In this document: piece by piece, positions 1 to 64,000 of the stretch
Layout: each line of letters begins with the position of its first letter
Numbering within the stretch: position 1 is the stretch's first letter
DNA from: Acidobacteriota bacterium
GTDB lineage: Bacteria; Acidobacteriota; UBA6911; RPQK01; JAJDTT01
Length of the DNA stretch: 64,000 bases
Direction: 5' to 3'
Assembly: GCA_965263035.1 (NCBI GenBank)
Contig: OZ253580.1
Span: 2,400,001 to 2,464,000 of the forward strand
Translations under genes and position numbers: made by a program
The notes under the pieces: model-generated
Told to the model about the DNA's origin: nothing
Databases searched by the model: none
Seen by the model: the letters and a program-made list of their open reading frames with translations, nothing else

Positions 1-66
1 CTTCGGATCCAGACCCGGCGCGATCTTCTTCTTGCAGGCCATCAACTGGGCTAGTTCACTCGGCAT
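1..66 (-). CDS. 5' part of a gene running off the window edge (MPSELAQLMACKKKIAPGLDPK...)
   Basis: ATG at 66 preceded by GAGGAAG RBS; frame open to position 1; too short to identify. Confidence 0.5.
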   Translation of the reverse strand, partial: MPSELAQLMACKKKIAPGLDPK

Positions 67-180
67 GGCTTCCTCGTGAGAAGGGGGACTGTCACCTTTT
101 TCCGCGTCCGGCAACCTCAAAAGACTGGAGAGGACGTCGATTTCCCGATCTGCGAGCTCCGGGCATTCGCATGATCGAAG

Positions 181-444
181 TCAACGAGTGGGTCCTGGGC
201 TGACTCCAATCCGATTCCCCAGACTCCCCTTGATATGGCCCATATCGATCTCTACGTTACGGAGTCTTTCATCAATTTTTTGAATTCTCTGGTCAATACT
301 ACTGAGATACCATCCGCCCGCACCCAGCAAAAGAAGAAGTACAACCCGGAAAATCCAGTTCACACTCAATCCCCCATTGGTTTCCCGGTGAGAAGAAAAA
401 TGTATCTTACCTGAGTCCGGATCCTTCAGGAGTTTAGAATTCAC
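181..444 (-). CDS. small single-TM hypothetical protein with coiled-coil-like C-terminus
   Basis: GTG at 444 after a purine-rich RBS; hydrophobic WIFRVVLLLLLGAGGWYL followed by IDQRIQKIDERLRNVE; visibly lower GC than neighbours. Confidence 0.5.
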   Translation of the reverse strand: MNSKLLKDPDSGKIHFSSHRETNGGLSVNWIFRVVLLLLLGAGGWYLSSIDQRIQKIDERLRNVEIDMGHIKGSLGNRIGVSPGPTR

Positions 445-878
445 CGCTGTCCCCCTACTCCCCGTTCCGCAATATTGGAGCGGCCTTGGTGATTCCTTCG
501 AAGAGCCCCTCCAATCGCGACATCCGCTCGCGCAGGTCTGCGATGTCCTCACGAATATCCGAAATGTCACTCCGCATGGCACGTTGACCGGGAACGAGGG
601 CGCCGGCGAGCGCAATCGTCGCCACGATGATCCCGATGATCCCGATGAGTTACGAACTCATGAATCCTTCCTCCTACGGTTCGCCCTCATCGGGTGAAGG
701 TATCGGCAGACTATCACGCCCATGTCTACTGGGAATACTTGGGCGGTGCCGGTCTCCCGGCCACAGTCCCGGCAGGTTTCCTTGCGGCCTGCTCCGAGTA
801 TGGAGATCGTCCCCTCAATTGATTCGGTCCCTCTATGACTGTAACGCGTCAGCCACGGAATCTGCGTTGACTCCGGCC

Positions 879-912
879 AAAAAAAAGGGCCAGCCCGAAG
901 GCTGGCCCTTTT
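879..912. terminator. intrinsic terminator, likely bidirectional
   Basis: A8-GGGCCAGCC-CGAA-GGCTGGCCC-T4, 25 bp past the stop of the TonB receptor. Confidence 0.9.
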
Positions 913-937
913 GAAACGCTCGATTGCGCTTGGATCG

Positions 938-3900
938 CTAGAACGAGAAGCGGAATCCAATCTGAATCTGCCGCGCTGTCGCTGCCGAGGTCACCCGGCC
1001 AACACCACCACTGGCATGGTTGCCGTTGGGCGCGTTGAAGACCGCGTGGTTGAAGGCGTTGAAGAAGTCCGCCCGGACGTCGAAGACCTTGTCTTCTCCG
1101 AAGGCGAAATTCTTGTGCAGCGAGAGGTCCACGATGGGAACTCCGTCGTAGCGCAGCGGATAGGGAGCACCGTTACCCAGGGACCGCCTTGCCGCTTCGT
1201 GACAGAAGTTGGCCCCGCCGCAGAGCGACGTGTCCATGATCCGCTGCCCCGGCACGTTCGGGTTCTCGATGCCAGGTGCCGTGAAGGCACTGGTGTCATA
1301 CCACCGCTCCACCGTGGCTCCGCCGCCCAAGGCCCCGTCCTTTATCCGGTCGGTGTACCGGCGTGAACGGCCGCCCTGGTTCCACAGATCGGTGCTGTAG
1401 TAGACCCGGAAGGGGGCTCCCGTAGTGAGAGTGGTGATGCTGGTGAGCTCCCAACCGCCCAGCAGGGACTTGGTGACCCCGCCGGCGTTCCGGAAGAAAG
1501 GCAGCTCCCAGATGCCGGACATGTAGTAGGTGCTGGAGCGGTCGTGCTGCATGGGCGCCCGCAGGGCGTGGCGCTCGTAGTCACGCGACCCGGACCAGTC
1601 TCCCCAGTTGCCGTTGTAGTTCATGGCCATGGCCTTGGACCAGGTGTAACCCATGGAAAGGGCGATACCGTCGCGGAAGCGCCGCTCCAACTTGGTCTGC
1701 AGGGAGTTGTAGTTCATGCTCCCGTGCGGCCGCAGCATGGTGTTGGGAATGACCTGGGGATAAGGCCGCCGGGCCAACTGCCCATTCCATTCACGACCGA
1801 CCTCGCCACGAGTCTCGGCCGGAATCCACTCGCGAGGCCCGGCAGTGATGGGGTCGCTGGTCAAGGTCGTGGTGCCGCCTCCGATCAGAGGCACGACGTA
1901 CCCTTCGGGCATGGCCACGTTGAAGGGGCTGATCTCACGAATGTGGCGCCCCTGGTTGCCCACGTAACCGATTTCCCACTTGGTCCCCTGGAACAACTCG
2001 TGCTGAATCATGAGGTTGTAGGAATAGACTTGGCCTTCCTGCCAATCCAATTCGGAGAAGTAGCAGGTGCGGTAGTTGCTGTTGACCCGAATGCCATCCG
2101 CGTTGACCGCACCCGTATCCCGGGGCAGGTCGAGCCGTATGCCGCTGATGAGGGAGGGGACTGCCTCTCCTCGTACGGCCGGCAGGTTGATGACGCCGAC
2201 GTTGGGCCGCATGACCCGGGCGCGGAGAATTCCGAACTCCTGGTCATAGGTCAGGCCCGCACCGGCGCGGAGTACCGTCCGGTTGGTCCCGAACATGCGC
2301 CAGGCCAGACCCAACCGAGGAGCAAAGTAGCGCCACTTGGCCTTGTAACAACCGTGGTGAGGCAGGTTGGCGAAGGGAACGGCGATTCCGACGGCACCCT
2401 GCCACTGGGCGATGTCGAAATCCTTGGGCATCATCTCTACCGGATCGATCCGGTTGGTGGCCTGGGTGTAGTCGTAGCTACAGTAGTAGTAGTCCTTGGT
2501 GTACGACCCGTTGGGGTGTCCCTCGTAAAAGGGCGGCCGCGGCTGCTCCCAGCGAAGGCCGATGTTCAGGGTCAGGTTCGGACCCACCTTCCAGTCGTCG
2601 TTGATGAACCAATTGTAATGGCTCTGGTTGAAGTGGCCCGTGTTCTCGCCGATGCCCAGCACGTTGCCGAAGACCGAGGAGGGCGTTCCCAGCATGAAAT
2701 CGGCCCAGCCCTCGCCCTCGGAAACGCCCGCGAAGGTTCCGTCGGGGTTGTACTGGAGTTGGCCCGTGCCGAACCCGTTGAAGCTGTCCCCACCGGCCGC
2801 ATAGGGCGGAATCCAATAGTAGTGGACATCCAGGTTCCGGACATGCTCGACGCCGAACTTCAGGTAGTGGTCTCCCTTCCTCCAGGAGGCCGTGTACTTG
2901 AAGCCCAGGCCCCAGTCCGCAAGCGGCGATTCGGTGGCGCCGCCCCAACCGGTGTAGCCGGAAGGGCTCAGGCGGGGCATGTTGGCGCCGCCGCGGTTGC
3001 CGTTGGGCAGATACACTTCCCAGTTGTGGCCGTCGTCGAAGCCCAGCTCCCGCGGCCAGTTGGTGTCCTCGATGGGCCGTGAGATGAGCCAGGTGAACTT
3101 CCAGATGGACTGGGTGTACTCGGTCACCAGGTTGGAACCGATGGGGTTCACCCAACTGATGCCGATCTGGTAGCCGCGGGACCGGTCCTGGAACTGGCGG
3201 TAGATGCCGTCCTGGTTGGCGCCGGGGACCCCCCAACGCCCGGTATGGGTAAAGGCGGGGGACCGCTGCCAACTGTAACGGCCGAAGATGGTGTCGTCGT
3301 TGCCGAACTGGTGGTCGACGCGGAACGAGTACTTGTCGATCTTGGTGTTGGTCGCCCGGGGATAGGCGTAGTTGCTGGTGAGCTCACCCGCCTGGTTGGG
3401 TGCCGGAGGGGGCATCAACTCCATCACCTTCTTGTAGACGGCCCCCTGCATGTTGGCCGGGATCTGGTTGTTGGGGAACGGAGCCCGCACGCCGGTTGCG
3501 TCTGCCTGGCTTCCGGTGAAGTCAAACGGATTGTAGAGCTGAGGGATGACCCCCTTGGCGCCCGAACCCGAGAAGTTGCCCTGGGTGATGGCCGTGGAAG
3601 GCGCGGTAGCGAAGCCGGCCGTTTGCAGGTTGTCAATGAACTTCTCGTAATGGGCGTGGAAGAAGGTCTTGTCCTTGAGGACGGGACCACCGATGGAGCC
3701 GCCGCCGATGTGGTAGTCCACTGGCAGCTTCTTCAGCCCCGACCGGTTCTGGAAGAAGTTGGCCGCATCCAGAGTCTCATCCCGGAAGTAGTACCAGGCA
3801 TGGCCGTGGAACTCGTTGCTCCCGCTCTTGGAGAGCATGGTGATGACCGCCCCGCCCACGCGGCCGTACTCGGCCGAGTAGTTGTTGGTGATGACCTTGA

Positions 3901-4585
3901 ACTCCTGCACCGTCTCCGGAGTCGGCTGCACCGTGGGCCGCTGCGTGATGTAGCCCATGTTGTTGGAGCCGTCCAACTGGATCTGGTTGGAGTGCGAATA
4001 CAGGCCGTTGAAGGTGGGATAGCCGCCGCCGTAGGCGTAGAGGGCCGTGTAGCCGACCTCCTGCCGCTCCTGGGTCCCACCCGTGGTCAGGTAGGCCAGC
4101 TTCACCATGTCGCGGCCCGCAAGAGGAAGATCCAGGATCTTCTTCTCTTCGATGACCGCCGCCACCTCGGCATTGTCGGTGTCGATGATGGTGGACTGTC
4201 CGGTGACCGTCACCTGCTCGGAGATTTCGCCGGGGGACATGGTGAGATCGATGCGGGATACCGTCTGAACCTCCAGACGGACCCCCAGGGAGCGGGCCGT
4301 CTTGAAGCCGGGCAACTCCGCCGAGATGTCATAGAAACCGGGGATCAACTTGTCGATGACGTAGTCACCGCGGTCGTTGGTCACCGCCATGTGCGGCACG
4401 TTGGTCGCCGTGGCCGTGGCCGTGACTTCCACCCCGGGCACCACCGCTCCGGTCTGGTCCTTGACGGTACCCAGCAACCGGGAAAAGGTGGCAGCCTGTC
4501 CGTAGGCCAGCGGCGCCGCAAGCGCATGAACGACGAACACCAAGGCTGCCGTCGCCAGCCATAGAGACTTGTTCTTGTAGCTCAT
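938..4585 (-). CDS. TonB-dependent receptor with N-terminal carboxypeptidase-regulatory-like domain (acidobacterial Oar-like type)
   Basis: AGGAGG RBS and signal peptide; GTVKDQTGAVVPG N-domain; VQEFKVITNNYSAEYG plug motif; C-terminal RQIQIGFRFSF. Confidence 0.92.
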   Translation of the reverse strand: MSYKNKSLWLATAALVFVVHALAAPLAYGQAATFSRLLGTVKDQTGAVVPGVEVTATATATNVPHMAVTNDRGDYVIDKLIPGFYDISAELPGFKTARSLGVRLEVQTVSRIDLTMSPGEISEQVTVTGQSTIIDTDNAEVAAVIEEKKILDLPLAGRDMVKLAYLTTGGTQERQEVGYTALYAYGGGYPTFNGLYSHSNQIQLDGSNNMGYITQRPTVQPTPETVQEFKVITNNYSAEYGRVGGAVITMLSKSGSNEFHGHAWYYFRDETLDAANFFQNRSGLKKLPVDYHIGGGSIGGPVLKDKTFFHAHYEKFIDNLQTAGFATAPSTAITQGNFSGSGAKGVIPQLYNPFDFTGSQADATGVRAPFPNNQIPANMQGAVYKKVMELMPPPAPNQAGELTSNYAYPRATNTKIDKYSFRVDHQFGNDDTIFGRYSWQRSPAFTHTGRWGVPGANQDGIYRQFQDRSRGYQIGISWVNPIGSNLVTEYTQSIWKFTWLISRPIEDTNWPRELGFDDGHNWEVYLPNGNRGGANMPRLSPSGYTGWGGATESPLADWGLGFKYTASWRKGDHYLKFGVEHVRNLDVHYYWIPPYAAGGDSFNGFGTGQLQYNPDGTFAGVSEGEGWADFMLGTPSSVFGNVLGIGENTGHFNQSHYNWFINDDWKVGPNLTLNIGLRWEQPRPPFYEGHPNGSYTKDYYYCSYDYTQATNRIDPVEMMPKDFDIAQWQGAVGIAVPFANLPHHGCYKAKWRYFAPRLGLAWRMFGTNRTVLRAGAGLTYDQEFGILRARVMRPNVGVINLPAVRGEAVPSLISGIRLDLPRDTGAVNADGIRVNSNYRTCYFSELDWQEGQVYSYNLMIQHELFQGTKWEIGYVGNQGRHIREISPFNVAMPEGYVVPLIGGGTTTLTSDPITAGPREWIPAETRGEVGREWNGQLARRPYPQVIPNTMLRPHGSMNYNSLQTKLERRFRDGIALSMGYTWSKAMAMNYNGNWGDWSGSRDYERHALRAPMQHDRSSTYYMSGIWELPFFRNAGGVTKSLLGGWELTSITTLTTGAPFRVYYSTDLWNQGGRSRRYTDRIKDGALGGGATVERWYDTSAFTAPGIENPNVPGQRIMDTSLCGGANFCHEAARRSLGNGAPYPLRYDGVPIVDLSLHKNFAFGEDKVFDVRADFFNAFNHAVFNAPNGNHASGGVGRVTSAATARQIQIGFRFSF

Positions 4586-5055
4586 TCCGTCTTTCCTCCT
4601 GAAAGCTAGCAAGCCTAAAACTTTCCGGCCAATTTGGCCGTCCTTACAATTAAGGAACAAATATTCCGCGTCAATACGTCCGGGCACTTGTAGCCGATCC
4701 GTTTCGGCGCGTCAACAAAAAATTTTTGCCCTGGCCCGGGAACTAGGCCCCTGGCGATGGGCTGAATCCGCTCCACGGACTCGCCGTCAGGCTAAGCATG
4801 TTAGGTGCCAATACCCGGAAATCACTGGTTAACATATTGAAGTAATGATACTTAGACCCTATTCATGGCATCCAGATCAACTCCAAAACTCCAATGATTT
4901 GGACTGATGCAAGGGCCGCCAGCCAAAAAACTGAACCCTAGCCGGCCGAGGCGGACGAGGCCTGAACACTCGGGGCAACGATTCAGCACCCCCTCGAGAC
5001 ATCCCTACCCAAAGTCGTGCCGACGGCTCCCCTCTCACTCCTCGCTCCTCACTCG

Positions 5056-7470
5056 TCACTCCTCATCTTCGACGTAGGCGCGGCGTCGACCGTACAGGTC
5101 CAGCCGCTCCTGCAACAAGCGGCCCAAAGGGTTTCCGGGATGGGCGGCGACCAGCCGGATCGCCTTGCGGGCCGCGGCGACGGCTTGATCGAAGTCCCCC
5201 GCGGCGGCATAGGCTGCCGCCAGGACGTCCAGCATCCGCGGATCCTGCTCCCGTGTCATCCGGACCGCCCTGCGGCCGAGTTGGATCGCCTCGTGCGGGC
5301 GCCGCCTGGAAGGCTCGGGGTGAGTCGCCAGGATCCAGGCCAGGGCGGCCTGGGGAGCGGGCCATCCCGGCTGGCGGCGGATCGCCTCCTCCAAGTAGCG
5401 ACCGGCCTCGTCGAAGCGACCGGCCATCCGGAGAGCCAGACCCAGGTTGCCCAGCACCTCCACCGAGTCCGGCTTCAACTCCACCGCCTTGCGAAAATGC
5501 GCCAAGGCCTCTTCCATGCGGCCTCCTGCCGCCAACAGGTTCCCCAGGTTGTTCCGGGCGTCGAAGCTGTTCGGATCGAGCCGCAGGGCACTTTGGAACT
5601 GCTCGACCGCTTCCGGCATTCGGTTCCGGGCGGCCAGAGCGCGCCCGAGGCCGGTGTGGAGCTCCACCGACGCCGGTCCCTTCTCCAAGGCCCGGCGGAA
5701 GTGGGTCGCCGCCTCCTTGAAGTTCCCCTGTTCCGCCAGGGCGGCGGCCAGGTTCCGGTGCGTCTCCATGGCATCGGGGTCGATCCGGAGCGCCTGCCGG
5801 AAATGCCGGATCGCCTCCACGCGGCGCCCGGTGGACTGGAGGGCCACAGCCAGATTGTTGTGCGCCCGGGCCTGCCGCGGCTTCAGGTCCAGCGTCTTCC
5901 GGTACCAGGTCACGGCCTCGCCGGGCCGTTTCATCTGGTCGAGGGCATGACCCAGGTTGAAGTAGTAGGCCCAGAACCGGGGACTGAGGCGGATGGCCTC
6001 CTGCCACTCGCCGACGGCCTTGGACAATTCTCCCAGCCGGATGTAGCGATGGGCCAGCGTGTCACGGAAACCCGGGTCCTCGGGATGGTCCCGAACCAGC
6101 TTCTCGTAGCCCTCCACGTCGGCCAGCAGCTCCCGATGGGCGTGGTCGCGGACCAGTTGTTCCAGTCCCTTCCCGTCGGTGGCCAGGACCTGCAGCCAGA
6201 GGTCTCCCATCTCGTCCGAAGATTGGGGTCCGTAGACGACTCTCCGGGGCGGACTGTGTGGATTCCGCAGGTTGTCCGCCGAGTTGTCGTAGGTGTACTC
6301 CATTTCCAGAGTGGTGCCGGCCGGCAACGAGATGGGGGAAGAGTAGCGGTACTCGTCCTGCCAGTTGAAATCCCAGTCCTGGATATGGACCAGCCACCGG
6401 AGACGCCCGTCGGGCAGCCTCGCCGTGCCCTTCATCTCCCGGGCCAGATAGTGGGCATGAGGATAGACGCTCAGGAGCCGGGCATCCACGGGGAGGCGAT
6501 AGGCGTCGCGGATCGTATAGTTGGCGTCCCCGGCCTCGATGTCGATCACCTTGGAGCCCAGACGGAGCATGTAGGGCGTCTTGGTCGGCGGTTTCCGGGC
6601 GAAGAAAAGCCCCAGAGAGGACTGAATCGGCTCGGGCTTGCCCGTGGGCAGCATATGGAGCTGAAACACCACGTCGGTGCCGGGGTCGAGGCGCCAGGCC
6701 ATGTCGGCGGACCTCAGAAAGGGACCTTTGCCCGGCGTCCAACCCTCGAAGTGGCCGCCGGGACTGGTGGCCTGATTGTAGAGCATGCCATCGTATCCCG
6801 GCTCCGGATCCTTGGCCTCGTGAGCGCGGGAGGTCCCGGTGGAGTCCACCAGGATCACGACGTGGTGGACGATGGGGGCGTTGCCCGGCCGAAACTCAAC
6901 GCCTCTCACGTAACGGGTGCGGTCGACGGGACTGGGGATCACGAAGTTTCGGACCACGTCGGGACCGTCGGCCGGGAGGGTGTAGACCTGCGGCATCCGG
7001 ATGACCAGGTCGGGCTCGCCCAGTTGCCAGCCCTGGGGCCACTCGGGGGGAGCGGGAAGGTCCGTCGGGTCTCCTTCCAGCAGCTCTCCTCGCAGCCAAT
7101 TCTGGAGCAGGTCCAGTTCCCGGACGGTGAGCCGCCGGTTCCCGACGAAGCGGCCCTTTCCCGTCTCGGGCAGCCAGGGCGGCATGTAGCGGGTGCCCGT
7201 GACGACCTCGATCTGGCTCGCCCGCGTCTTCACCTCCTCATAGGTCAGGAGGCTGAAGGGGGCCACCTGCCCGGGCCGGTGGCAGGGTGCACAGCGCTTG
7301 TAGACGATGGGGGCGACGTCCCGGTTGAAGGTGACGGGTCCGGCGGGCACCTGGGTTGTTTCGGGGGGACTGCAGGCCGGTGAGACGGCCGTCAGGATCA
7401 ACCCGGCCAGTAGAGCCGGGAGCCGGGTGGATTCTGGATGTCGTCCAGGACGGGGAAGCCGCATATCCAT
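5056..7470 (-). CDS. c-type heme (CxxCH) plus copper type II monooxygenase-like domains plus TPR array; probably exported
   Basis: TFNRDVAPI..CAPCH; VHHV, QLHM, PHAH, DEMG motifs; WDFNWQ; multiple TPR repeats in the C-terminal half. Confidence 0.75.
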   Translation of the reverse strand: MDMRLPRPGRHPESTRLPALLAGLILTAVSPACSPPETTQVPAGPVTFNRDVAPIVYKRCAPCHRPGQVAPFSLLTYEEVKTRASQIEVVTGTRYMPPWLPETGKGRFVGNRRLTVRELDLLQNWLRGELLEGDPTDLPAPPEWPQGWQLGEPDLVIRMPQVYTLPADGPDVVRNFVIPSPVDRTRYVRGVEFRPGNAPIVHHVVILVDSTGTSRAHEAKDPEPGYDGMLYNQATSPGGHFEGWTPGKGPFLRSADMAWRLDPGTDVVFQLHMLPTGKPEPIQSSLGLFFARKPPTKTPYMLRLGSKVIDIEAGDANYTIRDAYRLPVDARLLSVYPHAHYLAREMKGTARLPDGRLRWLVHIQDWDFNWQDEYRYSSPISLPAGTTLEMEYTYDNSADNLRNPHSPPRRVVYGPQSSDEMGDLWLQVLATDGKGLEQLVRDHAHRELLADVEGYEKLVRDHPEDPGFRDTLAHRYIRLGELSKAVGEWQEAIRLSPRFWAYYFNLGHALDQMKRPGEAVTWYRKTLDLKPRQARAHNNLAVALQSTGRRVEAIRHFRQALRIDPDAMETHRNLAAALAEQGNFKEAATHFRRALEKGPASVELHTGLGRALAARNRMPEAVEQFQSALRLDPNSFDARNNLGNLLAAGGRMEEALAHFRKAVELKPDSVEVLGNLGLALRMAGRFDEAGRYLEEAIRRQPGWPAPQAALAWILATHPEPSRRRPHEAIQLGRRAVRMTREQDPRMLDVLAAAYAAAGDFDQAVAAARKAIRLVAAHPGNPLGRLLQERLDLYGRRRAYVEDEE

Positions 7471-7571
7471 GGGTCAGTTTACTATCAGGCTGCCGCGGCT
7501 TTCACGAGACTTGCAAGGGGGGGGACTTCCAGCCCCCGTAACACCCCGGAAGCGGCGACTCGAAGTTGCCG

Positions 7572-8801
7572 CTACGTGGCTTCTCGCTCATGCAGGTGGA
7601 GCCAGACATTGGAAATCAATCCCAGCACGCCGAGGAGGGAGGAGATGCCGAAGACCCACGAACCCAGACCGGATCGGCTGAAGAGCCAGGCGCCCACCAG
7701 GGGCGCTGCCAGACCCCGGAAGCCGGTGAGGGCCACGTGGACGGTATTGTACAGGACCACCTGCCGGGGACGGGCGAAGTAGAGCGACCCGGTGGTCCAG
7801 ACGATCTGGTTCCCGCTGCTGGTCACCCCCTGGATCAGGCTGCCCACCAGGAAGGGCCAGACCAGCAGGTGGAGCCCCCCGAAACAGTAGAGGGCGTTGA
7901 CGGCGGCCATGAAGCAACTGAAGACGGCGCGCCCCTGCATGGGATTCACCCGGTCCAGGAAGCGGCCCCACAGAGGAGAGGAGAGGGGCTGGAGGACCTG
8001 GGGCAGGACCGCCACGGCCAATCCCATCGCCCACACCGGTGCGTCGAGGGATTCCCGCATGACCTCGGCCACCAGCACCATGGACATGAAGTTCCCCCAA
8101 CCCGTGGAGAAGAAGGCGGCCTGGTACAAGAGGAAGCTCCGGTCCGAAAGAAGGACCTTGAGTCCGTCCCTCAGCGCAGTGGAGTACCGGATGGAACCGT
8201 CGGACAGGGACTCCGCCCGGGCCGGGATCCGGATCTTGCCGTAACACCAGGCGGAGCCGATCAGGAGCACTCCGACCACAACGTAGACGAGCCCGTAGAG
8301 AGCGTTTCCGGCATCGATGAGCCAAGTCCCCGCCACGGTGGCCAATCCGCCCGCGACGAACGCGATTCCCTTGAGCGAGCCCACGGCCAGAGACCGGTGG
8401 GAGTCCGGGTAGAAGATCCGATAGAGGCTCATCTCCGTGAGGCGAGTGGGTACGGCCATCAGGTAGGCCAGGCTCACCAGGAGGACGAATGCCGTTGCGC
8501 CGGATACCAGGGCCACGCCGGCCAGGGCCACGCCGGCCGCCATGTTGGGCCAGACCACCAGGCGTTGGAGACCGGCCAGGCGGCCCAAATAGGCCCATCC
8601 GGGAGCCAGCAGCCCCGACATGCCCCAGATGCATCCCAGCACCGTCAATTGCCAGAGCTCTCCGTCCAGAACGGTCTTGAGGACGACCCAACTCAGCGGC
8701 AGCAGGGCGACGAAAGCTCCCCGCCCGATGCTGTAGAGGCTCTCGTAGTAGAGAGCCGGACGGCTGCGGTAGGGGACGGTCCGGAGGTAGCGCCGGAGCA
8801 T
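7572..8801 (-). CDS. MFS transporter
   Basis: About 12 hydrophobic segments in 409 aa; WGRFLDRV loop motif. Confidence 0.8.
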   Translation of the reverse strand: MLRRYLRTVPYRSRPALYYESLYSIGRGAFVALLPLSWVVLKTVLDGELWQLTVLGCIWGMSGLLAPGWAYLGRLAGLQRLVVWPNMAAGVALAGVALVSGATAFVLLVSLAYLMAVPTRLTEMSLYRIFYPDSHRSLAVGSLKGIAFVAGGLATVAGTWLIDAGNALYGLVYVVVGVLLIGSAWCYGKIRIPARAESLSDGSIRYSTALRDGLKVLLSDRSFLLYQAAFFSTGWGNFMSMVLVAEVMRESLDAPVWAMGLAVAVLPQVLQPLSSPLWGRFLDRVNPMQGRAVFSCFMAAVNALYCFGGLHLLVWPFLVGSLIQGVTSSGNQIVWTTGSLYFARPRQVVLYNTVHVALTGFRGLAAPLVGAWLFSRSGLGSWVFGISSLLGVLGLISNVWLHLHEREAT

Positions 8802-8852
8802 GAACCGGAGAATACAGGAAAGAGGAAAGAGGCAAGAGAAAATAGGAAAGCT

Positions 8853-8976
8853 CCCTCACCGGCCGGGCTCCGGAGGATTCATGGAAGAAACAAGCCTTCG
8901 AACCAATCTGGCTCCAGAATCCTTAACCAGATCGTTTTCGGTAGAGGTGCCCGCTACGCGCCTTTCCTCCACTCTT
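8853..8976 (+). repeat. ~125 bp diverged repeat (family C), copy 1
   Basis: Aligns by eye to the reverse complement of 24341-24470 (CCCTCACCGGC..GGATTC..AGAAACAAG.CTTCGAA.CAATC..TTTCGGT.GAGGTGCC.GCTAC). Confidence 0.75.
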
Positions 8977-8988
8977 CTAAGAAACAAG

Positions 8989-9060
8989 GAGGGGCGACTT
9001 CCAGTCGCCCATTCCTCCATGCTCCACCGGAGTTCGGCGGTTGGAAACCGCCGCTCCTAC
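8989..9060. repeat. REP-like hairpin pair (family A)
   Basis: GGCGACTTCCAGTCGCC and GGCGGTTGGAAACCGCCGCTCC in inverted arrangement. Confidence 0.8.
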
Positions 9061-9160
9061 CCTTTTTCTGCTGGGTGTCCGCCGGACCGGGCCGGTGGGG
9101 GAGCTTTTCTCTTTCCTCGGGTCTTTCCGGGGAGGATCTTAGTCGATAGGATTAGGTGGC

Positions 9161-10363
9161 ATGAGAAGAGGCCTTTTCATCGCATGTTCAGTGTTGATCT
9201 TGACGGTTTCGGTTGCGGTCTCGGCAGAGCGGCACAAAGTCGTGGCTCCGCCGGGGACGGGGATGGGACTGCCCTTCAGTCCGGCAATCGAGGCGGACGG
9301 ATTTCTCTATCTGTCCGGCGCCTTGGGAAATACGCCGGGGACCCGCGAGGTCAAGGGAGCTATCCAGGTTCAGACTCGCCAGACCCTGGAGAATCTGGGA
9401 GCCGTGCTGAAGGCGGCGGGCATGAGCTTCGCCGACGTGGTCAGCGCCAACGTGTTCCTTTCGGACACCCGTCTCTTTCGATCGTTCAACGAAGTCTACC
9501 GGGAGTATTTTCCCGAGAATCCGCCGGCGCGGGCCACCGTGGAAGGGGCCATCGTCTTCCCCAAGGCGGTGGTGGAGATCTCCCTGGTGGCCGCGCGGCC
9601 CGAACGGGGGAAGACCATCGTCACGCCGAGCGGATGGAAGCGGCCGGGTTCCCCATACAGTTGGGGAGTGCTGGCCGGGGACACCCTGTTCGTCTCGGGC
9701 ATCATCAGCAGCGATCCCGTCACCGGGGAGTCCAGGTCCGGCGACACCGCGGCCCAGACCCGCACCGTGCTGGAGAACGTCGGAGCCATCCTGCGGGAGG
9801 CCGGCATGGACTATGGGGACGTGGTCTCCTCCAAGGTCTTTCTGGCGGATTCCCGCGATTTTTCCGAAATGAACCGGGTCTACCGCTCCTTCTTCCCCAA
9901 GGCCCCCCCGGCCCGGGCCACCAGCCAGGCCAGACTCATGCATAAGGATTGGAAGGTGGAGATCCAGTGCGCCGCCGTTCGGGGAGGCTCCCGGCAGGTG
10001 GTGGCCGCGGCGGGCGAACCCCTTCCGGCCAGTCCCTATTCGCCGGGAATCCGAGTCGGGGGCCGGCTCTACCTGGCGGGCATGGTGGGCCGGGGAAAGA
10101 CCGGTTGGGCGGATGGGATCGAGGCCCAGACCCGGCAAACCCTGGAGAATCTCCGTGCAGTCCTGACCCAGGCGGGACTGGAGTTCGGCCACGTGGTGGA
10201 AGCCAACGTGTATCTGTCCGACATCCGCTACTACGGCCAGATGAATCAGGTCTACAAGACGGTCTTCCCCGGAGCGCCGCCAGCCCGGGCCACCTTCGGC
10301 TCGGTACTGATGTCTCCCGACGCCCTGGTGGAGATCATGATGACGGCACACAAGACGCCGTAG
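9161..10363 (+). CDS. Rid/YjgF family protein with signal peptide and three tandem domains
   Basis: Three repeats of SGxxG..QTRxxLENxxAxL..PPARAT. Confidence 0.88.
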   Translation: MRRGLFIACSVLILTVSVAVSAERHKVVAPPGTGMGLPFSPAIEADGFLYLSGALGNTPGTREVKGAIQVQTRQTLENLGAVLKAAGMSFADVVSANVFLSDTRLFRSFNEVYREYFPENPPARATVEGAIVFPKAVVEISLVAARPERGKTIVTPSGWKRPGSPYSWGVLAGDTLFVSGIISSDPVTGESRSGDTAAQTRTVLENVGAILREAGMDYGDVVSSKVFLADSRDFSEMNRVYRSFFPKAPPARATSQARLMHKDWKVEIQCAAVRGGSRQVVAAAGEPLPASPYSPGIRVGGRLYLAGMVGRGKTGWADGIEAQTRQTLENLRAVLTQAGLEFGHVVEANVYLSDIRYYGQMNQVYKTVFPGAPPARATFGSVLMSPDALVEIMMTAHKTP

Positions 10364-10420
10364 GGGACTTCGCTGGAGGGCGTCCAAGCGAAGCGAAACT
10401 CACGTCTCGCGAGGTGACAG

Positions 10421-11038
10421 GTGCAAGCGACCATCCTCTCCTTCTCCGGCAAGCAGGATCTTCTGGAAGGCTTGGTGGACGCCGGCGCCATCCTGTTGGG
10501 AGCCGAAGTGGAGCGCCGCTATGGCTTGCGGACTCCCGTCTTCATCGATCTCCGAACCGCCCTCTACACCGATCTGGCCCTCTTCTCCCTCCTGGGATCC
10601 AGTTTCGCCCGGATCCTGGAGCGATGGTCGACCCCCGGGACGCCCCAACAGGTGATCGGAGTCCCTGACACCGGCATCCCTTTAGCCACGGCGGCCTCCC
10701 TGGCCAGTTTCCGGAAAGGCCGGGAGCCCTTCATTACCCTCTCGGTGTTGCGAAAGCAGGCCCGGATCTACCCTGGCGAGATCGTCTCCGAGTTCGTCGG
10801 CAGGTCCGACCCGAGCCGGGAGGCCAACCTGATCGACGACGTCGTCGCCTCGGGAGGCAGCCTCCGGAGAGCAGTGACACGACTGAAGGAATCCGAGATC
10901 GCAGTCGGGCGCATCGTGGTCTGCGTCGACCGGGAGCAGGGGGGCGTCGACGCTCTGGCCGACCTGGGGATTCCAATCTACGCCCTGTTCAATCTCGCGG
11001 AGATCGGAGCCTTTTGTAAGGAGCGGAAGCTGATCTGA
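10421..11038 (+). CDS. pyrE: orotate phosphoribosyltransferase-like protein
   Basis: FIDLR; PRPP motif LIDDVVASGGS; VDREQGG. Confidence 0.7.
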   Translation: MQATILSFSGKQDLLEGLVDAGAILLGAEVERRYGLRTPVFIDLRTALYTDLALFSLLGSSFARILERWSTPGTPQQVIGVPDTGIPLATAASLASFRKGREPFITLSVLRKQARIYPGEIVSEFVGRSDPSREANLIDDVVASGGSLRRAVTRLKESEIAVGRIVVCVDREQGGVDALADLGIPIYALFNLAEIGAFCKERKLI

Positions 11039-11140
11039 CGAACAGAATCGAATGCTTGTCCTTCAACCGCTCAGTCCATGATTCAGCCCTATTTGCCGGC
11101 GCGTGGCAAGAACCCCCAGGACCTGCCGGCTACAACGAAC

Positions 11141-11782
11141 TCATTCCGTTTTCCGTTGAAGGCGCTTCCAGTCGGCGGGTGTGTTCACGTTGAGGAAACC
11201 CTCATCCGGCAGATTCCATTCGACGGCAGACAGGACGTGAATCCGCAAATCTTTCGATTCCAACACGGAGTCGACCCGACGGGCGCCGGCTTCCAGGAAG
11301 CTTCGGATCGGGTCCACGGCAATGCGGGAATAGTAGGCGCACAGGGGATGGAGCCCGCCCTTGGAGTCCCGGGGAACCACCACGTCGAAATCGCAGCCGA
11401 CCTTGGCCAGAACCCGGTAGAGCCGGGGGGAGACCAAGGGCGTGTCGCAGGGAATGAAATAGTTGTCCCGGGAACGGGATGCGGTCAATGCGGTGAATAC
11501 CGCCGCCAGGGGACCCGCCCCGGAAACCCGGTCCACCAGCACGGGCAGGCCCAAGCTCCGGAACCGCTCTCGGGAGTCGGCCACGATCCTGACGGGCAGG
11601 CCCACCGACTCCAGACAGCGCCGCGAGACCTCGATCAGGGAGGATCCCCGGTAGCGCAGGAAGGCCTTGTCCCGCCCCAGCCGCCCGCTCTTCCCGCCGG
11701 CCAGGATGAATCCCTCACCGTCCAGGGGGAACTCAGGCAATTCCAGATCGGTCGATCGGCTTATCCTGGAGTCACCGGCCAT
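11141..11782 (-). CDS. mobA: molybdenum cofactor guanylyltransferase
   Basis: ILAGGKSGRLGRDKA, GPLAA, PCDTP, HPLCAYY, FLNVNTP. Confidence 0.88.
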   Translation of the reverse strand: MAGDSRISRSTDLELPEFPLDGEGFILAGGKSGRLGRDKAFLRYRGSSLIEVSRRCLESVGLPVRIVADSRERFRSLGLPVLVDRVSGAGPLAAVFTALTASRSRDNYFIPCDTPLVSPRLYRVLAKVGCDFDVVVPRDSKGGLHPLCAYYSRIAVDPIRSFLEAGARRVDSVLESKDLRIHVLSAVEWNLPDEGFLNVNTPADWKRLQRKTE

Positions 11783-11863
11783 GGGAGAATCACCAAATTG
11801 AATTGCCGGCCACGGCGCAACGCAGAACTATCACCACCGGCTGTTAGGATATTGCACCAATTC

Positions 11864-13120
11864 ATGCGCCGATACTCCCACTGTAGTGCCATCTTCATGT
11901 TCCTCGCCTTGACCGGCGCGGCCCTGACCACCGTTTACGGCGAACTCCTGTTGAGGCCGGTCGATCCCCGGGAAGTAGGAGTCTCCCCGCAGAGACTCGA
12001 GAAGCTGGACACGATCACACTGGAGCACATTGAAAAGAAGCAGTTTCCGGGCGCGGTCATTCTCGTTGCCCGAAAAGGGGGCATCGTCTACCGGAAGGCC
12101 TTCGGCGATCGAACCGTCTCCCCGAGCCGCTCGCCCATGGAAGTGGAGACCATCTTCGACATCGCCTCCCTGACCAAGATCGTTCCCACGGCCGCCTCCA
12201 TCATGATCCTGGTGGAGGAAGGCCGCCTCTCCCTTTCCGAACCGGTCTCCAAGCACCTCAACCGATTTTCCCAATATGGCAAGCATCGGGTCACCGCGCG
12301 CCAGCTCCTGACCCATTACTCGGGACTGCGTCCCAGTCTGGATCTGAAGACTAAATGGTCCGGGTATGAGACGGCCGTGGCCCGAGCCTGCCGGGAGCGA
12401 TTGGCGACCCGGCCGGGAGCGCGTTTCAGATACAGCGACATCAACTACGTGGTTCTCGGCGAGCTGGTGAGGGTCATCTCGGGAGACCATCTGGACGCGT
12501 TCTCGCGGAAACGGGTCTTCGAGCCGCTGGGAATGAAGGACACCTCCTTCATTCCAGGGAAACGGATGAATTCCAGGATCGCTCCCACGGAACGGCATGA
12601 GGGAAAGCTCCTTCACGGCAGGGTCCACGACCCGACCGCTGCCCGCATGGGAGGGTGCGCCGGACATGCCGGGGTCTTCTCCACCGCCGACGATCTGGCC
12701 CGTTACGGGCAGATGATCCTTAACGGCGGCGTCTACGACGGCAGGCGAATCCTTTCTCCGCTCGCGGTCCTGCAAATGACCTCGCCCCAGTCTCCAACCG
12801 GAAAGGCGGTGCTGCGCGGCCTGGGATTCGACATCCACAGCCGATTCCATGCTCCCCGCGGCGACCTCTTCCCCGTGGGATCCTTCGGCCACAGCGGCTT
12901 CACTGGATGTTCCCTGTGGATCGACCCCTACACGGAGACGTTGGTGGTGATCATGACCAGCCGGCTCCATCCCAACGGGCGCGGCGACGCGGTGCCTTTC
13001 CGCAAGCGGGTAGCTTCAATCGTGGGCGCCTCGATTGTCGACCGGGTCCCGATTCAAGCCATCCGATCAACCCTCTGGAGCGGGCCCGCCACGTCCTCAG
13101 CCGTCAGCCGAACTCGCTGA
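11864..13120 (+). CDS. serine hydrolase, class C beta-lactamase/AmpC-like family
   Basis: Signal peptide; SxxK (ASLTK); YSD; GHSGFTG; ATG at 11864 inside the longer listed ORF. Confidence 0.85.
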   Translation: MRRYSHCSAIFMFLALTGAALTTVYGELLLRPVDPREVGVSPQRLEKLDTITLEHIEKKQFPGAVILVARKGGIVYRKAFGDRTVSPSRSPMEVETIFDIASLTKIVPTAASIMILVEEGRLSLSEPVSKHLNRFSQYGKHRVTARQLLTHYSGLRPSLDLKTKWSGYETAVARACRERLATRPGARFRYSDINYVVLGELVRVISGDHLDAFSRKRVFEPLGMKDTSFIPGKRMNSRIAPTERHEGKLLHGRVHDPTAARMGGCAGHAGVFSTADDLARYGQMILNGGVYDGRRILSPLAVLQMTSPQSPTGKAVLRGLGFDIHSRFHAPRGDLFPVGSFGHSGFTGCSLWIDPYTETLVVIMTSRLHPNGRGDAVPFRKRVASIVGASIVDRVPIQAIRSTLWSGPATSSAVSRTR

Positions 13121-14741
13121 ATCCTCGGGGAATCCGGACGTCGATCAAGGTGGTCCGATCGGATCCGACGGCCTCCTCCAGGGCCGGCAGCAGTTCCGCC
13201 AGAGTGTCCACCCGCGCTCCGGCGATGCCGTAACCTTCTGCAATCTTCACGAAATCGGGGTTGACCAGATCGGTTCCCAGGTACCTGCCGCCGTAACTGT
13301 TCTTCTGCATCCACTTCAAGACACCCCAGGCCTCGTCGTTGAAGAGGACGACGGTCAGGTTCAATCCATATTGGACGGAGGTGGCCAACTCGGCCATGCA
13401 GTACTGGAACCCGCCGTCCCCCGAAAAGCAGACCACGGGGGTTCCCGGATTGGCCGCCTTGGCGCCCAGGGCGGCCGGGAAGGAGAAACCGATGCCGACC
13501 CAGCCGTAGGGGTTCAGGAAGGTGCGGGGCGAATAGACCTGGAAGGCACGGCTGGCGCGGCTGGCGGGGACGGTCGTGTCCCAAGTGGTGATGGTCTCCC
13601 GGGGCAGCACACTCCGGATGGCTTCCATGGCCCGAGTCTCGGCCGGCCACTCGCGCCGGAGCTCGGTGTGGATACTCCGTTTGAGGCTCCGGATCTCCTC
13701 CCGGTAGCCGGTTCCGGTGGAGAGGTCCTGCCCCTGGATCCGCTCCAGGATCTGACCCGCCACGGCGCCGCCGTCGGCCAGAACACCCAGGCTGACGGGA
13801 TAGTTCCGTCCCAGGTAGTCCGGGTCCAAAACCACCTGCACCAGTTGTTCCGGGAATCGGATCCCGAGCTGCACCGTGCTGCGATGGATGAGGCCGGACC
13901 CCAAAGCCAGCACCAGGTCACACTCCGGGATGAAATCGTGCACCGGGTTCCGGGCCCAGATCCGCTGTCCCAGGCAGGTGCCCAGGGAGAGGGGGTGGTC
14001 CTCCGGGAACGCGTCCTTGGCGCCGTCTCCAGTGACGACCGGGGCCCCCAGAGCCTCGGCCAGGAGGATCAGCGTCCCGTGGGCGCCGGAATGGGACAGC
14101 TCCTCACCGGCCCAGATCAGGGGCCGCTCGGCCCGCCGCAGGGCGGTCAGGATCTGCTCCAGTTCCTCCTCGCCGGTTCCCGGCGGTTCGGGGAGAGGCG
14201 GAAGGTCACCGCCCGGGCTGCAGGGAGCTCCCAGAAGATCGGTGGGGAACTGGAGGACTGCGGGGCGCCGGCGCCCTGAGGACAGTGCCGCGAAAGCCTC
14301 GTCCACGGCCGGGGCCAGGGTCTGGGCATCCTCCACGCGGCGAGCGTGGCCGGTCACCGAGCGGAGCATCCGGAACTGCTGCTTGGGTTCATGGATCAGG
14401 CCCAGACCTGTTTCCCGCTCACCTCGCCCGACGGTGGTGGTCAAATGCAACACGGGAGAACTGGAGTGATATGCCTCTCCCACCGAGTGCATGGAGTTGG
14501 CCGCACCGGGCCCCGTGCTGGTGACCAGAATGCCGGGCCGGCCGCTGGAGCGGGCGTACCCGTCGGCCATGAAACCGCACGCCAGCTCCGAGCGGCCCCC
14601 AATGTGGCGCACCCGATCCTGATAGCGGTGGAGGGCGTCGAAGATATTCAGGTTATGGATGGAGATGATGCCGAATAGGAGGTCCACCTTGTGGTGCGCC
14701 AAACGCTCCACAAGTACCTCGCCGCCGGTCCTGTTGGCCAT
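13104..14741 (-). CDS. thiamine-diphosphate-dependent enzyme, acetolactate synthase large-subunit-like
   Basis: MADGYAR, TGPGAAN, GDGGF...N ThDP motif; immediately downstream of ilvC. Confidence 0.82.
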   Translation of the reverse strand: MANRTGGEVLVERLAHHKVDLLFGIISIHNLNIFDALHRYQDRVRHIGGRSELACGFMADGYARSSGRPGILVTSTGPGAANSMHSVGEAYHSSSPVLHLTTTVGRGERETGLGLIHEPKQQFRMLRSVTGHARRVEDAQTLAPAVDEAFAALSSGRRRPAVLQFPTDLLGAPCSPGGDLPPLPEPPGTGEEELEQILTALRRAERPLIWAGEELSHSGAHGTLILLAEALGAPVVTGDGAKDAFPEDHPLSLGTCLGQRIWARNPVHDFIPECDLVLALGSGLIHRSTVQLGIRFPEQLVQVVLDPDYLGRNYPVSLGVLADGGAVAGQILERIQGQDLSTGTGYREEIRSLKRSIHTELRREWPAETRAMEAIRSVLPRETITTWDTTVPASRASRAFQVYSPRTFLNPYGWVGIGFSFPAALGAKAANPGTPVVCFSGDGGFQYCMAELATSVQYGLNLTVVLFNDEAWGVLKWMQKNSYGGRYLGTDLVNPDFVKIAEGYGIAGARVDTLAELLPALEEAVGSDRTTLIDVRIPRGFSEFG

Positions 14742-14852
14742 CTCAGGTGTCCGAACTCACGGGTCGGTGAAAGAAGCCGCCACCGCCGCCGACCGGCCGC
14801 GAATCGCGGCGGAGGGTGTTTTCCCCGGGGTTCGGGCAACGGGATGCGAAGC

Positions 14853-14876
14853 GGGCGACCACAGGGGTCGCCCCTA
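14853..14876. repeat. GTAG-type REP-like hairpin (family B); related copies at ~30798-30838 and ~41551-41573
   Basis: GGGCGACC-ACAGG-GGTCGCCC-CTA; overlaps the ilvC stop codon. Confidence 0.7.
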
Positions 14877-15932
14877 TTCCTCGGACTGGCGCTCGGGGCG
14901 AAGCTCCCGGACCACCTTGCCGATCCGCCACATCTCCGACTCCTCGACCTCCTTCAGCTCCCGGGTGAGACCCTCCCGGTAGTCGGCGGCACGATTGGCG
15001 GCCAGAACCCGGCGAGTTTCGTCCCCGCGAGCCACCTTGTCGTAGAGTTCCTCGAAGAGCGGGACGTTGGCGTCCCGAAAGCGCTTGAACCAATCCAGAG
15101 CGCCCCGTTGGGCCGTGGTGGAGCAGTTGGCGTACATCCAGTCCATCCCGTTCTCGGCGATGAGGGGATAGAGGCTCTGGGTGGCCTCCTCCACGGTCTC
15201 GTTGAAGGCCTCCTGGGGACTGTGGCCTCGAGCCCGCAGGACCTCGTACTGAGCCAGCCAGAGTCCGTAGATGGCTCCCATCAGGACCCCCCGCTCACCC
15301 GTCAGGTCGCTGTAGACCTCCTTCTTGAAGTCGGTCTCGAAAAGGAACCCGGACCCGATGGCGATTCCCAGAGCCAGACAGCGCTCCCGGGCGCGGCCCG
15401 TATAGTCCTGCTCCACGGCGTAGCTGGCATTGATCCCCCGGCCCTCGAGGAAGAGCCGCCTCACGGTGGTCCCGGAGCCTTTGGGCGCCACCAGGATGAC
15501 GTCGATGTCGGGCGGCGGAACCACTCCGGTCTGGTCGTTGTAGGTGAGGGCGAAGCCGTGGGAAAAGCAGAGGGCGTCGCCCGGCTTGAAGTGGGGCTTG
15601 ATATTGGCCCACTGCTGTCCCTGGCCGGCGTCGCTCAACAGGTACATGACCAGCGTGGACCGCTCCACCACCTCGGTGATGTCCTCGATCAGGTTGACGC
15701 CCGGCACCCAGCCGTCCTCGACCGCCTTCTCCCAGCCATTGCCGCCGCGGCGCTGCCCGACGATCACCTCGATCCCGTTGTCTCGGCAATTCAGGGACTG
15801 GCCATGGCCTTGAGGACCGTATCCGATAACGCCGACGCGCTCGCGACCCAGGATCTCCCGGACCTTTTCCATGGGGTAGTCGCTGCGTTCGATCACGTCC
15901 TCGACATAGTCGCCGATCTGGATTCTTCTCAT
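14874..15932 (-). CDS. ilvC: ketol-acid reductoisomerase
   Basis: IGYGPQG, SHGF, VAPKGSG, SDLTGERGVLMG, AFNETVEE. Confidence 0.95.
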   Translation of the reverse strand: MRRIQIGDYVEDVIERSDYPMEKVREILGRERVGVIGYGPQGHGQSLNCRDNGIEVIVGQRRGGNGWEKAVEDGWVPGVNLIEDITEVVERSTLVMYLLSDAGQGQQWANIKPHFKPGDALCFSHGFALTYNDQTGVVPPPDIDVILVAPKGSGTTVRRLFLEGRGINASYAVEQDYTGRARERCLALGIAIGSGFLFETDFKKEVYSDLTGERGVLMGAIYGLWLAQYEVLRARGHSPQEAFNETVEEATQSLYPLIAENGMDWMYANCSTTAQRGALDWFKRFRDANVPLFEELYDKVARGDETRRVLAANRAADYREGLTRELKEVEESEMWRIGKVVRELRPERQSEE

Positions 15933-16064
15933 GATTCCCTCTTTTCGGAAGATTCGATATCCTTCGCTTGCTCAGCAGGATGACGGAGCGAGTTTATACC
16001 AGATCCTGCGAAGCCGGCTCAACAAACCCGGGACCAGGATCCCGCGGACGGCCAAGGAGAGTTC

Positions 16065-16415
16065 ATGGAGATCAGACAGGTTTGGGACCTGACCCGGTTT
16101 CGTCCCGAGAAAATGCAAAAGGTCAACCTCTTCGAGAGCCCCCGGATGTTCTGCGACATCTACTGCCTCGAGCCGGGCCAGGAGCAGAAGGTTCACGCCC
16201 ACCACGGGAACGACAAGATCTACCATGTGCTGAAGGGGCGCGGCCGCTTCACCGTGGGCGAGGAAACCCGTACCCTGGAGGAAGGTGAGACCACCTGGGC
16301 CCCGTCCGGGGAGCCCCACGGCGTGCTCAACCACTCGGCGGAGCCGCTGGTCTGCCTGGTCTTCATGGCGCCTCACCCCAAACCGGACCGATTCAGCCCG
16401 GCGGGTGAAGATTGA
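16065..16415 (+). CDS. cupin domain protein
   Basis: HAH..PSGEPHG cupin motifs; AAGGAG RBS. Confidence 0.85.
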   Translation: MEIRQVWDLTRFRPEKMQKVNLFESPRMFCDIYCLEPGQEQKVHAHHGNDKIYHVLKGRGRFTVGEETRTLEEGETTWAPSGEPHGVLNHSAEPLVCLVFMAPHPKPDRFSPAGED

Positions 16416-16418
16416 GAA

Positions 16419-17903
16419 ATGCTCTGCCGATCCCTGCCCCTTTCCTCTGACCCCGCGGCGCTGTACGCCCGGCTGGGCCGGACCTGCGGCCCCTGGGTGG
16501 TTCTGGACAGCGGATGGGATCCGGGAGGCGCCAGCGTCGGCCGCCTCTCCCGGTTCTGCATCTGCGCCACCGATCCCTTCGCCGTTCTTACCGCCCGCGG
16601 AGGCCGGGCGGTCCTGACCTGGAAAGACGGGTACTGCGAACGTGGATCGACCCTTTCCCTCCTCCGGGACGTTCTGAGACGCTTCCGGCTCCCGCACGCG
16701 AATTGGCCGACCCCCTTTCCGGCGGGGGCCATGGGATACGTCGGTTATGAGCTCGGGGCGCTCATGGAGCCGGCTTTCGGTGCACTATCGGGATCGGACG
16801 AAGAGACGGACCTGCCCGATCTCTGGCTGGGTTTGTTCGATTCCGCCGTGACCATCGACCTGGAGCGGGAACGGATCCTGCTCACGGCCACCGGCCAGCC
16901 CGATGCCGGCGCCCGAGCCCGCCAACGGGAGGAAACCCGGATTCGTGAGCTGACCGCGGCAGTCGAATCCGCGGGAACCGACCCGATGGAACTCCTCAGT
17001 CCAGGACCGCCGGCACCCGCCGCCGGGAACGGCTTCGATTCGAACTTCACTCCCGCCGCGTTCGCCGGAGCCGTCAACCGGATCAAGGAATTCATCTCCG
17101 CAGGAGACATCTACCAGGCCAACCTCTCCCAACGCTTCCGGACACGATACGAGGGGGATCCCTTCCGGCTCTTCCTGGGACTTCGGCACACGTCCCCCGC
17201 TCCCTTCTCCGCCTTCCTGGACGGTGGAGACTTCACCGTGGTCAGCATGTCCCCGGAACGCTTCCTTCACCTGGACCCGGAGACGCGCCGGGTCGAGACC
17301 CGTCCCATCAAGGGCACTCGTCCACGCGGGAGAACCGAGGCCGAGGACCGTTTCCTGGCCCGAGAGCTCGTCCAGAGCGAGAAGGACCGGGCCGAGCACA
17401 TTATGATCGTGGACTTGGAGCGGAACGATCTGGGAAGGGTGGCCCAAGTGGGCACGGTCCAGGTCCGAGAGCTGTCGCTGCTGGAAACCTTTCCCACGCT
17501 GTTTCACCTGACCTCGACGGTGGAGGGGGTCCTGGCTCCCGGCCACGACCGTGTAGACCTCCTGAAGGCCACCTTCCCCGGAGGCTCCATCACCGGAGCT
17601 CCCAAGATCCGGGCCATGCAGGTGATCGACGAGTTGGAAACCGTTCGGCGGGGGATCTACACCGGGTCCCTTGGGTACCTCAGCTTCAGCGGCGGAATGG
17701 ATCTGAATATCGCCATTCGCACGATCGTTCTCCAAGCGGGCCGGGCGGAGTTTCACGTGGGGGCCGGAATCGTCGCCGACAGCGATCCGGAAGGGGAATA
17801 CCAGGAGACGCTGCTCAAGGGCCGGTCCCTGCGGGAGGCGCTGGGAAATGTCGAGGCGCCGTGGAAGAGCGGCTTTCCAGTCGCCCCCAGCAGCCCGTGG
17901 TAA
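16419..17903 (+). CDS. pabB: aminodeoxychorismate synthase component I (anthranilate synthase component I family)
   Basis: GDIYQANLS, SPERF, PIKGT, EHIMIVDLERNDL, FPGGSITGAPK. Confidence 0.88.
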   Translation: MLCRSLPLSSDPAALYARLGRTCGPWVVLDSGWDPGGASVGRLSRFCICATDPFAVLTARGGRAVLTWKDGYCERGSTLSLLRDVLRRFRLPHANWPTPFPAGAMGYVGYELGALMEPAFGALSGSDEETDLPDLWLGLFDSAVTIDLERERILLTATGQPDAGARARQREETRIRELTAAVESAGTDPMELLSPGPPAPAAGNGFDSNFTPAAFAGAVNRIKEFISAGDIYQANLSQRFRTRYEGDPFRLFLGLRHTSPAPFSAFLDGGDFTVVSMSPERFLHLDPETRRVETRPIKGTRPRGRTEAEDRFLARELVQSEKDRAEHIMIVDLERNDLGRVAQVGTVQVRELSLLETFPTLFHLTSTVEGVLAPGHDRVDLLKATFPGGSITGAPKIRAMQVIDELETVRRGIYTGSLGYLSFSGGMDLNIAIRTIVLQAGRAEFHVGAGIVADSDPEGEYQETLLKGRSLREALGNVEAPWKSGFPVAPSSPW

Positions 17904-17948
17904 AAGTCGTCACTGCATTCGACCGTCCCTGCATCGTGCGCGGACTGC
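17891..17948 (-). mobile_element. truncated MITE end (same family as 23117-23274)
   Basis: Reverse complement of the last ~58 bp of the full copies; supplies the pabB stop TAA. Confidence 0.8.
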
Positions 17949-18129
17949 TAGGAAAGGCGACTTTTAGCCGCCTTCTTTTTTGGTCGCCCGCTTCCGTAGA
18001 TTGCCCCTCGCTCCTAGGAGAAAGTCGGGGGAAGTCCAGCCACGCTTGCTGGCAGATCCGATTTTTTTGTTAGAATGGCGTGCCTTCCGCCCGGGGACTT
18101 CAAACCAGGGCGTGACATTTCGCATATGT

Positions 18130-18207
18130 GGTGGGCGTAGCTCAGTCAGGTAGAGCACAGGGTTGTGGCCCCTGTGGCCGTGGGTTCGAGTCCCATCGCC
18201 CACCCCA
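18130..18207 (+). tRNA. tRNA-His (GTG)
   Basis: Cloverleaf with G-1, acceptor GTGGGCG/CGCCCAC, anticodon arm CAGGG-TTGTGGC-CCCTG, TTCGA T-loop, discriminator C, encoded CCA. Confidence 0.97.
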
Positions 18208-18321
18208 TTCCCTGAGAAATCACAAATTCCTAATCCCAATTCCCAAACCGAAGAGGGGGACTTGGAGGGGTCCAGGCGACTGGAAGTCGCCGCTCCGCCG
18301 CCGCTCCTGGGCTCCGGGAGT

Positions 18322-18594
18322 TCAGGAGTGACTCGGGGGATCGCCCGAATTGTCCTGTTGACGTTTGAGCGACTCGGTCAAAAGATCCCGGATCTGGATC
18401 AGCAAAGCGAGAACTCCGCAGACTGCGATTGCCGTCGCGACTCCGGTCAGCAGACCCACGAAGACTCCCGACGCCCTCGAAACCCCGCCTACCAGGCCCA
18501 GGAAAACGAGCAGGATCGCAAGTGCGCCATTGAGCGAACCGATGGATTCAGCTAAGAAAAGGTTGATTTGCTGGATTAAATTCATGACCGGCAA
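18322..18594 (-). CDS. small two-TM hypothetical membrane protein
   Basis: Two hydrophobic helices and an IQIRDLL tail. Confidence 0.6.
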   Translation of the reverse strand: MPVMNLIQQINLFLAESIGSLNGALAILLVFLGLVGGVSRASGVFVGLLTGVATAIAVCGVLALLIQIRDLLTESLKRQQDNSGDPPSHS

Positions 18595-18801
18595 TATAGC
18601 AAGAAGAGAAGTGAGGAACGAGGCGTGAGAGCTAGGAGTCTGCGCGGTAGAAATGATCGTAGCGAGAAAGTGGGGAATCGAGGCCGGATTTTCTCGATTG
18701 TGAGGTGCATAGTTGTTCTATTCGCCGAGAAATCGGGGAAATATGGACCGATTCTACCGCTGTCGCAGTAGATCAATTTCTGCGGCGCAGGCTCCTCCGG
18801 C

Positions 18802-20001
18802 TCAAAAGTGCTCGCTGCACCAGGGAGGGACGTCGACCCGGAACATGGCGTCCGCTTCGCTGAGTTTCTTCGAGTTGCGGGTATGAACCCGGCCCGCGCG
18901 GGACAGGGTGCGGAAGCTCACGCCGCCGAGGTAGGCGGCGCCCAGCTCGTTGGCCGTCAGTTCCAGGTCCGGCTGGCGTGTGGTCGGACGGCAGGTGGCT
19001 CCGTCCGGCCCTCCTTCCAGCTCGAAGCGGCCCCGGTTCCAAGGACAGCTTGCGTCCTCCAACTCCAAGACCAATCTGCCCGATGAAGCGTACCGGCGAG
19101 CGGAAAGAGCCGCCGGAGCGTCCACCAGCCGAAGCCAGAGAGAGTCGCAGGGAGAGCGCTTCAGGTGACGCGGGTCCGCCAGCATCCAGAGCAGGGGGTC
19201 CTGCAGGGGGCGGTGGCGAGCTCGGATGGTGGTCATCAGGTCCACTCCGAAGCAGAACTGCCAAAGCGCTCTCTGAGCCCGCGAGTTGAGGCCGCACAGT
19301 TCCTCCACCGCGACAGTTTGATCCCGGTGCCGGATCCGGTAGAAAACGTAGCCTTCCACGCTGGATCCGTCTCGATACGCGGCGTGGATCAACCGGGTTG
19401 CATCCCGGCAGCCCCGATCCTGGGGGTCGCCCAGCGCCAGTTCCCAGCGCGCGGCTCTACGATGGACGGTCCCCACCCGCCGGGACAGGGACTCCTCATG
19501 AATCCGGGGAAAGAGATCCAAGGCCTCGGACCGGGAGACGAAATCCACCCGTCCCGCCCCGGAGTCACTGGGAATCAGCTGCGTCCGCAGCCGGTCTATG
19601 GCCCAAGATTCGTGGAACGTGGCCATCCCGTATCCGAAGCGCCCGTAAATGATGCTCTCGGAGGCGTAGAGACCGGTGAGAGGATCCCCTCGTTCATGCA
19701 TGTCCCGGAGCTGGCGGTTCATCATCCGGGTCATGATCCCCCGCCGCCGATGCGTGGGCTGGACCGTCACCCCGGCCAGCGCCGCCATGGGGAGCCAGCC
19801 GCCCGGGACCCGCATCCGGAAGGAGTGGACGTTGATGGTGCCGACGATCCGCCCCGAGTCGTACGCGGCCAGTGAACGGTCCAATTCCACCGGAGTGCGG
19901 AGGATCTGAGATTCCGGGATGCTGAACCCGAAACCGCTGACCTTGGCGCGGATCCAGGCGGGATAGTCGTCGGCGGTGACGTTCCTCAATTCGATGCTCA
20001 T
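18802..20001 (-). CDS. Eis-family GNAT acetyltransferase with SCP2-like C-terminus
   Basis: VTVQPTHRRRGI, LYASESIIYGRFGYG, LWLRLVD, AYLGG; start overlaps the upstream stop. Confidence 0.9.
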   Translation of the reverse strand: MSIELRNVTADDYPAWIRAKVSGFGFSIPESQILRTPVELDRSLAAYDSGRIVGTINVHSFRMRVPGGWLPMAALAGVTVQPTHRRRGIMTRMMNRQLRDMHERGDPLTGLYASESIIYGRFGYGMATFHESWAIDRLRTQLIPSDSGAGRVDFVSRSEALDLFPRIHEESLSRRVGTVHRRAARWELALGDPQDRGCRDATRLIHAAYRDGSSVEGYVFYRIRHRDQTVAVEELCGLNSRAQRALWQFCFGVDLMTTIRARHRPLQDPLLWMLADPRHLKRSPCDSLWLRLVDAPAALSARRYASSGRLVLELEDASCPWNRGRFELEGGPDGATCRPTTRQPDLELTANELGAAYLGGVSFRTLSRAGRVHTRNSKKLSEADAMFRVDVPPWCSEHF

Positions 20002-22214
20002 TCCGACTCCGGCATGAGTTTCACTTCGACCCCGAACCGGCCGAATCGATTCTGATCTCCCTCCAACTCGAAGGTCAGGATCTTCTCGGGGCGAGACCTG
20101 CAGACCAGGACCCGCGTCCAATCCCGGACCCGAACGGTGACTCGATAGTCCCGCTCGGGAAGGACGTTGTAAAGGCAGAGGCCGTGGCGGCGAATCAACT
20201 GCAGATCCAGGGTGACCGTGGAGTCGGCGGCGGCGTAGACGGCGTTCAAGATCTGAAGCCCCTTGGAGTTGGCGTTCAGAAGCAGCGGACAGTCCGGGGG
20301 CGGCGGCCCCAACCGGAGGGTCACCTGGTCTCCGGGGTCCAGGGGAGGCGGCGTGAAGTAGTGTCCATCCACGATGTGAATGTAGTTCAGACCGGCTGCC
20401 GAGACCCCTTCCACGGGAACGTCGGTTTCCACCATGAAGCCTTCCAGGCGCCGGCTGGCGGGGTTGGCCAGGGTCACGCTCTCGGGCGAGTTCGCACGGA
20501 AGCGGAAGGACTCATAGTCGTTCATGCTCTCGTACAGCATCTTCTCGCTGGCCAGCCAGAAGCCGAGACGCTCGGCGCGAGTGATGGCGTAGATCAGGTA
20601 GTCCAGGGTTCCTCGCCCCTGGTTGACGCTGGCGTCGGCGCTGAAGAGAGGATGGTATTGCAGCGTGTAGACTCCGTTGTCCAACCAGTAGGGGTCTTTT
20701 TCACCTTCGCCCGAACCCAGTTCGAACTCCCAGGGAGGCTTTCGCGTGGTGGCTTCCTGAGCCGGGGAGGGGGCTTTCCCATGCCGGCCCGAGTAGATGA
20801 GGTCCACCAGGCGGTAGTCGCAGTCGTATTCGTGGGTCCGATCCCAACCCCGCAGGGCCTGGTGCTTCTCCACGCTGGTCATGACCGGGTGATAGGGGAA
20901 CCAGAAACCGGAGCTGGCCACGGTGTAGCCGCCGTCGGTCTGGTAGGCGTGCTCGCCATACTCCCACATGTTGTAGAAGCAGAAAGTGCAGGTTCCCAAG
21001 ACATGGGGGACGCGCTCGTACAGGTAATCCATGGCGTCCAGGGTCTCCGGGTGGGCGTGGGAGCCGCCGTGCCGTCCGCAGGTGTACACTCGTATTCCCA
21101 GACGCTCCTCCGAAATCCGAACGTGGTCGTAGAGCCCCTTTCCCACCAGATAGGTGGGGGGACCGCCGTCCTGGCTGTCGTTGTGAAGCCCCGCCTCCAG
21201 GAACTCGTACTTGCCGACCTCGCGAACCCAGAGCCGGGACTGCTCCTCGGTGGCGGAATCGGCTGCAATGACCGGGTCCAGAATGTCCCAGCTGGCCGGC
21301 ACCAGGTTGGCCGCTTCGTACTCCAGCATGGCGAGGTCGGCCGAATTGTCCACGTCGTGCCGCAGGGAGAGGACGCCCCGGTAGCTGCCGAACGCGCGCA
21401 GCCGGGAGGAGGGCAGTCCCTGGTTCCGTTCCTTCAGGAGCCGGGCCAGGAAGTAGACCAGCGTGTCTCCCCAGTGGACCGGATTGTTCCAGTTCCGGAT
21501 CTCGTCCACGTAAAGGTGAGCCTGCAGCACCCCGCCCAGAAATTCGAAGACCTGATTGGCCACGTAGAGGGTGTTGCCGGCGAGGACGATCCCGGCGCCC
21601 AACCGGTTTCGGGTGGCGGTCGAGGCGTTCCGGAGGTCTCCCGTGATCTCGTAGAGACCGGCTGGCACTTCTGCGCCGGCGGCGGCCTCGACTCGATGAA
21701 CGGCCGCGCCGCGAGCACCCGAGACGTAGAGATCATCCCAGGTGGACGTGTCGCCGAACGGGGAGCCGGCGGTCCAACCCCAGCCGCTGTATCCCTGAGG
21801 CCGCTCCAGCCGGGATCGCTCCAGACCCAGGAGCGAGTCGGGGAGATTGGTCCTGCCCGTGACCATGAGGAAGAAGTCCGGGTCCCGGAGCCGCTCCCGG
21901 ATCCGGGCAACGGTGCTCTCCTCCAGGCGGGCGGCATTGGGAACCACGAGAGTCTGATACTCCCGGATCGAATCCCGCAGCTCCTCCTCGTTGACGGTAT
22001 CGTGCTTCAAGTTCAGCCGGTTGAGGAACGCGGAGCCGGCGTTCGGCGCCAGATAGGCGTACTCCCCCTTGAGCCAGCGGGCCCGCTCGCCCCAGGCATC
22101 GGTGAACTCGTAGATCTGGTCACGCGCCAGGGCCTCCTGGACGTAGAGCTGCCGCGAGCTCTCGCTCTTGAGCAGGGCGATGTTCTGGTGCAGGTTCGGT
22201 GGCATGTCGGTCAC
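19998..22214 (-). CDS. hypothetical protein with central polysaccharide-deacetylase (NodB)-like domain
   Basis: LSLRHDVD, EAGLH, GRHG, YHP motifs; operonic with neighbours. Confidence 0.6.
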   Translation of the reverse strand: MTDMPPNLHQNIALLKSESSRQLYVQEALARDQIYEFTDAWGERARWLKGEYAYLAPNAGSAFLNRLNLKHDTVNEEELRDSIREYQTLVVPNAARLEESTVARIRERLRDPDFFLMVTGRTNLPDSLLGLERSRLERPQGYSGWGWTAGSPFGDTSTWDDLYVSGARGAAVHRVEAAAGAEVPAGLYEITGDLRNASTATRNRLGAGIVLAGNTLYVANQVFEFLGGVLQAHLYVDEIRNWNNPVHWGDTLVYFLARLLKERNQGLPSSRLRAFGSYRGVLSLRHDVDNSADLAMLEYEAANLVPASWDILDPVIAADSATEEQSRLWVREVGKYEFLEAGLHNDSQDGGPPTYLVGKGLYDHVRISEERLGIRVYTCGRHGGSHAHPETLDAMDYLYERVPHVLGTCTFCFYNMWEYGEHAYQTDGGYTVASSGFWFPYHPVMTSVEKHQALRGWDRTHEYDCDYRLVDLIYSGRHGKAPSPAQEATTRKPPWEFELGSGEGEKDPYWLDNGVYTLQYHPLFSADASVNQGRGTLDYLIYAITRAERLGFWLASEKMLYESMNDYESFRFRANSPESVTLANPASRRLEGFMVETDVPVEGVSAAGLNYIHIVDGHYFTPPPLDPGDQVTLRLGPPPPDCPLLLNANSKGLQILNAVYAAADSTVTLDLQLIRRHGLCLYNVLPERDYRVTVRVRDWTRVLVCRSRPEKILTFELEGDQNRFGRFGVEVKLMPESE

Positions 22215-22248
22215 TCCTGATCGCAGCTCCCGGCGAGGGAGGGTTTTT

Positions 22249-23103
22249 TCAGATTTTCAGCCGCGGGTCCAGGGCGTCCCGGAACCCGTCCCCGAGAAAA
22301 TTTACGCTCAACAGGCTCACGAAAATCAAGAGACCCGGGAAGATGGCCAACCAGGGGGCGACCTTCAGGTAATGCTGGGCGTTGAGCAGCATGTTGCCCC
22401 AACTGGGAAGGGGAGGCTGGATGCCCAGCCCCAGGTAGCTGAGGCTGGACTCGGCCAGGATGGCGTAGCCCAGGTTGAGGGTGGCGTAGACGATGATGGG
22501 GGCCATGGTGTTGGGCAGGATGTGCCGCAGAATGATTCTCCAGTGGGGACTCCCCACCACCCGGGCCGAGTCCACGAACTGCATTTCCCGCAGCGAGAGG
22601 AAGGAGCCGCGAACGATGCGCGCCAGGCTCATCCACCCGAAGATCACCAGGATGCCGACGATCTCCCAGACGGTCCCCTTCCCCAGGCGGGAAAGGATCA
22701 GGAGCAGGGGCAGGCTGGGAATGGAGAGCATGAGGTCGGTGAAACGCATCAGCAGGGTGTCGATGAAGCCTCCATAGTATCCCGAGACGGCGCCGATGAG
22801 GATGCCGGCCAGGGCGCTCAGAAGGGCTGCCGAGAGACCCACGAAGAGGGAGACGCGCCCTCCCTGCAGCAGCCGCGTCAGGACGTCGCGGCCCAGCTCG
22901 TCCGTCCCCAGCCAGTGGGACGCGGAGGGAGGTTGCAGATGCTGCTGCAGATTGACCCGGCTGTAGCTGTGAGGCGAGAGCCAGGGTCCCAGCAGCGAGG
23001 CCAGGGCGATGACTCCCAGGAGGCTCAACGAGACCATGGCCAGGCGATGCCGGCGGAGCCTCTGCCAGGCGGTGACGCCCGATCGGGTTCGAGACGGTTC
23101 CAT
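22249..23103 (-). CDS. oppC: peptide ABC transporter permease
   Basis: HWLGTDELGRD, RHILPN, ESSLSYLGLG. Confidence 0.9.
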   Translation of the reverse strand: MEPSRTRSGVTAWQRLRRHRLAMVSLSLLGVIALASLLGPWLSPHSYSRVNLQQHLQPPSASHWLGTDELGRDVLTRLLQGGRVSLFVGLSAALLSALAGILIGAVSGYYGGFIDTLLMRFTDLMLSIPSLPLLLILSRLGKGTVWEIVGILVIFGWMSLARIVRGSFLSLREMQFVDSARVVGSPHWRIILRHILPNTMAPIIVYATLNLGYAILAESSLSYLGLGIQPPLPSWGNMLLNAQHYLKVAPWLAIFPGLLIFVSLLSVNFLGDGFRDALDPRLKI

Positions 23104-23116
23104 GGTCGGCGGTTAC

Positions 23117-23274
23117 CAGTCCGTGGTGAAAGTCCCGCGAGCACCGAGACCGTTCCTGCGCCCGCCGGACAAGGCGCGATGAGGGAGCATACCCGGAGTA
23201 TGTGACCGAGTCGCAACGCAGTCCGCCGGGATGCAGGGACGGTCGAATGCCGTGACGACTTTTACCACGGGCTG
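23117..23274. mobile_element. 158-bp MITE with terminal inverted repeats and TTAC target duplication
   Basis: Ends CAGTCCGTGGTGAAAGTC / GACTTTTACCACGGGCTG; TTAC at 23113-23116 and 23275-23278. Confidence 0.85.
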
Positions 23275-24231
23275 TTACTCCATTCGGATCCTGGGGTCCA
23301 GAAAGGCGTAGGCCACTTCGGCCAGGAGATTGAACAGGGCCACCAGCACCCCGAAGATGAGGAAGATGGCCATGGCCAGGTAGTAGTCGTTGTTCATCAG
23401 GGAATCGAAGATCAACCTCCCCATGCCGGGCCAGGAGAAGACGATCTCGGTCACCACCGCTCCGCCGATCAGGGCGGGAATGGTCAGGGCGATCAGGGTC
23501 ACGATGGGAATCAGCGCGTTCCGGAGGGCGTGGCGCAACCAGATCATCCTTCCCGGAAGACCCTTGGCCCGGGCCGTCAGAATGTAGTCCTGGCGGATCA
23601 CCTCCAGCAGGCTGGAGCGCATGTAGCGCATCCAGCTGGCGGTGCTGAAGAAGCTCAGCACCAGAACCGGGGCGACGTAGTACCGGGCCTGCCCCCAGAA
23701 GCCCAGACCCGGCTCGATGGAGGGATGCCCTCCCGGCGGCAGCCAGCCGAGAACCACCGAGAAGAGGAGAATCACCAGAATCCCGGACCAGAACACGGGA
23801 AAGGAGATCCCCACGAAGGCGACCAGCGAGAGCAGATAATCCACCAGGGAATATTGGCGCAGAGCGCTGTAGACCCCGATGGGAATGGCGATGAGGATGC
23901 TCACCAGGAGGCTGAGGCCGGTCAGGGCCAGGGTGTTGGCCAGACGTTGGGGAAGAATACTGGTAATGGGACGATGGTAGAGACGGGAGTAGCCCAGGTT
24001 CCCCTGAACCACCTGTGACAACCAGCGGAAGTATTGGACATAAATCGGATCGTCCAGGCCATAGACCTCCCTCAACCGCTGCACTTCCTCCGGAGTCACG
24101 TTGGGATTGGACAGCACCAGCATGTCCATGGGGTCCCCGGGCACCAGTTGCATCAAGCTGAAGACGACGACGGTCACGAAGAAGACCACCGGAATGGTCT
24201 GCGCCGCCCGCTTCAGCAAGTGTCGATACAT
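23275..24231 (-). CDS. oppB: peptide ABC transporter permease
   Basis: PGDP, YILTARAKGL, HALRNALIP, FSWPGMG. Confidence 0.92.
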   Translation of the reverse strand: MYRHLLKRAAQTIPVVFFVTVVVFSLMQLVPGDPMDMLVLSNPNVTPEEVQRLREVYGLDDPIYVQYFRWLSQVVQGNLGYSRLYHRPITSILPQRLANTLALTGLSLLVSILIAIPIGVYSALRQYSLVDYLLSLVAFVGISFPVFWSGILVILLFSVVLGWLPPGGHPSIEPGLGFWGQARYYVAPVLVLSFFSTASWMRYMRSSLLEVIRQDYILTARAKGLPGRMIWLRHALRNALIPIVTLIALTIPALIGGAVVTEIVFSWPGMGRLIFDSLMNNDYYLAMAIFLIFGVLVALFNLLAEVAYAFLDPRIRME

Positions 24232-26186
24232 CAATCGGCTCCGTCGGGAAATCCCAAATCCCACACCGAAGAGCGAGGAGAGCCGACCCACGACCCAACC
24301 GGATCACCCCCAGAGGAAAGCTCTTCTGAGAAACAGAGGAAAGAGTGAAGATAGGCGCGTAGTTTACGAGTAGCCGGCACCTCAACCGAAATGATCTCTT
24401 CGGGGAAGATGCCGGATTGTTTCGAAGCCTTGTTTCTCCCACGAATCCACCGGGTGCCAGCCGGTGAGGGGGTTTTACTCTTTACGCTTTTCTTTTTTCT
24501 CTTTCCTTCCAACTTCCAGGCTTCGACTCCCCAGCCCAGAAAGAGATCCGGATACGGAGTGTACCCCTCCAGCCTCCGATCCATGCTCACGACCCGGACG
24601 TGCCAGTACAGGGGGAGCGTGGGCAGTTCCCGGACCCAGACTTCCTGTTGCCGGCGCAGCAGGCCATACCGCTGCTCGTCGTCGATGGTGCCCAGCGCCT
24701 GCCGGATCAGATCCTTGTTCTCCTGGACCGCGTCCCAAGGCGACCCTTCCGTCAACTGATCCAGGTTGGTGCCCTTGGGCCACCAGAGCCCGTAGGCCGA
24801 CACCGTGGCTTCGGGCTGGACCACCCAGCGCCAGATGGCCGCGCCACCCGGCGCCAGATTCTGCTTCTGCAGCGTATCCGGGAAGAGCAGCCGTGCCGAC
24901 TGGGGCCGGATCTCCACCTCGATCCCCAACTCCTGCCACAGAGCCTGAACCACCGACGCCACCTGCAACCGGGTCCGGTCCCCCGCCACCGTGATCAGGG
25001 TCAGGCGCATGGGCTCTCCCCGCGCGTTTCGGAGCGGCCCTTCCCCTTCCCGGGACCAACCGGCCTGCTCCAGGAGTCGCCGCGCCCGTTCCGGATCATA
25101 GCGATACTTTTCCAAGTGCGGGTTGTGGGCCGGATGACCGGGATGGACCCAGGAGTGGGCCGGCGGCTGCTTGCCCCGAAAGATCGCCTGGTTGATGCCG
25201 GCCCGGTCGATGGCCAGGAGGAGGGCCCGCCGCACCCTGAGGTCGTCGAAAGGCGGATGGTTGATCTGCACTGTGACATGTTCCAGCCAGGCCACTCCCA
25301 CGTATCGGATCCCGATTCCGGGACTCTCCTCCAATTCCCGGGCCTGCTCCAGCGTGAGCCAACCGTCGGTGAGATGGACCTGCCGGGTGGAGACGGCGAT
25401 GGCCAGGGCGTTGAGATCGGGAATCACCCGCACCAGGATCCGCTCCAGGCGGGGCGGCGGGCCCAAATTGTAGGCCGGGTTGCGGACCAGCAGGATATGG
25501 CTGCCCGAGACCCATTCCCGGACCTGGAAGGGGCCGTTGGCCCGCGGATACACGCTGACCCTCTCGTCGGCCAGGAAACGGTCCCAGTAGGCCCCTCCTT
25601 CGGAACGGTACTGCTCCCAGATGGGACGGTAGTAGTGCTCGGGGATGAGACGCAGCCGGACGTCCGCGTTCCCGAAGGGCCAGAGCGTCTTGTAGACGAC
25701 CCGGAGCGTGTGGGAGTCCAGGGCTTCCACGTCGCCGATGGGCTCCAGGTAGGACGCCCCGTGAGGGTACTGCCCGTCACTCATGAGCTCCCAGGCGAAC
25801 GCGGCGTCGCGGGCGGTGATCTCGGTTCCGTCGGCCCACTGCAGCCCCCGCCGCAGATGGAAGGTGGTCTCCATCACCCCGTTTTCGTGGTCTACCTTCC
25901 AGAGACCGTTCTCCAGGCTGGGCAGCTCCGTACAGAGCACGCAATAGGGTTTTCGCTGGGAATCGATCAAAAGCAGCGGACGCCAGATGAAGGAGCCGAC
26001 GTCGCCCGAGACCATCAGGTTTCCCACGATTCCGAAGAGAGCGTCCGGTTCCTGGGAGACCCCGATCACCAAGGTCTTGTCGGGGTCCGAAATGGGGAGA
26101 TCCGCTTGGCCGCCGCAACCCGGGACGGCCAGACAGGCGAAGGCCGTCAGGAACCAAATACGCAAGGACAGCGGCAACGTCGACAT
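24231..26186 (-). CDS. oppA: peptide ABC transporter substrate-binding lipoprotein with atypical C-terminal extension
   Basis: Lipobox-like AVPGC; SBP family 5 motifs (QWADG.EITARD, NGPFQVREW, VRRALLLAIDR). Confidence 0.85.
   Translation of the reverse strand: MSTLPLSLRIWFLTAFACLAVPGCGGQADLPISDPDKTLVIGVSQEPDALFGIVGNLMVSGDVGSFIWRPLLLIDSQRKPYCVLCTELPSLENGLWKVDHENGVMETTFHLRRGLQWADGTEITARDAAFAWELMSDGQYPHGASYLEPIGDVEALDSHTLRVVYKTLWPFGNADVRLRLIPEHYYRPIWEQYRSEGGAYWDRFLADERVSVYPRANGPFQVREWVSGSHILLVRNPAYNLGPPPRLERILVRVIPDLNALAIAVSTRQVHLTDGWLTLEQARELEESPGIGIRYVGVAWLEHVTVQINHPPFDDLRVRRALLLAIDRAGINQAIFRGKQPPAHSWVHPGHPAHNPHLEKYRYDPERARRLLEQAGWSREGEGPLRNARGEPMRLTLITVAGDRTRLQVASVVQALWQELGIEVEIRPQSARLLFPDTLQKQNLAPGGAAIWRWVVQPEATVSAYGLWWPKGTNLDQLTEGSPWDAVQENKDLIRQALGTIDDEQRYGLLRRQQEVWVRELPTLPLYWHVRVVSMDRRLEGYTPYPDLFLGWGVEAWKLEGKRKKKSVKSKTPSPAGTRWIRGRNKASKQSGIFPEEIISVEVPATRKLRAYLHSFLCFSEELSSGGDPVGSWVGSPRSSVWDLGFPDGAD
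24341..24470 (-). repeat. ~125 bp diverged repeat (family C), copy 2, inside the oppA 3' extension
   Basis: Homologous to 8853-8976. Confidence 0.75.
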
Positions 26187-26256
26187 CTGCAGTTCCTGAC
26201 TCCCGTCTTGCCCGAGCGGGCCTCGCGGCGGTATATTGGCCGCCTCCATGGCCGGG

Positions 26257-26416
26257 CAGTCCGTGGTGAAAGTCCCGCGAGCACCGAGACTGTTCCTGCG
26301 CCCGCCGGACCAGGCGCAACGGAGGGAGCATACCGAGAGTATGTGACCGACTCGCAACGCAGTCCGCGCACGATGCAGGGACGGTCGAATGCCGTGAGGA
26401 CTTTTGCCACGGGCTG
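26257..26416. mobile_element. 160-bp MITE, second full copy
   Basis: Closely similar to 23117-23274 with the same TIRs; no clear TSD; between divergent oppA and oppD. Confidence 0.85.
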
Positions 26417-26463
26417 CCATGGTCAACCGTCCCGCGTAGACGCGCGGCTGGGGATCCGCACCT

Positions 26464-27450
26464 GTGACTCACCTGCTGGAAGTAAAACGGTTGAGTGCTC
26501 GCTACTACACCCCCGGCGGCGTGGTTCGAGCCGTCGACTCCATCTCCTACTCTCTGGATCAGGGAGAGACCCTGGGGCTGGTGGGCGAGAGCGGCTGCGG
26601 CAAGAGCGCCAGCGCCCTGTGCCTGCTCAGACTGCTGCCCGACCCTCCGGGCAAGATCGTGGGAGGCGAGATCCTCTTCGACGGACGAGACCTGCTGAAG
26701 CTCAGCCACCAGGAGATGCGCAAGGTCCGCTGGTCCGAGATCGCCATGGTCTTTCAGGACCCGCTGGCTTCCCTCAACCCCGTCCTGACCATAGGCTTCC
26801 AGATCCAGGAGGTATTGCGGTTGCACGAGGGGATGACCTACCGGCAGTCCCGGGACCGGGCCCGTGAGCTTCTGGCCCTCGTGGGAATCCCCGACCCGAA
26901 GAGCCGGCTGGACCAGTACCCGCACGAGTTCTCCGGAGGCATGCGGCAGCGGGCCATGATCGCCATGGCCCTGGCCTGCAACCCCCGGCTTCTGATCGCG
27001 GACGAACCGACGACCGCGCTGGACGTGACCCTCCAGGCCCAGATCGTGGATCTGGTCAAGGAACTTCAGCAGCAGTTGGGGATGGCGGTGATCTGGATCA
27101 GCCACGACCTGGGAGTGATCGCCCGGCTGGCCCAGCGGGTGATGGTCATGTACGCCGGCGCCATCGTGGAGGAGGCCGAGGTCCGAGCCCTCTACTATAC
27201 TCCCCGTCATCCCTATACCAGGGGTTTGCTCCAGGCCACTCCCCACGCCGGAGCCGGGAGGGAGCGTCTGGTTTCCATTCCCGGCCAGCCGCCAGACCTG
27301 ATCGAAGAGCTTCCGGGCTGTCCCTTCGCTCCGCGGTGCGAGCACACCGTGGAACGGTGCCGGCAGGAGGTCCCCGTTCTGGAGCCGGTGGGGCCGGCTC
27401 ACTGGGTGTCCTGCTGCCGGAAGGACGAGTTGGCGGGAGGTGCCGGTTGA
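26464..27450 (+). CDS. oppD: peptide ABC transporter ATPase
   Basis: [34 protein letters not shown]. Confidence 0.92.
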
Positions 27451-28433
27451 CTGTCCCGGACGCGCCGGAGCTGGTGCGGGTGGAAGGACTCAAGCAGTAC
27501 TATCCAGTGAACCGGGGCGTCCTGTTCCGGCGCCAGGTGGGTGCGGTGCGCGCCGTCGACGGCATCTCTTTCCTCATTCGTAAAGGAGAGACACTGGGGC
27601 TGGTGGGAGAGAGCGGTTGCGGCAAGTCCAGCACCGGGCGGGCCATCCTGCAACTGCAGCGTCCCACCGCCGGACGGGTTTTCCTGGACGGCGTGGAGCT
27701 GACCGAACTCAAAGGCCGGGCCCTGAGGCGCATGCGCCGCCGGATGCAGATGATTTTTCAGGATCCGTACGCCTCTCTGAACCCCCGGATGACGGCGGGA
27801 CAGATCCTGTCCGAACCGCTGGAGATCCATCAGCTGGCCCGGGGCCGCCGAAAAGAGAGGGTGCGGGAGCTCCTGGAGCTGGTGGGACTCAACCGCGGCT
27901 ACGCCGACCGCTATCCTCACGAGTTCTCCGGCGGCCAGCGCCAGAGGATCGGCATCGCCCGGGCCCTGGCCCTGCAGCCCGACTTCATTATCTGCGACGA
28001 GCCGGTTTCGTCTCTGGACGTCTCGATTCAGGCGCAGGTCATCAATCTTCTGGGGGATCTTCAGGAGCGGTTCGGTCTGACCTACCTGTTCATCGCCCAC
28101 GACCTGAGCATGGTCCGGCACATCAGCGACCGGGTCGCGGTCATGTATCTGGGCCGGATCGTCGAGCTGGCTGACCGGGATGACCTCTACGAGAGCCCTC
28201 TGCACCCCTACACGCAGGCTCTCATCTCGGCGGTTCCCCTGCCCGATCCCGACCTGGAAACCCGGCGCAGCAGGATCGTCCTGAAGGGAGATCCGCCCGA
28301 CCCGGCAGACCCGCCGGCCGGCTGCAACTTCTGCACCCGCTGCCCGGTTGCCATCGATCGATGCCACCATGAGGACCCCCCGCTCCAGGAGGTTCGACCG
28401 GGCCACTGGGCAGCCTGTCATTTGGTTGCATGA
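27447..28433 (+). CDS. oppF: peptide ABC transporter ATPase
   Basis: [25 protein letters not shown]; TTG start overlapping the oppD stop. Confidence 0.92.
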
Positions 28434-28458
28434 ACGTTCCATCAAGGAGACAAACGTC

Positions 28459-29064
28459 ATGAAGAAACCGATTGGTCTTGCAATTGTTCTGTTTTCGGCC
28501 TCCGTTTCCGTTCCCGGGGTGACCCAAACGTCACAGGCGGAGACGGACGCCATCGCCAGCATCCAGGAGAAAGGGGGGCTGGTGCTGGAAGTCGCCCAGA
28601 ATGACCCCAGCCTCGACATCGCCTTCCATCTGGCCTCGAAACCGGCAGAGGACGGAGACCTGGCGCCCCTGGAGCAGCTCACGAACGTGGTCAGCCTGAA
28701 CCTTCGCAAAACGGCCATCACCGATGCCGGCCTGGCCCACTTGAAGGGACTCAAAACTCTCCAGCGCCTCCACCTGGAGAAGACCGCAATCGCCGACGCC
28801 GGCCTGGAGCAGCTCAAGGACCTCACCAACCTGGTCTACCTGAACCTGTACGAGACGGCAGTCAGTGACGCGGGCCTCCAGCACCTGAAGGGCCTCTCCA
28901 AACTCCGTAAGCTGTTCGTCTGGAAGACCAAGGTGACCCAGGCGGGGGTGGACGGCTTGCGCAAGTCACTGCCCGAGCTGGAAGTGGTCCTGGGCCAGGA
29001 ACTCGCTCCCGATCCTCCCGAGAAGGCGACCGACAAGAAAGAAGAGAAGAAGAAGGCCGACTGA
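28459..29064 (+). CDS. exported leucine-rich repeat protein
   Basis: AAGGAG RBS; signal peptide; 24-aa repeats LxxLxLxxTxITDAGLxHLK. Confidence 0.85.
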   Translation: MKKPIGLAIVLFSASVSVPGVTQTSQAETDAIASIQEKGGLVLEVAQNDPSLDIAFHLASKPAEDGDLAPLEQLTNVVSLNLRKTAITDAGLAHLKGLKTLQRLHLEKTAIADAGLEQLKDLTNLVYLNLYETAVSDAGLQHLKGLSKLRKLFVWKTKVTQAGVDGLRKSLPELEVVLGQELAPDPPEKATDKKEEKKKAD

Positions 29065-29077
29065 GATCCGCCGTGGA

Positions 29078-29842
29078 TCAGACGCAGCCGGGATACTCCC
29101 GGCCCCTCAGCAGCCGATAGTTCGGTGCGGGCTTCGACGGGTTCGTCCACCTGGAGCGGGCGGTCATGTAGTGCACGGCGAAACCGCGTCTGGAGTGGTT
29201 CGTCCGGTTGGGCCGCGAGCTGTGCAGCAGCAGGCTGTGATGGAATGAGCAGCTCCCGGCCGGCATGACCATGGGCACCTGGGACTCCAGGTCCATGGCG
29301 CTCGCCGGAACCCGCTTGTCGATGCGGTCTCCGATCTGCCAGGGCTCGCCGTGGTCGACGACTCCCCCGAGGTGGCTGCCCGGAATCACCCACATGCCCC
29401 CGTTGGCCACGGTGACGTCATCCAGCGCCGACCAACAGGTGACCAGCGCCATGGGCTCGATGGTGAAATAGGCCGAATCCTGGTGGTAGGGCTTCTCGAC
29501 GCCACCAGGCGGCTTCATGAAGAGCTGGCTCTCGAAGAGCTTCACGTCGGGGCCGGTCAGGTCCTCCACCATGTCCAGAATGGCGTCGTTCCTGGCGTGG
29601 CGGAGAAAGACGGGATCGTTCTCGGCGCAATGGTCCAGCTTGCGAATCGTCTCGACGGAACGGCGGCCGTTGGCCGTGGGTTCCAACTCCAGATTCCCCT
29701 CAGGAAAAGGAACTCGTCCCTCGGCGATGTCCGCCGTTCGCTGTTTTAGCCGCTCCACGTCGTCCGGGGGGATGACGTTTTCCACGATCAGATAGCCCTG
29801 GGTTCGATACTGAGCGACTTGGGCTTCGGTCAGTTTCTTCAT
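29078..29842 (-). CDS. phytanoyl-CoA dioxygenase (PhyH) family 2OG-Fe(II) oxygenase
   Basis: HQD, WVIPGSH, LLHSS.PN...R. Confidence 0.9.
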   Translation of the reverse strand: MKKLTEAQVAQYRTQGYLIVENVIPPDDVERLKQRTADIAEGRVPFPEGNLELEPTANGRRSVETIRKLDHCAENDPVFLRHARNDAILDMVEDLTGPDVKLFESQLFMKPPGGVEKPYHQDSAYFTIEPMALVTCWSALDDVTVANGGMWVIPGSHLGGVVDHGEPWQIGDRIDKRVPASAMDLESQVPMVMPAGSCSFHHSLLLHSSRPNRTNHSRRGFAVHYMTARSRWTNPSKPAPNYRLLRGREYPGCV

Positions 29843-29886
29843 GTCCGGAAGTATAGCAATGGGAAGGAAAGAGGAAAAAGGAACAA

Positions 29887-30741
29887 CTACATAAAGCTGT
29901 AGCCGTGGACTACGGAGACGACGATGGAGAGGATGGTGAGGAAGATGCAGACGGCAGCAGCGGCCAAGTGATTCAGCCGCTCGGGTTGCATGGGGTCCAG
30001 CCAGCGAGCCAACAGGTAGCCCCCCAGAAATCCTCCCGCATGAGCCCAGTTGTCGACTGCCGGGAAGATGAATCCGAAGATCCCCATGATAATGGCGTAT
30101 CCTCGGGCCTGCCGGCTGATGTGACTGCCGATGCCGCGGCGGCCGGAGTAGACCAGTGCTCCCAGGAGACCGAATATGGGTGCGGAGGCGCCAACGGAGA
30201 ACATGGCCCCCCTGAGTGGTCCGGGCAGGAAGGGAAGATACATGCCGATCAGAGTGCTCAAGCCGAAGCCGGCCACGGTCGCTGCGGTGTAGATGAGGAC
30301 CATGCGGCCGGCGCCGTAGATCTCGGCGGTGACCGGCGCCAACTGGCGAACCCACATCAGGTTGAAACCGATGTGGAGCAGGCCGCCGTGGAGCCAACCG
30401 GCGCTGAGCACGGTCCACCAGCGATCGTACTGGAACACGGGAACGGCGCCGCTGGCTCCGAACAGGAACAGGCCGGTCTGGCTGGGAGACAACAGGGAGA
30501 ACATTCCTCTGCTCCCGGTCCCCGGGGAGCCCACGATCAGGGAGGCAATGTACAAGAAGATGCAACCCACCATCACCAGGCGAAGAAAACCCAGGTCATC
30601 GCCCAGGATCCGCACCAGGGGAGCAAATCCCCAGAGACCCGGGTTCTTGCTGCCGCACTCGTAGCACTCGGCGTCGTTGACTCCCACCAACCGGCCGCAT
30701 GAGCGGCACACCACCGAGCCGGCCCTCTGTCGTCTCAACAA
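29887..30741 (-). CDS. rhomboid family intramembrane serine protease with N-terminal zinc ribbon
   Basis: CxxC..CxxC; HIGFN, GASA, AHAGG; start codon uncertain. Confidence 0.88.
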   Translation of the reverse strand: MLRRQRAGSVVCRSCGRLVGVNDAECYECGSKNPGLWGFAPLVRILGDDLGFLRLVMVGCIFLYIASLIVGSPGTGSRGMFSLLSPSQTGLFLFGASGAVPVFQYDRWWTVLSAGWLHGGLLHIGFNLMWVRQLAPVTAEIYGAGRMVLIYTAATVAGFGLSTLIGMYLPFLPGPLRGAMFSVGASAPIFGLLGALVYSGRRGIGSHISRQARGYAIIMGIFGFIFPAVDNWAHAGGFLGGYLLARWLDPMQPERLNHLAAAAVCIFLTILSIVVSVVHGYSFM

Positions 30742-30834
30742 GGTCTTCTTTCCTCTCCGGACCTCAGCGGGAGGTTCCGTGCCTAGTGTACCAGCAAGCG
30801 GGCACCCACAAGGGGGGACCCACAAGGGGGGACC

Positions 30835-31914
30835 CTACTGCCGGAGAGCGACTTGGAATCGGTCCGGATCGAAGGAATCGGAATGCGCACGGTCCAGGAA
30901 TTTTCTGGCGGCGCGGCGGCCGACCTCCCAGCTCACTCCCATTCCATGGCCGCCCAGGGCGGCGACCCAGAAGAAATTCTCCAGAGTGGGGTCCCAGCCG
31001 ATGACGAAGGAGGTATCGGTGGCCTGGGTTCGAAAGCAGGACCAGACTCGTTCCTGAACGGAGTCCCTGAGGTCAGGCAGCTTGGACCAGCAGAGCCGGG
31101 CCAGCTCCTCGGTCAGGTCCGCATCCACAGTCGGTTCCAGGCTCTCGGTCTCGCCCTCGTCACAGACGCTGATGAGGAGTCCGTCCGACTCGGGCCTGAA
31201 ATAAAAATTGTCCGCCAAATTCCAGACGATGGGCCAATGTGGATTCACTCCGGGGACTCGCCCCAGGACGAAGAGGTGGCGCTTCAAGGGACGCATGGGG
31301 ACCCGCGAGGCGCCCGCGAGGCGACTGACCCGGGGCGCCCAGCCGCCGGCGGCGTTGACCAGGCGGTGGGCCGTGATTTCGCCCTGTGTGGTGTCGAGTC
31401 GGAACGGCCCCGTCCCCCGGCAGGCCCGCAGACGGCAGTCGAAGAGGAAGGAGACACCCCGATCCCGGCTTCCGGTGAGATAGAGCTGGAGCAGAGCGGA
31501 AATGTCCATGATGCCGTCCCCCGGTGTCCAGAGGGCGGCGCCGAAATCGTGGCGGTCCAGCAACGGGACTTTCCGGCGGGCTTCCTGCGGATTCAAGAGG
31601 TAGGATTCGATCCGGTCCGGCTCCCGCATGGCCTCCAACCGGTCCGGCGATGCCAGAAGTAACGACCCGACCTGACGAAAGCCCAGCTCCGACTCGTACT
31701 GGCCGTATGCCCGGCGACTGGCGGCGGCGGCCCGGCGAATGTCCTCCCGCACCTCGTGCTGCCGCACCATGGCGGCATTCCGGCCCGAGGCGTGGAATCC
31801 GGGCACCGATTCCTGATCGATCACCAGGATCGAGCCCGAGAACGACCGGCTCAGGTGAAACGCGGTGGAGGCGCCGGCAAAACCCGCGCCCACGATGAGG
31901 ACGTCGACCTTCAT
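30835..31914 (-). CDS. FAD-dependent oxidoreductase (DAO/sarcosine oxidase-like)
   Basis: VGAGFAG, ASGRNA, VNAAGGW, GGHG. Confidence 0.88.
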   Translation of the reverse strand: MKVDVLIVGAGFAGASTAFHLSRSFSGSILVIDQESVPGFHASGRNAAMVRQHEVREDIRRAAAASRRAYGQYESELGFRQVGSLLLASPDRLEAMREPDRIESYLLNPQEARRKVPLLDRHDFGAALWTPGDGIMDISALLQLYLTGSRDRGVSFLFDCRLRACRGTGPFRLDTTQGEITAHRLVNAAGGWAPRVSRLAGASRVPMRPLKRHLFVLGRVPGVNPHWPIVWNLADNFYFRPESDGLLISVCDEGETESLEPTVDADLTEELARLCWSKLPDLRDSVQERVWSCFRTQATDTSFVIGWDPTLENFFWVAALGGHGMGVSWEVGRRAARKFLDRAHSDSFDPDRFQVALRQ

Positions 31915-32004
31915 CCGGGAAACCGTATCGGTTCCGGTGGGGCGAATTCAACAGGAACGGCGGTTTCCAACCGCCGACCAGGGGGGACAGGGGGGACGGC
32001 GTCC

Positions 32005-33363
32005 CATAAGAGCTAACTAGATTAATATCCCAGAAAGTGGCTATCAACGTGATTGGACCTTCTCCGGGGAGGTTCTTCCAAGGACGCCGAGATTTCGCGC
32101 CATTCGGCGAACATGCGTCTCAGGGAATACGCCGGTTCGATGGCTCGCGTGACTTGGTTCAATGCGAATTTGAAGTCACGCCACGGGCTGGGAGTCCTGT
32201 CCGGTCGCGACGTCGTATCCCCAGGGGGAAATGGTCCGCGCATGGCGGACCACCTTTTCGACCAGCAGCGCCACCAGCAGCTTGCCGTACAACCAGGCCT
32301 GGGCGCTTGCCTCATCGTGCTTCGGCAGGTGCCCGAGCTGGGCCAGGGACTTGAAGCGCTTGAAGACCAGTTCGACTTGCCAGCGCAGGCGGTACCACTC
32401 CAGCACTTCGGCCGCTGGGAATTTCTCCGCTGGGTAGGTTGTGAAAACGATGACGAAGCGCGCGAACCGCAGGGTTTCGGGCTGGACCTGCTTGCCCTTG
32501 CGCTGAGCCGTCCGACGGATCTTGGCATGCGCGACTTCGATGGCTTCGCCGGTCTTGCGCACCGCGCAGATCCGGCCCGCCACGGGTGGCCCGGACCGGG
32601 CCACTGTGCGGACCCTCCAACTGCCGACCGGCCCCGGTCGCAGCAGCGTTTCCACGGCTGCGAGCAGGTCGAACGCTTGGCCGGCCTCGGTTTCCAGCAG
32701 CAGCGATCCGGTGTTCACGCGCACCGTCACGGACCCTCCGCCAGCCGCGACGTGCTGAATCCCGACCGCAGTCGAGTAGCCGCGGTCGGCCAGCACGTAG
32801 TCGCCCGGCCGGATCGGGAACTGCCTGAACGACTCGCTAGTGCCGCGCCCCTGCGTCGCGGTCAGCTTGAAGAAATCACAGCCGAGCGAAGGCAGGTTGA
32901 CGCTGTAGTGAAGGCGCCACACCGACCCGGTCCGGCCGGGCTCGCGCACGGTCGTCGCATCGAACGCCCGCACTTGGAAGCCGGCGCTCTTCGACACCGC
33001 GATGCCATGCTCCCGGAACAGTTCCACGCAGAGGGCGTAGAGCCAGTCGCGGGATTTCCTCAGCCGCTTGAGCAGGGCCACGTCGGACAAATCGGCCAGG
33101 CTCGCTTGCCGAGCCCGCACCACGGTTTCGCGCAAGGAATGCCCGCAGCCGAGATGGATCAGCAGGGTACGCAGCAGGTTTTCCGGCGACTTGTCCTTGC
33201 GCAGTCCCTTCAGGGCTCCGGTCGAGGCCGCCAGATCCAGCCAATTGGCTGGGAAAAATGACACCAGCAAGTCCCAGTCCTCATTCGCAGCCGCATTTAC
33301 TACCGTTCCGCTCATGCCCTCACTATACAAGATAGCGGTCAGGCAATCAGATTAGCGCTTATG
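32005..33363 (-). mobile_element. IS4-family insertion sequence, 1359 bp
   Basis: Imperfect TIRs CATAAGAGCTAA / CATAAGCGCTAA; 11-bp TSD GGACGGCGTCC at 31994-32004 and 33364-33374. Confidence 0.92.
32176..33315 (-). CDS. IS4-family DDE transposase
   Basis: FDAT, ADRGY, YRLRWQVELVFKRFK (YREK-type signature). Confidence 0.92.
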   Translation of the reverse strand: MSGTVVNAAANEDWDLLVSFFPANWLDLAASTGALKGLRKDKSPENLLRTLLIHLGCGHSLRETVVRARQASLADLSDVALLKRLRKSRDWLYALCVELFREHGIAVSKSAGFQVRAFDATTVREPGRTGSVWRLHYSVNLPSLGCDFFKLTATQGRGTSESFRQFPIRPGDYVLADRGYSTAVGIQHVAAGGGSVTVRVNTGSLLLETEAGQAFDLLAAVETLLRPGPVGSWRVRTVARSGPPVAGRICAVRKTGEAIEVAHAKIRRTAQRKGKQVQPETLRFARFVIVFTTYPAEKFPAAEVLEWYRLRWQVELVFKRFKSLAQLGHLPKHDEASAQAWLYGKLLVALLVEKVVRHARTISPWGYDVATGQDSQPVA

Positions 33364-33374
33364 GGACGGCGTCC

Positions 33375-33502
33375 CCTCTACACTTGCCGCCTACCGAATC
33401 GCATAGCAACTACAGAAGAGCCGGCGGCAAGAAAGCCGCCTCTCCCAGTAGGCGACAAGAAAGTCGCCTCTCCCAGTGGGCGACTGGAAAGTCGCCCCTC
33501 CT
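33375..33502. repeat. composite REP element, right part (left part at ~31953-32004, split by IS4); includes three hairpins at 28-bp period
   Basis: TACACTTGCCGCCTACCGAATCGCATAGCAAC linker plus GGCGRCAAGAAAGYCGCC-type hairpins at 33423, 33451, 33479. Confidence 0.85.
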
Positions 33503-33568
33503 ATTTTCTTTCTTGACAACTCCGATCGGAATACTGAATAATGCGCCGCGTCGTCGGAAGACACGGTC

Positions 33569-34297
33569 ATGGAGACACAGATTCAACCCAATGCCTCGCC
33601 CTTGCCGGCCCCGGCTGAAATGATGTCAGCCGAGGAACTGGTGGCTTGGGCGTTGGATCGGTGGCACCCCCGGATCGCCGTCTGCACCAGTTTTCAGGCG
33701 GAGGGGATGGTGATTCTGGATCTGTGCTGGCGCTATCGCAAGGACGTTCGGGTCATGACCATCGACACGGGACGGCTCCCGGCCGAAACCTACGAAATGA
33801 TGGATCGCATCCGGGATCACTATGGGATCCGGCCGGAGGTCTTCTTCCCTCATGCCGAGAGCGTGGAAACCATGGTGCAGGAATCCGGCGCGAACCTCTT
33901 TTACCGATCCCGGGAAGAGCGCAAGCGCTGTTGCCGCGTCCGAAAGGTGGAGCCATTGGCACGGATGCTTCAACCTCTGGATGCCTGGATGGTCGGCTTG
34001 AGGCGGGATCAGTCTTCGAGCCGCGCCGGCGTCTGCAAGCTGGAGACCGATTGGGAGCACGGCTCCAAGATCAAGCTGAGTCCGCTTGCGGATTGGACCC
34101 ACGATCAGGTCTGGAACTATATCCGACGAAACCGGGTTCCGTATCATCCTTTGTATGACCAGGGTTACGGAAGCATCGGCTGTGCCCCCTGCAGTCGTGC
34201 TCTTCGTCCCGGCGAGCACCCACGCGCCGGACGCTGGTGGTGGGAACAGGGAAGCGCCCGGGAATGCGGGATCCACTGTTTTCAGAAAACCGACTGA
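33569..34297 (+). CDS. cysH: APS/PAPS reductase (CC...CxxC iron-sulfur type)
   Basis: IDTG, CCRVRKVEPL, GYGSIGCAPC, ECGIH. Confidence 0.92.
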   Translation: METQIQPNASPLPAPAEMMSAEELVAWALDRWHPRIAVCTSFQAEGMVILDLCWRYRKDVRVMTIDTGRLPAETYEMMDRIRDHYGIRPEVFFPHAESVETMVQESGANLFYRSREERKRCCRVRKVEPLARMLQPLDAWMVGLRRDQSSSRAGVCKLETDWEHGSKIKLSPLADWTHDQVWNYIRRNRVPYHPLYDQGYGSIGCAPCSRALRPGEHPRAGRWWWEQGSARECGIHCFQKTD

Positions 34298-34325
34298 TCG
34301 CTGAACCTCCATTCGGGAACCCTTC

Positions 34326-36086
34326 ATGAGCATCATGCCGCCCTCCCAGGCGCGGGCGCACGGCTCCAGCCCGAAGACCAGACTGATCTCCCCCTGGGGA
34401 GATCGACTCGTGGATCTTCTGGCCAGTCCTGAGGAATCCGAAGAACTCAGGGCTCGGGCGTCCTATCTCCCTTCCCTTCAGTTGTCCCGGCGGACTGCGC
34501 TGGACCTGGAGCTCATGGCATCCGGGGCCTTCTCCCCTCTGACCCGTTTCATGAACCGCGCCGACCACGAACGGGTGTTGGGGGAGATGCGGCTGGCGGC
34601 GGGCGCCCTCTTTCCCGTTCCCGTCGTACTTCCCGCCGCAGTCTCGCCGGAGATTCGGCTGGATACCGAGATCGCGCTCCGGGACTCCAGGAACGACTTG
34701 CTGGCGATCATGACGGTGGAGGAGATCTACGAGTGGGACGTCCGGGAGACGGCAAAGGGAGTGCTCGGCACTCTGGACATGCGGCACCCTCTGGTCGCCG
34801 AAATGCATGGCTGGGGCGAAGTCAACCTGTCAGGACGGCTCAAGGTGCTGCCCCCGCCCCGCCGGCCCGACTTTGCCGAGTTGCGACTGACGCCGAGTCA
34901 AACCCGTGCCCGCCTGCTGGAGATGAATTTTCCCGACGTGGTCGCCTTTCAGACCCGGAACCCTCTGCACCGGGCTCATGAGGAGCTGACTCGCCGGGCC
35001 ATGGAGGAGACCGGAGGCGCCTTGCTGCTGCATCCCGTCGTGGGCATGACCCGCCCCGGCGACGTGGACCACTACACTCGGGTCCGCACCTACAGGGTGC
35101 TGGCCCGCGACTACTACGACTCCCGCCGGGTGCTCCTGAGCCTGCTCCCCTTGGCCATGCGGATGGCCGGTCCCCGCGAGGCCCTTTGGCACGCTCTGAT
35201 TCGAAGAAACTACGGCGCCAACGCTCTGATCGTCGGCCGGGACCACGCCAGTCCGGGAACGGGACGGGGTGGCCTTCCTTTTTACGAACCATACGAGGCG
35301 CAGGAACTGGTGCGGCGTTTCAGCGGCGAGACGGGAGTGAGGATGATTCCCTTCCGGCAACTGGTCTATCTGCCGGACGAGGACCGATACGAGGAGGTCG
35401 GCCGCGGGCACCCCGCGACTCGGACAGCGTCCATCTCAGGATCCCAGGTTCGGGACGACTATCTGCGGAAGGGCCGCGACCTTCCCCACTGGTTCACACG
35501 TCCCGAGGTGGCGGACATTCTGGCCGAAGCTTACCCGCCGCGCCACCGCCAGGGAGTCTGTATCTGGCTCACCGGATTGAGTGGCTCCGGGAAGTCGACG
35601 ACGGCCCAGGTCCTCACCGTTCTCCTTCAGGAGCATGGGAGAAGGGTCACGGTTCTGGACGGCGACATGGTCCGGACCCATCTCTCCAAAGGACTGGGCT
35701 TCAGCAAGGAGGACCGGGACACCAACATTCTTCGCATCGGCTTCGTGGCAGCCGAGATCGTCCGGCATGGAGGCACGGTGATCTGCGCCGCCGTGAGTCC
35801 GTATCGGGAGACCCGGAATCAGGTCCGGTCCATGGTGGGAAGCGGCCATTTCGTGGAAGTGTTCGTGGACACTCCCCTGGAGGTCTGCGAGGAGCGGGAC
35901 GCCAAGGGCATGTACGCCAAGGCCCGGCGCGGAGAGATTCGCGGATTCACCGGCATCGACGACCCCTACGAGTCTCCCCGGGACCCTGAAATCACCCTGG
36001 ACACGGTGCGCCATTCACCTCAGTTGAATGCTCAGGCAATACTGGACCACTTGCGGCGGCGGGGCTACGTCCGACCGGCGGAATAG
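34326..36086 (+). CDS. sat: bifunctional sulfate adenylyltransferase / adenylylsulfate kinase
   Basis: AFQTRNPLHRAH, IVGRDHA; kinase WLTGLSGSGKST, LDGD, FTGIDDPYE. Confidence 0.94.
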   Translation: MSIMPPSQARAHGSSPKTRLISPWGDRLVDLLASPEESEELRARASYLPSLQLSRRTALDLELMASGAFSPLTRFMNRADHERVLGEMRLAAGALFPVPVVLPAAVSPEIRLDTEIALRDSRNDLLAIMTVEEIYEWDVRETAKGVLGTLDMRHPLVAEMHGWGEVNLSGRLKVLPPPRRPDFAELRLTPSQTRARLLEMNFPDVVAFQTRNPLHRAHEELTRRAMEETGGALLLHPVVGMTRPGDVDHYTRVRTYRVLARDYYDSRRVLLSLLPLAMRMAGPREALWHALIRRNYGANALIVGRDHASPGTGRGGLPFYEPYEAQELVRRFSGETGVRMIPFRQLVYLPDEDRYEEVGRGHPATRTASISGSQVRDDYLRKGRDLPHWFTRPEVADILAEAYPPRHRQGVCIWLTGLSGSGKSTTAQVLTVLLQEHGRRVTVLDGDMVRTHLSKGLGFSKEDRDTNILRIGFVAAEIVRHGGTVICAAVSPYRETRNQVRSMVGSGHFVEVFVDTPLEVCEERDAKGMYAKARRGEIRGFTGIDDPYESPRDPEITLDTVRHSPQLNAQAILDHLRRRGYVRPAE

Positions 36087-36143
36087 GACCCGGAACCTGA
36101 CAAGGTCGGGGTGAACGATCCGGTCCGGCGTCCGGCAGGAATC

Positions 36144-36219
36144 TGGTGGAGGTAATCGGATTCGAACCGACGACCCCCTGCTTGCAAAGCAGGTGCTCTT
36201 CCAACTGAGCTATACCCCC
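36144..36219 (-). tRNA. tRNA-Ala (TGC)
   Basis: GGGGGTATAGCTCAG...CCTGC-TTTGCAA-GCAGG...GTTCGAATC...CCA, 76 nt. Confidence 0.97.
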
Positions 36220-36402
36220 ACCCTGGACCGAGAAATCTATAGCGAAAATCGCCGGAGCAATTGGCTTGCGTCCCCGGCGATTCACCCTATGAGCGTCCAG
36301 TTTAGCAGCCCCGGACAACGTGCGTCTCGGTCCGGAGCGGCGACCCTTAGTCGTCGAACTCCGGTGAAGCCATGGGGGGGGAGGGCGACTGGGCGACGGG
36401 AA

Positions 36403-37044
36403 GTCGCGGTAGGGACGCCGGTTGCCCAGCGCCCCCCGCGCAGATCCGTGCGTGCCCGTTAAGGCACACGGCTCCTACCTCAGGTAATGACGGCAGGTCG
36501 CGACGCCCGCCGTATCCGACCCCCGCCTGTGTCACGGTAGCCCGGCTCTGAGTCCGGTCCGTACTTTGGTGAGCCGAATTCCCCTTGGTTCCACCCCTTC
36601 GCTCCACCGACTCCGCAGAGAGTTCCCCCTCCTTGTTCGCCCGCTTCATCACTACTATGGGTGAATCCGATTGCTTCCTCTCTCCCCTCATGGGTTACGG
36701 CTTTCCCCTTTCCCACAAGGCCCCGGCTTTCGCCGGGGAGAGAGTAAGCCCTCCCAGGTCCCGACACCAGATGTACGTACGTGCATGGGTTCTTTGACAC
36801 CGCAGAGCCCGGCTGCCCCTCACCCTGGCGGTCCAGCCGGTGTTGCCTTCGACCGCGACTACAGCCTCGGCACTTCCGATCAGGGAGCTTTCGATGCTCA
36901 ATAGCCTGCCCATACGCACCGCTACCGACGCTTCGCCGACACCCTCACGGGTGCCCACGCACGGCTCGCGGAGAAACGTGGATGGTTAGTCCTTCGTTTC
37001 AGCGGACTTTCACCGCCTATCTTGTGCCAGTTAGCCTGGCGCAC
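36403..37044 (-). ncRNA. ORF-less group II intron (IIB-type), 642 nt
   Basis: 5' GTGCG at 37044; domain V GAGCCGTGTGCCTTAACGGGCACGCACGGATC; domain VI ending CCCTACCGCGAC; flanks rejoin to a REP hairpin. Confidence 0.88.
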
Positions 37045-37059
37045 AGCCGCCGCTCCAAG

Positions 37060-39042
37060 TCACCCAGAGACGGTGCGGGGCCGGGTGAAGGGTTCTTCCA
37101 GGTATTTGCTTGCCTCGGCCTGGGCTCCATTGTAATCGATCTTGCTGTTTGCGGCTTTTCGGTATTCCGACTTGGCCCGCTCCCGCTGTCCCAGAATGTC
37201 GTAGATCTTTCCCAGGTGGATGTGGATCCAGGTCTCGATCCAGGGAGGATTCAGGTTCCCGTTGAGCGACTCCCGGAAGGCGTTGGCCGAATTGGAGAAG
37301 CTGTGCTGCTGGAAGAACACCTCACCCAGCCGATAGCTGGCCATGGAGCTTCTGGGGTCCATCTCCTGGGCCTTCTCGAACTCCTGAATCGCCGCCACGA
37401 ACTCCGACTTTCGCTGGTAGTCCTCGCCCAGCGCGATGTGGACCAGGACTCGCATCCGGTCCGAATCGTTCAGGATCTTCCCGTTGGGATCCACTATCAC
37501 CCGGAGGGGCCGGTCCTTCATATCGAGCTTGAACGAGGTGGAGCGGCCCCCGATGACAAATTTGTCGTCCTTGGCTTCGCCCTTGGTCTCGATTCGCAGG
37601 TCGGCCGGCATGCGGAAGAGGTCGATGTCCTGCTGCACCTGCCCGCGGATCTGGAAGTTCCCGTCTCTCATCTTGTAGATGTTGTAGTCGATCTTGAACT
37701 CGGGGACTCCGACCGACTCGACCCACTGGACGAAAAACCAGCCGTAGTCTTCGCCGGTCTTCCGTTGGACGAAGCCGACGAAGTCCTGGGTGCCGGTCTC
37801 CTGGTTTTTCCGCTCCTGGTACCAGTCCTTGAAATATCCGTTGAAATCGTCGCGGCCGATGAGCTGACCCAACATGTAGAGCACCCAGGCCCCCTTGCTT
37901 CCGACGATGGATTCGTACTGGTCGGAGCCGGGTTTGAAGGTGATGCCCTCGGTGATGGGCGCCAGCTTCTGGTGCTTCATGGCTTCCACCGCCTCACGTG
38001 CCAACGCGGCACGAAAATCGTCGGCGTGGTTCATCTCCATGTAGCGGAGAGCGGCATAGGTACAGAAGCCTTCGCGGAGGAAGACGTCCCGATACCCCTT
38101 CAGGCGCGCCGAGTAGCCCCACCAATGACGGGCCAGCCGTTTCGCCAACTCCATCACCGGCATCCGCTTGGCCTCGAGCAGTCCGGATTCCAGCAATATC
38201 AGGCCGAACGACCCGGAGGTCTCCAATTCCACCTTGCCCACCGCAACCAGGTCCAGACTGGACAGCGGGCTGGGTCCGTACTCCTGGTTGAAGAATTCCA
38301 GAATCTTTCCGATCTCCTGGGCCCAGGGAGCCAAATCGTCCGTGAAGTCCTCCCTTACGTGGAAGCTGACCGGGACCGGACCCTCATTGAAGGTCTGACG
38401 GAGAAATTGGGAGACCACCACGGGGATCTCGGTCAGGGGAAAGTCACTCGACCAATTGAAGACTTCGGTGACGCCCTCGGTTCGGATCGACTCCAGGCGG
38501 CCGGGCGCTACAGCCGAGAATCCGAGGGGAACCCGGACCGACACCCTGGCCGTTGCCGAGTCCAAGGGAAGCAGGTGCTGCGGGAACCAGCGGCCTTCGG
38601 TCAGGAGCAGGGCTCCGTCGGGGGAGATCACGGCCTTCTCGGTACGAGCGACATTCAGGAAGGCGAATTCATCGCCTTCCAGATTCCCCTCGATCCGGAA
38701 GCTGAGCGTCACCTCGGCCCCCGGATTGAGGGACTTGGGACCCTGAACCCTCATATTCTTCTGGCTCAGGTCGTCGAATCGGGTCGAGTATCGGTTCCCG
38801 TCCTGGTCCGTAGTCTCCAGAATGCTGAGCTGGTTGTTGAAATCGAAGGGAATGCTGAGGATGTTCTCCAAGACCTTGAAGGTGACCCGGGCCGTCCCCT
38901 GCAAGAAACGCTCCTGGGGATCCACCTCTACCTCGATGTCGTAATGGCTCACATCCAACAGACGGGGGCCGGTGGGAACCGTCTCCGCCCAGGCCAGAGC
39001 ATTCCCCAGAACCAGAAGAAAAAACGCAGTCAGCACTTTCAT
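37060..39042 (-). CDS. M1 aminopeptidase-fold protein with C-terminal TPR; zinc motif degenerate
   Basis: Signal peptide; LAKRLARHWWG..LREGFCTY..KGAWVLYML; TPR helices. Confidence 0.78.
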   Translation of the reverse strand: MKVLTAFFLLVLGNALAWAETVPTGPRLLDVSHYDIEVEVDPQERFLQGTARVTFKVLENILSIPFDFNNQLSILETTDQDGNRYSTRFDDLSQKNMRVQGPKSLNPGAEVTLSFRIEGNLEGDEFAFLNVARTEKAVISPDGALLLTEGRWFPQHLLPLDSATARVSVRVPLGFSAVAPGRLESIRTEGVTEVFNWSSDFPLTEIPVVVSQFLRQTFNEGPVPVSFHVREDFTDDLAPWAQEIGKILEFFNQEYGPSPLSSLDLVAVGKVELETSGSFGLILLESGLLEAKRMPVMELAKRLARHWWGYSARLKGYRDVFLREGFCTYAALRYMEMNHADDFRAALAREAVEAMKHQKLAPITEGITFKPGSDQYESIVGSKGAWVLYMLGQLIGRDDFNGYFKDWYQERKNQETGTQDFVGFVQRKTGEDYGWFFVQWVESVGVPEFKIDYNIYKMRDGNFQIRGQVQQDIDLFRMPADLRIETKGEAKDDKFVIGGRSTSFKLDMKDRPLRVIVDPNGKILNDSDRMRVLVHIALGEDYQRKSEFVAAIQEFEKAQEMDPRSSMASYRLGEVFFQQHSFSNSANAFRESLNGNLNPPWIETWIHIHLGKIYDILGQRERAKSEYRKAANSKIDYNGAQAEASKYLEEPFTRPRTVSG

Positions 39043-39046
39043 GGCA

Positions 39047-40201
39047 TCACTCCTGCAGATAACGGCGGACCTGCATCGCGGCTTCACGATACGCGTTCTG
39101 CCGGCCCAGACGGCCGGCGGCCTGTCCCAATTTCTTCCTGACGCTCGCCCTCTCCCCCTCGTCAGTGAGGAGCCGTATCAGATAGCGGCCGATGGTCCGT
39201 CCCCGGGCTTGCCACTGAATGAACTCGGGTACGATGCGTTCGCCCATGATCAGGTTGGTCAGAGAGTAGGTCCGGGTCCGGACCAGCAGACGGGCGAATA
39301 TCCATGTCGGCCACGACATCCGGTAGACCATGGCGAACGGAACGCGCAGCAACGTGGCTTCCAATGTAGAGGTTCCACTTTTGATTATGGCACAGTCGGT
39401 CCGGGGCAGGACTTGGGCCGTATCCTCCTCCCGAAACTCCAGGGGCAAGGGCTTGCCTCGACTTCCCAGCCAGCGCCGGTAGACTCTCTTCAACTCCTCG
39501 AGCGGGACGTCCGGAGCCTTGACCACCCAGAACCGGGCCTGGCAACGGCGGGAAGCGTATCGGGCCGCGTCCAGCAACCGCGGGAAGATTCGCCGCACTT
39601 CCTGGATCCGGCTGCCCGGCAACAAGGCCACCACCGGTTCCTCCCGGGGTCCGGAACCGCCACCGGGCGCCACTTCTCGAAGCCGCTCCAACGACGGATT
39701 CCCCACGTAGTGAGCGTTGACGCCCCGAGACCGAAAGTATTCCTGCTCGAAGGGGAAGACGGCCAACACGAGGTCCACGTCCCTCCGAATCTGGCTGACG
39801 CGCGAAGAGCGCCAAGCCCAGACCTGGGGTGCAATGAAGTATACGACCGTCACACCCGCCTGTTTCAAGCGGCGGGCCAGCCTCAGATTGAAGTCGGGGA
39901 AATCGACCAGGATGGCGAGTCGGGTCCGGCGCAACCGGACCTCCCGGAGAATGTTCCGATACAGCTTCCAATAGCTGCAGAGATTCCCAGCCGCCTCCCA
40001 GGGGCCGATGGCGGCAAGTCTGGAAACGTCCTCCAGCAGGTCGACGCCTGCCTGGGACATCTTTTGGCTTCCGCTGCCGAACCACTGGATTCGGACCCCG
40101 GGGCAGAGCCGGTCGACTTCCCGGACCAGGGCCGCGGCGTGCTGTTCGCCGGAGGTTTCTCCGGCTACCACCAGAACGGAGACTCTTGGAATCACATCCA
40201 T
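39047..40201 (-). CDS. lpxB: lipid-A-disaccharide synthase
   Basis: AGETSGE, VDFPDFN, PQVWAWR, LLPGSR, SGTSTLE; start uncertain. Confidence 0.93.
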   Translation of the reverse strand: MDVIPRVSVLVVAGETSGEQHAAALVREVDRLCPGVRIQWFGSGSQKMSQAGVDLLEDVSRLAAIGPWEAAGNLCSYWKLYRNILREVRLRRTRLAILVDFPDFNLRLARRLKQAGVTVVYFIAPQVWAWRSSRVSQIRRDVDLVLAVFPFEQEYFRSRGVNAHYVGNPSLERLREVAPGGGSGPREEPVVALLPGSRIQEVRRIFPRLLDAARYASRRCQARFWVVKAPDVPLEELKRVYRRWLGSRGKPLPLEFREEDTAQVLPRTDCAIIKSGTSTLEATLLRVPFAMVYRMSWPTWIFARLLVRTRTYSLTNLIMGERIVPEFIQWQARGRTIGRYLIRLLTDEGERASVRKKLGQAAGRLGRQNAYREAAMQVRRYLQE

Positions 40202-40350
40202 TGGACTGGACGGGGCGCCGGAAGTTTCATGCGGCTGCGATGTTTCGCGGAAGGTCATATCGGCCTGCAGCGAAAGTCGGTGACCGGTGGTCCCGGTCGG
40301 CGGTTGGAAACCACCGTTCCTGTCCAGCGATTGGAAATCGCCGCTCCGCG

Positions 40351-41490
40351 CTACCGGATCCGCTCCCGAATCCAGCCTCCGCCCAGGACCCGGTCACCCT
40401 GGTAGAAGACCGTTGCCTGACCGGGGGAGACCGACATCTGAGGAGCGTCGAAGACGACACGCGCCACTCCTCGTCCGTTCTCGCCTGCCGCCGTCCCGCA
40501 GCTGATCTCCGCGGGGGCCTCGGCGTGCCGGGAACGGATCTTGACCGAGGCCCGGACCGGGCGCCGGGGCGTCCGTCCCGAGATCCAATGGACACGCTCG
40601 GCCACCAGACCCGTGCTGAACAGCTCCTCCTTGTAACCGACGATCACGGCGTTCCTCCCCCGGTCCAGACGCAGGACGTACAGAGGCCGTGGATGCGAGA
40701 TGCCCAAGCCCCGCCTCTGTCCCACCGTGAATCGAAACAGTCCCCGGTGAGTCCCCACCCTCGAACCATCCCCCATGAGCACCGGCCCGGGACGCTGCTG
40801 CTCCTGCAGGACCGGCAGAAAACTCTGATCCACCTCTTTGGCCTGCCGGCGAATGAAGTCCGTGTAGTTGCCGCCGGAGACGAAACAGATTTCCTGGCTC
40901 TCCGGTTTGTCGGCCGTGATCAATCCGTTGGCGCGGGCAAGGTCCCGAACCGCCGCCTTGGGATACTCCCCCACGGGAAAGAGCGTCCGGGCCAATTGAT
41001 CCTGGTTGAGCTCAAAAAGAAAATAGGACTGGTCTTTGTCCGGGTCCCGGGCCTTCAGGAGCACGTGGCCGTCATCCTGGTCGTGATCCACCCGAACGTA
41101 GTGACCGGTGGCCACCCGCTGGAGACCGATCTGCCGGGCGAATTCCATCAACCGGTCGAACTTGACGAAGGTATTGCAGAGCACGCAGGGAGACGGAGTC
41201 CTGCCCTCCAGGTACTCTCCGATGAAGGTCCGGATGACCCTTTCCCGAAAGACCTTTTCCATGTTGACGACGTAAAACGGCAGCGACAACCGTTCGGCCA
41301 CCCGGCGCGCGTCGTAGGCGTCGTCCAGCGAGCAGCAACGGCCGGACCGGACCGCCGTTCCCTGCGGGTCCTTGCGGTGGTCCCACAGCCGCATGGTGCA
41401 ACCCACGATGTCGTAGCCCGCGTCCTTGAGCAGGACCGCGGCGGCAGAGCTGTCCACACCGCCGCTCATGGCCAGAAGAACTCGCTCCAT
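40351..41490 (-). CDS. mnmA: tRNA 2-thiouridylase
   Basis: AMSGGVDSS, PCVLCN, ATGHY, KDQSYFL, ESQEICF, PGQ. Confidence 0.96.
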   Translation of the reverse strand: MERVLLAMSGGVDSSAAAVLLKDAGYDIVGCTMRLWDHRKDPQGTAVRSGRCCSLDDAYDARRVAERLSLPFYVVNMEKVFRERVIRTFIGEYLEGRTPSPCVLCNTFVKFDRLMEFARQIGLQRVATGHYVRVDHDQDDGHVLLKARDPDKDQSYFLFELNQDQLARTLFPVGEYPKAAVRDLARANGLITADKPESQEICFVSGGNYTDFIRRQAKEVDQSFLPVLQEQQRPGPVLMGDGSRVGTHRGLFRFTVGQRRGLGISHPRPLYVLRLDRGRNAVIVGYKEELFSTGLVAERVHWISGRTPRRPVRASVKIRSRHAEAPAEISCGTAAGENGRGVARVVFDAPQMSVSPGQATVFYQGDRVLGGGWIRERIR

Positions 41491-41637
41491 GGTTGCCGAT
41501 CACTCCCTTCTTGGTTCCGATCCACGACTTGGCAGCCCGGGACAAGAACCGGCGACCACAAGGGCCGCCCTTGTCGCTTCCGTTTGCCCTTTGGTTCCCG
41601 GAGCGGACCCAATCCGGATTCTACCGGGGACGATCGA

Positions 41638-42411
41638 CTAAGACCAAAGGAACCCGCGCGATATGATCTCGATCTGCGAGTGGTTCACCGGCACGTCGTA
41701 AGGCTCGATGTTCTCGACGTGGGGCCGAAACCCGACCCGGATTCGACCGAAGCGATACCGCAGGTCGGCGCGAAACGACTCGACCATCTCATGGAGATCG
41801 CGGTCCGTGACGGCGCCGGATGCGCTTTTCCGGACCGTGGGTTCGTCGTCCTGCAGGGGCAGCCGATCCCACTCCTGAGCCAAATCGGAGAACAAGCTCC
41901 GCACGGTCGCCAGCCGGCGGTCCCGATGGGTATCCATCGACTTCTCCTCGGCCACCATCTTCATCATCACCGCTTTCAGCTCGATGACCCGGCGCAGGAA
42001 GACATCCCGCAACTCTTCCCGCTGCAGGACTCGCTCCCGGACCTCTCTCCGATGGCAACGCTGGATAAATTCCTCCCGACTCTCGTTGGGCCTTGAGTAG
42101 AGGTCCAACTCAATATTCTTCCAGATCCGGGACCGATAGCGACGGATCGAGTGATGGATGATCATGCTGTCGGCGAAATCGGGCCAATCCAATTCTCTTG
42201 GGGGATCGAACTCCTCGACCTCGTCCGGATTCACGGGAGTGACCATGTCCGGCGTCCAGTTGAGATCGGCGTCGTCCAACCATTCACCGCAGAAACAGTC
42301 CGAACTGGAGGCCCGGAAATTGGACCTCACGTCCTGGACATCCTGCCGGACCAAGAAAAACAGTGAGGGAGTGGAGACCGCACTCCCGCCAAGTCGTCGA
42401 TAGTGTTTCAA
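41638..42411 (-). CDS. hypothetical protein
   Basis: Long ORF with protein-like composition; start uncertain (TTG 42411 chosen). Confidence 0.55.
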   Translation of the reverse strand: MKHYRRLGGSAVSTPSLFFLVRQDVQDVRSNFRASSSDCFCGEWLDDADLNWTPDMVTPVNPDEVEEFDPPRELDWPDFADSMIIHHSIRRYRSRIWKNIELDLYSRPNESREEFIQRCHRREVRERVLQREELRDVFLRRVIELKAVMMKMVAEEKSMDTHRDRRLATVRSLFSDLAQEWDRLPLQDDEPTVRKSASGAVTDRDLHEMVESFRADLRYRFGRIRVGFRPHVENIEPYDVPVNHSQIEIISRGFLWS

Positions 42412-42691
42412 GATGGGTGCCAGCAACCGCGAATTATAGCACGGGGGTGGACGAGGAAAGAGGAAAGAGACAAGGAGAGAAGAGGGGGGGCGCCTGCTCC
42501 CGGCCAGGGGCCTCGACCGGGCAGAAACTGTCCGAATGATAGACATTCGGTGTCCACTATTTTTACACCTTGTATCTCATTGATATATTTGGACTTTCCT
42601 TGATTTGGGCCGTGATGGGCTGTCAAACTGGTTGACGGTCCCAATTTTGGAAGCTCGCCGTAACATCAAGCAATACAACGGTTTTCGTAGT

Positions 42692-42707
42692 TGGCACGGG
42701 TCTTGCT
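42692..42707 (+). promoter_or_regulatory. sigma54 (-24/-12) promoter
   Basis: TGGCACG-GGTC-TTGCT matches the TGGCACG-N4-TTGCW consensus, 27 bp before the ATG. Confidence 0.8.
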
Positions 42708-42734
42708 ACAAGAATGCCTCAGAAGGAGGTGTTC

Positions 42735-43307
42735 ATGAGAGCTTGCGCTGCGAAACCGACATCTTGGGAAGGACGGCTGATCTTGGGAGTCCGCGACGGG
42801 GACGAGGGAGCCTTCAGGGAACTCTTCAGGCGCTACCAGGGCAACATCTATGGAACTGCTCTCCGAATCCTCAAGGAGGAGCAGGCTGCCTGGGACGCTC
42901 TGCAGGAAACCTTCGTCAACATTCACAGAGCGTGCCACAAGTTTCGGGGTGACTCCAAGCTGGGCACCTGGATCAACAGAATCACCATCAACGTCTGCCT
43001 GGAGATGCTCCGACGGAACCGGAAGCTTCGCCGCAACTTGGACGGGGACGTTTCGGAATGGGTCCAATTGGAGGACGCTTCCCAGCGGACCCCTTTTGAA
43101 GAACTCCGGCGCACGGAGATCAGGACACGAGTCCGGGCTGCCATTTCGGCCCTCAACGAACGCCACCGCAAGGTGGTCTGGCTGCACGACCTGGAAGGCT
43201 TCACCATCCGCGAAATCGCCGAATCCCTGAAAGTCGCCGAAGGCACGATCAAATCGCGCCTGTTCTACGGCCGGCGCCAACTGCGGCAACGCCTCGAGGC
43301 GGCCTGA
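42735..43307 (+). CDS. ECF sigma factor
   Basis: AAGGAGG RBS; DALQETF, FRGDSKLGTWI.RI..N, EIAE.L....GTIKSRL. Confidence 0.92.
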   Translation: MRACAAKPTSWEGRLILGVRDGDEGAFRELFRRYQGNIYGTALRILKEEQAAWDALQETFVNIHRACHKFRGDSKLGTWINRITINVCLEMLRRNRKLRRNLDGDVSEWVQLEDASQRTPFEELRRTEIRTRVRAAISALNERHRKVVWLHDLEGFTIREIAESLKVAEGTIKSRLFYGRRQLRQRLEAA

Positions 43308-43391
43308 GCCCCGGCCGCAAAATGCCGCCGCGGCCTCCTCCCCCCGGCCGCGGCGGCTGGGAGGGCGGCTATTCAATGGGCGTCTCCAGAC

Positions 43392-43451
43392 TGTATAGGG
43401 GGGACTCCGTCCCCTTACCCCCCTAATCGGCGACAAGAAAGTCGCCGCTCC
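43392..43451 (+). repeat. partial composite REP element; unoccupied group IIC target site
   Basis: GGGGACTCCGTCCCC..CGGCGACAAGAAAGTCGCCGCTC|C, same as the 5' exon of both IIC introns. Confidence 0.8.
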
Positions 43452-44867
43452 TTACCTGGCGGCTCGGTACCGTTTGAGCTTCGAGATAATCGTCTGACGG
43501 CTCACCTGGAGCGCTTCAGCGGCCCGGCTCCGGTTATTGTCATGGACGCGGAGGGCCTCCAGGATGAGCTCGCGTTCCAGTTGCGCCAACCGCTGCTTCA
43601 AGGAACTGTGGTCGGGCCCCGATTCGGGTGGAAAGGAGATCCTCCCCGACAGCGCCGAGGGTGAAATGGGGCGGCCCGGGTCGGCAAGAATGACCAGCCG
43701 CTCCACTTCGTTCTCCAATTCCCGGACATTGCCGGGCCAGGAATAGCCGCGGAGCACTTCCAGTGTCGTTGGATCGAAACGACAGGCGAACTTGTTCAGC
43801 CGTCTGCAGGAACGCTCCAGAAAGAACTGGGCCAGCTCGTCCACGTCCTCCGGCCGGATCCTGAGGGGAGGCACCATGACGGTGAACACGTTGAGGCGGA
43901 AGAAGAGATCCTGCCGAAAGCGGCCTTCGGCGACCTCCCGGGTCAGGTCCCGGTTCGTGGACGCGACCACGCGGACGTCGACCTTCTTGGGAGCTTCCGC
44001 ACCCACCGGAAAGATCTCGCTCTCCTGAAGCGCCCGGAGCAGCTTCACCTGAAGGTCCAGCGGCGCCTCTCCCACCTCGTCCAAAAAAATAGTGCCGCCA
44101 TCGGCCAGTTCGAAGTACCCCTTCTTCTCCCCCGTCGCACCGGTGAAGGCTCCCTTCTTGTGACCGAAAAACGCGCTCTCCACCAGGTCGGCCGGGACGG
44201 CGCCGCAGTTGACCGGCACGAAGGCCTCCTCCGCTCTGGGGCTCCCATCATGGACGTATCGGGCCAGAAGCTCCTTTCCGGTTCCGGTCTCCCCCTGGAG
44301 AAAGACCGTAGAACCGGTGGGGGCCACCCGGTCCAGCAAACGAAGCAGCGCCCTGATGGCTCGGCTGCGGTAAACGAGCCTTGGTTTGGAGTCTTCCAAG
44401 AACTGCTTTTCCTCTCGCAGCTTCAGGTTCTCCGCCTCGAGACGGCTGTTGATCCGGTGGAGCTCCCTTCCGAGACGCTCCTGCTCCCGCTTCAACTCCC
44501 AGCGGCCCAACTCCTGTTTCACCACTTTCCGCAGAGAGTGGGGATCCCAGGGTTTGGTGATGTAACGATGGACGTGCCCCTGATTGATGGCGTCCATCAG
44601 GTCCTCGGACTCGGTGTAGCCGGTGAGGATGATCCGGACCGTGTGGGGCCGGATCTGCAGCGAACGATGCAGCAGTTCCACACCACTCATGGCCGGCATC
44701 CGTTGATCGGTGATGACGGCCGAGACCCCCCTCCGGCGCAGCAAGTCCAAAGCCTCCCGGGCGGAGGAGGCCTCCAGCACCTCGTAATCGTTGATGAAGG
44801 TGCGGCGCAGCTTCTGAAGATTGCCCGCCTCGTCGTCGACCACCAGCAGTGAGTGCCTGTCATTCAT
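43452..44867 (-). CDS. NtrC-family sigma54-dependent response regulator
   Basis: Receiver DQRMP; GETGTGKE; GAFTGA; WPGNVREL; Fis-type HTH. Confidence 0.94.
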   Translation of the reverse strand: MNDRHSLLVVDDEAGNLQKLRRTFINDYEVLEASSAREALDLLRRRGVSAVITDQRMPAMSGVELLHRSLQIRPHTVRIILTGYTESEDLMDAINQGHVHRYITKPWDPHSLRKVVKQELGRWELKREQERLGRELHRINSRLEAENLKLREEKQFLEDSKPRLVYRSRAIRALLRLLDRVAPTGSTVFLQGETGTGKELLARYVHDGSPRAEEAFVPVNCGAVPADLVESAFFGHKKGAFTGATGEKKGYFELADGGTIFLDEVGEAPLDLQVKLLRALQESEIFPVGAEAPKKVDVRVVASTNRDLTREVAEGRFRQDLFFRLNVFTVMVPPLRIRPEDVDELAQFFLERSCRRLNKFACRFDPTTLEVLRGYSWPGNVRELENEVERLVILADPGRPISPSALSGRISFPPESGPDHSSLKQRLAQLERELILEALRVHDNNRSRAAEALQVSRQTIISKLKRYRAAR

Positions 44868-46981
44868 GATTTCAGGGGCAGCCGGACGCAGAAACGGGTG
44901 CCGCGTCCCACTTCGCTCTCCACTTCGATGGACCCTTGGTGCTGCTGCACGATCCCATAGCTGATACTCAGGCCCAGTCCCGTGCCCTGACCCACGGCCT
45001 TGGTGGTAAAGAAGGGCTCGAAGACCTTCCCCAGATGTTCCTTCCCGATCCCGGAACCATCGTCCTCGATCTCGATCACCGCCTCTCCGTTATCCGTCGA
45101 AGTCCGGATCCGAATCTCACCACGATCGGGAATGGCCTGACAAGCATTGGAGAGGACGTTCATGAAGACCTGGCTCATGCGCCCCGGGTGGCATTCCACC
45201 GGGGGCACGTCGCCATAGTCCTTCTGAATTCGGATCCGGTCGCGGTATTCGTTGTGCAGCAGGTTCAACGCCAGATCCAAAGGCTCCTGGATCGGAACCC
45301 GCTGCGTCTTGTCCACGTCCATCCTGGAGAAGGTCCTCAGGTCTCCGATGATGGCGTGGATTCGCTCGGCCCCCTCGTCGAAGTTGTCCATCAGGCGGTC
45401 GAGATCCTCGATGACGAAGTCGTAGTTGATGCGCCGCCGCAAGGAATCGAGCCTCTCTCGATCCTCGGGCTTGAGGCCGGAATGGCTATCGTAGAAGTGG
45501 ATCACCTCTTCCAACTTCTGAACGTACTGGCGCAGGAAGTCGGTGTTGCCGTAGATGAAGTTGAGGGGATTCTTGATCTCGTGGGCGATGCCGGCGACCA
45601 GTTGGCCCAGCGACGCCATCTTTTCGCTCTGGACCAGTTGTACCTGGGTGTCCTTGAGTTCCTGATACGCCTTCCGAACTTCCCGGCCGGTCCGCTCCAG
45701 CTCGCTGGTCCTCTTCTTGACCTTCTCTTCCAGGCTTCGATTGAGCTCGATCAGGGCCTGGCTCCGATCCTGAAGCGACTGGGCCATTTCATTGAAGGTC
45801 ACGGCCAACTCGCCGATCTCGTCCCGGGAGGCCACCTGCACCCGCTGGTCCAGCTCGCCGCCGGCCAGCACGCGGGCGCCCCGGGTGAGCCGCTTGACCG
45901 GGATGGTGATGCCCCGCGCGATGGAGTAGGTCAGCAGCCCCACCAGCACGGCGGTCAGCGAGACGGCCCCCAGCAGCACCTGCTTGAGGTCCTGCACGGG
46001 GGCGAAGATGTCTTCGTCGTTGATGCCCACTCCGCAGATCCACTGAAAAAATTCATGATTCACCACCGCCAGACCGCTGATCTTGGAGGTGCCGGGAGGA
46101 TACTCGTAGTAGAAATGGGTGGTTCCGGCGACGATGGCATCCTGGAGGTCATCGAGGCCGTGGTCCTCCACCAGACGCGAGCCGTAGTTGTCCACCAGGG
46201 GGACTCTCCCCCCTCCCGAACCGGGCCGATTCCTCCGGTATTTGTGCCCGATGACGGTATTCACGTCCTTTCCGAAGAGAAAGGCGTATCCGGAGGTCAG
46301 GGAGCGCTGCTCCAGGTCCTCTTCGATCTTGTCCAGGAACGCCTGGACATACTCCCAGTTCATGTAGGCCAGAACCCCTCCCACCACCGCCCCCGTCCCG
46401 GACATGAAGGGGGCCGCGAATCCGATGGATCTCTGGCGGGCGATATCGTCGTCCTGATAGGAATAGAGTTGCCGAATCAGGGGCGAGGCGTGCCAGTCCA
46501 GGTAGCCGAAACGCCCTTGACGGACCTCCTCCAGCCAACTGCCGTCCCCGGTGTAGGAAAGGAGGCTCTGCCCCTGCAGGCGCGCGAGCCGTTCCGGGTC
46601 CAGGCTCACTCCCACGGCGTTCCGGTCGATGCTGCTGGTGGAGAGCACACGGCCCTCCACATCGAACAGCACCAGCAGGTCGTAGACCTCGTGCACCACC
46701 ACCAACTGGTTCAGCAGCAGCGTGGGAGGATCGACTCGCCGGATCAGATAGTCTCCCAGTTCCCGGTGGAGGGTCATGGAGACCGTCTCCTCCTTCTTCT
46801 CCAGGATCGAAAGCCGGATGTTGTCGGCGATGTCCTGGGCGACCTGCTCCAGATAGAGGACGATCCGGTCCTGGGTGATGCGCTCTTTGGCCTGGTGGTA
46901 GGCGAAGGCACAGATGGCGGCCAACGGGATCACCGCCAAGGGGAGAATGAAGAGGACCAGTTTGTGCCGAAGGCTTCTCAC
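44864..46981 (-). CDS. membrane sensor histidine kinase (periplasmic sensor, HAMP)
   Basis: Two TMs; DEIGELA..FN; GIAHEIKNP; FFTTK..G.GTGLGL. Confidence 0.93.
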   Translation of the reverse strand: MRSLRHKLVLFILPLAVIPLAAICAFAYHQAKERITQDRIVLYLEQVAQDIADNIRLSILEKKEETVSMTLHRELGDYLIRRVDPPTLLLNQLVVVHEVYDLLVLFDVEGRVLSTSSIDRNAVGVSLDPERLARLQGQSLLSYTGDGSWLEEVRQGRFGYLDWHASPLIRQLYSYQDDDIARQRSIGFAAPFMSGTGAVVGGVLAYMNWEYVQAFLDKIEEDLEQRSLTSGYAFLFGKDVNTVIGHKYRRNRPGSGGGRVPLVDNYGSRLVEDHGLDDLQDAIVAGTTHFYYEYPPGTSKISGLAVVNHEFFQWICGVGINDEDIFAPVQDLKQVLLGAVSLTAVLVGLLTYSIARGITIPVKRLTRGARVLAGGELDQRVQVASRDEIGELAVTFNEMAQSLQDRSQALIELNRSLEEKVKKRTSELERTGREVRKAYQELKDTQVQLVQSEKMASLGQLVAGIAHEIKNPLNFIYGNTDFLRQYVQKLEEVIHFYDSHSGLKPEDRERLDSLRRRINYDFVIEDLDRLMDNFDEGAERIHAIIGDLRTFSRMDVDKTQRVPIQEPLDLALNLLHNEYRDRIRIQKDYGDVPPVECHPGRMSQVFMNVLSNACQAIPDRGEIRIRTSTDNGEAVIEIEDDGSGIGKEHLGKVFEPFFTTKAVGQGTGLGLSISYGIVQQHQGSIEVESEVGRGTRFCVRLPLKS

Positions 46982-47061
46982 GGCGTTCCCTTCAATGTCC
47001 AGTTTATAGACAGTTCAGTGACAAATTCTACAACATTCGGTCTCTGTGTCAACGGACCGGT

Positions 47062-47240
47062 GGGAGCGCGACTTTCTTGTCGCCCACTGGGAGAGCCGGC
47101 TTTCTTGTCGCCCATTGGGAGAGGCGGTTTTCTTGCCGCCTCCTCTTCTTTGTTGCTATGCGATTCTGTAGGCAGCAAGTGTAGAGTGGGGGACTCCGTC
47201 CCCCCTGCCCCCCTGGTCGGCGACAAGAAAGTCGCCGCTC
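47062..47240 (+). repeat. composite REP element (three hairpins, linker, terminal hairpin) forming the 5' exon of the intron
   Basis: Reverse-complement homologue of 31953-32004 plus 33375-33502, and of 56546-56680. Confidence 0.85.
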
Positions 47241-47870
47241 GTGCGCCCGACATGGGCTGTATCTAAGGGATGAAAGATCCCAAGGGAGGTGATGGGACCA
47301 ACCCTAGCCGAACCGCAAGGCGTAGCCGCGAGGTGAAGCTGAAGGAAGCGGAAGGCAAACCCACGACCGCAGGAACACGAACCGGCAGCGAGGCCGGGTG
47401 CGGGCGGTGAGCTGGCGAGCAACAGCGAAACCCGAACCCCATCCAGACGTACCAGGTAGAGCCGGGCGGCCCGGGGGGAAAGATGCAGCACCTTACTCGG
47501 GGAGATCTCAAGGGTGAGAGCCTTTGAGAAGTCAGCAGAGGTCATAGTAGCGAAGAAGCCGGATAATGCCGGTGGAGCGAAGGACCGAAGGAGTCGGACG
47601 GGCCCTATGGTGGACTCGTCAGCGGGATCGCAACTACCTCCGGAAACGGGGCGGGGGGAGGCCCCTCGGACCCGGCACGGAAGGCCCAAGGGTGGAACCC
47701 GTCAAGCCGGAAGGGCGGAGATCAAGTCCCAGCGGCGGCGAAAACCGGAAAGAAAGGCCCTTTACGAGGCTCGAAAGAGCCTCGAGTGACTCCAACCGCC
47801 GGATACTGAAAACGGTACGTCCGGTGGTGTGGGAGGGTGCAGGGGCGCAATCCCCTGCACTCGACCCGAT
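47241..47870 (+). ncRNA. ORF-less group IIC intron, 630 nt, copy 1
   Basis: 5' GTGCGCCC; IIC-type domain V AACCGCCGGATACTGAAAACGGTACGTCCGGTGGT; 3' ..CGACCCGAT; domain IV ~200 nt closed by GAGTC/GACTC with no RT ORF. Confidence 0.92.
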
Positions 47871-47874
47871 CCGT

Positions 47875-48987
47875 TCAGGCGGGTCGGAAGGTCTCGGATC
47901 GAACGGTGATCCGATCGATCCACTCCAGGTCTGGTTCGTAACCGATCCCGGGGTCCGTGGAAGGAGTGATGGTCCCGTCCGAGTCGACTTCGATGGGAGG
48001 ACGAGCCGTGTCCCGATGGAAATAGCGGCGGCTGGCCGAGACGTCTCCGGGGAGAGTGAAGTTCTCCAGAGTGGAGAGAGCCACATTGTGGGCGCGTCCG
48101 ATGCCGGTCTCCAACATCCCTCCGCACCAGACCGGAACGCCTCGGGCCTGGCAGACGTCGTGGACCGCCTTGGCCTCGGTGTGTCCCCCCACACGCCCCA
48201 TCTTGATGTTGACGATGCGGCAGGCTCCCACGGCGATGGCATGGTCCGCGTCCCGCCGGTGGCGAATCGATTCGTCCAGACAGATGGGGGTCCGGAGCCG
48301 GGCCTGGAGCTCGACGTGCCGGAAGACGTCGTCGTACTCCAGGGGCTGCTCCATCATCAGCAGGTTGAACTGGTCCAGTTCCGCCAAGTGGTCGAAGTCG
48401 GCCAAGCCGTAGGCGGAGTTGGCGTCCACCATGAGCGAGATCGTGGGAAAGCGCTGGCGGACGGCGGCCACGATGTCGAGGTCCCAACCCGGCTTGATCT
48501 TGATCTTGATCCGCTGGTATCCCGCCTCCATCTCCTCCTCGATCTTGCGCAGGAGAATGTGGGGGTGATCCTGGATGCCGATGGAGACGCCGCAGGGGAT
48601 CCGGCGATGGCGTCCCCCCAGAAGCTTCCACAGGGGCACTCCCGCCGCCTTGGCCTGGAGATCCCAGAGCGCCGCCTCCAGACCGGCCTTGGCCATGGGA
48701 TGCCCCCGCACCGATCGGACCCAGCCCGGAAACTCGTCCGCCCGGCTGAAGCGGACATCCAGCATCCGAGGGACCAGGAACCGGCTCAGGACCGGCCAGA
48801 CGGTGTCCACCGTCTCATAGCTGAATCCTGGCGCATCGTCGGCGACACACTCACCCCAGCCGGAGAGCCCGTCCGCCCGGACTTCCGCCAATAGGACCCG
48901 GCGGCCGTAGACCCGGCCGAAGCTGGTCTCGAAGAAATGGACGAGAGGAAGGCTGATTTCGCGAACGACAACCCGCTCCAGCTTCAC
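47875..48987 (-). CDS. menC: o-succinylbenzoate synthase / N-acylamino acid racemase (enolase superfamily)
   Basis: KIKI, VDANSAY, EQP, LDES, NIKMGRVGG, WCGGMLE. Confidence 0.85.
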   Translation of the reverse strand: MKLERVVVREISLPLVHFFETSFGRVYGRRVLLAEVRADGLSGWGECVADDAPGFSYETVDTVWPVLSRFLVPRMLDVRFSRADEFPGWVRSVRGHPMAKAGLEAALWDLQAKAAGVPLWKLLGGRHRRIPCGVSIGIQDHPHILLRKIEEEMEAGYQRIKIKIKPGWDLDIVAAVRQRFPTISLMVDANSAYGLADFDHLAELDQFNLLMMEQPLEYDDVFRHVELQARLRTPICLDESIRHRRDADHAIAVGACRIVNIKMGRVGGHTEAKAVHDVCQARGVPVWCGGMLETGIGRAHNVALSTLENFTLPGDVSASRRYFHRDTARPPIEVDSDGTITPSTDPGIGYEPDLEWIDRITVRSETFRPA

Positions 48988-50603
48988 TCTTTCCGCTTTC
49001 CTCTTTTCTGCTCACTCTCTCCTCTCCTCCCCCATCCCCCTCCCCCGGGGGTCTCGATCCGGATGGCCTGCCCGGCCGTGAGCTGAAGAGACACCTTGCC
49101 GGCGAGGTTTCTACGACGGCCCCGGTCCACCAGGTAGTTCCGGCCCTTCTTCCCGGTCTCTCCTCCGTTGAGTCCGTAGGGAGGGTTGACCCGCCTCTCC
49201 GAGAGGATGGTGGTGGTGCAGTCGGTCAAGGCCTCCAGGGTCCGGACGATTCCATCCCCGCCTCGATACCTGCCCTTGGCGCCAGACCCGGATCTCAATC
49301 GGTACTCCCGAACCCGAAGCGGGAAATCGTACTCCAAGGCTTCGATGGGCGTGTTCAGGGAGTTGGTCATATGGGTGTGCACGCCGCTGTTTCCGTGGCC
49401 GGCCGGGCCGGCCCCCATGCCGCCTCCGATGGTCTCGTAGTAGGAAAAGGGCTTGCCCGTGCCGGGGTGGATCCCGCCGATCGAGATGTTGTTCATGGTG
49501 CCGCTGCTGGCGGCCGGGATCTGGTCGGGAAGGGCTTGGGCCAGGGCCCGGAGCAGGACGTCCACGATCCGCTGGGAGGTCTCCACGTTGCCGCCGGCCG
49601 TCGCCGCCGGAAACCGGGCGTCCACCACGCTTCCCTGCGGCGTGGAGACGCGGACCGAGCGCATCAGCCCGGCGCTGGCCGGAGCATAGTCCGGAGCCAG
49701 ACAGCGGAGAACGTAGTAGACGGCGGACCGGGTGACGGCGCGGACGGCGTTGAGGCAGCCGGGAATCTGGGGAGCCGACCCCGCAAAATCGATCTTCATG
49801 GAATCCCCCGAGACCCGGATGCTGACGCGAATCGGGACCGGCTCCGATCCCTCCTCGGGGCCGCCCTCATCCAACAGGTCCTCGGCCGTGTAGCGGCCGT
49901 CCGGGATCCGGCGAATGGTCTGGCGCATGATCTTCGCCGAATAGTCCTGCAGAGCCCGGCAGTACTCTTCGACCTCGGCTCTCCCGTTCTTTTCGACCAG
50001 CGCCCGCAGCCGCCTGTCGCCGACTCTCAGCGACCCCACCTGGGCGGCCAGATCCCCTTCCCGCTCGAGGGGTGTGCGGACGTTGCTGAGGAAGAGGCGG
50101 AGCAGGTCGACGTTCAATCGGCCCCGCCGGTAGAGCTTGGACGGCGGAATCCGGATTCCCTCCTGAAAGACATCCCGGCTCAGGGGCATGGAGCCGGGGG
50201 ACATTCCCCCCACGTCCGCGTGATGGGCGCGAACGGCCACATGGAAGACGGGGCGGACGAACTTGTCCGAAGGTTCGAACACGGGCGCCACCATGGTGAG
50301 ATCGGGCAGGTGGGTCCCCCCGGCGAAGGGGTCGTTGAGAATCACCACATCGCCCGGCCGCAACGGTTCGTGGTCGAGAGCCGCCTGGACCGACATGGGC
50401 ATGGAGCCCAGATGGACCGGCATATGGTCCCCCATGGCCACCAGTTGCGCCTTCGAGTCGAAGAGCGCGCAGGAATAGTCTCGACGCTCCCTGACGTTGG
50501 AAGAATAGGCGGTGCGGTGGAGCACCGTCCCCATCTCCTCGGGGACCGAGGTCAGAAGATGCCGGTAGACCTCAAGACGGACGGGATGGATACGTTTCGC
50601 CAC
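48984..50603 (-). CDS. hydantoinase B / 5-oxoprolinase family subunit
   Basis: RTAYSSNVRERRDYSCA, PVHLGSM, NDPFAGGTHLPD, TPGGGGWG. Confidence 0.9.
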   Translation of the reverse strand: MAKRIHPVRLEVYRHLLTSVPEEMGTVLHRTAYSSNVRERRDYSCALFDSKAQLVAMGDHMPVHLGSMPMSVQAALDHEPLRPGDVVILNDPFAGGTHLPDLTMVAPVFEPSDKFVRPVFHVAVRAHHADVGGMSPGSMPLSRDVFQEGIRIPPSKLYRRGRLNVDLLRLFLSNVRTPLEREGDLAAQVGSLRVGDRRLRALVEKNGRAEVEEYCRALQDYSAKIMRQTIRRIPDGRYTAEDLLDEGGPEEGSEPVPIRVSIRVSGDSMKIDFAGSAPQIPGCLNAVRAVTRSAVYYVLRCLAPDYAPASAGLMRSVRVSTPQGSVVDARFPAATAGGNVETSQRIVDVLLRALAQALPDQIPAASSGTMNNISIGGIHPGTGKPFSYYETIGGGMGAGPAGHGNSGVHTHMTNSLNTPIEALEYDFPLRVREYRLRSGSGAKGRYRGGDGIVRTLEALTDCTTTILSERRVNPPYGLNGGETGKKGRNYLVDRGRRRNLAGKVSLQLTAGQAIRIETPGGGGWGRRGESEQKRGKRKE

Positions 50604-50627
50604 GGCAGCAAAGATAGCAGAGAATGA

Positions 50628-50853
50628 GGAGCGGCGGTTTCCAGCCGCCGGACTCCCAAGGAAACAAGGGGGCGGGCGTGGAGCGGCGGTTTCCAGCCGC
50701 CGGACTCCCAAGGGAACAAGGGGGCCGGCGTGGAGCGGCGGTTTCCAGCCGCCGGACTCCCAAGGGAACGACGGGGCGGGCGTGGAGCGGCGAATAGAAG
50801 AGGGGGCGACTGGAAATCGCCCCTCCTTTGGGCGACAAGGATGTCGCCCCTCC
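50628..50853. repeat. tandem REP array: three 52-bp units, a partial unit and two further hairpins
   Basis: GGAGCGGCG starts at 50628, 50680, 50732, 50784; hairpin GGCGG-TTTCCAG-CCGCC. Confidence 0.9.
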
Positions 50854-50889
50854 GGAGTGGGAAACCGGCTGTTATAATCGCGCGCTCTC

Positions 50890-51744
50890 ATGCGACGACT
50901 GGTGCTTACGCTGCAGATGATCAAGTTCGAGCACACCGTCTTCGCCCTGCCCTTTGCTTTTCTGGGAGCCCTTCTGGCCCAGCGCGGGCTGCCCGGGGGC
51001 GAGACCTGTCTCTGGATCGTTGGAGCCATGGTGGGAGCGAGAAGCGCGGCCATGGCCTTCAATCGACTGGTGGACCGGCGCCAGGACCGGCTCAATCCCC
51101 GGACCGCCGGACGGGAGCTGCCACGGGGACTGCTGGAACCCGGTTTCGTCATCGGCTTCATTGTGGCGTCCGCGGGGCTCTTCTTCTTCTCGGCCTGGAG
51201 GTTGAATCCGCTCGCCCTGCTGCTGTCGCCGCCGGCCCTGGTCATCGTCCTGCTCTACAGCTATACGAAGAGGTTCACCTCGCTGTCCCACCTGTTCCTG
51301 GGCCTCTCCCTGGCCATCGCTCCGGTCGGGGGATGGGTGGCGGTGCGGGGTGAGCTGTCCGCAGGCCCATTCTACCTGGCGGCCGCCGTTCTGCTCTGGG
51401 TGGCCGGCTTCGACATCATCTATTCCTGCCAGGACGTGGACTTCGACCGCCGCCTGGGCCTGTACTCGATCCCGGGCCGCCTGGGAGTGGCCGCGGCCCT
51501 GAAGATCTCGCCGCTCCTCCACGCCGGGATGGTGGCCGTCCTGGGATACGCTTTTCACTCCTTCGATCTGGGCCTGTTGAGTTGGGCCAGTCTGATTCTG
51601 GTGACAGCCGCCCTGATCTACGAACATCGAATCGTCAGTCCTACCGACCTGAGCCGGGTCAACGCCGCGTTTTTTGCGGTCAACGGCGTTATCAGTCTAG
51701 GGCTGCTTCTGTTCGTAGGTCTGGATCTATGGCTGTTCCGGTAG
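50890..51744 (+). CDS. UbiA-family prenyltransferase (MqnP-like)
   Basis: KFEHTVFALPF, FNRLVD..D..NPRT..R, YSYTKR, FDIIY..QD..FD. Confidence 0.88.
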   Translation: MRRLVLTLQMIKFEHTVFALPFAFLGALLAQRGLPGGETCLWIVGAMVGARSAAMAFNRLVDRRQDRLNPRTAGRELPRGLLEPGFVIGFIVASAGLFFFSAWRLNPLALLLSPPALVIVLLYSYTKRFTSLSHLFLGLSLAIAPVGGWVAVRGELSAGPFYLAAAVLLWVAGFDIIYSCQDVDFDRRLGLYSIPGRLGVAAALKISPLLHAGMVAVLGYAFHSFDLGLLSWASLILVTAALIYEHRIVSPTDLSRVNAAFFAVNGVISLGLLLFVGLDLWLFR

Positions 51745-52994
51745 ACGAATCTCCGACCCTGGCCTTGGACCTCTCGACCCGGACCCGGCCGGGAGAAACT
51801 TCTCTCCCGCCGGATGGGCGGGAGCCTGTGGTCCGCATGGTGGACCTCATCGTCTTCGACGCCATCGGCAAGAGAGCCAGCGACATTCATCTGGAGACCT
51901 ACGACGGGGAGTTCCGGATCCGCTACCGGATCGACGGGGTCCTCTATCCGGTCGCCGCGCCGCCCCTGGCCCTTCGGGATGCCCTCATTTCCCGAGTCAA
52001 GATCCTGGGCGATCTGGACATCGGCGAACGGCGGCTTCCCCAGGACGGCCGAATCCGGATGAAGGTTCCGCAGTCCGGAGAGGACCGTGAGATCGATCTC
52101 CGCGTCTCCTCCCTCCCCACCATTTTCGGAGAAAAGCTGGCATTGAGGATCCTGGACCGGGAGCACCTCCCGCGGAGCCTGTCCGAACTCGGGCTGGAGG
52201 AGGTCTCCCTCGAGCGGCTGAGGAGAGCCCTGCGGAGATCCCATGGAATCGTGCTGGCCACCGGCCCCACCGGTAGCGGCAAGACCAGCACCCTCTACAC
52301 CTGCTTGTCCCGGCTCAACCACCCCGGAACGAACATCAATACCGTGGAGGACCCGGTGGAGTTCAACCTCTCGGGGATCAACCAGGTCCAGACCAAGGAC
52401 TCGGTGGGTCTGAGCTTCGCCACAGCACTCCGGGCTCTGCTGCGCCAAGACCCGGATGTCCTTATGGTGGGGGAGATCCGGGACCGGGAAACCGCGGAGA
52501 TCGCCATTCGCGCCGCCATCACCGGACACTTGGTGTTGAGCACCCTGCATACGAACGACGCCGCATCGACGGTGGGCCGGCTGCTGGACATGGGGATTCC
52601 TCCGTTCCTCATCGCCAGTTCGGTGAACCTGGTGTGTGCCCAACGGCTGGTGAGGAGGCTGTGCGGGGAATGCAAGGAGCCTAACCGGGCCCCGGTTCCG
52701 ATCCCGGAACCGGCCGGAACCGGGACCGACCCGATCCTCAAGATCTCCCGCTTCGACGCCCGGGGTTGCCCCGCCTGTCACGGCACGGGCTATCGAGGGA
52801 GGATCGGACTGTTCGAAACCATGGAGGTGACCGAGACCATCCAGCAACTGATCCTCCAGGGTGCCGACGACGCCAGGATCCGGAAACAGGCGGTCAGCGA
52901 GGGGATGGTCACCCTGCGGGGCAGCGGACTGGAGAAGATTCGTTCCGGCGTCAGCACCGTGGAGGAGGTGCTGAAGGCCACGCACCTCGCTTGA
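51729..52994 (+). CDS. pilB: type IV pilus / T2SS extension ATPase (PilB/GspE), short N-terminus
   Basis: ASDIH, RLPQDG, GPTGSGKT, LRQDPD, tetracysteine motif. Confidence 0.88.
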   Translation: MAVPVDESPTLALDLSTRTRPGETSLPPDGREPVVRMVDLIVFDAIGKRASDIHLETYDGEFRIRYRIDGVLYPVAAPPLALRDALISRVKILGDLDIGERRLPQDGRIRMKVPQSGEDREIDLRVSSLPTIFGEKLALRILDREHLPRSLSELGLEEVSLERLRRALRRSHGIVLATGPTGSGKTSTLYTCLSRLNHPGTNINTVEDPVEFNLSGINQVQTKDSVGLSFATALRALLRQDPDVLMVGEIRDRETAEIAIRAAITGHLVLSTLHTNDAASTVGRLLDMGIPPFLIASSVNLVCAQRLVRRLCGECKEPNRAPVPIPEPAGTGTDPILKISRFDARGCPACHGTGYRGRIGLFETMEVTETIQQLILQGADDARIRKQAVSEGMVTLRGSGLEKIRSGVSTVEEVLKATHLA

Positions 52995-53005
52995 CCCGGT
53001 GAGTA

Positions 53006-54094
53006 ATGGAGGTTGAACAGACGCGTCCCACGGGACAGATCCTGAAGCTGTTGCGGCTGGCCCACGACTCCGGCGCCAGCGACCTGCATCTCATTCCCGA
53101 TTCCGTACCCTGCCTGCGTGTCCACGGCCGGCTCGTGGCCGCGAACCATCTCCGGCTGAACCTGGAAGAGACTCGGCACTTGGCCTACGGCATCATGTCC
53201 GACCGGCAAAGGGCCCGCTACGAGCGTCTCCGGGAGATCGACTTCAGCTTCGAGGTGGAGGGCCTGTCCCGATTCCGCGCCAACGTCTTCACCCGCCGTG
53301 GAAAGACGGCGGCAGTCGTACGTCTCATCCCGCTTCAGGTCAAACGCCTGGAGGAGTTGGGACTGCCGGCGGTGGTGGATGGTCTGGCCGTCCGGCCCCG
53401 CGGCCTGGTCCTGGTCGCCGGCTCCTCGGGCAGCGGCAAGTCGACCACGCTGGCGGCTCTCATCGACCGGATCAATCGAACCCAGGCCAAACACATCATC
53501 ACCATCGAGGACCCCATCGAGTTCGTGCACCACAACCACATGAGCGTCGTCAGCCAGAGGGAGGTGCCGGGGGATTCCTCCTCGTTTGCGTCGGCGCTCC
53601 GCATGGCCCTGCGGCAGGACCCCGATGTGGTCCTGGTGGGGGAGATGAGGGATACCGAGACCATCGAGACCACTCTCCGGCTGGCGGAAACGGGGCATCT
53701 GACCCTTTCCACCCTCCACACCCGATCGGCCCCCGACACCATCGGGAGAATTCTGGACATGTTCCCTGGCGATCAGCAGGGCCGGATCCAGTCCCTTCTC
53801 TCCTCGGTCCTGGAGGGAATCGTCTGTCAGGCCCTGATCCCGTGCCGGAAGGAGCCGGGGCGGGTCGTGGCCGCGGAAGTCCTGATTCCCAACCCGGCCA
53901 TCCGGAACCTGATCCGCGAGCAAAAGCTCCACCAGATCCGCTCGGCCATGCAGACAGGCCAGGCCGGAAGCGGGATGTGCACCCTGAATCAGAGCCTGGC
54001 CAGGCTCTTCCTCGCCGGCCGGATCTCCTACGAGACCTGCCTGGAGGTCTCGCAGGACGCTGCCGACCTGCGGCGGTGCCTGGATCGGCCGTAG
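53006..54094 (+). CDS. pilT: type IV pilus retraction ATPase
   Basis: ASDLH, GSGKSTT, TIEDPIE, AETGHL, AIRNLIRE. Confidence 0.93.
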   Translation: MEVEQTRPTGQILKLLRLAHDSGASDLHLIPDSVPCLRVHGRLVAANHLRLNLEETRHLAYGIMSDRQRARYERLREIDFSFEVEGLSRFRANVFTRRGKTAAVVRLIPLQVKRLEELGLPAVVDGLAVRPRGLVLVAGSSGSGKSTTLAALIDRINRTQAKHIITIEDPIEFVHHNHMSVVSQREVPGDSSSFASALRMALRQDPDVVLVGEMRDTETIETTLRLAETGHLTLSTLHTRSAPDTIGRILDMFPGDQQGRIQSLLSSVLEGIVCQALIPCRKEPGRVVAAEVLIPNPAIRNLIREQKLHQIRSAMQTGQAGSGMCTLNQSLARLFLAGRISYETCLEVSQDAADLRRCLDRP

Positions 54095-54145
54095 GGCCGC
54101 CCCTCCGGTTCACTGTTTTCCAACCCCCAATCGTTACCAATATCA

Positions 54146-55246
54146 GTGGACACTCCGAACGAGCGGGAATGGCGTCCCCGCCGTATTGCTCAGGCTCGAA
54201 TCGGAAGGATCTCGACCCGGCAGCTGGCCCTGTTCACGCGGCAACTGTCGGTGATGCTGGGGGCGGGCGTCTCGCTGGTGTCGGCCCTGCAGAACCTGGC
54301 GCAACAGGAGGAGAACCGCGCCCTGGGCACCACCCTGCGCCAAGTCCGTTACGACGTGGAATCGGGGTCCACGCTGGCTGCGGCGCTGGAACGCCATCCC
54401 CGTGTCTTCGATCCCCTATTCGTCAACCTGGTCCGGGCGGGAGAGACGGGTGGATTTCTGGACACCGTGTTCAAGCGTCTCACCCGATTCTTGGAAAAGA
54501 GGCTCCAGTGGCGCAAGGCGGTGCTCTCGGCCTCTCTCTATCCGGCGGTCGTCATCATGACTTCGTTCATGGTCGTGGGCGTCATCCTGGTCTGGGTGAT
54601 TCCGGTCTTCGCATCCCTCTTCGCCAACCTGGACCTCCCCCTCCCATTGCCGACGCGGATGGTCATGGGAGCCAGCGGGTTCCTGAGCCGGTGGGGAGTG
54701 CCCCTGAGCCTGGGGGCGGGGACGGCGGCCCTGGCGGGTGGATTCTACTTTCGAACGGCCAAGGGGCGGAGGTGGGTGGATCGATTCATCCTGGCGGCCC
54801 CGCTGTTGGGCCCGGTGACGACCCAACTCCTGACGGCCCGTTTCGCACGGACCTTTTCCACCCTCCTTTCCAGCGGAGTCCCCATCCTGGAAGCCATGGA
54901 CCTGACGGCGCGGGCTCTGGGGAACGTGCGGTTTCAAGAAACGGTGCTGGCGCTCCGGAGTAAGGTCGAGTCGGGGAGCACCTTGGCGGAACCATTCCGG
55001 CACAGCGGCCTCTTTCCCCAGATGGCGTCGGAAATCATTCGGATCGGCGAGTTGACGGGCACGCTGGACGACATGCTTCTGAAACTGGCCGTCTACTACG
55101 AGGAGGAAGCGGACACCAGCATAAACCGGTTTCTGGCGCTCCTGGAACCCATGATGATGTTGGTTCTGGGTATCGTCGTCGGCGGCATGGTGCTTTCCAT
55201 GTATATGCCCATCTTCAGCCTCATGGGGCGGCTTTCCAGCTTCTGA
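54146..55246 (+). CDS. pilC: type IV pilus platform protein (PilC/GspF)
   Basis: FTRQL..ML.AG, AGETGG.L, GELTG.L, LLEP, MYMPIF. Confidence 0.92.
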   Translation: MDTPNEREWRPRRIAQARIGRISTRQLALFTRQLSVMLGAGVSLVSALQNLAQQEENRALGTTLRQVRYDVESGSTLAAALERHPRVFDPLFVNLVRAGETGGFLDTVFKRLTRFLEKRLQWRKAVLSASLYPAVVIMTSFMVVGVILVWVIPVFASLFANLDLPLPLPTRMVMGASGFLSRWGVPLSLGAGTAALAGGFYFRTAKGRRWVDRFILAAPLLGPVTTQLLTARFARTFSTLLSSGVPILEAMDLTARALGNVRFQETVLALRSKVESGSTLAEPFRHSGLFPQMASEIIRIGELTGTLDDMLLKLAVYYEEEADTSINRFLALLEPMMMLVLGIVVGGMVLSMYMPIFSLMGRLSSF

Positions 55247-55345
55247 GGAACCCGGAGCCGGAATCGGAAATTCTTCTCATGGATACGCGGGCGGGGACGT
55301 TTCATACTATGCAAGGACGAGACAGCAAGCGAGGATGAAATAATC

Positions 55346-55909
55346 ATGCTCCAACGAACCAAGGTCTTTCCGGTGTCCGACTGCGGAGCCCGGATCCGAA
55401 AAGAGTCCGGCAGCTCTGCCTCGATGCCCTCTCACTCTCCCCAGAACGGAGCTGCCGGATTCTCTCTGATCGAACTCATGATCGTGGTGGCCATCATCGG
55501 GATCATCTCCATTCTGGCGGTTCCCAATTTCATGCGTTCCCGGCTCTTCGCCAACGAAACTTCGGCCATCGCCTCGCTCCGGGTCACCGTCACGAGCGAG
55601 ATCACCTATGCCTCCACCGTGGGGAACGGATCCTTCGGTAGTACAGAGGACTTGTTGGACAACGGGCTGATCGATGCGGCGCTGGGGTCCGGCACCAAGG
55701 ACGGCTACAACCTGAGCCTGACGGCGGACGGAGCCAGTGGATTCACGGTCACCGCCGTTCCCGTCACGGCGGGCACCACCGGACAGCGGGGATTCTATGC
55801 CGATCAGACCGGGGTGATCCGGTACAGCGAGGACGGATCGGCGCCGACCGCGGCCAGTCCCGCATTGGGCACCGAGAGCGCGAAGGAAGAAGAAACGGAC
55901 GGAGATTAA
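55346..55909 (+). CDS. type IV pilin
   Basis: G|FSLIELMIVVAIIGII prepilin motif; alternative start at 55424. Confidence 0.88.
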   Translation: MLQRTKVFPVSDCGARIRKESGSSASMPSHSPQNGAAGFSLIELMIVVAIIGIISILAVPNFMRSRLFANETSAIASLRVTVTSEITYASTVGNGSFGSTEDLLDNGLIDAALGSGTKDGYNLSLTADGASGFTVTAVPVTAGTTGQRGFYADQTGVIRYSEDGSAPTAASPALGTESAKEEETDGD

Positions 55910-55915
55910 GGATGG

Positions 55916-56545
55916 ATCGGGTCGAGTGCAGGGGATTGCGCCCCTGCACCCTCCCACACCACCGGACGTACCGTTTTCAGTATCCGGCGGTTGGAGTCAC
56001 TCGAGGCTCTTTCGAGCCTCGTAAAGGGCCTTTCTTTCCGGTTTTCGCCGCCGCTGGGACTTGATCTCCGCCCTTCCGGCTTGACGGGTTCCACCCTTGG
56101 GCCTTCCGTGCCGGGTCCGAGGGGCCTCCCCCCGCCCCGTTTCCGGAGGTAGTTGCGATCCCGCTGACGAGTCCACCATAGGGCCCGTCCGACTCCTTCG
56201 GTCCTTCGCTCCACCGGCATTATCCGGCTTCTTCGCTACTATGACCTCTGCTGACTTCTCAAAGGCTCTCACCCTTGAGATCTCCCCGAGTAAGGTGCTG
56301 CATCTTTCCCCCCGGGCCGCCCGGCTCTACCTGGTACGTCTGGATGGGGTTCGGGTTTCGCTGTTGCTCGCCAGCTCACCGCCCGCACCCGGCCTCGCTG
56401 CCGGTTCGTGTTCCTGCGGTCGTGGGTTTGCCTTCCGCTTCCTTCAGCTTCACCTCGCGGCTACGCCTTGCGGTTCGGCTAGGGTTGGTCCCATCACCTC
56501 CCTTGGGATCTTTCATCCCTTAGATACAGCCCATGTCGGGCGCAC
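55916..56545 (-). ncRNA. ORF-less group IIC intron, 630 nt, copy 2
   Basis: Reverse complement of 47241-47870; same length; overlapping spurious ORFs translate identically. Confidence 0.92.
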
Positions 56546-56680
56546 GAGCGGCGACTTTCTTGTCGCCGACCAGGGGGGCAGGGGGGACGGAGTCCCCACT
56601 TTACACTTTCCGGCCTCTACACTTCCCGCCCACTGAATCGCCTAACAACACAAAAGAGCAGGCGGCAAGAAAGCCGCCTG
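56546..56680 (-). repeat. composite REP element forming the 5' exon of intron copy 2
   Basis: GAGCGGCGACTTTCTTGTCGCCGACCAGGGGGCAGGGGGGACGGAGTCCCC..GAATCGC..GGCGGCAAGAAAGCCGCC. Confidence 0.85.
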
Positions 56681-56711
56681 TACCCTTCTCAAGTAGTCTT
56701 TAGGGAACTTC

Positions 56712-56905
56712 ACCCATGGTGGGTGAAGAGGGCCAACCGGCCGGGAGCTACCATAAAGCCGCAGCGCTCTCAGAGCACCTGGAGGGGACTCGTGCCCCGG
56801 CCGGTAGCCGCGATGGAGAACCTGTGGGAAGTCAGTGTCCAAGAACACCAGTACAGGAACCGATCCGAATCGCGGCGGCCCGACGTCCATTTAATCACTA
56901 GGAGG
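56712..56905 (+). ncRNA. putative IS110 bridge RNA
   Basis: Contains exact 10-11 nt matches to the right target flank and to the donor junction. Confidence 0.65.
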
Positions 56906-56911
56906 TTCGGG

Positions 56912-58159
56912 ATGAAACCAAGTCAATGGTTTGTGGGGGTCGATTGGGCGTCCCAGGCGCACCAAGTCTGCGTCGTGGATGAGCGAGGCACCTGTCAGGG
57001 ACAGCGCAGCTTCCCGCACAGCGGTTCGGGCCTGGCCCAGATGGCCGACTGGATCCTGCAGCAGACGGGGACGAGAGCGGAGGCCGTCTCGGTGGCGATT
57101 GAAGTGCCGCACGGTCCGGTGGTGGAGTTTTTGATGGGGCGATGCTTTGTCGTGTATGCCATCAATCCGAAGCAGCTGGATCGATTCCGCGACCGCTTCT
57201 CGCCGGCAGGCGCCAAGGATGACCGCCGCGATGCCCGAGTGCTGGCCGACGCGATCCGAACCGACGGCCATCGCTGGCAACGGCTGGAACCGGTCGATTC
57301 TGAAATGATCCAGCTGCGCGAGTTCTCAAGACTGGGTGCGCAGTTGACCCGCGATCGGACCCGGCTTCTCAACCGCCTGCGCCAACAACTCTGGCGCTAC
57401 TATCCGCAGTTCCTACACCTGAGCAAGGATCTCGCCGAGCCCTGGGTGATGGAAGTGTGGAAGCTGGCCCCGACACCGGATGCGGCCCGGAAGCTGCGCC
57501 CGAGCCGGGTCGCCAAGGTGTTGAAAAAGCATCGGATCCGGCGTATCGACGCCCCAGAGGTCCTGCGTCGCTTGCGGGTACGCTCCCTCCCGGTCGCCCC
57601 GGGCACCACCCAGGCGGTGAGGGTCCACATCGAAAGTCTCGGTGAGCGCCTGGCCGTGGTGCGGAACCAACTCCGGGACATCTCTCGTGAGCTCGACCGT
57701 TTGATCCGGGCTTGGGAGAAGCGGTGCGAGTCGACGCCGGGGCCCCAAGGACCGTGCCGGGACGTGGCGATCCTCGCCTCCCTGCCCGGCGTCGGCCGAA
57801 TCGTCCTGGCCACCCTGCTCTCGGAAGCCTTCGATGCGATCCGGCGCCGAGATTACGCCGCTTTGCGATGTCTGTGCGGGGTGGCCCCCGTGACCCGGAG
57901 TTCCGGCAAATACACCCGTGTCGTGCGCCGCCAAGCCGTTCATCCTCGTCTGCGGGAAGCGGCCTATCATTGGTCGCGCGTGGCCACGCAACACGACCCC
58001 ATCAGCCGAGCCAAGTACGCTGCCCTGCGGGAGCGCGGCCACGGCCATGCCCGGGCCCTGCGGTCCGTTGCCGATCGCCTGCTGGCGGTGGCCTGCGCCA
58101 TGTTGCGAGACCAGACGGAATACGATGCGAATCATGCAAGACAGCGCCGGGCTGCTTGA
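56912..58159 (+). CDS. IS110-family recombinase/transposase
   Basis: GVDW, IEVP, KDDRRDA, SLPGVG, PVTRSSG; AGGAGG RBS. Confidence 0.93.
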   Translation: MKPSQWFVGVDWASQAHQVCVVDERGTCQGQRSFPHSGSGLAQMADWILQQTGTRAEAVSVAIEVPHGPVVEFLMGRCFVVYAINPKQLDRFRDRFSPAGAKDDRRDARVLADAIRTDGHRWQRLEPVDSEMIQLREFSRLGAQLTRDRTRLLNRLRQQLWRYYPQFLHLSKDLAEPWVMEVWKLAPTPDAARKLRPSRVAKVLKKHRIRRIDAPEVLRRLRVRSLPVAPGTTQAVRVHIESLGERLAVVRNQLRDISRELDRLIRAWEKRCESTPGPQGPCRDVAILASLPGVGRIVLATLLSEAFDAIRRRDYAALRCLCGVAPVTRSSGKYTRVVRRQAVHPRLREAAYHWSRVATQHDPISRAKYAALRERGHGHARALRSVADRLLAVACAMLRDQTEYDANHARQRRAA

Positions 58160-58405
58160 TCCGGATCTGGACCGAGGGACGTTGTAGGCTCCACCCCGGC
58201 GCGGTCGCACCAGAAGCTCAAGAGCGACATCCATCCGGGCGACCATGGACTGGACCCGGGGATCGCTTCAGGAGGTCAATGGGAACCACCGTGCCAGAGA
58301 GGACCCCCAGGGGGAGGCCCGGCGAAGGAAGCGTAGCGACCGCAACGGGGCCTCCCCCTGGGGGTCAAATCCCGCTTGACAAAGGGTGGGAAGTCCCCTC
58401 CAGCG

Positions 58406-62623
<4,218 letters not shown>

Positions 62624-62681
62624 GGCTTTCCTCCCAAACAGTGTCAGCGAACGCCTACGGGGACCCTCAGGCGTCCATCGG

Positions 62682-64000
62682 CTACGTCGCGGGAGCCTCC
62701 TCCGGCTCCGGCGCTTCGGTCACTATGGATTCCACGCCCTCCCGGCTCTCGGGCCGGCGGCGAAACCTCTTGCGGGGCTGCTCCACCAGCTCCACGTCCA
62801 GACCCAGGGACTGAAGTTCCCGAATCAGAACGTTGAACGATTCGGGAATTCCAGGAGTGTAGTTGGACTCACCCTTGACGATGGCCTCGTAGATCTTGGC
62901 CCGTCCATGGACGTCGTCCGACTTGGCGGTGAGAAGCTCCTGGAGAATGTGGGCCGCTCCGTAGCCTTCCAGGGCCCAGACCTCCATTTCGCCGAACCGC
63001 TGTCCTCCGAACTGGGCCTTGCCGCCCAGGGGCTGTTGAGTGATCAGACTGTAGGGGCCGATGGAACGGGCGTGGATCTTGTCGTCCACCAGGTGGCTCA
63101 GCTTGTTCATGTAGATGTAGCCGACCATCACCTTCTGGTCGAAGGGCTTGCCGGTCATTCCATCGTAGAGGAACGACTTGCCGTCTTCGGGGAGATTCGC
63201 CTTGCGAAGCTCGAACCGAATCTCCTCCTCCTTGGCCCCGTCGAATACGGGCGTGGCGTATTTCACCCCCAGCGATTTGGCCGCCCAACCCAGATGACTC
63301 TCGAGGATCTGCCCCACGTTCATCCGGGAGGGAACTCCCAACGGGTTCAGCAGAATCTCGACCGGAGTCCCATCGGGCAGATAGGGCATGTCCTCCTCGG
63401 GGGTGATGCGAGCGATGACTCCCTTGTTGCCGTGCCTTCCGGCCATCTTGTCGCCCACCGAGAGCTTCCGCTTCATGGCCACGTACACCTTCACCATTTT
63501 GATGACACCGGGCGCCAGTTCGTCCCCCTTCTCGATCCGGCCCAGCCGCTCCTCATGAAGGGAACGCAGGATCTTGATCTGCTTCTCCGTCTTCCGGAAC
63601 AGGCCGGAGAGTTCCTTCAGCAGCTTCGAATCGTCGGGAACCACCTCGGCCAGCTCGCGGTACGGGAGATGCTTCAACTGATCCCGCGAGACCTGGTCGC
63701 CCTTGCCGGCCACCACCTCTCCCTGAAGGTCGATGAGGTCTTCCGCCAGCGTGGCGCCGGACACCAGATCCGACATGGTCTTTGCGGCCTCTTCGCGGAT
63801 GATCCGGATCTCGTCTTCCCGGTCCTTGCCCAGGCGGGCTATCTCTTCAATCTCGATCTGCTGGCTCCTGAGATCCTTGGGCACGCCCTTGCGGGCGAAT
63901 ATCTTCACTCCGACCACCGTTCCTTCGATGCCCGGGGGGGCATAGAGGGACGCGTCCTTCACCTCGCCCGCCTTCTCGCCGAAGATGGCTCTCAAGAGCT
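62682..64000 (-). CDS. rpoB: RNA polymerase beta subunit, 3' part
   Basis: [26 protein letters not shown]. Confidence 0.99.

Follow-up and report, generated by a model that had tools for sequence, protein, structure and literature searches.

Why do unrelated mobile elements lie in or next to copies of one short repeat and spare the genes around them? This question is raised by the window, a stretch of 64,000 nucleotides within a 6.2 Mb single-contig genome, in which a sequence-only reading had reported five large mobile elements and a REP/REPIN-like repeat as their common target. The five elements and the repeat were found where they had been placed, with some refinements (Table 1), and, as claimed, Pfam-supported ORFs are not interrupted by any of the five. 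The explanation that we consider very probable is that four unrelated elements are each specific for a different sub-site of the REP, which offers hundreds of near-identical intergenic targets.

Table 1. Mobile elements and REP copies in the window
Feature	Position	Strand	Details
Composite REP A, left part	31951-32005		ends in 13-bp target duplication GGGACGGCGTCCC at 31993-32005; self-BLAST
IS4-family IS, 1357 bp	32006-33362	-	transposase ORF 32176-33330 (-)
Composite REP A, right part	33363-33510		second copy of 13-bp duplication 33363-33375, spacer, three tandem A-orientation hairpins
Split REP hairpin hosting 642-nt intron	36392-37056	-	5' half GGAGCGGCGGCT 37056-37045, 3' half TTCCCGTCGCC 36402-36392; lies 3 nt past peptidase M1 stop codon (37060-37062)
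Non-IIC group II intron, 642 nt, ORF-less	36403-37044	-	EBS2 GCTCC 36888-36884; EBS1 AGTCGC 36860-36855
Two unoccupied REP hairpins, TGGAAA-loop subfamily	40292-40350		between lpxB-like and mnmA-like genes
Empty target site without intron	43392-43451	+	central palindrome 43398-43414; terminal hairpin+GCTC 43429-43450
Composite REP B	47061-47240		three tandem T-orientation hairpins, spacer, palindrome 47188-47205, terminal hairpin+GCTC 47219-47240
Group IIC intron copy 1, 630 nt, ORF-less	47241-47870	+	EBS1 GAGC 47417-47420
Unoccupied REP-variant array	50628-50860		three tandem 52-bp units and two further hairpins
Group IIC intron copy 2, 630 nt, ORF-less	55916-56545	-	after terminal hairpin of composite REP C
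Composite REP C	56546-56676		IIC copy 2 sits at terminal hairpin+GCTC 56546-56567 (minus orientation); central palindrome 56581-56597; last hairpin 56661-56676 with split 3' arm hosts IS110
IS110-family IS	~56677-58401	+	boundaries ambiguous by at most 5 nt at CC core
IS110 leader	56677-56911	+	putative target guide TAAAGCCGC 56754-56762; putative donor-end guide 56781-56792
IS110 recombinase ORF	56912-58159	+	ATG 56912 is the probable start

The repeat copies in the window were located by self-BLAST together with reading of the sequence. The consensus is a hairpin GGCGRC-AAGAAA-GYCGCC followed by an NCTC tail, and such hairpins are often assembled into composite units of 130-190 bp. The genome holds at least 350 of these hairpins in 215 clusters, 76% in non-coding-like DNA, and among the repeats lies a candidate gene for a Y1 (HUH) REP-associated tyrosine transposase (RAYT). 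The repeat was assigned to the REPs because it is a short, GC-rich, imperfect palindrome, is present in hundreds of mostly extragenic copies, and frequently forms inverted or tandem composites. The empty target site that had been noted was indeed present and contained no intron.

The two group IIC introns of the window are 99.7% identical across 696 nt, REP flank included (self-BLAST). Both begin with GTGCG right behind GGCGACAAGAAAGTCGCC and GCTC, and thus the reported position immediately 3' of the terminal hairpin was correct. It is also general, since a hairpin with GCTC directly precedes 24/24 copies in the genome. The hairpin is of the REP type in 23 of them, and at the one other site it has 7 bp and GCTC is likewise present. 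The window copies match RF02001 (81.4 bits, GA 32) and RF01998 (47.2 bits, GA 35), and the scores of the IIC copies against RF00029 are borderline (38.1-40.4 bits, 39 for copy 1, GA 40). The introns had been described as ORF-less, which is true for the window copies, but not for the whole IIC family: 22 copies are ORF-less, and two copies of 1848 nt, located outside the window, carry intact RT/maturase genes. RVT_1 and GIIM are the only domain matches of the encoded protein, which has no endonuclease domain, scores 362 bits against TIGR04416, and has the GsI-IIC RT as its nearest solved relative (451 bits, E 4.6e-134). The ribozyme core, the endonuclease-less RT/maturase, and the insertion at a stem-loop with a short IBS1 (3-4 nt) place the family in group IIC. 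The kind of hairpin, a REP without U-tract, and the large excess of ORF-less copies are unusual for this group. The EBS1/IBS1 pairs are GAGC/GCTC in this genome and GAGG/CCTC in a sister species, a compensatory change.

The 642-nt intron had been described as a IIB-type intron inside a hairpin. Its insertion point is indeed in the hairpin loop (GGCGGCT^TTCCCGTCGCC), and REP hairpin loops hold 6/7 full copies as well as the single 5' fragment in the genome. It is a non-IIC intron with exon pairing by both EBS1 and EBS2, and the type IIB was shown only in part. It matches RF02005 with 165.4 bits and, at 36403-36476, RF00029 with 36.9 bits, under the gathering score of 40, and its RT ORF has been lost except for about 57 codons. 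Both pairings show compensatory changes: EBS1/IBS1 is AGTCGC/GCGACT in the copies of this genome (G000), AGTCCC/GGGACT in genome G002, AATCGC/GCGATT in the sister species G005, and GGATGC/GCATCT in G004, and EBS2/IBS2 is GCTCC/GGAGC here and CATGCA/TGCATG in G004. A cognate RT was not found in this genome, where the best matches were RTs of other intron families with 36-37% identity, and thus the seven copies are either relics or are moved by a foreign RT. The RT of this family in a sister species gives a generic TIGR04416 match and is 33-38% identical to the genome's other two intron RTs. A third intron family of the genome, which is RT-bearing, is located outside REP.

The IS110-family element encodes a recombinase with the domains PF01548 (DEDD) and PF02371 (Transposase_20), which scores 188.8 bits against NF033542 (cut-off 140). 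A gap of ~30 bp between it and a repeat copy had been reported, whereas it actually interrupts a 3' arm, that of the last hairpin in composite REP C, the same unit that hosts the second IIC intron. Genome-wide, the junctions lie inside a hairpin 3' arm in 4/4 copies. A 9-mer of the leader is TAAAGCCGC in two copies, within ...GAAAGCCGCC hairpins, and TAATGTCCC in the other two, within ...GAATGTCCCC hairpins. It covaries with the occupied hairpin subfamily at three positions, a pattern drawn from two lineages. A second stretch of the leader is complementary to the right end of the element. The Rfam search of the window gave no match for the leader. Taken together, the compensatory changes between guides and targets point to base-pair-directed targeting by both intron families and IS110.

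The last element divides composite REP A. It was assigned to the IS4 family based on its IS4-type DDE transposase (PF01609, E 1.2e-16; NF033592, 147.5 bits, cut-off 115), its terminal inverted repeats (ATAAGAGCTAAC.../...GTTAGCGCTTAT), and its target duplication. As had been proposed, it lies in the internal palindrome, of which 13 bp, GGGACGGCGTCCC, were duplicated. The second copy (genome 3982254-3983610) is in an equivalent palindrome, and thus the palindrome, the 13-bp duplication and the inverted repeats were seen in 2/2 copies, which is the number that this targeting pattern is based on.

For the four families together, 35 of the 37 insertions in the genome are at fixed REP sub-sites, and within a family the position does not vary by even one nucleotide. 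REP territory amounts to 0.26% of the total sequence and to 0.87% of the non-coding DNA, as defined by a crude ORF/GC3 filter, and the binomial probability of the enrichment is p ~5e-70. The proposed test against intergenic DNA, with 35/37 insertions in about 0.9% of the non-coding-like DNA, thus supported the view of a common, gene-sparing target of unrelated elements. The term "shared landing pad" is valid for the four families, but not for most other mobile families of the genome: self-BLAST revealed roughly 60 multi-copy families with 382 repeated regions, and outside the four, adjacency to REP was seen in hardly any of them. REP targeting is therefore limited to four families and not a general feature of the mobile DNA of this genome.

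The distribution on the two strands was also uneven. With the origin placed at the GC-skew minimum (2.86 Mb; dnaA at 2.872 Mb), the sense strand is on the lagging-strand template in 20/24 IIC copies and 7/7 copies of the 642-nt intron. The genome has 167 GCTC-tailed REP hairpins, and the lagging-strand template carries 17 of the 20 occupied ones versus 53 of the 147 empty ones (Fisher p = 4e-5). A comparison of occupied and empty alleles in relatives had been recommended, and the orthologous intergenic region in four sister species (G003, G004, G005, G007) has the REP hairpin with GCTC, but lacks the intron, which dates at least this one insertion to after speciation. The lagging-template bias and the intron-free orthologous sites support active insertion.

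It could be argued that introns and IS elements spread as passengers, either with REPINs that are copied by the RAYT or between REP copies through gene conversion or homologous recombination. Many IIC copies have about 60-70 nt of composite-REP sequence in common upstream, and the genome contains a RAYT candidate, a 224-aa ORF (genome 2482813-2483487) that matches PF01797 (36 bits, cut-off 23) and scores just under the cut-off of 80 for NF047646 (73.9 bits, E 1.2e-20). REP hairpins lie on one side of it, and an intron-holding REP half lies at its stop codon. For the IS4 family conversion is possible, because both copies are bordered left and right by homologous REP sequence. However, the 3' flanks are unique in 24/24 IIC copies, excluding two-sided homology, and the upstream contexts are diverse, comprising tandem and variant hairpins, the ends of composites, and a single hairpin that is not a REP. 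Also the large number of empty hairpins and the lagging-template bias that is confined to occupied sites argue against passengers, which would also not be expected to have guides, in EBS or leader, that covary with their targets, so that this explanation is improbable.

Slightly less probable still is that the association is real but historical, with an old burst that left immobile copies throughout and dead ORF-less introns. The missing cognate RT of the 642-nt intron would be in line with this, as would the interruption of 3/24 IIC copies by other insertions. A check for mobility or splicing in sequence data, which comprised contigs, gave one joint with a short side. Yet the identity is 100% among five IIC copies, at least 99.7% among nine, and 99.4-100% among three of the 642-nt intron, the IIC family has its two intact RT genes, and the four sister species have the empty orthologous site.

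About 280 perfect 6-bp hairpins with GCTC lie outside the defined REP territory, many of them REP variants missed by the definition. As 161 of them are in coding-like DNA, selection against genic insertions may add to the pattern. Untargeted insertion, after which purifying selection left copies in harmless REP DNA only, is nevertheless highly improbable: it would agree with the sparing of genes by every insertion in the window and with the single IIC copy in a coding-like place of this type, but it is already largely refuted by the fixed nucleotide positions in each family, the guides covary with the targets, the other IS families of the genome are located outside REP, and if any intergenic DNA permitted survival, the copies would not cluster in less than 1% of the non-coding-like DNA.

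Four elements with different sub-sites thus remain the preferred explanation, and the following steps can be proposed. The IIC intron would reverse-splice into single-stranded DNA right behind the hairpin, recognizing the stem-loop, the 4-nt IBS1 GCTC via EBS1 GAGC, and the next C. The two RT-bearing copies most likely serve the ORF-deleted copies in trans. The 642-nt intron would home via EBS1/IBS1 and EBS2/IBS2 onto the REP 5' flank and 5' arm and land behind the first loop base. IS110 would enter the 3' arm, steered by a leader RNA of the bridge-RNA type with the target sequence, as the covariation suggests, and the IS4-family element would enter the central palindrome and duplicate 13 bp.

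IS insertion into REP and IIC insertion behind a hairpin are already known. In agreement with what the sequence-only reading had stated, the consulted parts of two sources report IS insertion into REP sequences (Tobes & Pareja 2006, PMC1525189) and the targeting of REPs by the bridge-RNA recombinases of IS621 and the IS110 family (Durrant et al. 2024, PMC11208160). As in the former, several IS families share the REPs of one host, and as in the latter, IS110 has a fixed position in REP hairpins, with a leader that carries a putative target guide. Unlike the systems in these parts of both papers, the composite REP is here also the target of two group II intron families. The only literature record of REP as an intron target that was found, and the sole intron entry in the table of PMC1525189 in the part consulted, is a P. 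putida KT2440 intron with 2/9 REP-associated copies, versus 23/24 and 6/7 at fixed nucleotides here.

The excerpted review of Zimmerly & Semper (2015, PMC4424553) has class C introns inserting at the stem-loops of intrinsic terminators and integron attC sites, names three target specificities only (homing sites, terminators, attC), and terms ORF-less bacterial introns rare. The IIC family shares with class C the En-less RT/maturase, a DNA stem-loop immediately 5' of the insertion, and the very short IBS1, and its lagging-template bias agrees with that reported for class C in the excerpt of PMC8919778. In contrast to the targets in the review, the REP hairpins have no U-tract and no attC features, but a fixed GCTC^C tail, and ORF-less copies are not rare, but outnumber RT-bearing ones 22:2. 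ORF-less group II introns of Thermosynechococcus are mobilized in trans (Mohr et al. 2010, PMC2882425), and in both cases ORF-deleted derivatives proliferate alongside RT-bearing relatives in one genome. Those introns are not class C, the opening of that abstract does not describe REP targeting, and, unlike them, the 642-nt family lacks a cognate RT in the host genome. According to the available part of PMC7923331, a halophile group IIB intron is associated with integron attC sites. It is thus also a non-IIC intron in a repeated, hairpin-forming recombination site, but its target is attC, whereas here a REP hairpin loop is apparently read by EBS1 and EBS2 pairing.

Three of the four elements appear to read their targets by base pairing, and thus a few guide mutations would suffice for retargeting. 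Such retargeting onto an abundant and harmless repeat would account for the convergence, and the case illustrates jumping DNA that homes on harmless repeats rather than on genes.

The repeat load of this genome (G000; a single contig of 6.198 Mb, 62% G+C, on which the window covers 2,400,001-2,464,000) is very high: self-BLAST yielded 382 repeated regions, which belong to roughly 60 multi-copy families and add up to 616 kb, or about 10% of the total length. Group II introns are present in about 35 copies of at least three families. Most bacteria harbor three or fewer according to earlier work cited by a 2022 survey (PMC8919778), and G000 is an unusually intron-rich bacterium. One extra domain V/VI match (genome 340877-340952, 52 bits) has no reverse transcriptase (RT) nearby, and a weak RVT_1 match (genome 1811265-1811774, 30.7 bits) within a 1253-aa open frame has nothing to do with the introns; there, an RT domain is joined to a large partner. 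Based on ORF and profile reading, the 30-60 kb part of the window contains ordinary housekeeping genes. All five mobile elements are placed between them, and, in line with the sequence-only reading, no Pfam-supported ORF is disrupted. A sequence of about 160 nt occurs twice with 92% identity (23117-23274 and 26257-26416), in each case adjoining or upstream of another gene; part of it, 58 nt long, recurs in inverted orientation at 17890-17948. It had no Rfam match at gathering score and could be a leader, an ncRNA or another small repeat.

Features of the window and the RAYT-like ORF (window coordinates unless marked genome, which refers to the whole contig)
Feature	Position	Strand	Remarks
Housekeeping genes	30-60 kb		sulfate-activation genes, M1 peptidase, lpxB, mnmA, ECF sigma factor, two-component pair, hydantoinase, ubiA, type IV pilus genes, rpoC
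IS4-family IS	32006-33362		in central palindrome, 13-bp duplication
642-nt intron	36403-37044	-	RF02005 165 bits; RF00029 36.9 bits
Composite REP (example)	47061-47240
IIC intron	47241-47870	+	inverted pair with next; RF02001, RF01998; RF00029 39 bits
IIC intron	55916-56545	-	inverted pair with preceding; RF02001, RF01998; RF00029 39 bits
IS110-family IS	~56677-58401		in 3' arm of REP hairpin
RAYT-like ORF, 224 aa	genome 2482813-2483487		among REP hairpins

The repeat itself was characterized by self-BLAST and direct reading. Its unit is the hairpin GGCG(A/G)C-AAGAAA-G(T/C)CGCC, followed by GCTC or CCTC. The hairpin is often part of a composite unit, which consists of one to three like-oriented tandem hairpins, a spacer of about 45 nt, a G-rich central palindrome (GGGGGACGGAGTCCCCC) and a terminal hairpin in the opposite orientation. 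A looser hairpin definition was dropped, because 929 hits compared with 396 for scrambled control loops revealed a high background. With the definition adopted instead, a hairpin with an NCTC-type tail, 350 hairpins in 215 clusters were counted, 167 of them ending in GCTC; these are lower bounds, because a 17-nt subfamily with a TGGAAA loop (GGCGGTTGGAAACCGCC and relatives) falls outside this definition. An unoccupied array of three tandem 52-bp units, each with the REP-variant hairpin GGCGGTTTCCAGCCGCC, is located at 50628-50792 between a hydantoinase B-like gene and ubiA. The RAYT-like ORF scored 36 bits against Y1_Tnp (cut-off 23) and 73.9 bits (E 1.2e-20) against the model of the REP-associated tyrosine transposase, just below the cut-off of 80. 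The repeat was treated as a true REP/REPIN-type family because of its hairpin form, the composites, the genome-wide copy number and the RAYT-like ORF among the hairpins; its link to a RAYT is likely rather than certain. At genome 2482159-2483487 the end of the RAYT-like gene abuts a REP half-hairpin that carries a copy of the 642-nt intron, and, therefore, the locus of the repeat's own presumed transposase has been invaded.

REP territory amounts to 15.8 kb, or 0.26% of the genome, and takes up 0.87% of the non-coding-like DNA, as delimited with a crude coding mask (an approximate ORF/GC3 filter). Small as this share is, 35 of the 37 copies of four families, i.e., the IIC intron, the 642-nt intron, the IS4-family IS and the IS110-family IS, are inside it (binomial p ~5e-70), in the enrichment test proposed by the sequence-only reading. 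Nearly all other repeat families of G000 have no REP at their ends in the self-BLAST, and the flanks of the third intron family (2.0 kb, RT-bearing, RF02003) are non-REP. It follows that four particular families choose the REP as their target, and the idea of a shared landing pad holds for these but not for mobile DNA in general. A 1313-bp "REP-adjacent" repeat pair was rejected as a mobile element, as it represents two paralogous oxidoreductase genes.

The IIC intron has 24 copies in G000. Of these, 19 are intact at 630 nt, two are 1848 nt long, and the remaining three are split by other insertions, in at least one case by an IS3-family (rve) element. The 1848-nt copies encode an RT/maturase ORF, the nearest solved relative of which is the GsI-IIC RT (451 bits). 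ORF-less and RT-bearing copies stand at 22 to 2. Both window copies start with GTGCG directly 3' of the hairpin and GCTC. A hairpin with GCTC precedes all 24 copies, and it is of the REP type in 23; the remaining copy follows an unrelated 7-bp, non-REP hairpin, which likewise ends in GCTC. The first base of the 3' exon is C in 23/24 cases, and the 3' flanks are all different. In a sister species, a copy inserted after CCTC has GAGG in place of the GAGC found at 47417-47420 in G000, and this compensatory change identifies the EBS1/IBS1 pairing of the IIC intron.

Of the 642-nt intron, G000 has seven full copies plus a 5' fragment. The window copy divides the hairpin GGCGGCT^TTCCCGTCGCC, located 3 nt past the peptidase stop codon, and REP hairpins hold six of the seven full copies as well as the fragment, at a common loop position. 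An alignment of G000 with four sister species revealed compensatory changes at both EBS1/IBS1 and EBS2/IBS2, and the intron is predicted to read about 12 nt of the REP (GGAGC-G-GCGACT) through ordinary base pairing. Its hairpin orientation is opposite to that of the IIC intron, and the mechanism is different. Relatives with an ORF insert of about 1.3 kb occur in three sister species (G002, G004, G007), and the ORF of the G004 relative is a group II RT/maturase. The ORF-less copies have retained only the first ~57 codons of an RT ORF. In G000 no cognate RT was found; the best matches, at 36-37% identity, were RTs that belong to the two remaining intron families. The third family was rejected as the parent, because its nucleotide similarity is confined to chance patches of 15-17 nt. 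Both introns meet in a triple nest inside one composite REP (genome 3066875-3070027): the 642-nt intron is in a hairpin loop, the IIC intron follows the terminal hairpin ~110 nt further, and an IS3-family (rve) element of 1.78 kb in turn interrupts this IIC intron at position 264/276.

The copy numbers of both IS families are small. The sole close copy of the IS4-family IS is also in a central palindrome with a 13-bp duplication (2/2, leaving out a 72%-identical relative at genome 5837710-5838827). The IS110-family IS had been placed about 30 bp from the repeat, but the insertion point was found to be within the hairpin 3' arm, for the window element as well as for its three full copies (4/4, leaving out a partial left end at genome 2558548-2558731). 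Two copies have the site GGCGGCAAGAAAGCCG^CC, the remaining two GGGGACAA(G/A)AATGTC^CC. The 5' leader contains a 9-mer, which is TAAAGCCGC for the former pair and TAATGTCCC for the latter, and the three differences mirror those between the two target hairpins. Near the 9-mer is a stretch complementary to the right end of the element. This pattern is that expected of a bridge RNA (PMC11208160), which is putative here.

The GC-skew minimum at 2.86 Mb coincides with dnaA at 2.872 Mb. The sense strand is on the lagging-strand template for 20/24 IIC copies and 7/7 copies of the second intron. Among GCTC hairpins, 17/20 occupied ones have this orientation versus 53/147 empty ones (Fisher p = 4e-5), and the bias matches that reported for En-less introns (PMC8919778). 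Empty alleles, for which the sequence-only reading proposed to look, were present in relatives: in four sister species (G003, G004, G005, G007) the intergenic region orthologous to the 47240 site has REP hairpins with GCTC and is intron-free. Many intron copies are 99.7-100% identical. The lagging-template bias, the intron-free orthologous sites and the near-identical copies support that insertion is probably active and linked to replication. The orthologous REP clusters of these four species have mainly TGGAAA-type loops, not AAGAAA, and thus the dominant REP variant differs among species of the genus. The contigs of four sequencing runs break at repeats, and none bridges an element with at least 31 letters on both sides. 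In one contig of run X2, 24 letters of hairpin and GCTC, a short side that is itself repeated, are joined directly to 47871, which resembles an intron-free allele and is only a hint. A 23-letter joint from 31977 to 33422, skipping the IS4, was seen in contigs of X2 and X10. In the RNA-library run X15 the depth was 2618 over intron bins versus ~12 over the flanks, a contig measure that pools every copy and organism and is taken as no indication of expression or splicing.

That IS elements occur in REPs is established (PMC1525189), and a table in that study contains one group II intron with 2/9 copies REP-associated. IIC introns insert at terminators and attC sites, and a 2015 review (PMC4424553), in the text consulted, names three target specificities only and calls ORF-less bacterial introns rare. 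Beyond the 2/9 entry, REP-specific group II introns are undescribed in the open-access literature searched; subscription papers and supplements may hold more. REP hairpins represent a fourth natural type of group II intron target, beside homing sites, terminators and attC. Two mechanistically different introns solve one targeting problem on a single 22-nt repeat, and four elements partition it into four sub-sites, a compact natural case. The guide/target covariations are ready predictions for retargeting, and the ORF-less expansions bear on the origin of non-autonomous retroelements in bacteria. A wider joint reading is rather unlikely in our view: REP families would be a general "safe harbour" on which base-pair-guided elements converge repeatedly (IIC introns by EBS1 and the hairpin, homing introns by EBS1/EBS2, IS110 by bridge RNA), yielding MITE-like bacterial retroelements in this lineage, with 22 ORF-less introns to 2 autonomous masters and with one ORF-less family that, at 99-100% identity among its copies, would persist and perhaps move without a cognate RT in the genome. 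If the 642-nt family does move in this way, it would be a case of cross-mobilisation by a heterologous intron RT.

Follow-up and report, generated by a model that had tools for sequence, protein, structure and literature searches.

On the minus strand of the window (the whole 64,000-nt stretch of DNA that was analysed), a 642-nt segment interrupts a REP, a short GC-rich imperfect palindrome. The questions raised by this locus are what the segment is, how it recognizes such a repeat, and where the machinery for its movement would come from. An earlier note, made from the letters of the window, had taken it for an ORF-less IIB-type group II intron, a non-autonomous retroelement programmed for a multicopy repeat.

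Boundaries and ribozyme structure of the intron

The 5′ exon ends in ...GGAGCGGCGGCT (37056-37045, minus strand) and the intron begins with GTGCG at 37044; its last bases, ...CCGCGAC, reach 36403, and the 3′ exon opens with TTCCCGTCGCCC at 36402. Both junctions, 37045/37044 and 36403/36402, lie where the earlier note had put them, and GGAGCGGCGGCT/TTCCCGTCGCC is predicted to be the ligated-exon junction at the window locus. The placement of the intron in co-orientation between an M1-like gene and tRNA-Ala also held, both flanks being on the minus strand (PF01433 and ARAGORN). The stop codon of the peptidase gene was found 3 nt before the REP tag. Coordinates of the features are collected in Table 1.

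Rfam searching bore out the group II assignment. The match to RF02005 (group-II-D1D4-6) scored 165.4 bits (E = 6.6e-48) over 37010-36788 and covered model positions 1-225 of 225, a score more than three times the gathering score of 49. This family resembles the intron in the full-length match and differs in its scope, as it describes domains I-IV of one structural variety and is silent on ORF, target, and class. RF00029 (domains V-VI) matched end to end, with model positions 1-77 covered whole and the last base exactly at 36403 (...CUACCGCGAC); the score of 36.9 bits falls short of the gathering score of 40, mainly on account of a domain V shorter by 2 nt.

The hallmarks of group II introns were present, including the GUGYG 5′ end (GUGCG at 37044), the AGC triad and 2-nt bulge of domain V, and a bulged A in domain VI near an AY end. 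Domain V was the most conserved part among 17 distinct ORF-less rows of the alignment. RNAalifold showed helices preserved across 19 ORF-less copies, with 5 double-sided changes and many G-C/G-U changes; the whole-intron fold gave some non-canonical long-range pairs (1-4 with 602-605) and was relied on for local helices only. The ribozyme layout is complete.

The intron and its flanks are spanned by contigs from three RNA libraries (X9, X11, X17) and from run X1, which are broken at repeat boundaries; none joins the exons across the 642 nt, a result of little weight in either direction, since such contigs drop rare forms. An 81-nt skip (36802 to 36884), with a shorter side of 23 letters only, was seen in the X11 and X1 RNA contigs.

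Table 1 Features of the intron locus and of related elements in the window
Feature	Positions	Strand	Basis
ORF-less group II intron, 642 nt, GUGCG to ...CCGCGAC	36403..37044	-	RF02005, RF00029, blastn copies
IBS2 GGAGC, conserved 5′ tag of REP	37052..37056	-	Pairs with EBS2 GCUCC
IBS1 GCGGCT	37045..37050	-	5 nt of the REP 6-nt 5′ arm GGCGGC plus first loop nt
EBS2 GCUCC, intron nt 157-161	36884..36888	-	Unpaired stretch of Rfam alignment; covariation
EBS1 AGUCGC, intron nt 185-190, apical loop of Id3-like hairpin	36855..36860	-	Rfam structure line, RNAalifold, MFE fold, covariation
Candidate EBS3, A, intron nt 250, 1x1 internal loop of basal domain I stem	36795..36795	-	Three-state covariation
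Remnant of first 56 IEP codons (domain IVa region)	36524..36691	-	Identity to IEP residues 1-56
Deletion junction, intron nt 547-551	36494..36498	-	blastn against 21 full-length copies; 1275 nt of parent missing
Domain V, 32 nt, AGC triad and CG bulge	36443..36474	-	RF00029 alignment: two gaps against 34-nt consensus
Domain VI, bulged A at 36410 (putative branch point) 8 nt from 3′ end	36403..36441	-	RF00029 alignment; A unpaired in RNAalifold
3′ exon start: IBS3 T at 36402, remaining REP loop, 3′ arm GTCGCC (36397-36392)	36392..36402	-	Sequence; vacant genomic sites
M1-family peptidase gene with TPR repeats, upstream	37060..39087	-	ORF; Pfam PF01433 and TPR families
tRNA-Ala (UGC), downstream	36144..36219	-	ARAGORN; Rfam tRNA, 72 bits
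IIC-type ORF-less intron, right after same REP on other strand (GGCGAC-AAGAAA-GTCGCC-GCTC, then intron)	47241..47870	+	RF02001, RF01998, sequence, genome census
Second IIC-type ORF-less copy in window, inverted orientation	55916..56545	-	Rfam, genome census

Exon recognition and the REP target

At the intron sites, the REP hairpin follows the formula GGAG-S-GGCGRC-T/TTCTT-GYCGCC (the slash marks the insertion point), and about 200 vacant copies are present in the genome. Counting showed approximately 165 hairpins with a TTTCTT loop, together with variants, 208 tagged 5′ halves, and arrays; at the loci inspected, the REPs lie after stop codons. Four vacant copies of the 13-nt target motif were found in the window against 0.01 expected, and 208 genome-wide against 38 in a reversed-sequence control. 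Six of the 208 motifs are occupied by the intron, and 180 of the 202 vacant genomic sites continue as T, loop, and GYCGCC.

A blastn search of the 6.2-Mb genome (a single 6.198-Mb contig) with the intron returned 7 full copies and 1 stub. The REP hairpin is split by 6 of the 7 full copies and, with the stub counted, 7 of 8 lie in a GGAG-tagged REP. The seventh full copy occupies a different hairpin, and its EBS1 and EBS2 are both changed to match; intron copies in other hairpins bear matching EBS changes.

The sequence AGTCGC (36860-36855), previously proposed as the EBS1 of an Id3-like stem-loop, lies at the apex of the GCCGA...GAAGGCAAC hairpin by all three structural approaches, with a loop of 8 nt in the Rfam alignment, 6 nt in RNAalifold, and 4 nt (AGUC) in the single-sequence MFE fold. 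Its pairing is also as claimed, with one G-U against the 5′ exon GCGGCT and perfect against the REP variant GCGACT; GGAGSGGCGACT and GGAGSGGCGGCT occur 120 and 72 times, respectively, in the genome. The first G of the REP 5′ arm (37051) is unpaired and forms the spacer between IBS2 and IBS1. Among 43 copies from five genomes, all 6 EBS1-IBS1 positions were paired in 39 and 5 of 6 in the remaining 4, and the seven EBS1 variants in this set each fit their own target. When EBS1 sequences were set against foreign targets as a control, a mean of 4.7 of 6 positions paired, and all 6 paired in 107 of 1096 pairings. For EBS2, three variants co-vary with IBS2 (GCUCC/GGAGS, CCUAC/GUAGG, and CAUGC/GCAUG).

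In IIB introns, an EBS3 in an internal loop of domain I pairs with the first base of the 3′ exon, whereas IIA introns use the delta position next to EBS1. The candidate EBS3 co-varies with the first 3′-exon base in three states (A:T, G:C, and U:A) and is paired in 39 of the 40 copies having a letter there; no candidate column other than nt 250 also accommodates the copy with A as its first 3′-exon base. In every listed copy, U precedes EBS1, regardless of the exon base. EBS2, EBS1, and EBS3 read, in order, the REP 5′ tag (GGAGS), GCGRCU (five of the six arm bases plus the first loop base), and the next loop base.

EBS1-IBS1 and EBS2-IBS2 pairing and EBS3 covariation are all features of IIB exon recognition, and to that extent the label IIB-type stood. 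It did not stand for domain V, which has 32 nt instead of the usual 34; a 34-nt domain V is typical of IIA and IIB introns and one of 32 nt is typical of IIC. For this reason the intron is called IIB-like in exon recognition and is not filed in a named class.

Parent intron and loss of the ORF

The RT-encoding parent that the earlier note had suggested looking for was found in congeners G002, G007, G004, and G005. It is 1917 nt long, and its IEP ORF (499-519 aa, with YADD) is intact in 20 of 21 full-length copies. In parent IEP P0008, RVT_1 was the sole Pfam match, with no D/En domain, making it En-less as in classes D/E/F. The ORF of the 519-aa IEP runs through domains V and VI and stops 1 nt before the intron end. 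The best relatives of solved structure (PDB) were IIC RTs at 156-169 bits, and tblastn against plasmids gave at best 53-59% identity to proteins all annotated merely as group II RT/maturase; neither set of matches, nor the account of IEP classes in PMC3552965, provides a class.

Parents home into the same REP, since 18 of 19 full-length copies of G002 and G007 lie in REP hairpins. Targeting of a multicopy repeat, as the earlier note had proposed, was thereby upheld and extended beyond the present genome; it is a property of the whole lineage including the parent and was not gained by the ORF-less form.

A single deletion of 1275 nt within domain IV removed the RT/maturase gene of the parent and is common to all inspected ORF-less copies, from four species; all 19 ORF-less copies that were aligned, drawn from four genomes, have the same junction. 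What remains of the N-terminal part shows 70-75% identity to residues 1-56 of the 499- and 519-aa IEPs (E ~1e-14 to 1e-16) and 60-65% to the 518-aa P0011. The region at intron nt 370-470 (domain IVa) is the second most conserved part among the ORF-less copies. A Pfam search of the 114-aa remnant ORF found no family and no RT ORF, in agreement with the description of the intron as ORF-less. The remnant is not maintained as coding, because frameshifts occur between copies, and on both grounds it was rejected as a gene. The earlier note had seen fused N- and C-terminal scraps of an IEP here: the N-terminal part proved right (residues 1-56), and the supposed C-terminal part, "...AVIT-stop", turned out to be the parental frame crossing the deletion junction to a chance stop. 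A stretch matching the IEP end (residues 485-519, 60-65% identity) does occur in another frame, encoded by domains V-VI.

Domain I (D1) is a mosaic, with informative sites switching from parent-like to ORF-less-like between nt 229 and 273. A single ancient ORF loss common with ORF-less relatives in Vicinamibacterales was judged unlikely: in domain I the intron shares 97% identity with the local parent and 75% with those relatives. The present D1, the targeting module, may have come from the parent lineage via recombination or template switching. Some copies in other genomes are disabled by a GAGCG 5′ end or by domain V mismatches. Relatives with more ORF-less copies and a twintron were observed in other Acidobacteriota MAGs.

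ORF-less copies and a related IEP occur together in congeners G007 (10 parents examined) and G005 (1). In the genome studied here, tblastn with four parent IEPs detected only remnants and two unrelated IEP types at 31-38% identity.

Proposed mobility of the intron and alternative explanations

Over all 642 positions, no difference separates the copies at 2437044 and 3066875, and the copy at 6115527 has 1; two further copies are identical to each other. Orthologous coding DNA has 90-96% identity between species. These copies with 0-1 differences lie at unrelated loci, and identical copies have different REP variants on both sides, the shared unit stopping precisely where the intron does. None of 7 congeners has the intron at the window locus, and none offers an exact empty site there, as the REP variants in their spacers are different ones. 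At the 3066875 locus, all 8 congeners compared lack the intron, and an uninterrupted REP is found at that spot in G006 and G007. Judged from these sequence comparisons, insertion is recent.

The gene dnaA, at 2.872 Mb, lies at the GC-skew minimum (2.86 Mb). Relative to this origin, all 8 intron copies run in the direction of the fork, compared to 68% of vacant targets (a weak statistic for this family by itself, P ~0.05 in this genome), as expected for fork-coupled retrohoming. The strand switch of the copies brackets dnaA also in G002, G005, and G007, whose copies, being in related genomes, are not independent.

We consider it likely that the element is a non-autonomous, ORF-less derivative of an En-less, IIB-like mobile group II intron whose homing site is the REP. 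This keeps the earlier reading of a non-autonomous retroelement for a multicopy repeat, neither of whose two refuting conditions came true: EBS1 is in its loop and other copies are in REPs. An RT-encoding parent is present in congeners. The intron would be co-transcribed with the upstream gene, and splicing would then rebuild the REP hairpin of the transcript. Given an RT in trans, the excised RNA could reverse-splice into a REP that is single-stranded on the lagging-strand template at the fork, and an Okazaki fragment may then prime cDNA synthesis, as in RmInt1. The natural driver would be the 519-aa IEP of the parent lineage. As the parent is absent from this assembly, the copies are either recently stranded or still served by an RT outside the contig. 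A point against this explanation is that the GC-rich hairpin stem competes with EBS1 for the REP 5′ arm. Also counted against it were the low occupancy (6/208), decaying copies elsewhere, the sub-threshold RF00029 score, the weak strand statistic of this family, the RNA contigs, none of which joins the exons, and the lack of a cognate RT here.

The preferred target of RmInt1 is multicopy, an IS element, and that of the present intron is likewise multicopy. RmInt1 of Sinorhizobium meliloti uses the lagging-strand template (PMC8914252). According to the accounts of RmInt1 and the En-less IIB-like classes D/E/F, the likeness extends to an IEP with RT and maturase regions and no D/En, recognition by EBS1, EBS2, and EBS3, and a lagging-strand-template insertion bias (PMC8914252, PMC3552965). 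The differences here are the 519-aa IEP, the ORF through domains V-VI, the 32-nt domain V, and a 25-nt REP hairpin as target, not an IS.

The ORF-less TeI3 introns of Thermosynechococcus elongatus move with the help of IEPs encoded by related introns (Mohr, Ghanem & Lambowitz 2010, PMC2882425). Several traits described in that paper recur in the present introns: the ORF was lost in one deletion whose breakpoints are the same in every copy, remnants of its N- and C-terminal ends persist and the reading frame of the remnant is broken by an indel, EBS and IBS pair well where the introns have inserted, families with different EBS sequences have arisen, and ORF-less copies outnumber or rival ORF-containing ones. 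Mobilisation by an IEP in trans, shown for TeI3, would apply here by analogy. TeI4 IEPs have D and En domains, whereas the parent IEP here is without an endonuclease domain, and TeI3 targets are genes, other introns, and intergenic sites, in contrast to the host REP here (PMC2882425). The ORF-less lineage described here also differs in that it spans at least four species, has no related IEP in this genome, and is known from sequence alone.

REPs are also targets of the insertion sequences ISPpu9, ISPpu10, ISPsy8, ISPa11, and IS1397 (Tobes & Pareja 2006, PMC1525189; PMC12288879). As in those reports, REPs serve as safe, abundant, extragenic landing sites; the insertion sequences differ in being DNA transposons with protein recognition, compared to RNA base pairing here. 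A full-text literature search found no description of a REP as the homing site of a whole intron lineage, the nearest being a table entry for a P. putida group II intron near REPs in 2 of 9 copies (PMC1525189), versus 7 of 8 here. A review of bacterial group II introns gives three target strategies, namely homing sites, terminators, and attC sites, and regards ORF-less forms as rare and short-lived in bacteria (Zimmerly & Semper 2015, PMC4424553). REPs, as neutral extragenic sites numbering about 200 per genome and apt to form hairpins when single-stranded, would offer a safe niche to a retroelement, and the intron provides a natural example of a hitch-hiking retroelement with a host repeat as its landing pad. 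The 7 and 23 copies of two mainly gene-less families here (the second is described below), together with the further ORF-less MAG relatives, suggest that uncultured lineages may harbor far more non-autonomous group II introns than RT-based surveys had indicated. The EBS/REP code could also be used to study by what means an RNP gets into a stable DNA hairpin and whether an intron persists without a resident RT.

A reading that differs from the preferred one solely in timing is that the copies are stranded fossils, laid down while the parent was present and now, after its loss, at most able to splice and no longer moving. The lack of a cognate IEP in the single 6.198-Mb contig, the occupancy of 6 of 208 target motifs, and the decayed copies in congeners favor this possibility, as does the statement of the review that bacterial introns without an ORF are almost always found alongside related IEPs (PMC4424553). 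Against it, three copies differ at 0-1 of 642 positions, two more are mutually identical, and two loci are empty in all congeners examined; near-identical copies and empty congener loci mean that any loss of the parent was very recent. We regard it as tenable, with a chance somewhat below even.

The same REP is used by a second family, of IIC type, represented twice in the window (Table 1). A genome census found 23 copies, mainly gene-less and with two intact parents only, and 22 of the 23 sit 4 nt after the REP stem. Its 515-aa IEP (2 copies) matches the GsI-IIC RT (451 bits, E = 5e-134). Co-direction with the fork was seen in 19 of 23 copies against 32-38% of the vacant sites of this family (P ~1e-6 to 2e-5). 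Group IIC introns insert after terminator stem-loops or at attC sites (Zimmerly & Semper 2015, PMC4424553), and the likeness to the present case lies in an En-less intron on a multicopy DNA hairpin motif, with the second family here placed just after the stem. The 642-nt intron differs in inserting inside the hairpin, between the first and second loop bases, and its 11-nt EBS2 plus EBS1 pairing to the 5′ arm is ordinary sequence homing, in contrast to the structure recognition with a 3-5 nt IBS1 of IIC introns.

The two families can be read jointly, with one REP family as the shared landing pad for two unrelated En-less intron lineages on opposite strands, one recognizing it by sequence and inserting inside the hairpin, the other recognizing it as a stem-loop and inserting just after it, and both being mostly gene-less. 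The IIB-like derivative would then be an independent, long-lived lineage that moves between species, is re-armed by domain I swaps with autonomous introns, and is still transposing here; since this genome has no cognate RT, a heterologous one (IIC-type, type X, or extrachromosomal) would have to serve it. This larger picture seems to us rather unlikely.

Type X introns, named above as one such source of RT, encode an IEP of 438-471 aa and are present in the genome as 3 full copies and 1 broken copy. They target ...TCTCA, after which they insert, not REPs, and match RF02005 weakly (23-35 bits); on these two grounds a type X intron as source or helper was found unsupported. It is improbable that a resident unrelated IEP, IIC-type (515 aa) or type X, drives the ORF-less copies by cross-mobilisation. 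No group II RTs other than these were found in the genome, the IIC family shares the REP and the replication bias, and relaxed intron specificity is described for some T. elongatus IEPs (PMC2882425). However, the resident IEPs are merely 31-38% identical to the parent IEP, compared to 84-100% among the T. elongatus drivers (PMC2882425), type X introns do not use REPs, and the ORF-less copies keep a conserved domain IVa that resembles the one in their parent (90% identity, nt 370-470).

Spread at the DNA level with no reverse transcription step, in which a REP-associated tyrosine transposase moves REP-flanked segments or REPs recombine or undergo gene conversion, is very improbable. In its favor, REPs offer many short homologies, gene conversion could account for identical copies without an RT, and a RAYT-like gene (238-aa ORF, genome 2483529-2482816; PF01797, 34.9 bits) ends in a stop codon that overlaps an intron-occupied REP, with a REP array next. 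Against it, the mobile unit ends exactly at the intron boundaries, for which reason RAYT-mediated movement was rejected; between identical copies, the flanking REP variants differ on both sides; an intact REP stands at the empty orthologous site; EBS changes follow target changes; and gene conversion is unable to create insertions at loci empty in congeners. REPs beside the RAYT-like gene were seen on its 3′ side only.

Target site and distribution of the 642-nt intron

On the minus strand of the window the sequence reads ...GGAGCGGCGGCT (5′ exon), GTGCGCC...CCGCGAC (intron) and TTCCCGTCGCCC... (3′ exon). The Rfam model group-II-D1D4-6 (RF02005) matched 37010–36788 with 165.4 bits (E = 6.6e-48), and RF00029 (domains V and VI) matched end to end, its last base falling exactly at 36403, with 36.9 bits, which is below the gathering score of 40; domain V has 32 nt, 2 nt fewer than the model consensus. 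No RT gene was present in the 642 nt, the longest ORF (114 aa) having no Pfam family. Contigs from RNA libraries, which drop rare forms, covered the intron, and the exon-exon join was in none of them. Contigs of sequencing runs X11 (RNA library) and X1 skipped 81 nt of domain I at window 36802–36884, including the EBS1 hairpin, the support being short (23 letters on one side); these may derive from a variant copy from a relative.

The genome, a single contig of 6,198,070 bases (62% G+C), was found by blastn to contain seven full copies (100, 100, 99.8, 96.9, 96.9, 95.5 and 92.1% identity) and one 5′ stub of 67 nt. GGAG-S-GGC-R-R-CT preceded the stub and six of the full copies, and those six were followed by T-loop-GYCGCC, the insertion point lying between loop bases 1 and 2 of a short hairpin. 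The target motif GGAGSGGCRRCT occurred 208 times, versus 38 in a reversed-sequence control; 6 sites were occupied and 202 vacant, the sequence going on with T in 180 of the latter, mostly as TTCTT-GYCGCC. Four vacant sites fell inside the window, versus 0.01 expected. The hairpins were arranged in arrays, one of them after a gene for a RAYT-like Y1 transposase (PF01797, 34.9 bits). Based on the copy number, the arrays and this gene, the term REP was accepted for the repeat. The earlier note called for a search for other copies in REPs; in this genome, six of the seven full copies and the stub reside in one. Past the stub lie a HigA-like ORF and a frameshifted IS630-like transposase. Another repeat, found from the most frequent 14-mers, has about 160 genomic occurrences and is unrelated to the REP.

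Coordinates of the intron and associated features (window positions unless marked genome)
Feature	Position	Strand	Remark
ORF-less intron	37044–36403	minus	genome copy 2437044
EBS1	36860–36855	minus	AGUCGC
EBS2	36888–36884	minus
Intron nt 250	36795	minus
Mosaic segment, nt 1–260	37044–36785	minus	parent-like
Mosaic segment, nt 273–526	36772–36519	minus	ORF-less-type
M1-family peptidase gene		minus	5′ neighbour; stop codon 3 nt before the tag of the REP holding the intron
tRNA-Ala		minus	183 nt past the intron 3′ end; same strand as intron and M1 gene
IIC-type ORF-less intron	47241–47870	plus	member of 630-nt family
IIC-type ORF-less intron	56545–55916	minus	member of 630-nt family
Unrelated repeat core	18652–18670	plus
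RAYT-like Y1 transposase gene	genome 2483529–2482816	minus	stop codon overlaps a REP with an ORF-less intron copy; array of REP variants next
Truncated RAYT-like paralogue	genome 3478063–3478461
67-nt 5′ stub	genome 4424636–4424702	plus	locus L077, 137–203; in a REP
1782-nt IS	genome 3067891–3069672
1782-nt IS	genome 3923461–3925242
Type X intron	genome 5841477–5843436	plus
Type X intron	genome 985490–983531	minus

Copies 2437044 and 3066875 (named by genome position) were identical, 6115527 differed by one base, and 3351629 was identical to 3743283; orthologous coding DNA shows 90–96% identity between species. Since the REP variants flanking identical copies differ, the moved unit ends at the intron boundaries. 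The window locus was intron-free in 7/7 congeners, where the REPs differ from those of the window, and the 3066875 locus in 8/8. At the latter locus, two congeners (G006 and G007) had an unbroken REP, ...TAGGAGGGGCGACT-TTCTTG..., directly past the same stop codon, amounting to a clean empty site. Copy identity, boundaries and empty site together suggest that insertion was recent and RNA-mediated.

Exon recognition and relation to an ORF-bearing parent

AGTCGC had been read as the EBS1 loop of a GCCGA... hairpin. The Rfam alignment, RNAalifold and the fold of the single sequence all placed it at the tip of the GCCGA...GAAGGCAAC hairpin. The comparison, of 43 copies in five genomes, gave seven variants of EBS1, every one adjoining a matching 5′ exon: AGUCGC (GCGRCU), AGUCCC (GGGACU), AAUCGC (GCGAUU), AACCCC (GGGGUU), GGAUGC (GCAUCU), GGGUGC (GCACCC) and GGUCGC (GCGACC). 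Pairing involved 6/6 positions in 39 copies and 5/6 in the remaining 4, versus a mean of 4.7 of 6 against the targets of other variants. EBS2 had three variants, matching GGAGS, GUAGG and GCAUG. Intron position 250, part of a 1 × 1 internal loop in the stem at the base of domain I, was A, G or U where the first 3′-exon base was T, C or A, respectively; of the 40 copies that have a letter at this position, 39 fit the relation. The base directly 5′ of EBS1 was U in all listed copies. Covariation of EBS1 and EBS2, the nt 250 pairing and the constant U indicate exon recognition of the IIB kind. Because of the 32-nt domain V and a parent IEP without class placement, the intron was labelled IIB-like rather than IIB. 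The seventh full copy, 681390, with the site GGTAGGGGTGCCC/CTTGTGGGTGCCC and EBS variants GGGUGC and CCUAC, provides the compensatory EBS/target case within this genome alone.

Intron matches were present in 8/8 other genomes of the genus and in 0/6 genomes of the sister genus. In G002, G007, G004 and G005 the match was split over a 1917-nt intron, the parent, with intron nt 1–547 corresponding to parent nt 1–552 and nt 551–642 to nt 1826–1917. An intact ORF with YADD was found in 20 of 21 parent copies; it spans domains V and VI and stops 1 nt short of the intron end. Only RVT_1 was recognised in it by Pfam, indicating that an endonuclease domain is lacking. As 18 of the 19 parents examined (G002 and G007) likewise occupied a REP hairpin of this kind, REP homing is a property of the lineage and is not confined to introns lacking the ORF.

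The 1275-nt deletion had an identical junction in 19/19 aligned ORF-less copies (this genome, G005, G006 and G007). Codons 1–56 of the remnant ORF showed 70–75% identity to the N-termini of IEPs of 499–519 aa; the ...AVIT-stop, formerly taken for a C-terminal scrap of the IEP, is instead the parental frame read through the deletion junction. Copies differ by frameshifts, which shows that the remnant is not preserved as a coding sequence. Among ORF-less copies, nt 370–470 (domain IVa region) were second in conservation only to domains V–VI. A 755-nt ORF-less copy at loci L056 (G007) and L058 (G006) had about 100 additional bases in the region of intron nt 97–113.

Identity of the window copy to the G002 parent was 97% in domain I, 72% in domains II–III and 81% over the 5′ portion of domain IV, and to ORF-less copy 681390 it was 89, 91 and 96.5%, respectively. 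At sites differing between these two, the window copy was parent-like to about nt 260 and ORF-less-type from about nt 273. This one alignment suggests that domain I, bearing all three EBS, was swapped between autonomous and non-autonomous introns.

Strand bias, a second intron class and possible sources of RT

Cumulative GC skew was lowest at 2.86 Mb, by dnaA (2.872 Mb), and highest at 5.84 Mb. All 8 copies were oriented along fork movement, so the intron strand is the lagging-strand template; with 68% of vacant targets co-directional, P is ~0.05 for 8/8. Listed copies in G002, G005 and G007, which as copies from related genomes are not independent, likewise change strand around dnaA, and one copy each in G005 and G007, near the presumed terminus, was ambiguous in orientation. 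The likeness to the endonuclease-less RmInt1 is in strand bias relative to the fork, as described for that intron (PMC8914252).

A second, IIC-type family was found on the same REP. An exact 5′ probe detected 23 copies genome-wide, 14 of 630 nt, one of the full 1848 nt and 8 without a length, including a second IEP-bearing copy. The 1848-nt parent encodes a 515-aa IEP similar to the GsI-IIC RT (E = 5e-134). Insertion was immediately 3′ of GGCGRC-AAGAAA-GYCGCC-GCTC/C in 22/23 copies; this is the same REP on the opposite strand, entered 4 nt beyond the stem. Nineteen of the 23 copies were co-directional with replication versus 32–38% of their own vacant sites (P = 9e-7 to 2e-5), and therefore REP orientation cannot explain the strand bias. 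Two IIC-type copies were interrupted at the same position by an IS of 1782 nt, which carries an rve-type integrase ORF and has about 10 copies.

Using four parent IEPs as tblastn queries, the cognate RT was not found in this genome; matches were to remnants, the IEP of a third intron type, type X (31–35% identity), and the IIC IEP (36–38%), and nothing else. Type X introns (two more copies besides those in the table; one copy disrupted) insert after ...TCTCA, encode an En-less IEP of 438–471 aa and match RF02005 weakly. Several explanations are possible: a heterologous RT may serve the ORF-less copies, loss of the parent from this genome may be very recent, or the parent may be located on DNA outside the contig.

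Precedents and relatives

The nearest known case is the T. elongatus TeI3 family, in which PMC2882425 describes one deletion with breakpoints common to all copies, remnants of the ORF, families that differ in EBS, and mobilisation in trans. A 2015 review (PMC4424553) considers ORF-less introns rare in bacteria and names three kinds of target: homing sites, terminators and attC sites. Full-text literature searching on group II introns and REPs gave nothing beyond one table entry in PMC1525189, a P. putida intron with 2/9 copies near REPs. The finding is real and well supported; it is distinctive in REP homing, in two intron classes on one REP and in a lineage that has neither a gene of its own nor a resident RT.

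ORF-less relatives with about 73% identity were present in several Vicinamibacterales MAG records, at targets other than the REP described here. One was nested: in the record of loci L082 and L084, at about 1901–3094, an ORF-less relative (73% identity) lies inside another copy as a twintron, the nesting point being at about intron nt 244.

Follow-up and report, generated by a model that had tools for sequence, protein, structure and literature searches.

The 64,000-nt stretch of acidobacterial DNA analysed here (the window) contains, once on each strand, a 630-nt element that resembles a group II intron and carries no reverse transcriptase (RT) gene, which raises the question of how an element of this kind came to be inserted twice behind the same short hairpin. 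A repeat search defined the pair as an inverted repeat of 684 nt (47189–47872 and 55914–56597), with arms that are 100% complementary and lie 8041 nt apart. Each arm is made up of 52 nt of REP-like sequence, the 630-nt element and the dinucleotide CC. Because the arms are perfect, the 630-nt units are identical, as the first-pass annotation of this DNA had claimed, and a chance origin of such a repeat is far too improbable to entertain. The exon context given there was likewise seen at both copies, with GGCGACAAGAAAGTCGCCGCTC before the element and CC after it. Homology between the two loci ends past the 52 nt upstream and the 2 nt downstream, and the flanks beyond are unrelated. Flanking genes run antisense to both copies, an arrangement that we count against the mobilisation in trans argued for below. 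A further REP site, ending at 43450 and first pointed out as empty, was recovered in the repeat search and is listed among the unoccupied strict sites; in a Pfam check of gene context that covered five window ORFs, it abuts the stop codon of a sigma-54 response-regulator gene (43452–44867, minus strand). The features are collected in Table 1.

The proposed identity as a group II intron was upheld by Rfam matches to the models of domains D1-D4 and D5-D6. Both window copies match RF02001 with 81.4 bits (gathering score 32) and RF01998 with 47.2 bits (gathering score 35); RF00029 scores 39 bits on them, 1 bit under its gathering score of 40, and 40.4 bits on six other copies in the genome. The boundaries, GTGCG at the 5' end and AT at the 3' end, follow the group II GUGYG/AY rule. 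D1-D3 is small, ending at about nt 345 of the intron, and compensatory changes were found among 24 relatives at 58 of its 78 predicted pairs. The fold of D5 and D6 is the expected one (z = -8.2), with both hairpins, the 2-nt bulge and the unpaired A at 47864 all seen. Class C introns have a reduced D1 and carry CGC instead of AGC as the catalytic triad of D5; in the RF00029 alignment, CGC stands here opposite the consensus AGC. The motif GAGC, which had been singled out at first pass, does lie within the 8-nt loop of a hairpin closed by GCUG/CAGC. Domain 4 retains the 5' portion of an RT gene, about 150 nt beginning with the ATG at 47607, together with the stop codon TGA (47787–47789), and is capped in the RNA fold by the hairpin CGAGGCTC-GAAA-GAGCCTCG (47765–47784). 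Alignment with the ORF-containing copies described below indicates that the remaining 1.2 kb or so of the gene has been deleted. The label ‘ORF-less’ therefore holds in that no RT is encoded, although a 60-codon reading frame survives between this ATG and this TGA, corresponding to the N-terminus of the lost RT and giving no match in Pfam.

Table 1 Features of the two intron copies and their target sites in the window
Feature	Position	Strand	Evidence
Unoccupied REP target: hairpin and GCTC, then C	43411–43450	+	Repeat search, strict-site list
First hairpin of the REP-like unit, copy 1, GGGGGAC-TCC-GTCCCCC	47188–47204	+	Fold of single-stranded DNA; inside the 52 nt shared by the copies
Target hairpin of copy 1, CGGCGAC / AAGAAA loop / GTCGCCG, 7 bp	47218–47237	+	DNA fold, -15.8 kcal/mol, z = -3.5
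IBS1 GCTC, last 4 nt of the 5' exon, overlapping the last hairpin base pair	47237–47240	+	24/24 copies, covariation
Copy 1, 630-nt ORF-less class C group II intron, GTGCG...CGAT	47241–47870	+	Repeat search, Rfam, blastn
Domain 1 core	47322–47489	+	RF02001, 81.4 bits
EBS1 GAGC in the 8-nt loop GCGAGCAA	47417–47420	+	Rfam alignment, covariation
D2-D3 region	47492–47585	+	RF01998, 47.2 bits
Domain 4 remnant	47586–47793	+	Alignment with ORF-containing copies, RNA fold
Domain 5, 2-nt bulge on the 3' strand, CGC at the AGC position	47796–47827	+	RF00029, fold
Domain 6, unpaired branch-site candidate A at 47864	47830–47868	+	RF00029, fold
First 3'-exon base C, candidate IBS3	47871	+	C in 23/24 copies, T in 1
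Copy 2, identical to copy 1; EBS1 at 56366–56369	55916–56545	-	Repeat search, Rfam
Target hairpin of copy 2 (56549–56568) and IBS1 GCTC (56546–56549)	56546–56568	-	Repeat search

The class C RT that the annotation had suggested looking for elsewhere in the genome was found in two sister copies of 1848 nt. These differ from each other by 6 nt, and both encode an intact RT/maturase of 466 aa in frames open without stops. In Pfam the protein consists of RVT_1 and GIIM only, with no endonuclease (En) domain, and it scores 362.7 bits against TIGR04416. Its best solved relative is the GsI-IIC RT, aligned end to end with 451 bits (E = 3.7e-134), and the other solved structures scored 346 bits (7uim, a IIC RT), 124 bits (LtrA) and 110 bits (TeI4h). 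The assignment to class C, also made at first pass, agrees with this ranking of structures and with the domain content. The likeness to class C introns such as GsI-IIC of Geobacillus stearothermophilus and the Eubacterium rectale intron (PDB 7uim) extends from the RT lineage and missing En domain to the Rfam D1-D4 models, which terminator-inserted relatives also match, the small D1-D3 of about 345 nt, the insertion right after a DNA hairpin and the 4-nt IBS1. Unlike such introns, the window copies have no RT gene, and across the genome RT-less copies outnumber RT-encoding ones by 22 to 2.

The first-pass picture of two copies was correct as to the pair, which proved to be only 2 of about 24 copies in the genome. 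In this single 6.2-Mb contig, blastn returned 30 HSPs that include 19 full-length copies at 94.9–100% identity and one 51-nt fragment; the 24 insertions comprise 19 intact ORF-less introns, three ORF-less introns broken by IS insertions and the two RT-encoding introns. All 24 sites are intergenic by a crude GC3-based ORF filter, which is not a gene finder. Contigs built from short reads in public runs end at the intron borders, as they might if the repeats were a collapsed or misplaced product of assembly, but the 24 copies stand in distinct contexts on one contig and related copies occur in sister genomes. Moreover, the summed contig depth over the intron in two runs without a recorded library type is roughly 9–20x that of the unique flanks, as for a multi-copy element, although such depth gives no copy number. 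We find an assembly artefact hardly credible.

All 22 ORF-less copies have one deletion junction in common: the 19 full-length copies show no indels at it, and the three interrupted copies span the same query coordinates. ORF-less and RT-encoding copies are 91–92% identical over nt 1–517. Over the D4 stretch from nt 355 to 440, the divergence of the ORF-less copies from the resident ORF copies is clearly higher than elsewhere in the element, and the original partner may have been an RT other than the resident one. The shared junction could in principle have arisen in place, had each site first been invaded by an RT-encoding intron and the ORF been lost later, by repeated identical deletion or gene conversion, without the ORF-less RNA ever having moved. 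Recombination among copies does occur, since those at 4234234 and 4838477 combine ‘young’ with ‘old’ subfamily markers in a mosaic, and ORF-less forms with other junctions are present in three sister species, indicating that ORF loss recurs in the lineage. However, conversion to a single junction would have to have swept 22 dispersed loci and left only two ORF copies, and the sequence that the ORF-less copies share over nt 355–440 is unlike that of both of these. In addition, ten copies lie within 0–3 nt of the consensus, a pattern in keeping with a recent burst by the deleted form. We consider loss of the ORF in place quite improbable, and favour the movement of an already deleted intron in trans.

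Class C introns sit directly behind a DNA stem-loop and use an IBS1 of 3–4 nt with no IBS2. A hairpin followed by GCTC precedes every one of the 24 genomic copies, and the 3' flanks are unrelated. At least six stem sequences are found at occupied sites, among them GGCGAC, GGCGGC, GGGGGTT, GGGGAC and GGCCATC, and a short IBS1 with an upstream stem-loop, the target named in the annotation, thus recurs throughout the set. The REP core to which the hairpin belongs has 170 exact copies in the genome (92 forward, 78 reverse), which form tandem and inverted clusters and arrays, and four of the five sister genomes searched also contain the repeat. The proposal that GAGC is EBS1 was strengthened by covariation with the exon end across 51 related introns, of which 29 form 4/4 and 22 form 3/4 of the EBS1-IBS1 pairs; 2000 shuffles gave a mean of 5.5 introns with 4/4 pairs and a maximum of 14. 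In ORF-less copies from the same genus, the loop reads GAGG and pairs with CCTC. We discarded the notion that EBS1 follows whichever REP tail dominates in a species, because genome G001 has 14 strict GCTC sites and no strict CCTC site, yet its sole copy carries GAGG and lies behind a CCTC-tailed variant hairpin. We also rejected IBS3 as a discriminator between sites, as the first base after the site is C in 75/75 empty strict sites too.

These sites allow a further alternative to be weighed, in which REP and intron spread together as one DNA unit, whether the REP was transposed (by a Y1/RAYT-type enzyme, for instance), duplicated or recombined, and no RNA intermediate was involved. The 52 identical nt of upstream REP at both window copies would fit such a process, as would the tandem and inverted REP clusters and two ORFs in the genome that match Y1_Tnp; these matches are partial only (35–39 bits, about half of the profile), and a RAYT link for the REPs was not established. 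The 52-nt flank, however, matches the REP consensus of other sites, such as that at 4234234. Five 100%-identical introns lie behind four different hairpins, and in several copies the upstream sequence is unrelated beyond the hairpin, at a distance of 30–70 nt. The 3' boundary after CGAT is exact, with unrelated DNA downstream in most copies. A process at the DNA level would explain neither the covariation of EBS1 with the exon end nor an occupancy that depends on orientation, empty REPs being biased the opposite way. Joint spread of REP and intron as DNA is in our judgement highly improbable.

The orientation of the insertions was assessed relative to replication, taking as a reference dnaA (2871758), which coincides with the minimum of the cumulative GC skew (2873574). 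Among strict sites, 14 of the 33 that face the lagging-strand template hold an intron, as against 3 of the 59 in the other orientation (Fisher p = 2e-5); put differently, occupied strict sites divide into 14 co-oriented and 3 anti-oriented, and empty ones into 19 and 56. Over all 24 copies, 19 are co-oriented, 4 are anti-oriented and 1 is ambiguous. The insertions here thus favour the lagging-strand template, as class C insertions do in the report of PMC8919778. We propose that an RT without an endonuclease would depend on lagging-strand priming, so that insertions would pile up on the lagging-strand template; the bias could also in part reflect selection for co-orientation with leading-strand genes.

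Public sequencing runs provided a view of the site without its intron. Run X10 contains a contig of 669 nt that agrees with the 3' flank 47871–48400 at every position and runs on with the intron missing. Its joint (47240 to 47871) skips 630 nt with ends GT..AT, and has 12 extra letters between its two sides, which implies that in that allele the REPs upstream are arranged differently from those in this genome. As no library type is on record for X10, the joint may stem from ligated exons or from an empty DNA allele. The same joint is present in RNA run X15, where the 630-nt skip, being found in X10 as well, is not assignable to splicing. Runs X11 and X18 had no contig bridging the site and are uninformative either way. 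We rejected a reading of ‘back’ joints (for example 47871 to 47217) as local rearrangements, since they fit other copies that are followed by a second REP. Depth in X15 is about 600–1229 in the intron bins and 5–28 in the flanks; expression was rejected as its meaning because depths sum contigs and organisms, DNA is possibly in the library, and in all four runs a conserved D3 segment (47555–47611) collects introns of other organisms.

Taken together, the window repeats are best explained, with a probability of roughly 0.85, as members of a non-autonomous class C intron family that has probably been retrohoming in trans into REP hairpins, most likely with an enzyme borrowed from the two intact sister copies. 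Mobilisation in trans, which was put forward at first pass, is supported as an inference by the single junction in 22 copies, the identical introns behind different hairpins, the strand-biased occupancy and the intron-less form. In the proposed pathway, one internal deletion in D4 would have removed about 1.2 kb of the RT/maturase gene from an ancestral intron, leaving the whole ribozyme (D1-D3, D5 and D6) and the 5' part of D4. The 630-nt RNA, once transcribed, would be excised with assistance from the 466-aa RT/maturase that the two sister introns produce, and the resulting RNP would reverse-splice into single-stranded DNA at a REP-like hairpin, which it would recognise by hairpin shape and by the 4-bp pairing of EBS1 with IBS1 (GAGC with GCTC). 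Synthesis of cDNA would then be primed by nascent lagging-strand DNA. Splicing, the action of the RT in trans and the manner of priming all enter this scheme as presumed steps.

Several known systems share parts of this behaviour. Relative to class C introns inserted at terminators, the hairpin here is REP-like and has no T-run, and IBS1 overlaps the last pair of the stem. The IIC-attC introns of integrons (PMC3001079) are likewise described as a IIC sub-lineage at a repeated non-terminator site that forms a hairpin when single-stranded; unlike them, the present family targets a chromosomal REP-like repeat, with no integron context seen, and has copies without an RT. REPs also serve as landing sites for insertion sequences (Tobes and Pareja 2006, PMC1525189), and the same paper records a group II intron of Pseudomonas putida at REPs in 2/9 copies. 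In the present family every copy (24/24) stands at a hairpin site, always in exactly the same position and on the same strand, and the element is a non-autonomous ribozyme and not a transposase-driven IS.

A further counterpart is provided by the TeI3 ORF-less introns of Thermosynechococcus elongatus (Mohr, Ghanem and Lambowitz 2010, PMC2882425), 17 introns with one break-point that are mobilised in trans by driver IEPs. In that account, as here, many copies share one break-point in D4, both ends of the ORF leave remnants, and a few RT-encoding relatives coexist with the ORF-less forms that outnumber them. TeI3, however, is an En-containing, chloroplast-like IIB intron with long EBS/IBS pairings, as opposed to a class C intron apparently guided by hairpin shape and 4 bp, and trans mobility is experimental for TeI3 and inferred here. 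All targets in the present case, unlike those of TeI3, come from one REP family. Our analysis suggests that the two cases run in parallel, and differ in intron class and in the REP setting.

The REPs also harbour a second ORF-less family, with an RF02005 match, an AGC D5 and seven copies, one of which lies in the window (36403–37044, minus strand). It inserts into the loop of the REP hairpin, on the strand opposite to that used by the class C family, and blastn found no similarity between it and either the class C family or the family-3 intron. Three of its copies differ by no more than 1 nt and lie at different sites. This genome contains no cognate RT gene for the second family, and no driver RT was identified among the two kinds of RT present here: the RT that accompanies the family in a sister genome shares 33% identity with the family-3 RT and 36% with the class C RT. 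If the second-family copies moved recently, a heterologous ‘driver’ RT would have mobilised them. One doubtful extension is that degenerate introns, run by RTs that they share and that act in trans, find a safe harbour on both sides of the REP hairpin of this genus; if true, bacteria would here show a step in the direction of one splicing and mobility apparatus shared by protein-less introns.

There has been one well-studied case of proliferating ORF-less introns, a IIB lineage in a thermophilic cyanobacterium (PMC2882425). A class C intron now appears to have done the same, with the RT-less form ahead of its masters by 11 to 1; a literature search returned no account of an ORF-less IIC family proliferating at REPs, and an earlier description may exist. 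Surveys of introns that are based on the RT would give a count about ten times too low for this genome. For the host, the genus-wide REP hairpin would serve as a harmless landing pad. For the introns, the family is a natural setting in which to ask how IIC RNPs recognise DNA by its shape and 4 bp, and how a single-base change retargets EBS1 between REP variants (GAGC/GCTC versus GAGG/CCTC). It is likewise a setting for the co-evolution of non-autonomous introns with a shared RT, which bears on models of the origin of spliceosomal introns.

A repeat search of the window bore out the first-pass annotation of a 630-nt unit present twice, in inverted orientation, without a difference and preceded each time by one and the same REP-like sequence. 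Both copies lie within a perfect inverted repeat of 684 nt, each arm of which adds 52 nt of repeat upstream of the unit and CC downstream; outside these arms the flanks differ. The shared 52 nt are the usual form of the REP, the hairpin repeat used as target, and are found also at 4234234. Each copy is antisense to both of its neighbour genes. The IS110-family gene adjoins the REP cluster that hosts copy 2, and the REP-located insertion sequences tabulated in earlier work are of this same family. Several insertion sequences are placed at REPs in that table (PMC1525189).

Coordinates of the introns, their parts and associated features (W, position in the window; C1, position on the source contig)
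Feature	Scale	Position	Strand
Class C intron, copy 1	W	47241-47870	+
Class C intron, copy 2	W	55916-56545	-
Arms of the inverted repeat	W	47189-47872; 55914-56597	
EBS1 loop motif, copy 1	W	47417-47420	
Domain 4 cap hairpin, copy 1	W	47765-47784	
D5, copy 1	W	47796-47827	
Remnant frame, copy 1	W	47607-47789	+
Histidine-kinase gene, neighbour of copy 1	W	44864-46981	-
Enolase-superfamily gene, neighbour of copy 1, stop 4 nt away	W	47875-48987	-
Gene with pilin-type N-terminal methylation motif, neighbour of copy 2	W	55346-55909	+
IS110-family transposase gene (DEDD_Tnp_IS110 + Transposase_20), neighbour of copy 2	W	56723-58159	+
Gene beside the empty REP site	W	43452-44867	-
Tandem array of REP-like units	W	50628-50792	
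Family 2 intron, window copy	W	36403-37044	-
Family 2 introns, other copies	C1	680748; 2482159; 3066875; 3351629; 3743283; 6114886	
ORF-bearing class C introns	C1	529488-531335; 2572796-2574643	both -
Split ORF-less class C introns	C1	3067627-3070027; 3923178-3925592; 5180457-5185638	
Family 3 introns, intact	C1	983769-984869; 5537513-5538613; 5842098-5843198	
Family 3 intron, interrupted	C1	5053504-5056830	
Isolated D5-D6 match	C1	340877-340952	-
ORF with partial Y1 transposase match	C1	2482813-2483487	-
ORF with partial Y1 transposase match	C1	3478081-3478464	+
dnaA	C1	2871758-2873065	

Both window copies match RF02001 (81.4 bits, gathering 32) and RF01998 (47.2 bits, gathering 35); the D5-D6 model RF00029 scores 39 bits, below its gathering value of 40, and reaches 40.4 bits in six other genomic copies. 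The unit starts with GTGCG and ends with AT, and its fold shows the usual 2-nt bulge in D5 and an unpaired A in D6 at 47864. In the RF00029 alignment the D5 triad reads CGC, which is typical of IIC introns. RNAalifold on 24 related introns predicted 78 pairs in D1-D3, with compensatory changes in 58. The RT gene is absent from the 630-nt unit. Alignment with the longer genomic copies shows domain 4 to be short by about 1.2 kb, leaving the first 150 nt or so of the ORF (ATG at 47607), its stop codon and a stump capped by the hairpin CGAGGCTC-GAAA-GAGCCTCG. A remnant frame of 60 codons, mirrored in copy 2, spans the deletion and uses the RT gene's original start and stop codons; Pfam gives no match for it.

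The source genome is a single 6.2-Mb contig of 62% G+C, in which blastn with the 630-nt unit returned 30 HSPs; the window occupies positions 2400001-2464000 of this contig (C1 of G000). These comprise 19 full-length ORF-less copies (94.9-100% identity), two ORF-bearing copies of 1848 nt that differ from each other by 6 nt, three ORF-less copies split by insertions and one 51-nt fragment. Two of the split copies hold the same IS of about 1.8 kb, inserted at different points and coding for an rve/HTH_21 transposase; in the third the insert is a 4.7-kb block that carries a large serine recombinase gene as well as an ORF matching HTH profiles and, below threshold, the integrase (rve) profile. One deletion junction is common to all ORF-less copies, which fall into a young subfamily (10 copies, 0-3 differences from the consensus), an older one (seven copies, 13-31 differences) and two mosaics; within the young subfamily, both window copies and three others carry the marker 361T>G. 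By our crude gene calls all 24 insertions are intergenic. An upstream gene call is available for 22 copies, and in 12 of these the gene has the intron's own orientation; at six sites the intron's 3' end lies 0-6 nt from a neighbouring gene's stop.

Every one of the 24 insertions has a hairpin upstream whose 3' arm runs into GCTC, and the 3' flank opens with C in 23 and with T in one. The stems vary (GGCGAC, GGCGGC, GGGGGTT, GGGGAC, GGCCATC and others), sequence farther upstream or downstream is unrelated in most copies, and five introns at 100% identity stand behind four different hairpins. Identical introns at differing hairpins argue that the copies inserted independently, and against REP and intron having been duplicated together. 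The genome holds 170 instances of the strict core GGCGRCAAGAAAGYCGCC, 92 of them followed by GCTC, and 17 of those 92 are occupied; the unoccupied look-alike that had been proposed to end at 43450 was recovered by the repeat search and is among the empty strict sites. Folded as single-stranded DNA, the target forms two hairpins (-15.8 kcal/mol, z = -3.5). The REP hairpin often abuts the stop codon of a convergent gene, as at the empty site 43450, 1 nt from a stop, and would therefore form a 3'-terminal hairpin on that gene's mRNA, where it might serve as terminator or stabiliser. The tandem array in the window consists of three 52-nt units, each with a REP-like hairpin (GGCGG-TTTCCA-GCCGCC type), and in the sister genome G003 the strict REP forms arrays with a 28-nt period.

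The proposed complementarity between a GAGC loop and the exon end held up: the motif lies in the 8-nt loop of the RF02001-model hairpin and covaries with the exon. We extracted 55 distinct related introns; in 51 of them both the loop and 4 nt or more of the 5' exon were available. Antiparallel EBS1-IBS1 pairing (G-U allowed) was 4/4 in 29 and 3/4 in 22, and in none was it lower; shuffling exons among introns gave a mean of 5.5 with 4/4 and a maximum of 14 (2000 shuffles). In all, 24 different exon ends are represented. Same-genus ORF-less copies pair a CCTC exon with a GAGG loop, and more distant relatives show loop/exon combinations such as TGGC/GCCA, TAGC/GCTA and AACA/TGTT, among others. 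This covariation strongly supports a GAGC/GCTC pairing.

A search for a class C RT elsewhere in the genome found one: both ORF copies encode the same 466-aa RT/maturase, P0001, and neither has an internal stop. Its only Pfam domains are RVT_1 and the group II maturase, without an endonuclease domain, and it scores 362.7 bits against the NCBIfam group II RT/maturase equivalog. Among solved structures the GsI-IIC RT ranks first over nearly the full length (E 3.7e-134, 451 bits), followed by the IIC RT 7uim (346 bits) and two IIC RT-domain crystals; scores are much lower for LtrA (124 bits) and TeI4h (110 bits). The same pair of D1-D4 models is matched by terminator-inserted relatives from Niallia, Alicyclobacillus and Paraburkholderia. 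Match ranking, domain content and shared models together place the family in class C on similarity.

We scored an intron as co-oriented with replication where its sense strand is leading-strand sequence, the target then lying on the lagging-strand template. The cumulative GC-skew minimum is at 2873574, and the maximum lies between 5.54 and 5.85 Mb. Nineteen of the 24 introns are co-oriented, four are anti and one is ambiguous (binomial p 0.0026). Among strict sites, 14 co and 3 anti are occupied and 19 co and 56 anti are empty (Fisher p 2e-5); occupancy is thus 14/33 co versus 3/59 anti. A looser census (perfect 6-9 bp stem, 4-8-nt loop, GCTC) gave 17/269 co versus 4/275 anti. An RT that lacks an endonuclease and is primed by nascent lagging strands would leave such a bias, and a bias of this kind is reported for class C introns (PMC8919778); co-orientation with genes on the leading strand may confound this reading. 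Copy 2 is co-oriented, and copy 1 is among the four exceptions.

Contigs of four public sequencing runs were placed on 46700-48400, and depth figures were not used as evidence. A 669-nt contig of run X10, whose library type is unrecorded, matches 47871-48400 with no differences and continues for 105 nt without the intron. At its joint (47240>47871) 630 nt with ends GT..AT are skipped exactly, and 12 letters stand between the two sides, ending in the hairpin 3' arm and GCTC. The metatranscriptomic run X15 has this joint too, in a contig of 363 nt; a form with the hairpin and GCTC abutting the 3' exon therefore exists. The upstream REP arrangement of this intron-less form differs from that of the source genome. 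Given the unrecorded X10 library, its joint is either an empty DNA allele or ligated exons, and either reading supports a discrete, precisely bounded element. Metatranscriptomic contigs of X18 and X15 cover the unique locus flanks with few differences; the X18 pieces are of 226 nt (2 differences), 215 nt (1) and 120 nt (0), and that run's 'sponge metagenome' label hints at habitat only.

Among sister genomes, a single ORF-less copy is present in G001, which lacks ORF copies, and in G003, which has five of them; G004 has one ORF copy, and in the fragmented G008 one ORF-less copy is assembled alongside many contig-end pieces. Deletion junctions are unlike between species, the G001 form looking like a longer version of the source-genome form, and the large expansion is peculiar to the source genome among those searched. 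The REP was found in four of five sister genomes searched. Beyond the genus, the nearest RTs share 68% identity and come from records titled Acidobacteriota (including Bryobacterales) and Verrucomicrobiota MAGs.

Two further families are present. Family 2, an ORF-less group II intron unrelated to the class C family, has seven copies of 642-643 nt (RF02005, 165 bits; AGC in D5), three of them 0-1 nt apart in sequence. It inserts into the loop of the REP hairpin that the class C family also uses, but on the other strand; reconstructed empty sites are REPs, and all seven copies are co-oriented with replication. By blastn we found no RT-encoding relative of it in the source genome; ORF-containing versions occur in G002, G004 and G007, and ORF-less ones in G005, G006 and G007. 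One of two ORFs with partial matches to IS200-like Y1 transposases (35 and 39 bits), candidate REP-associated transposases, immediately adjoins a family 2 copy. Family 3 lies entirely outside the window and encodes an RT: its 426-aa IEP scores 317 bits against TIGR04416, D1 matches RF02003 (92.6 bits), and the RT shares 33% identity with the cognate family 2 RT of G002. The isolated D5-D6 match has the genome's highest RF00029 score (52 bits). The 3.3 kb of sequence examined there contain no D1-D4 model match, and this locus is possibly a fragment or belongs to a fourth lineage.

The nearest known parallel is Thermosynechococcus elongatus, in which driver RTs were shown to mobilise 17 ORF-less introns that share one break-point (PMC2882425); these differ from the present family in intron class and in target-recognition mode. 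Hairpin-directed insertion is presented as a hallmark of IIC introns in PMC12584367, use of attC sites by a IIC sub-lineage is reported in PMC3001079, and a table in PMC1525189 places two of nine copies of a Pseudomonas putida group II intron at REPs. Our literature searches, which covered part of the relevant papers, turned up no account of a IIC family that lacks an RT and has proliferated at REPs. The finding is solid and instructive, yet mechanistically expected.
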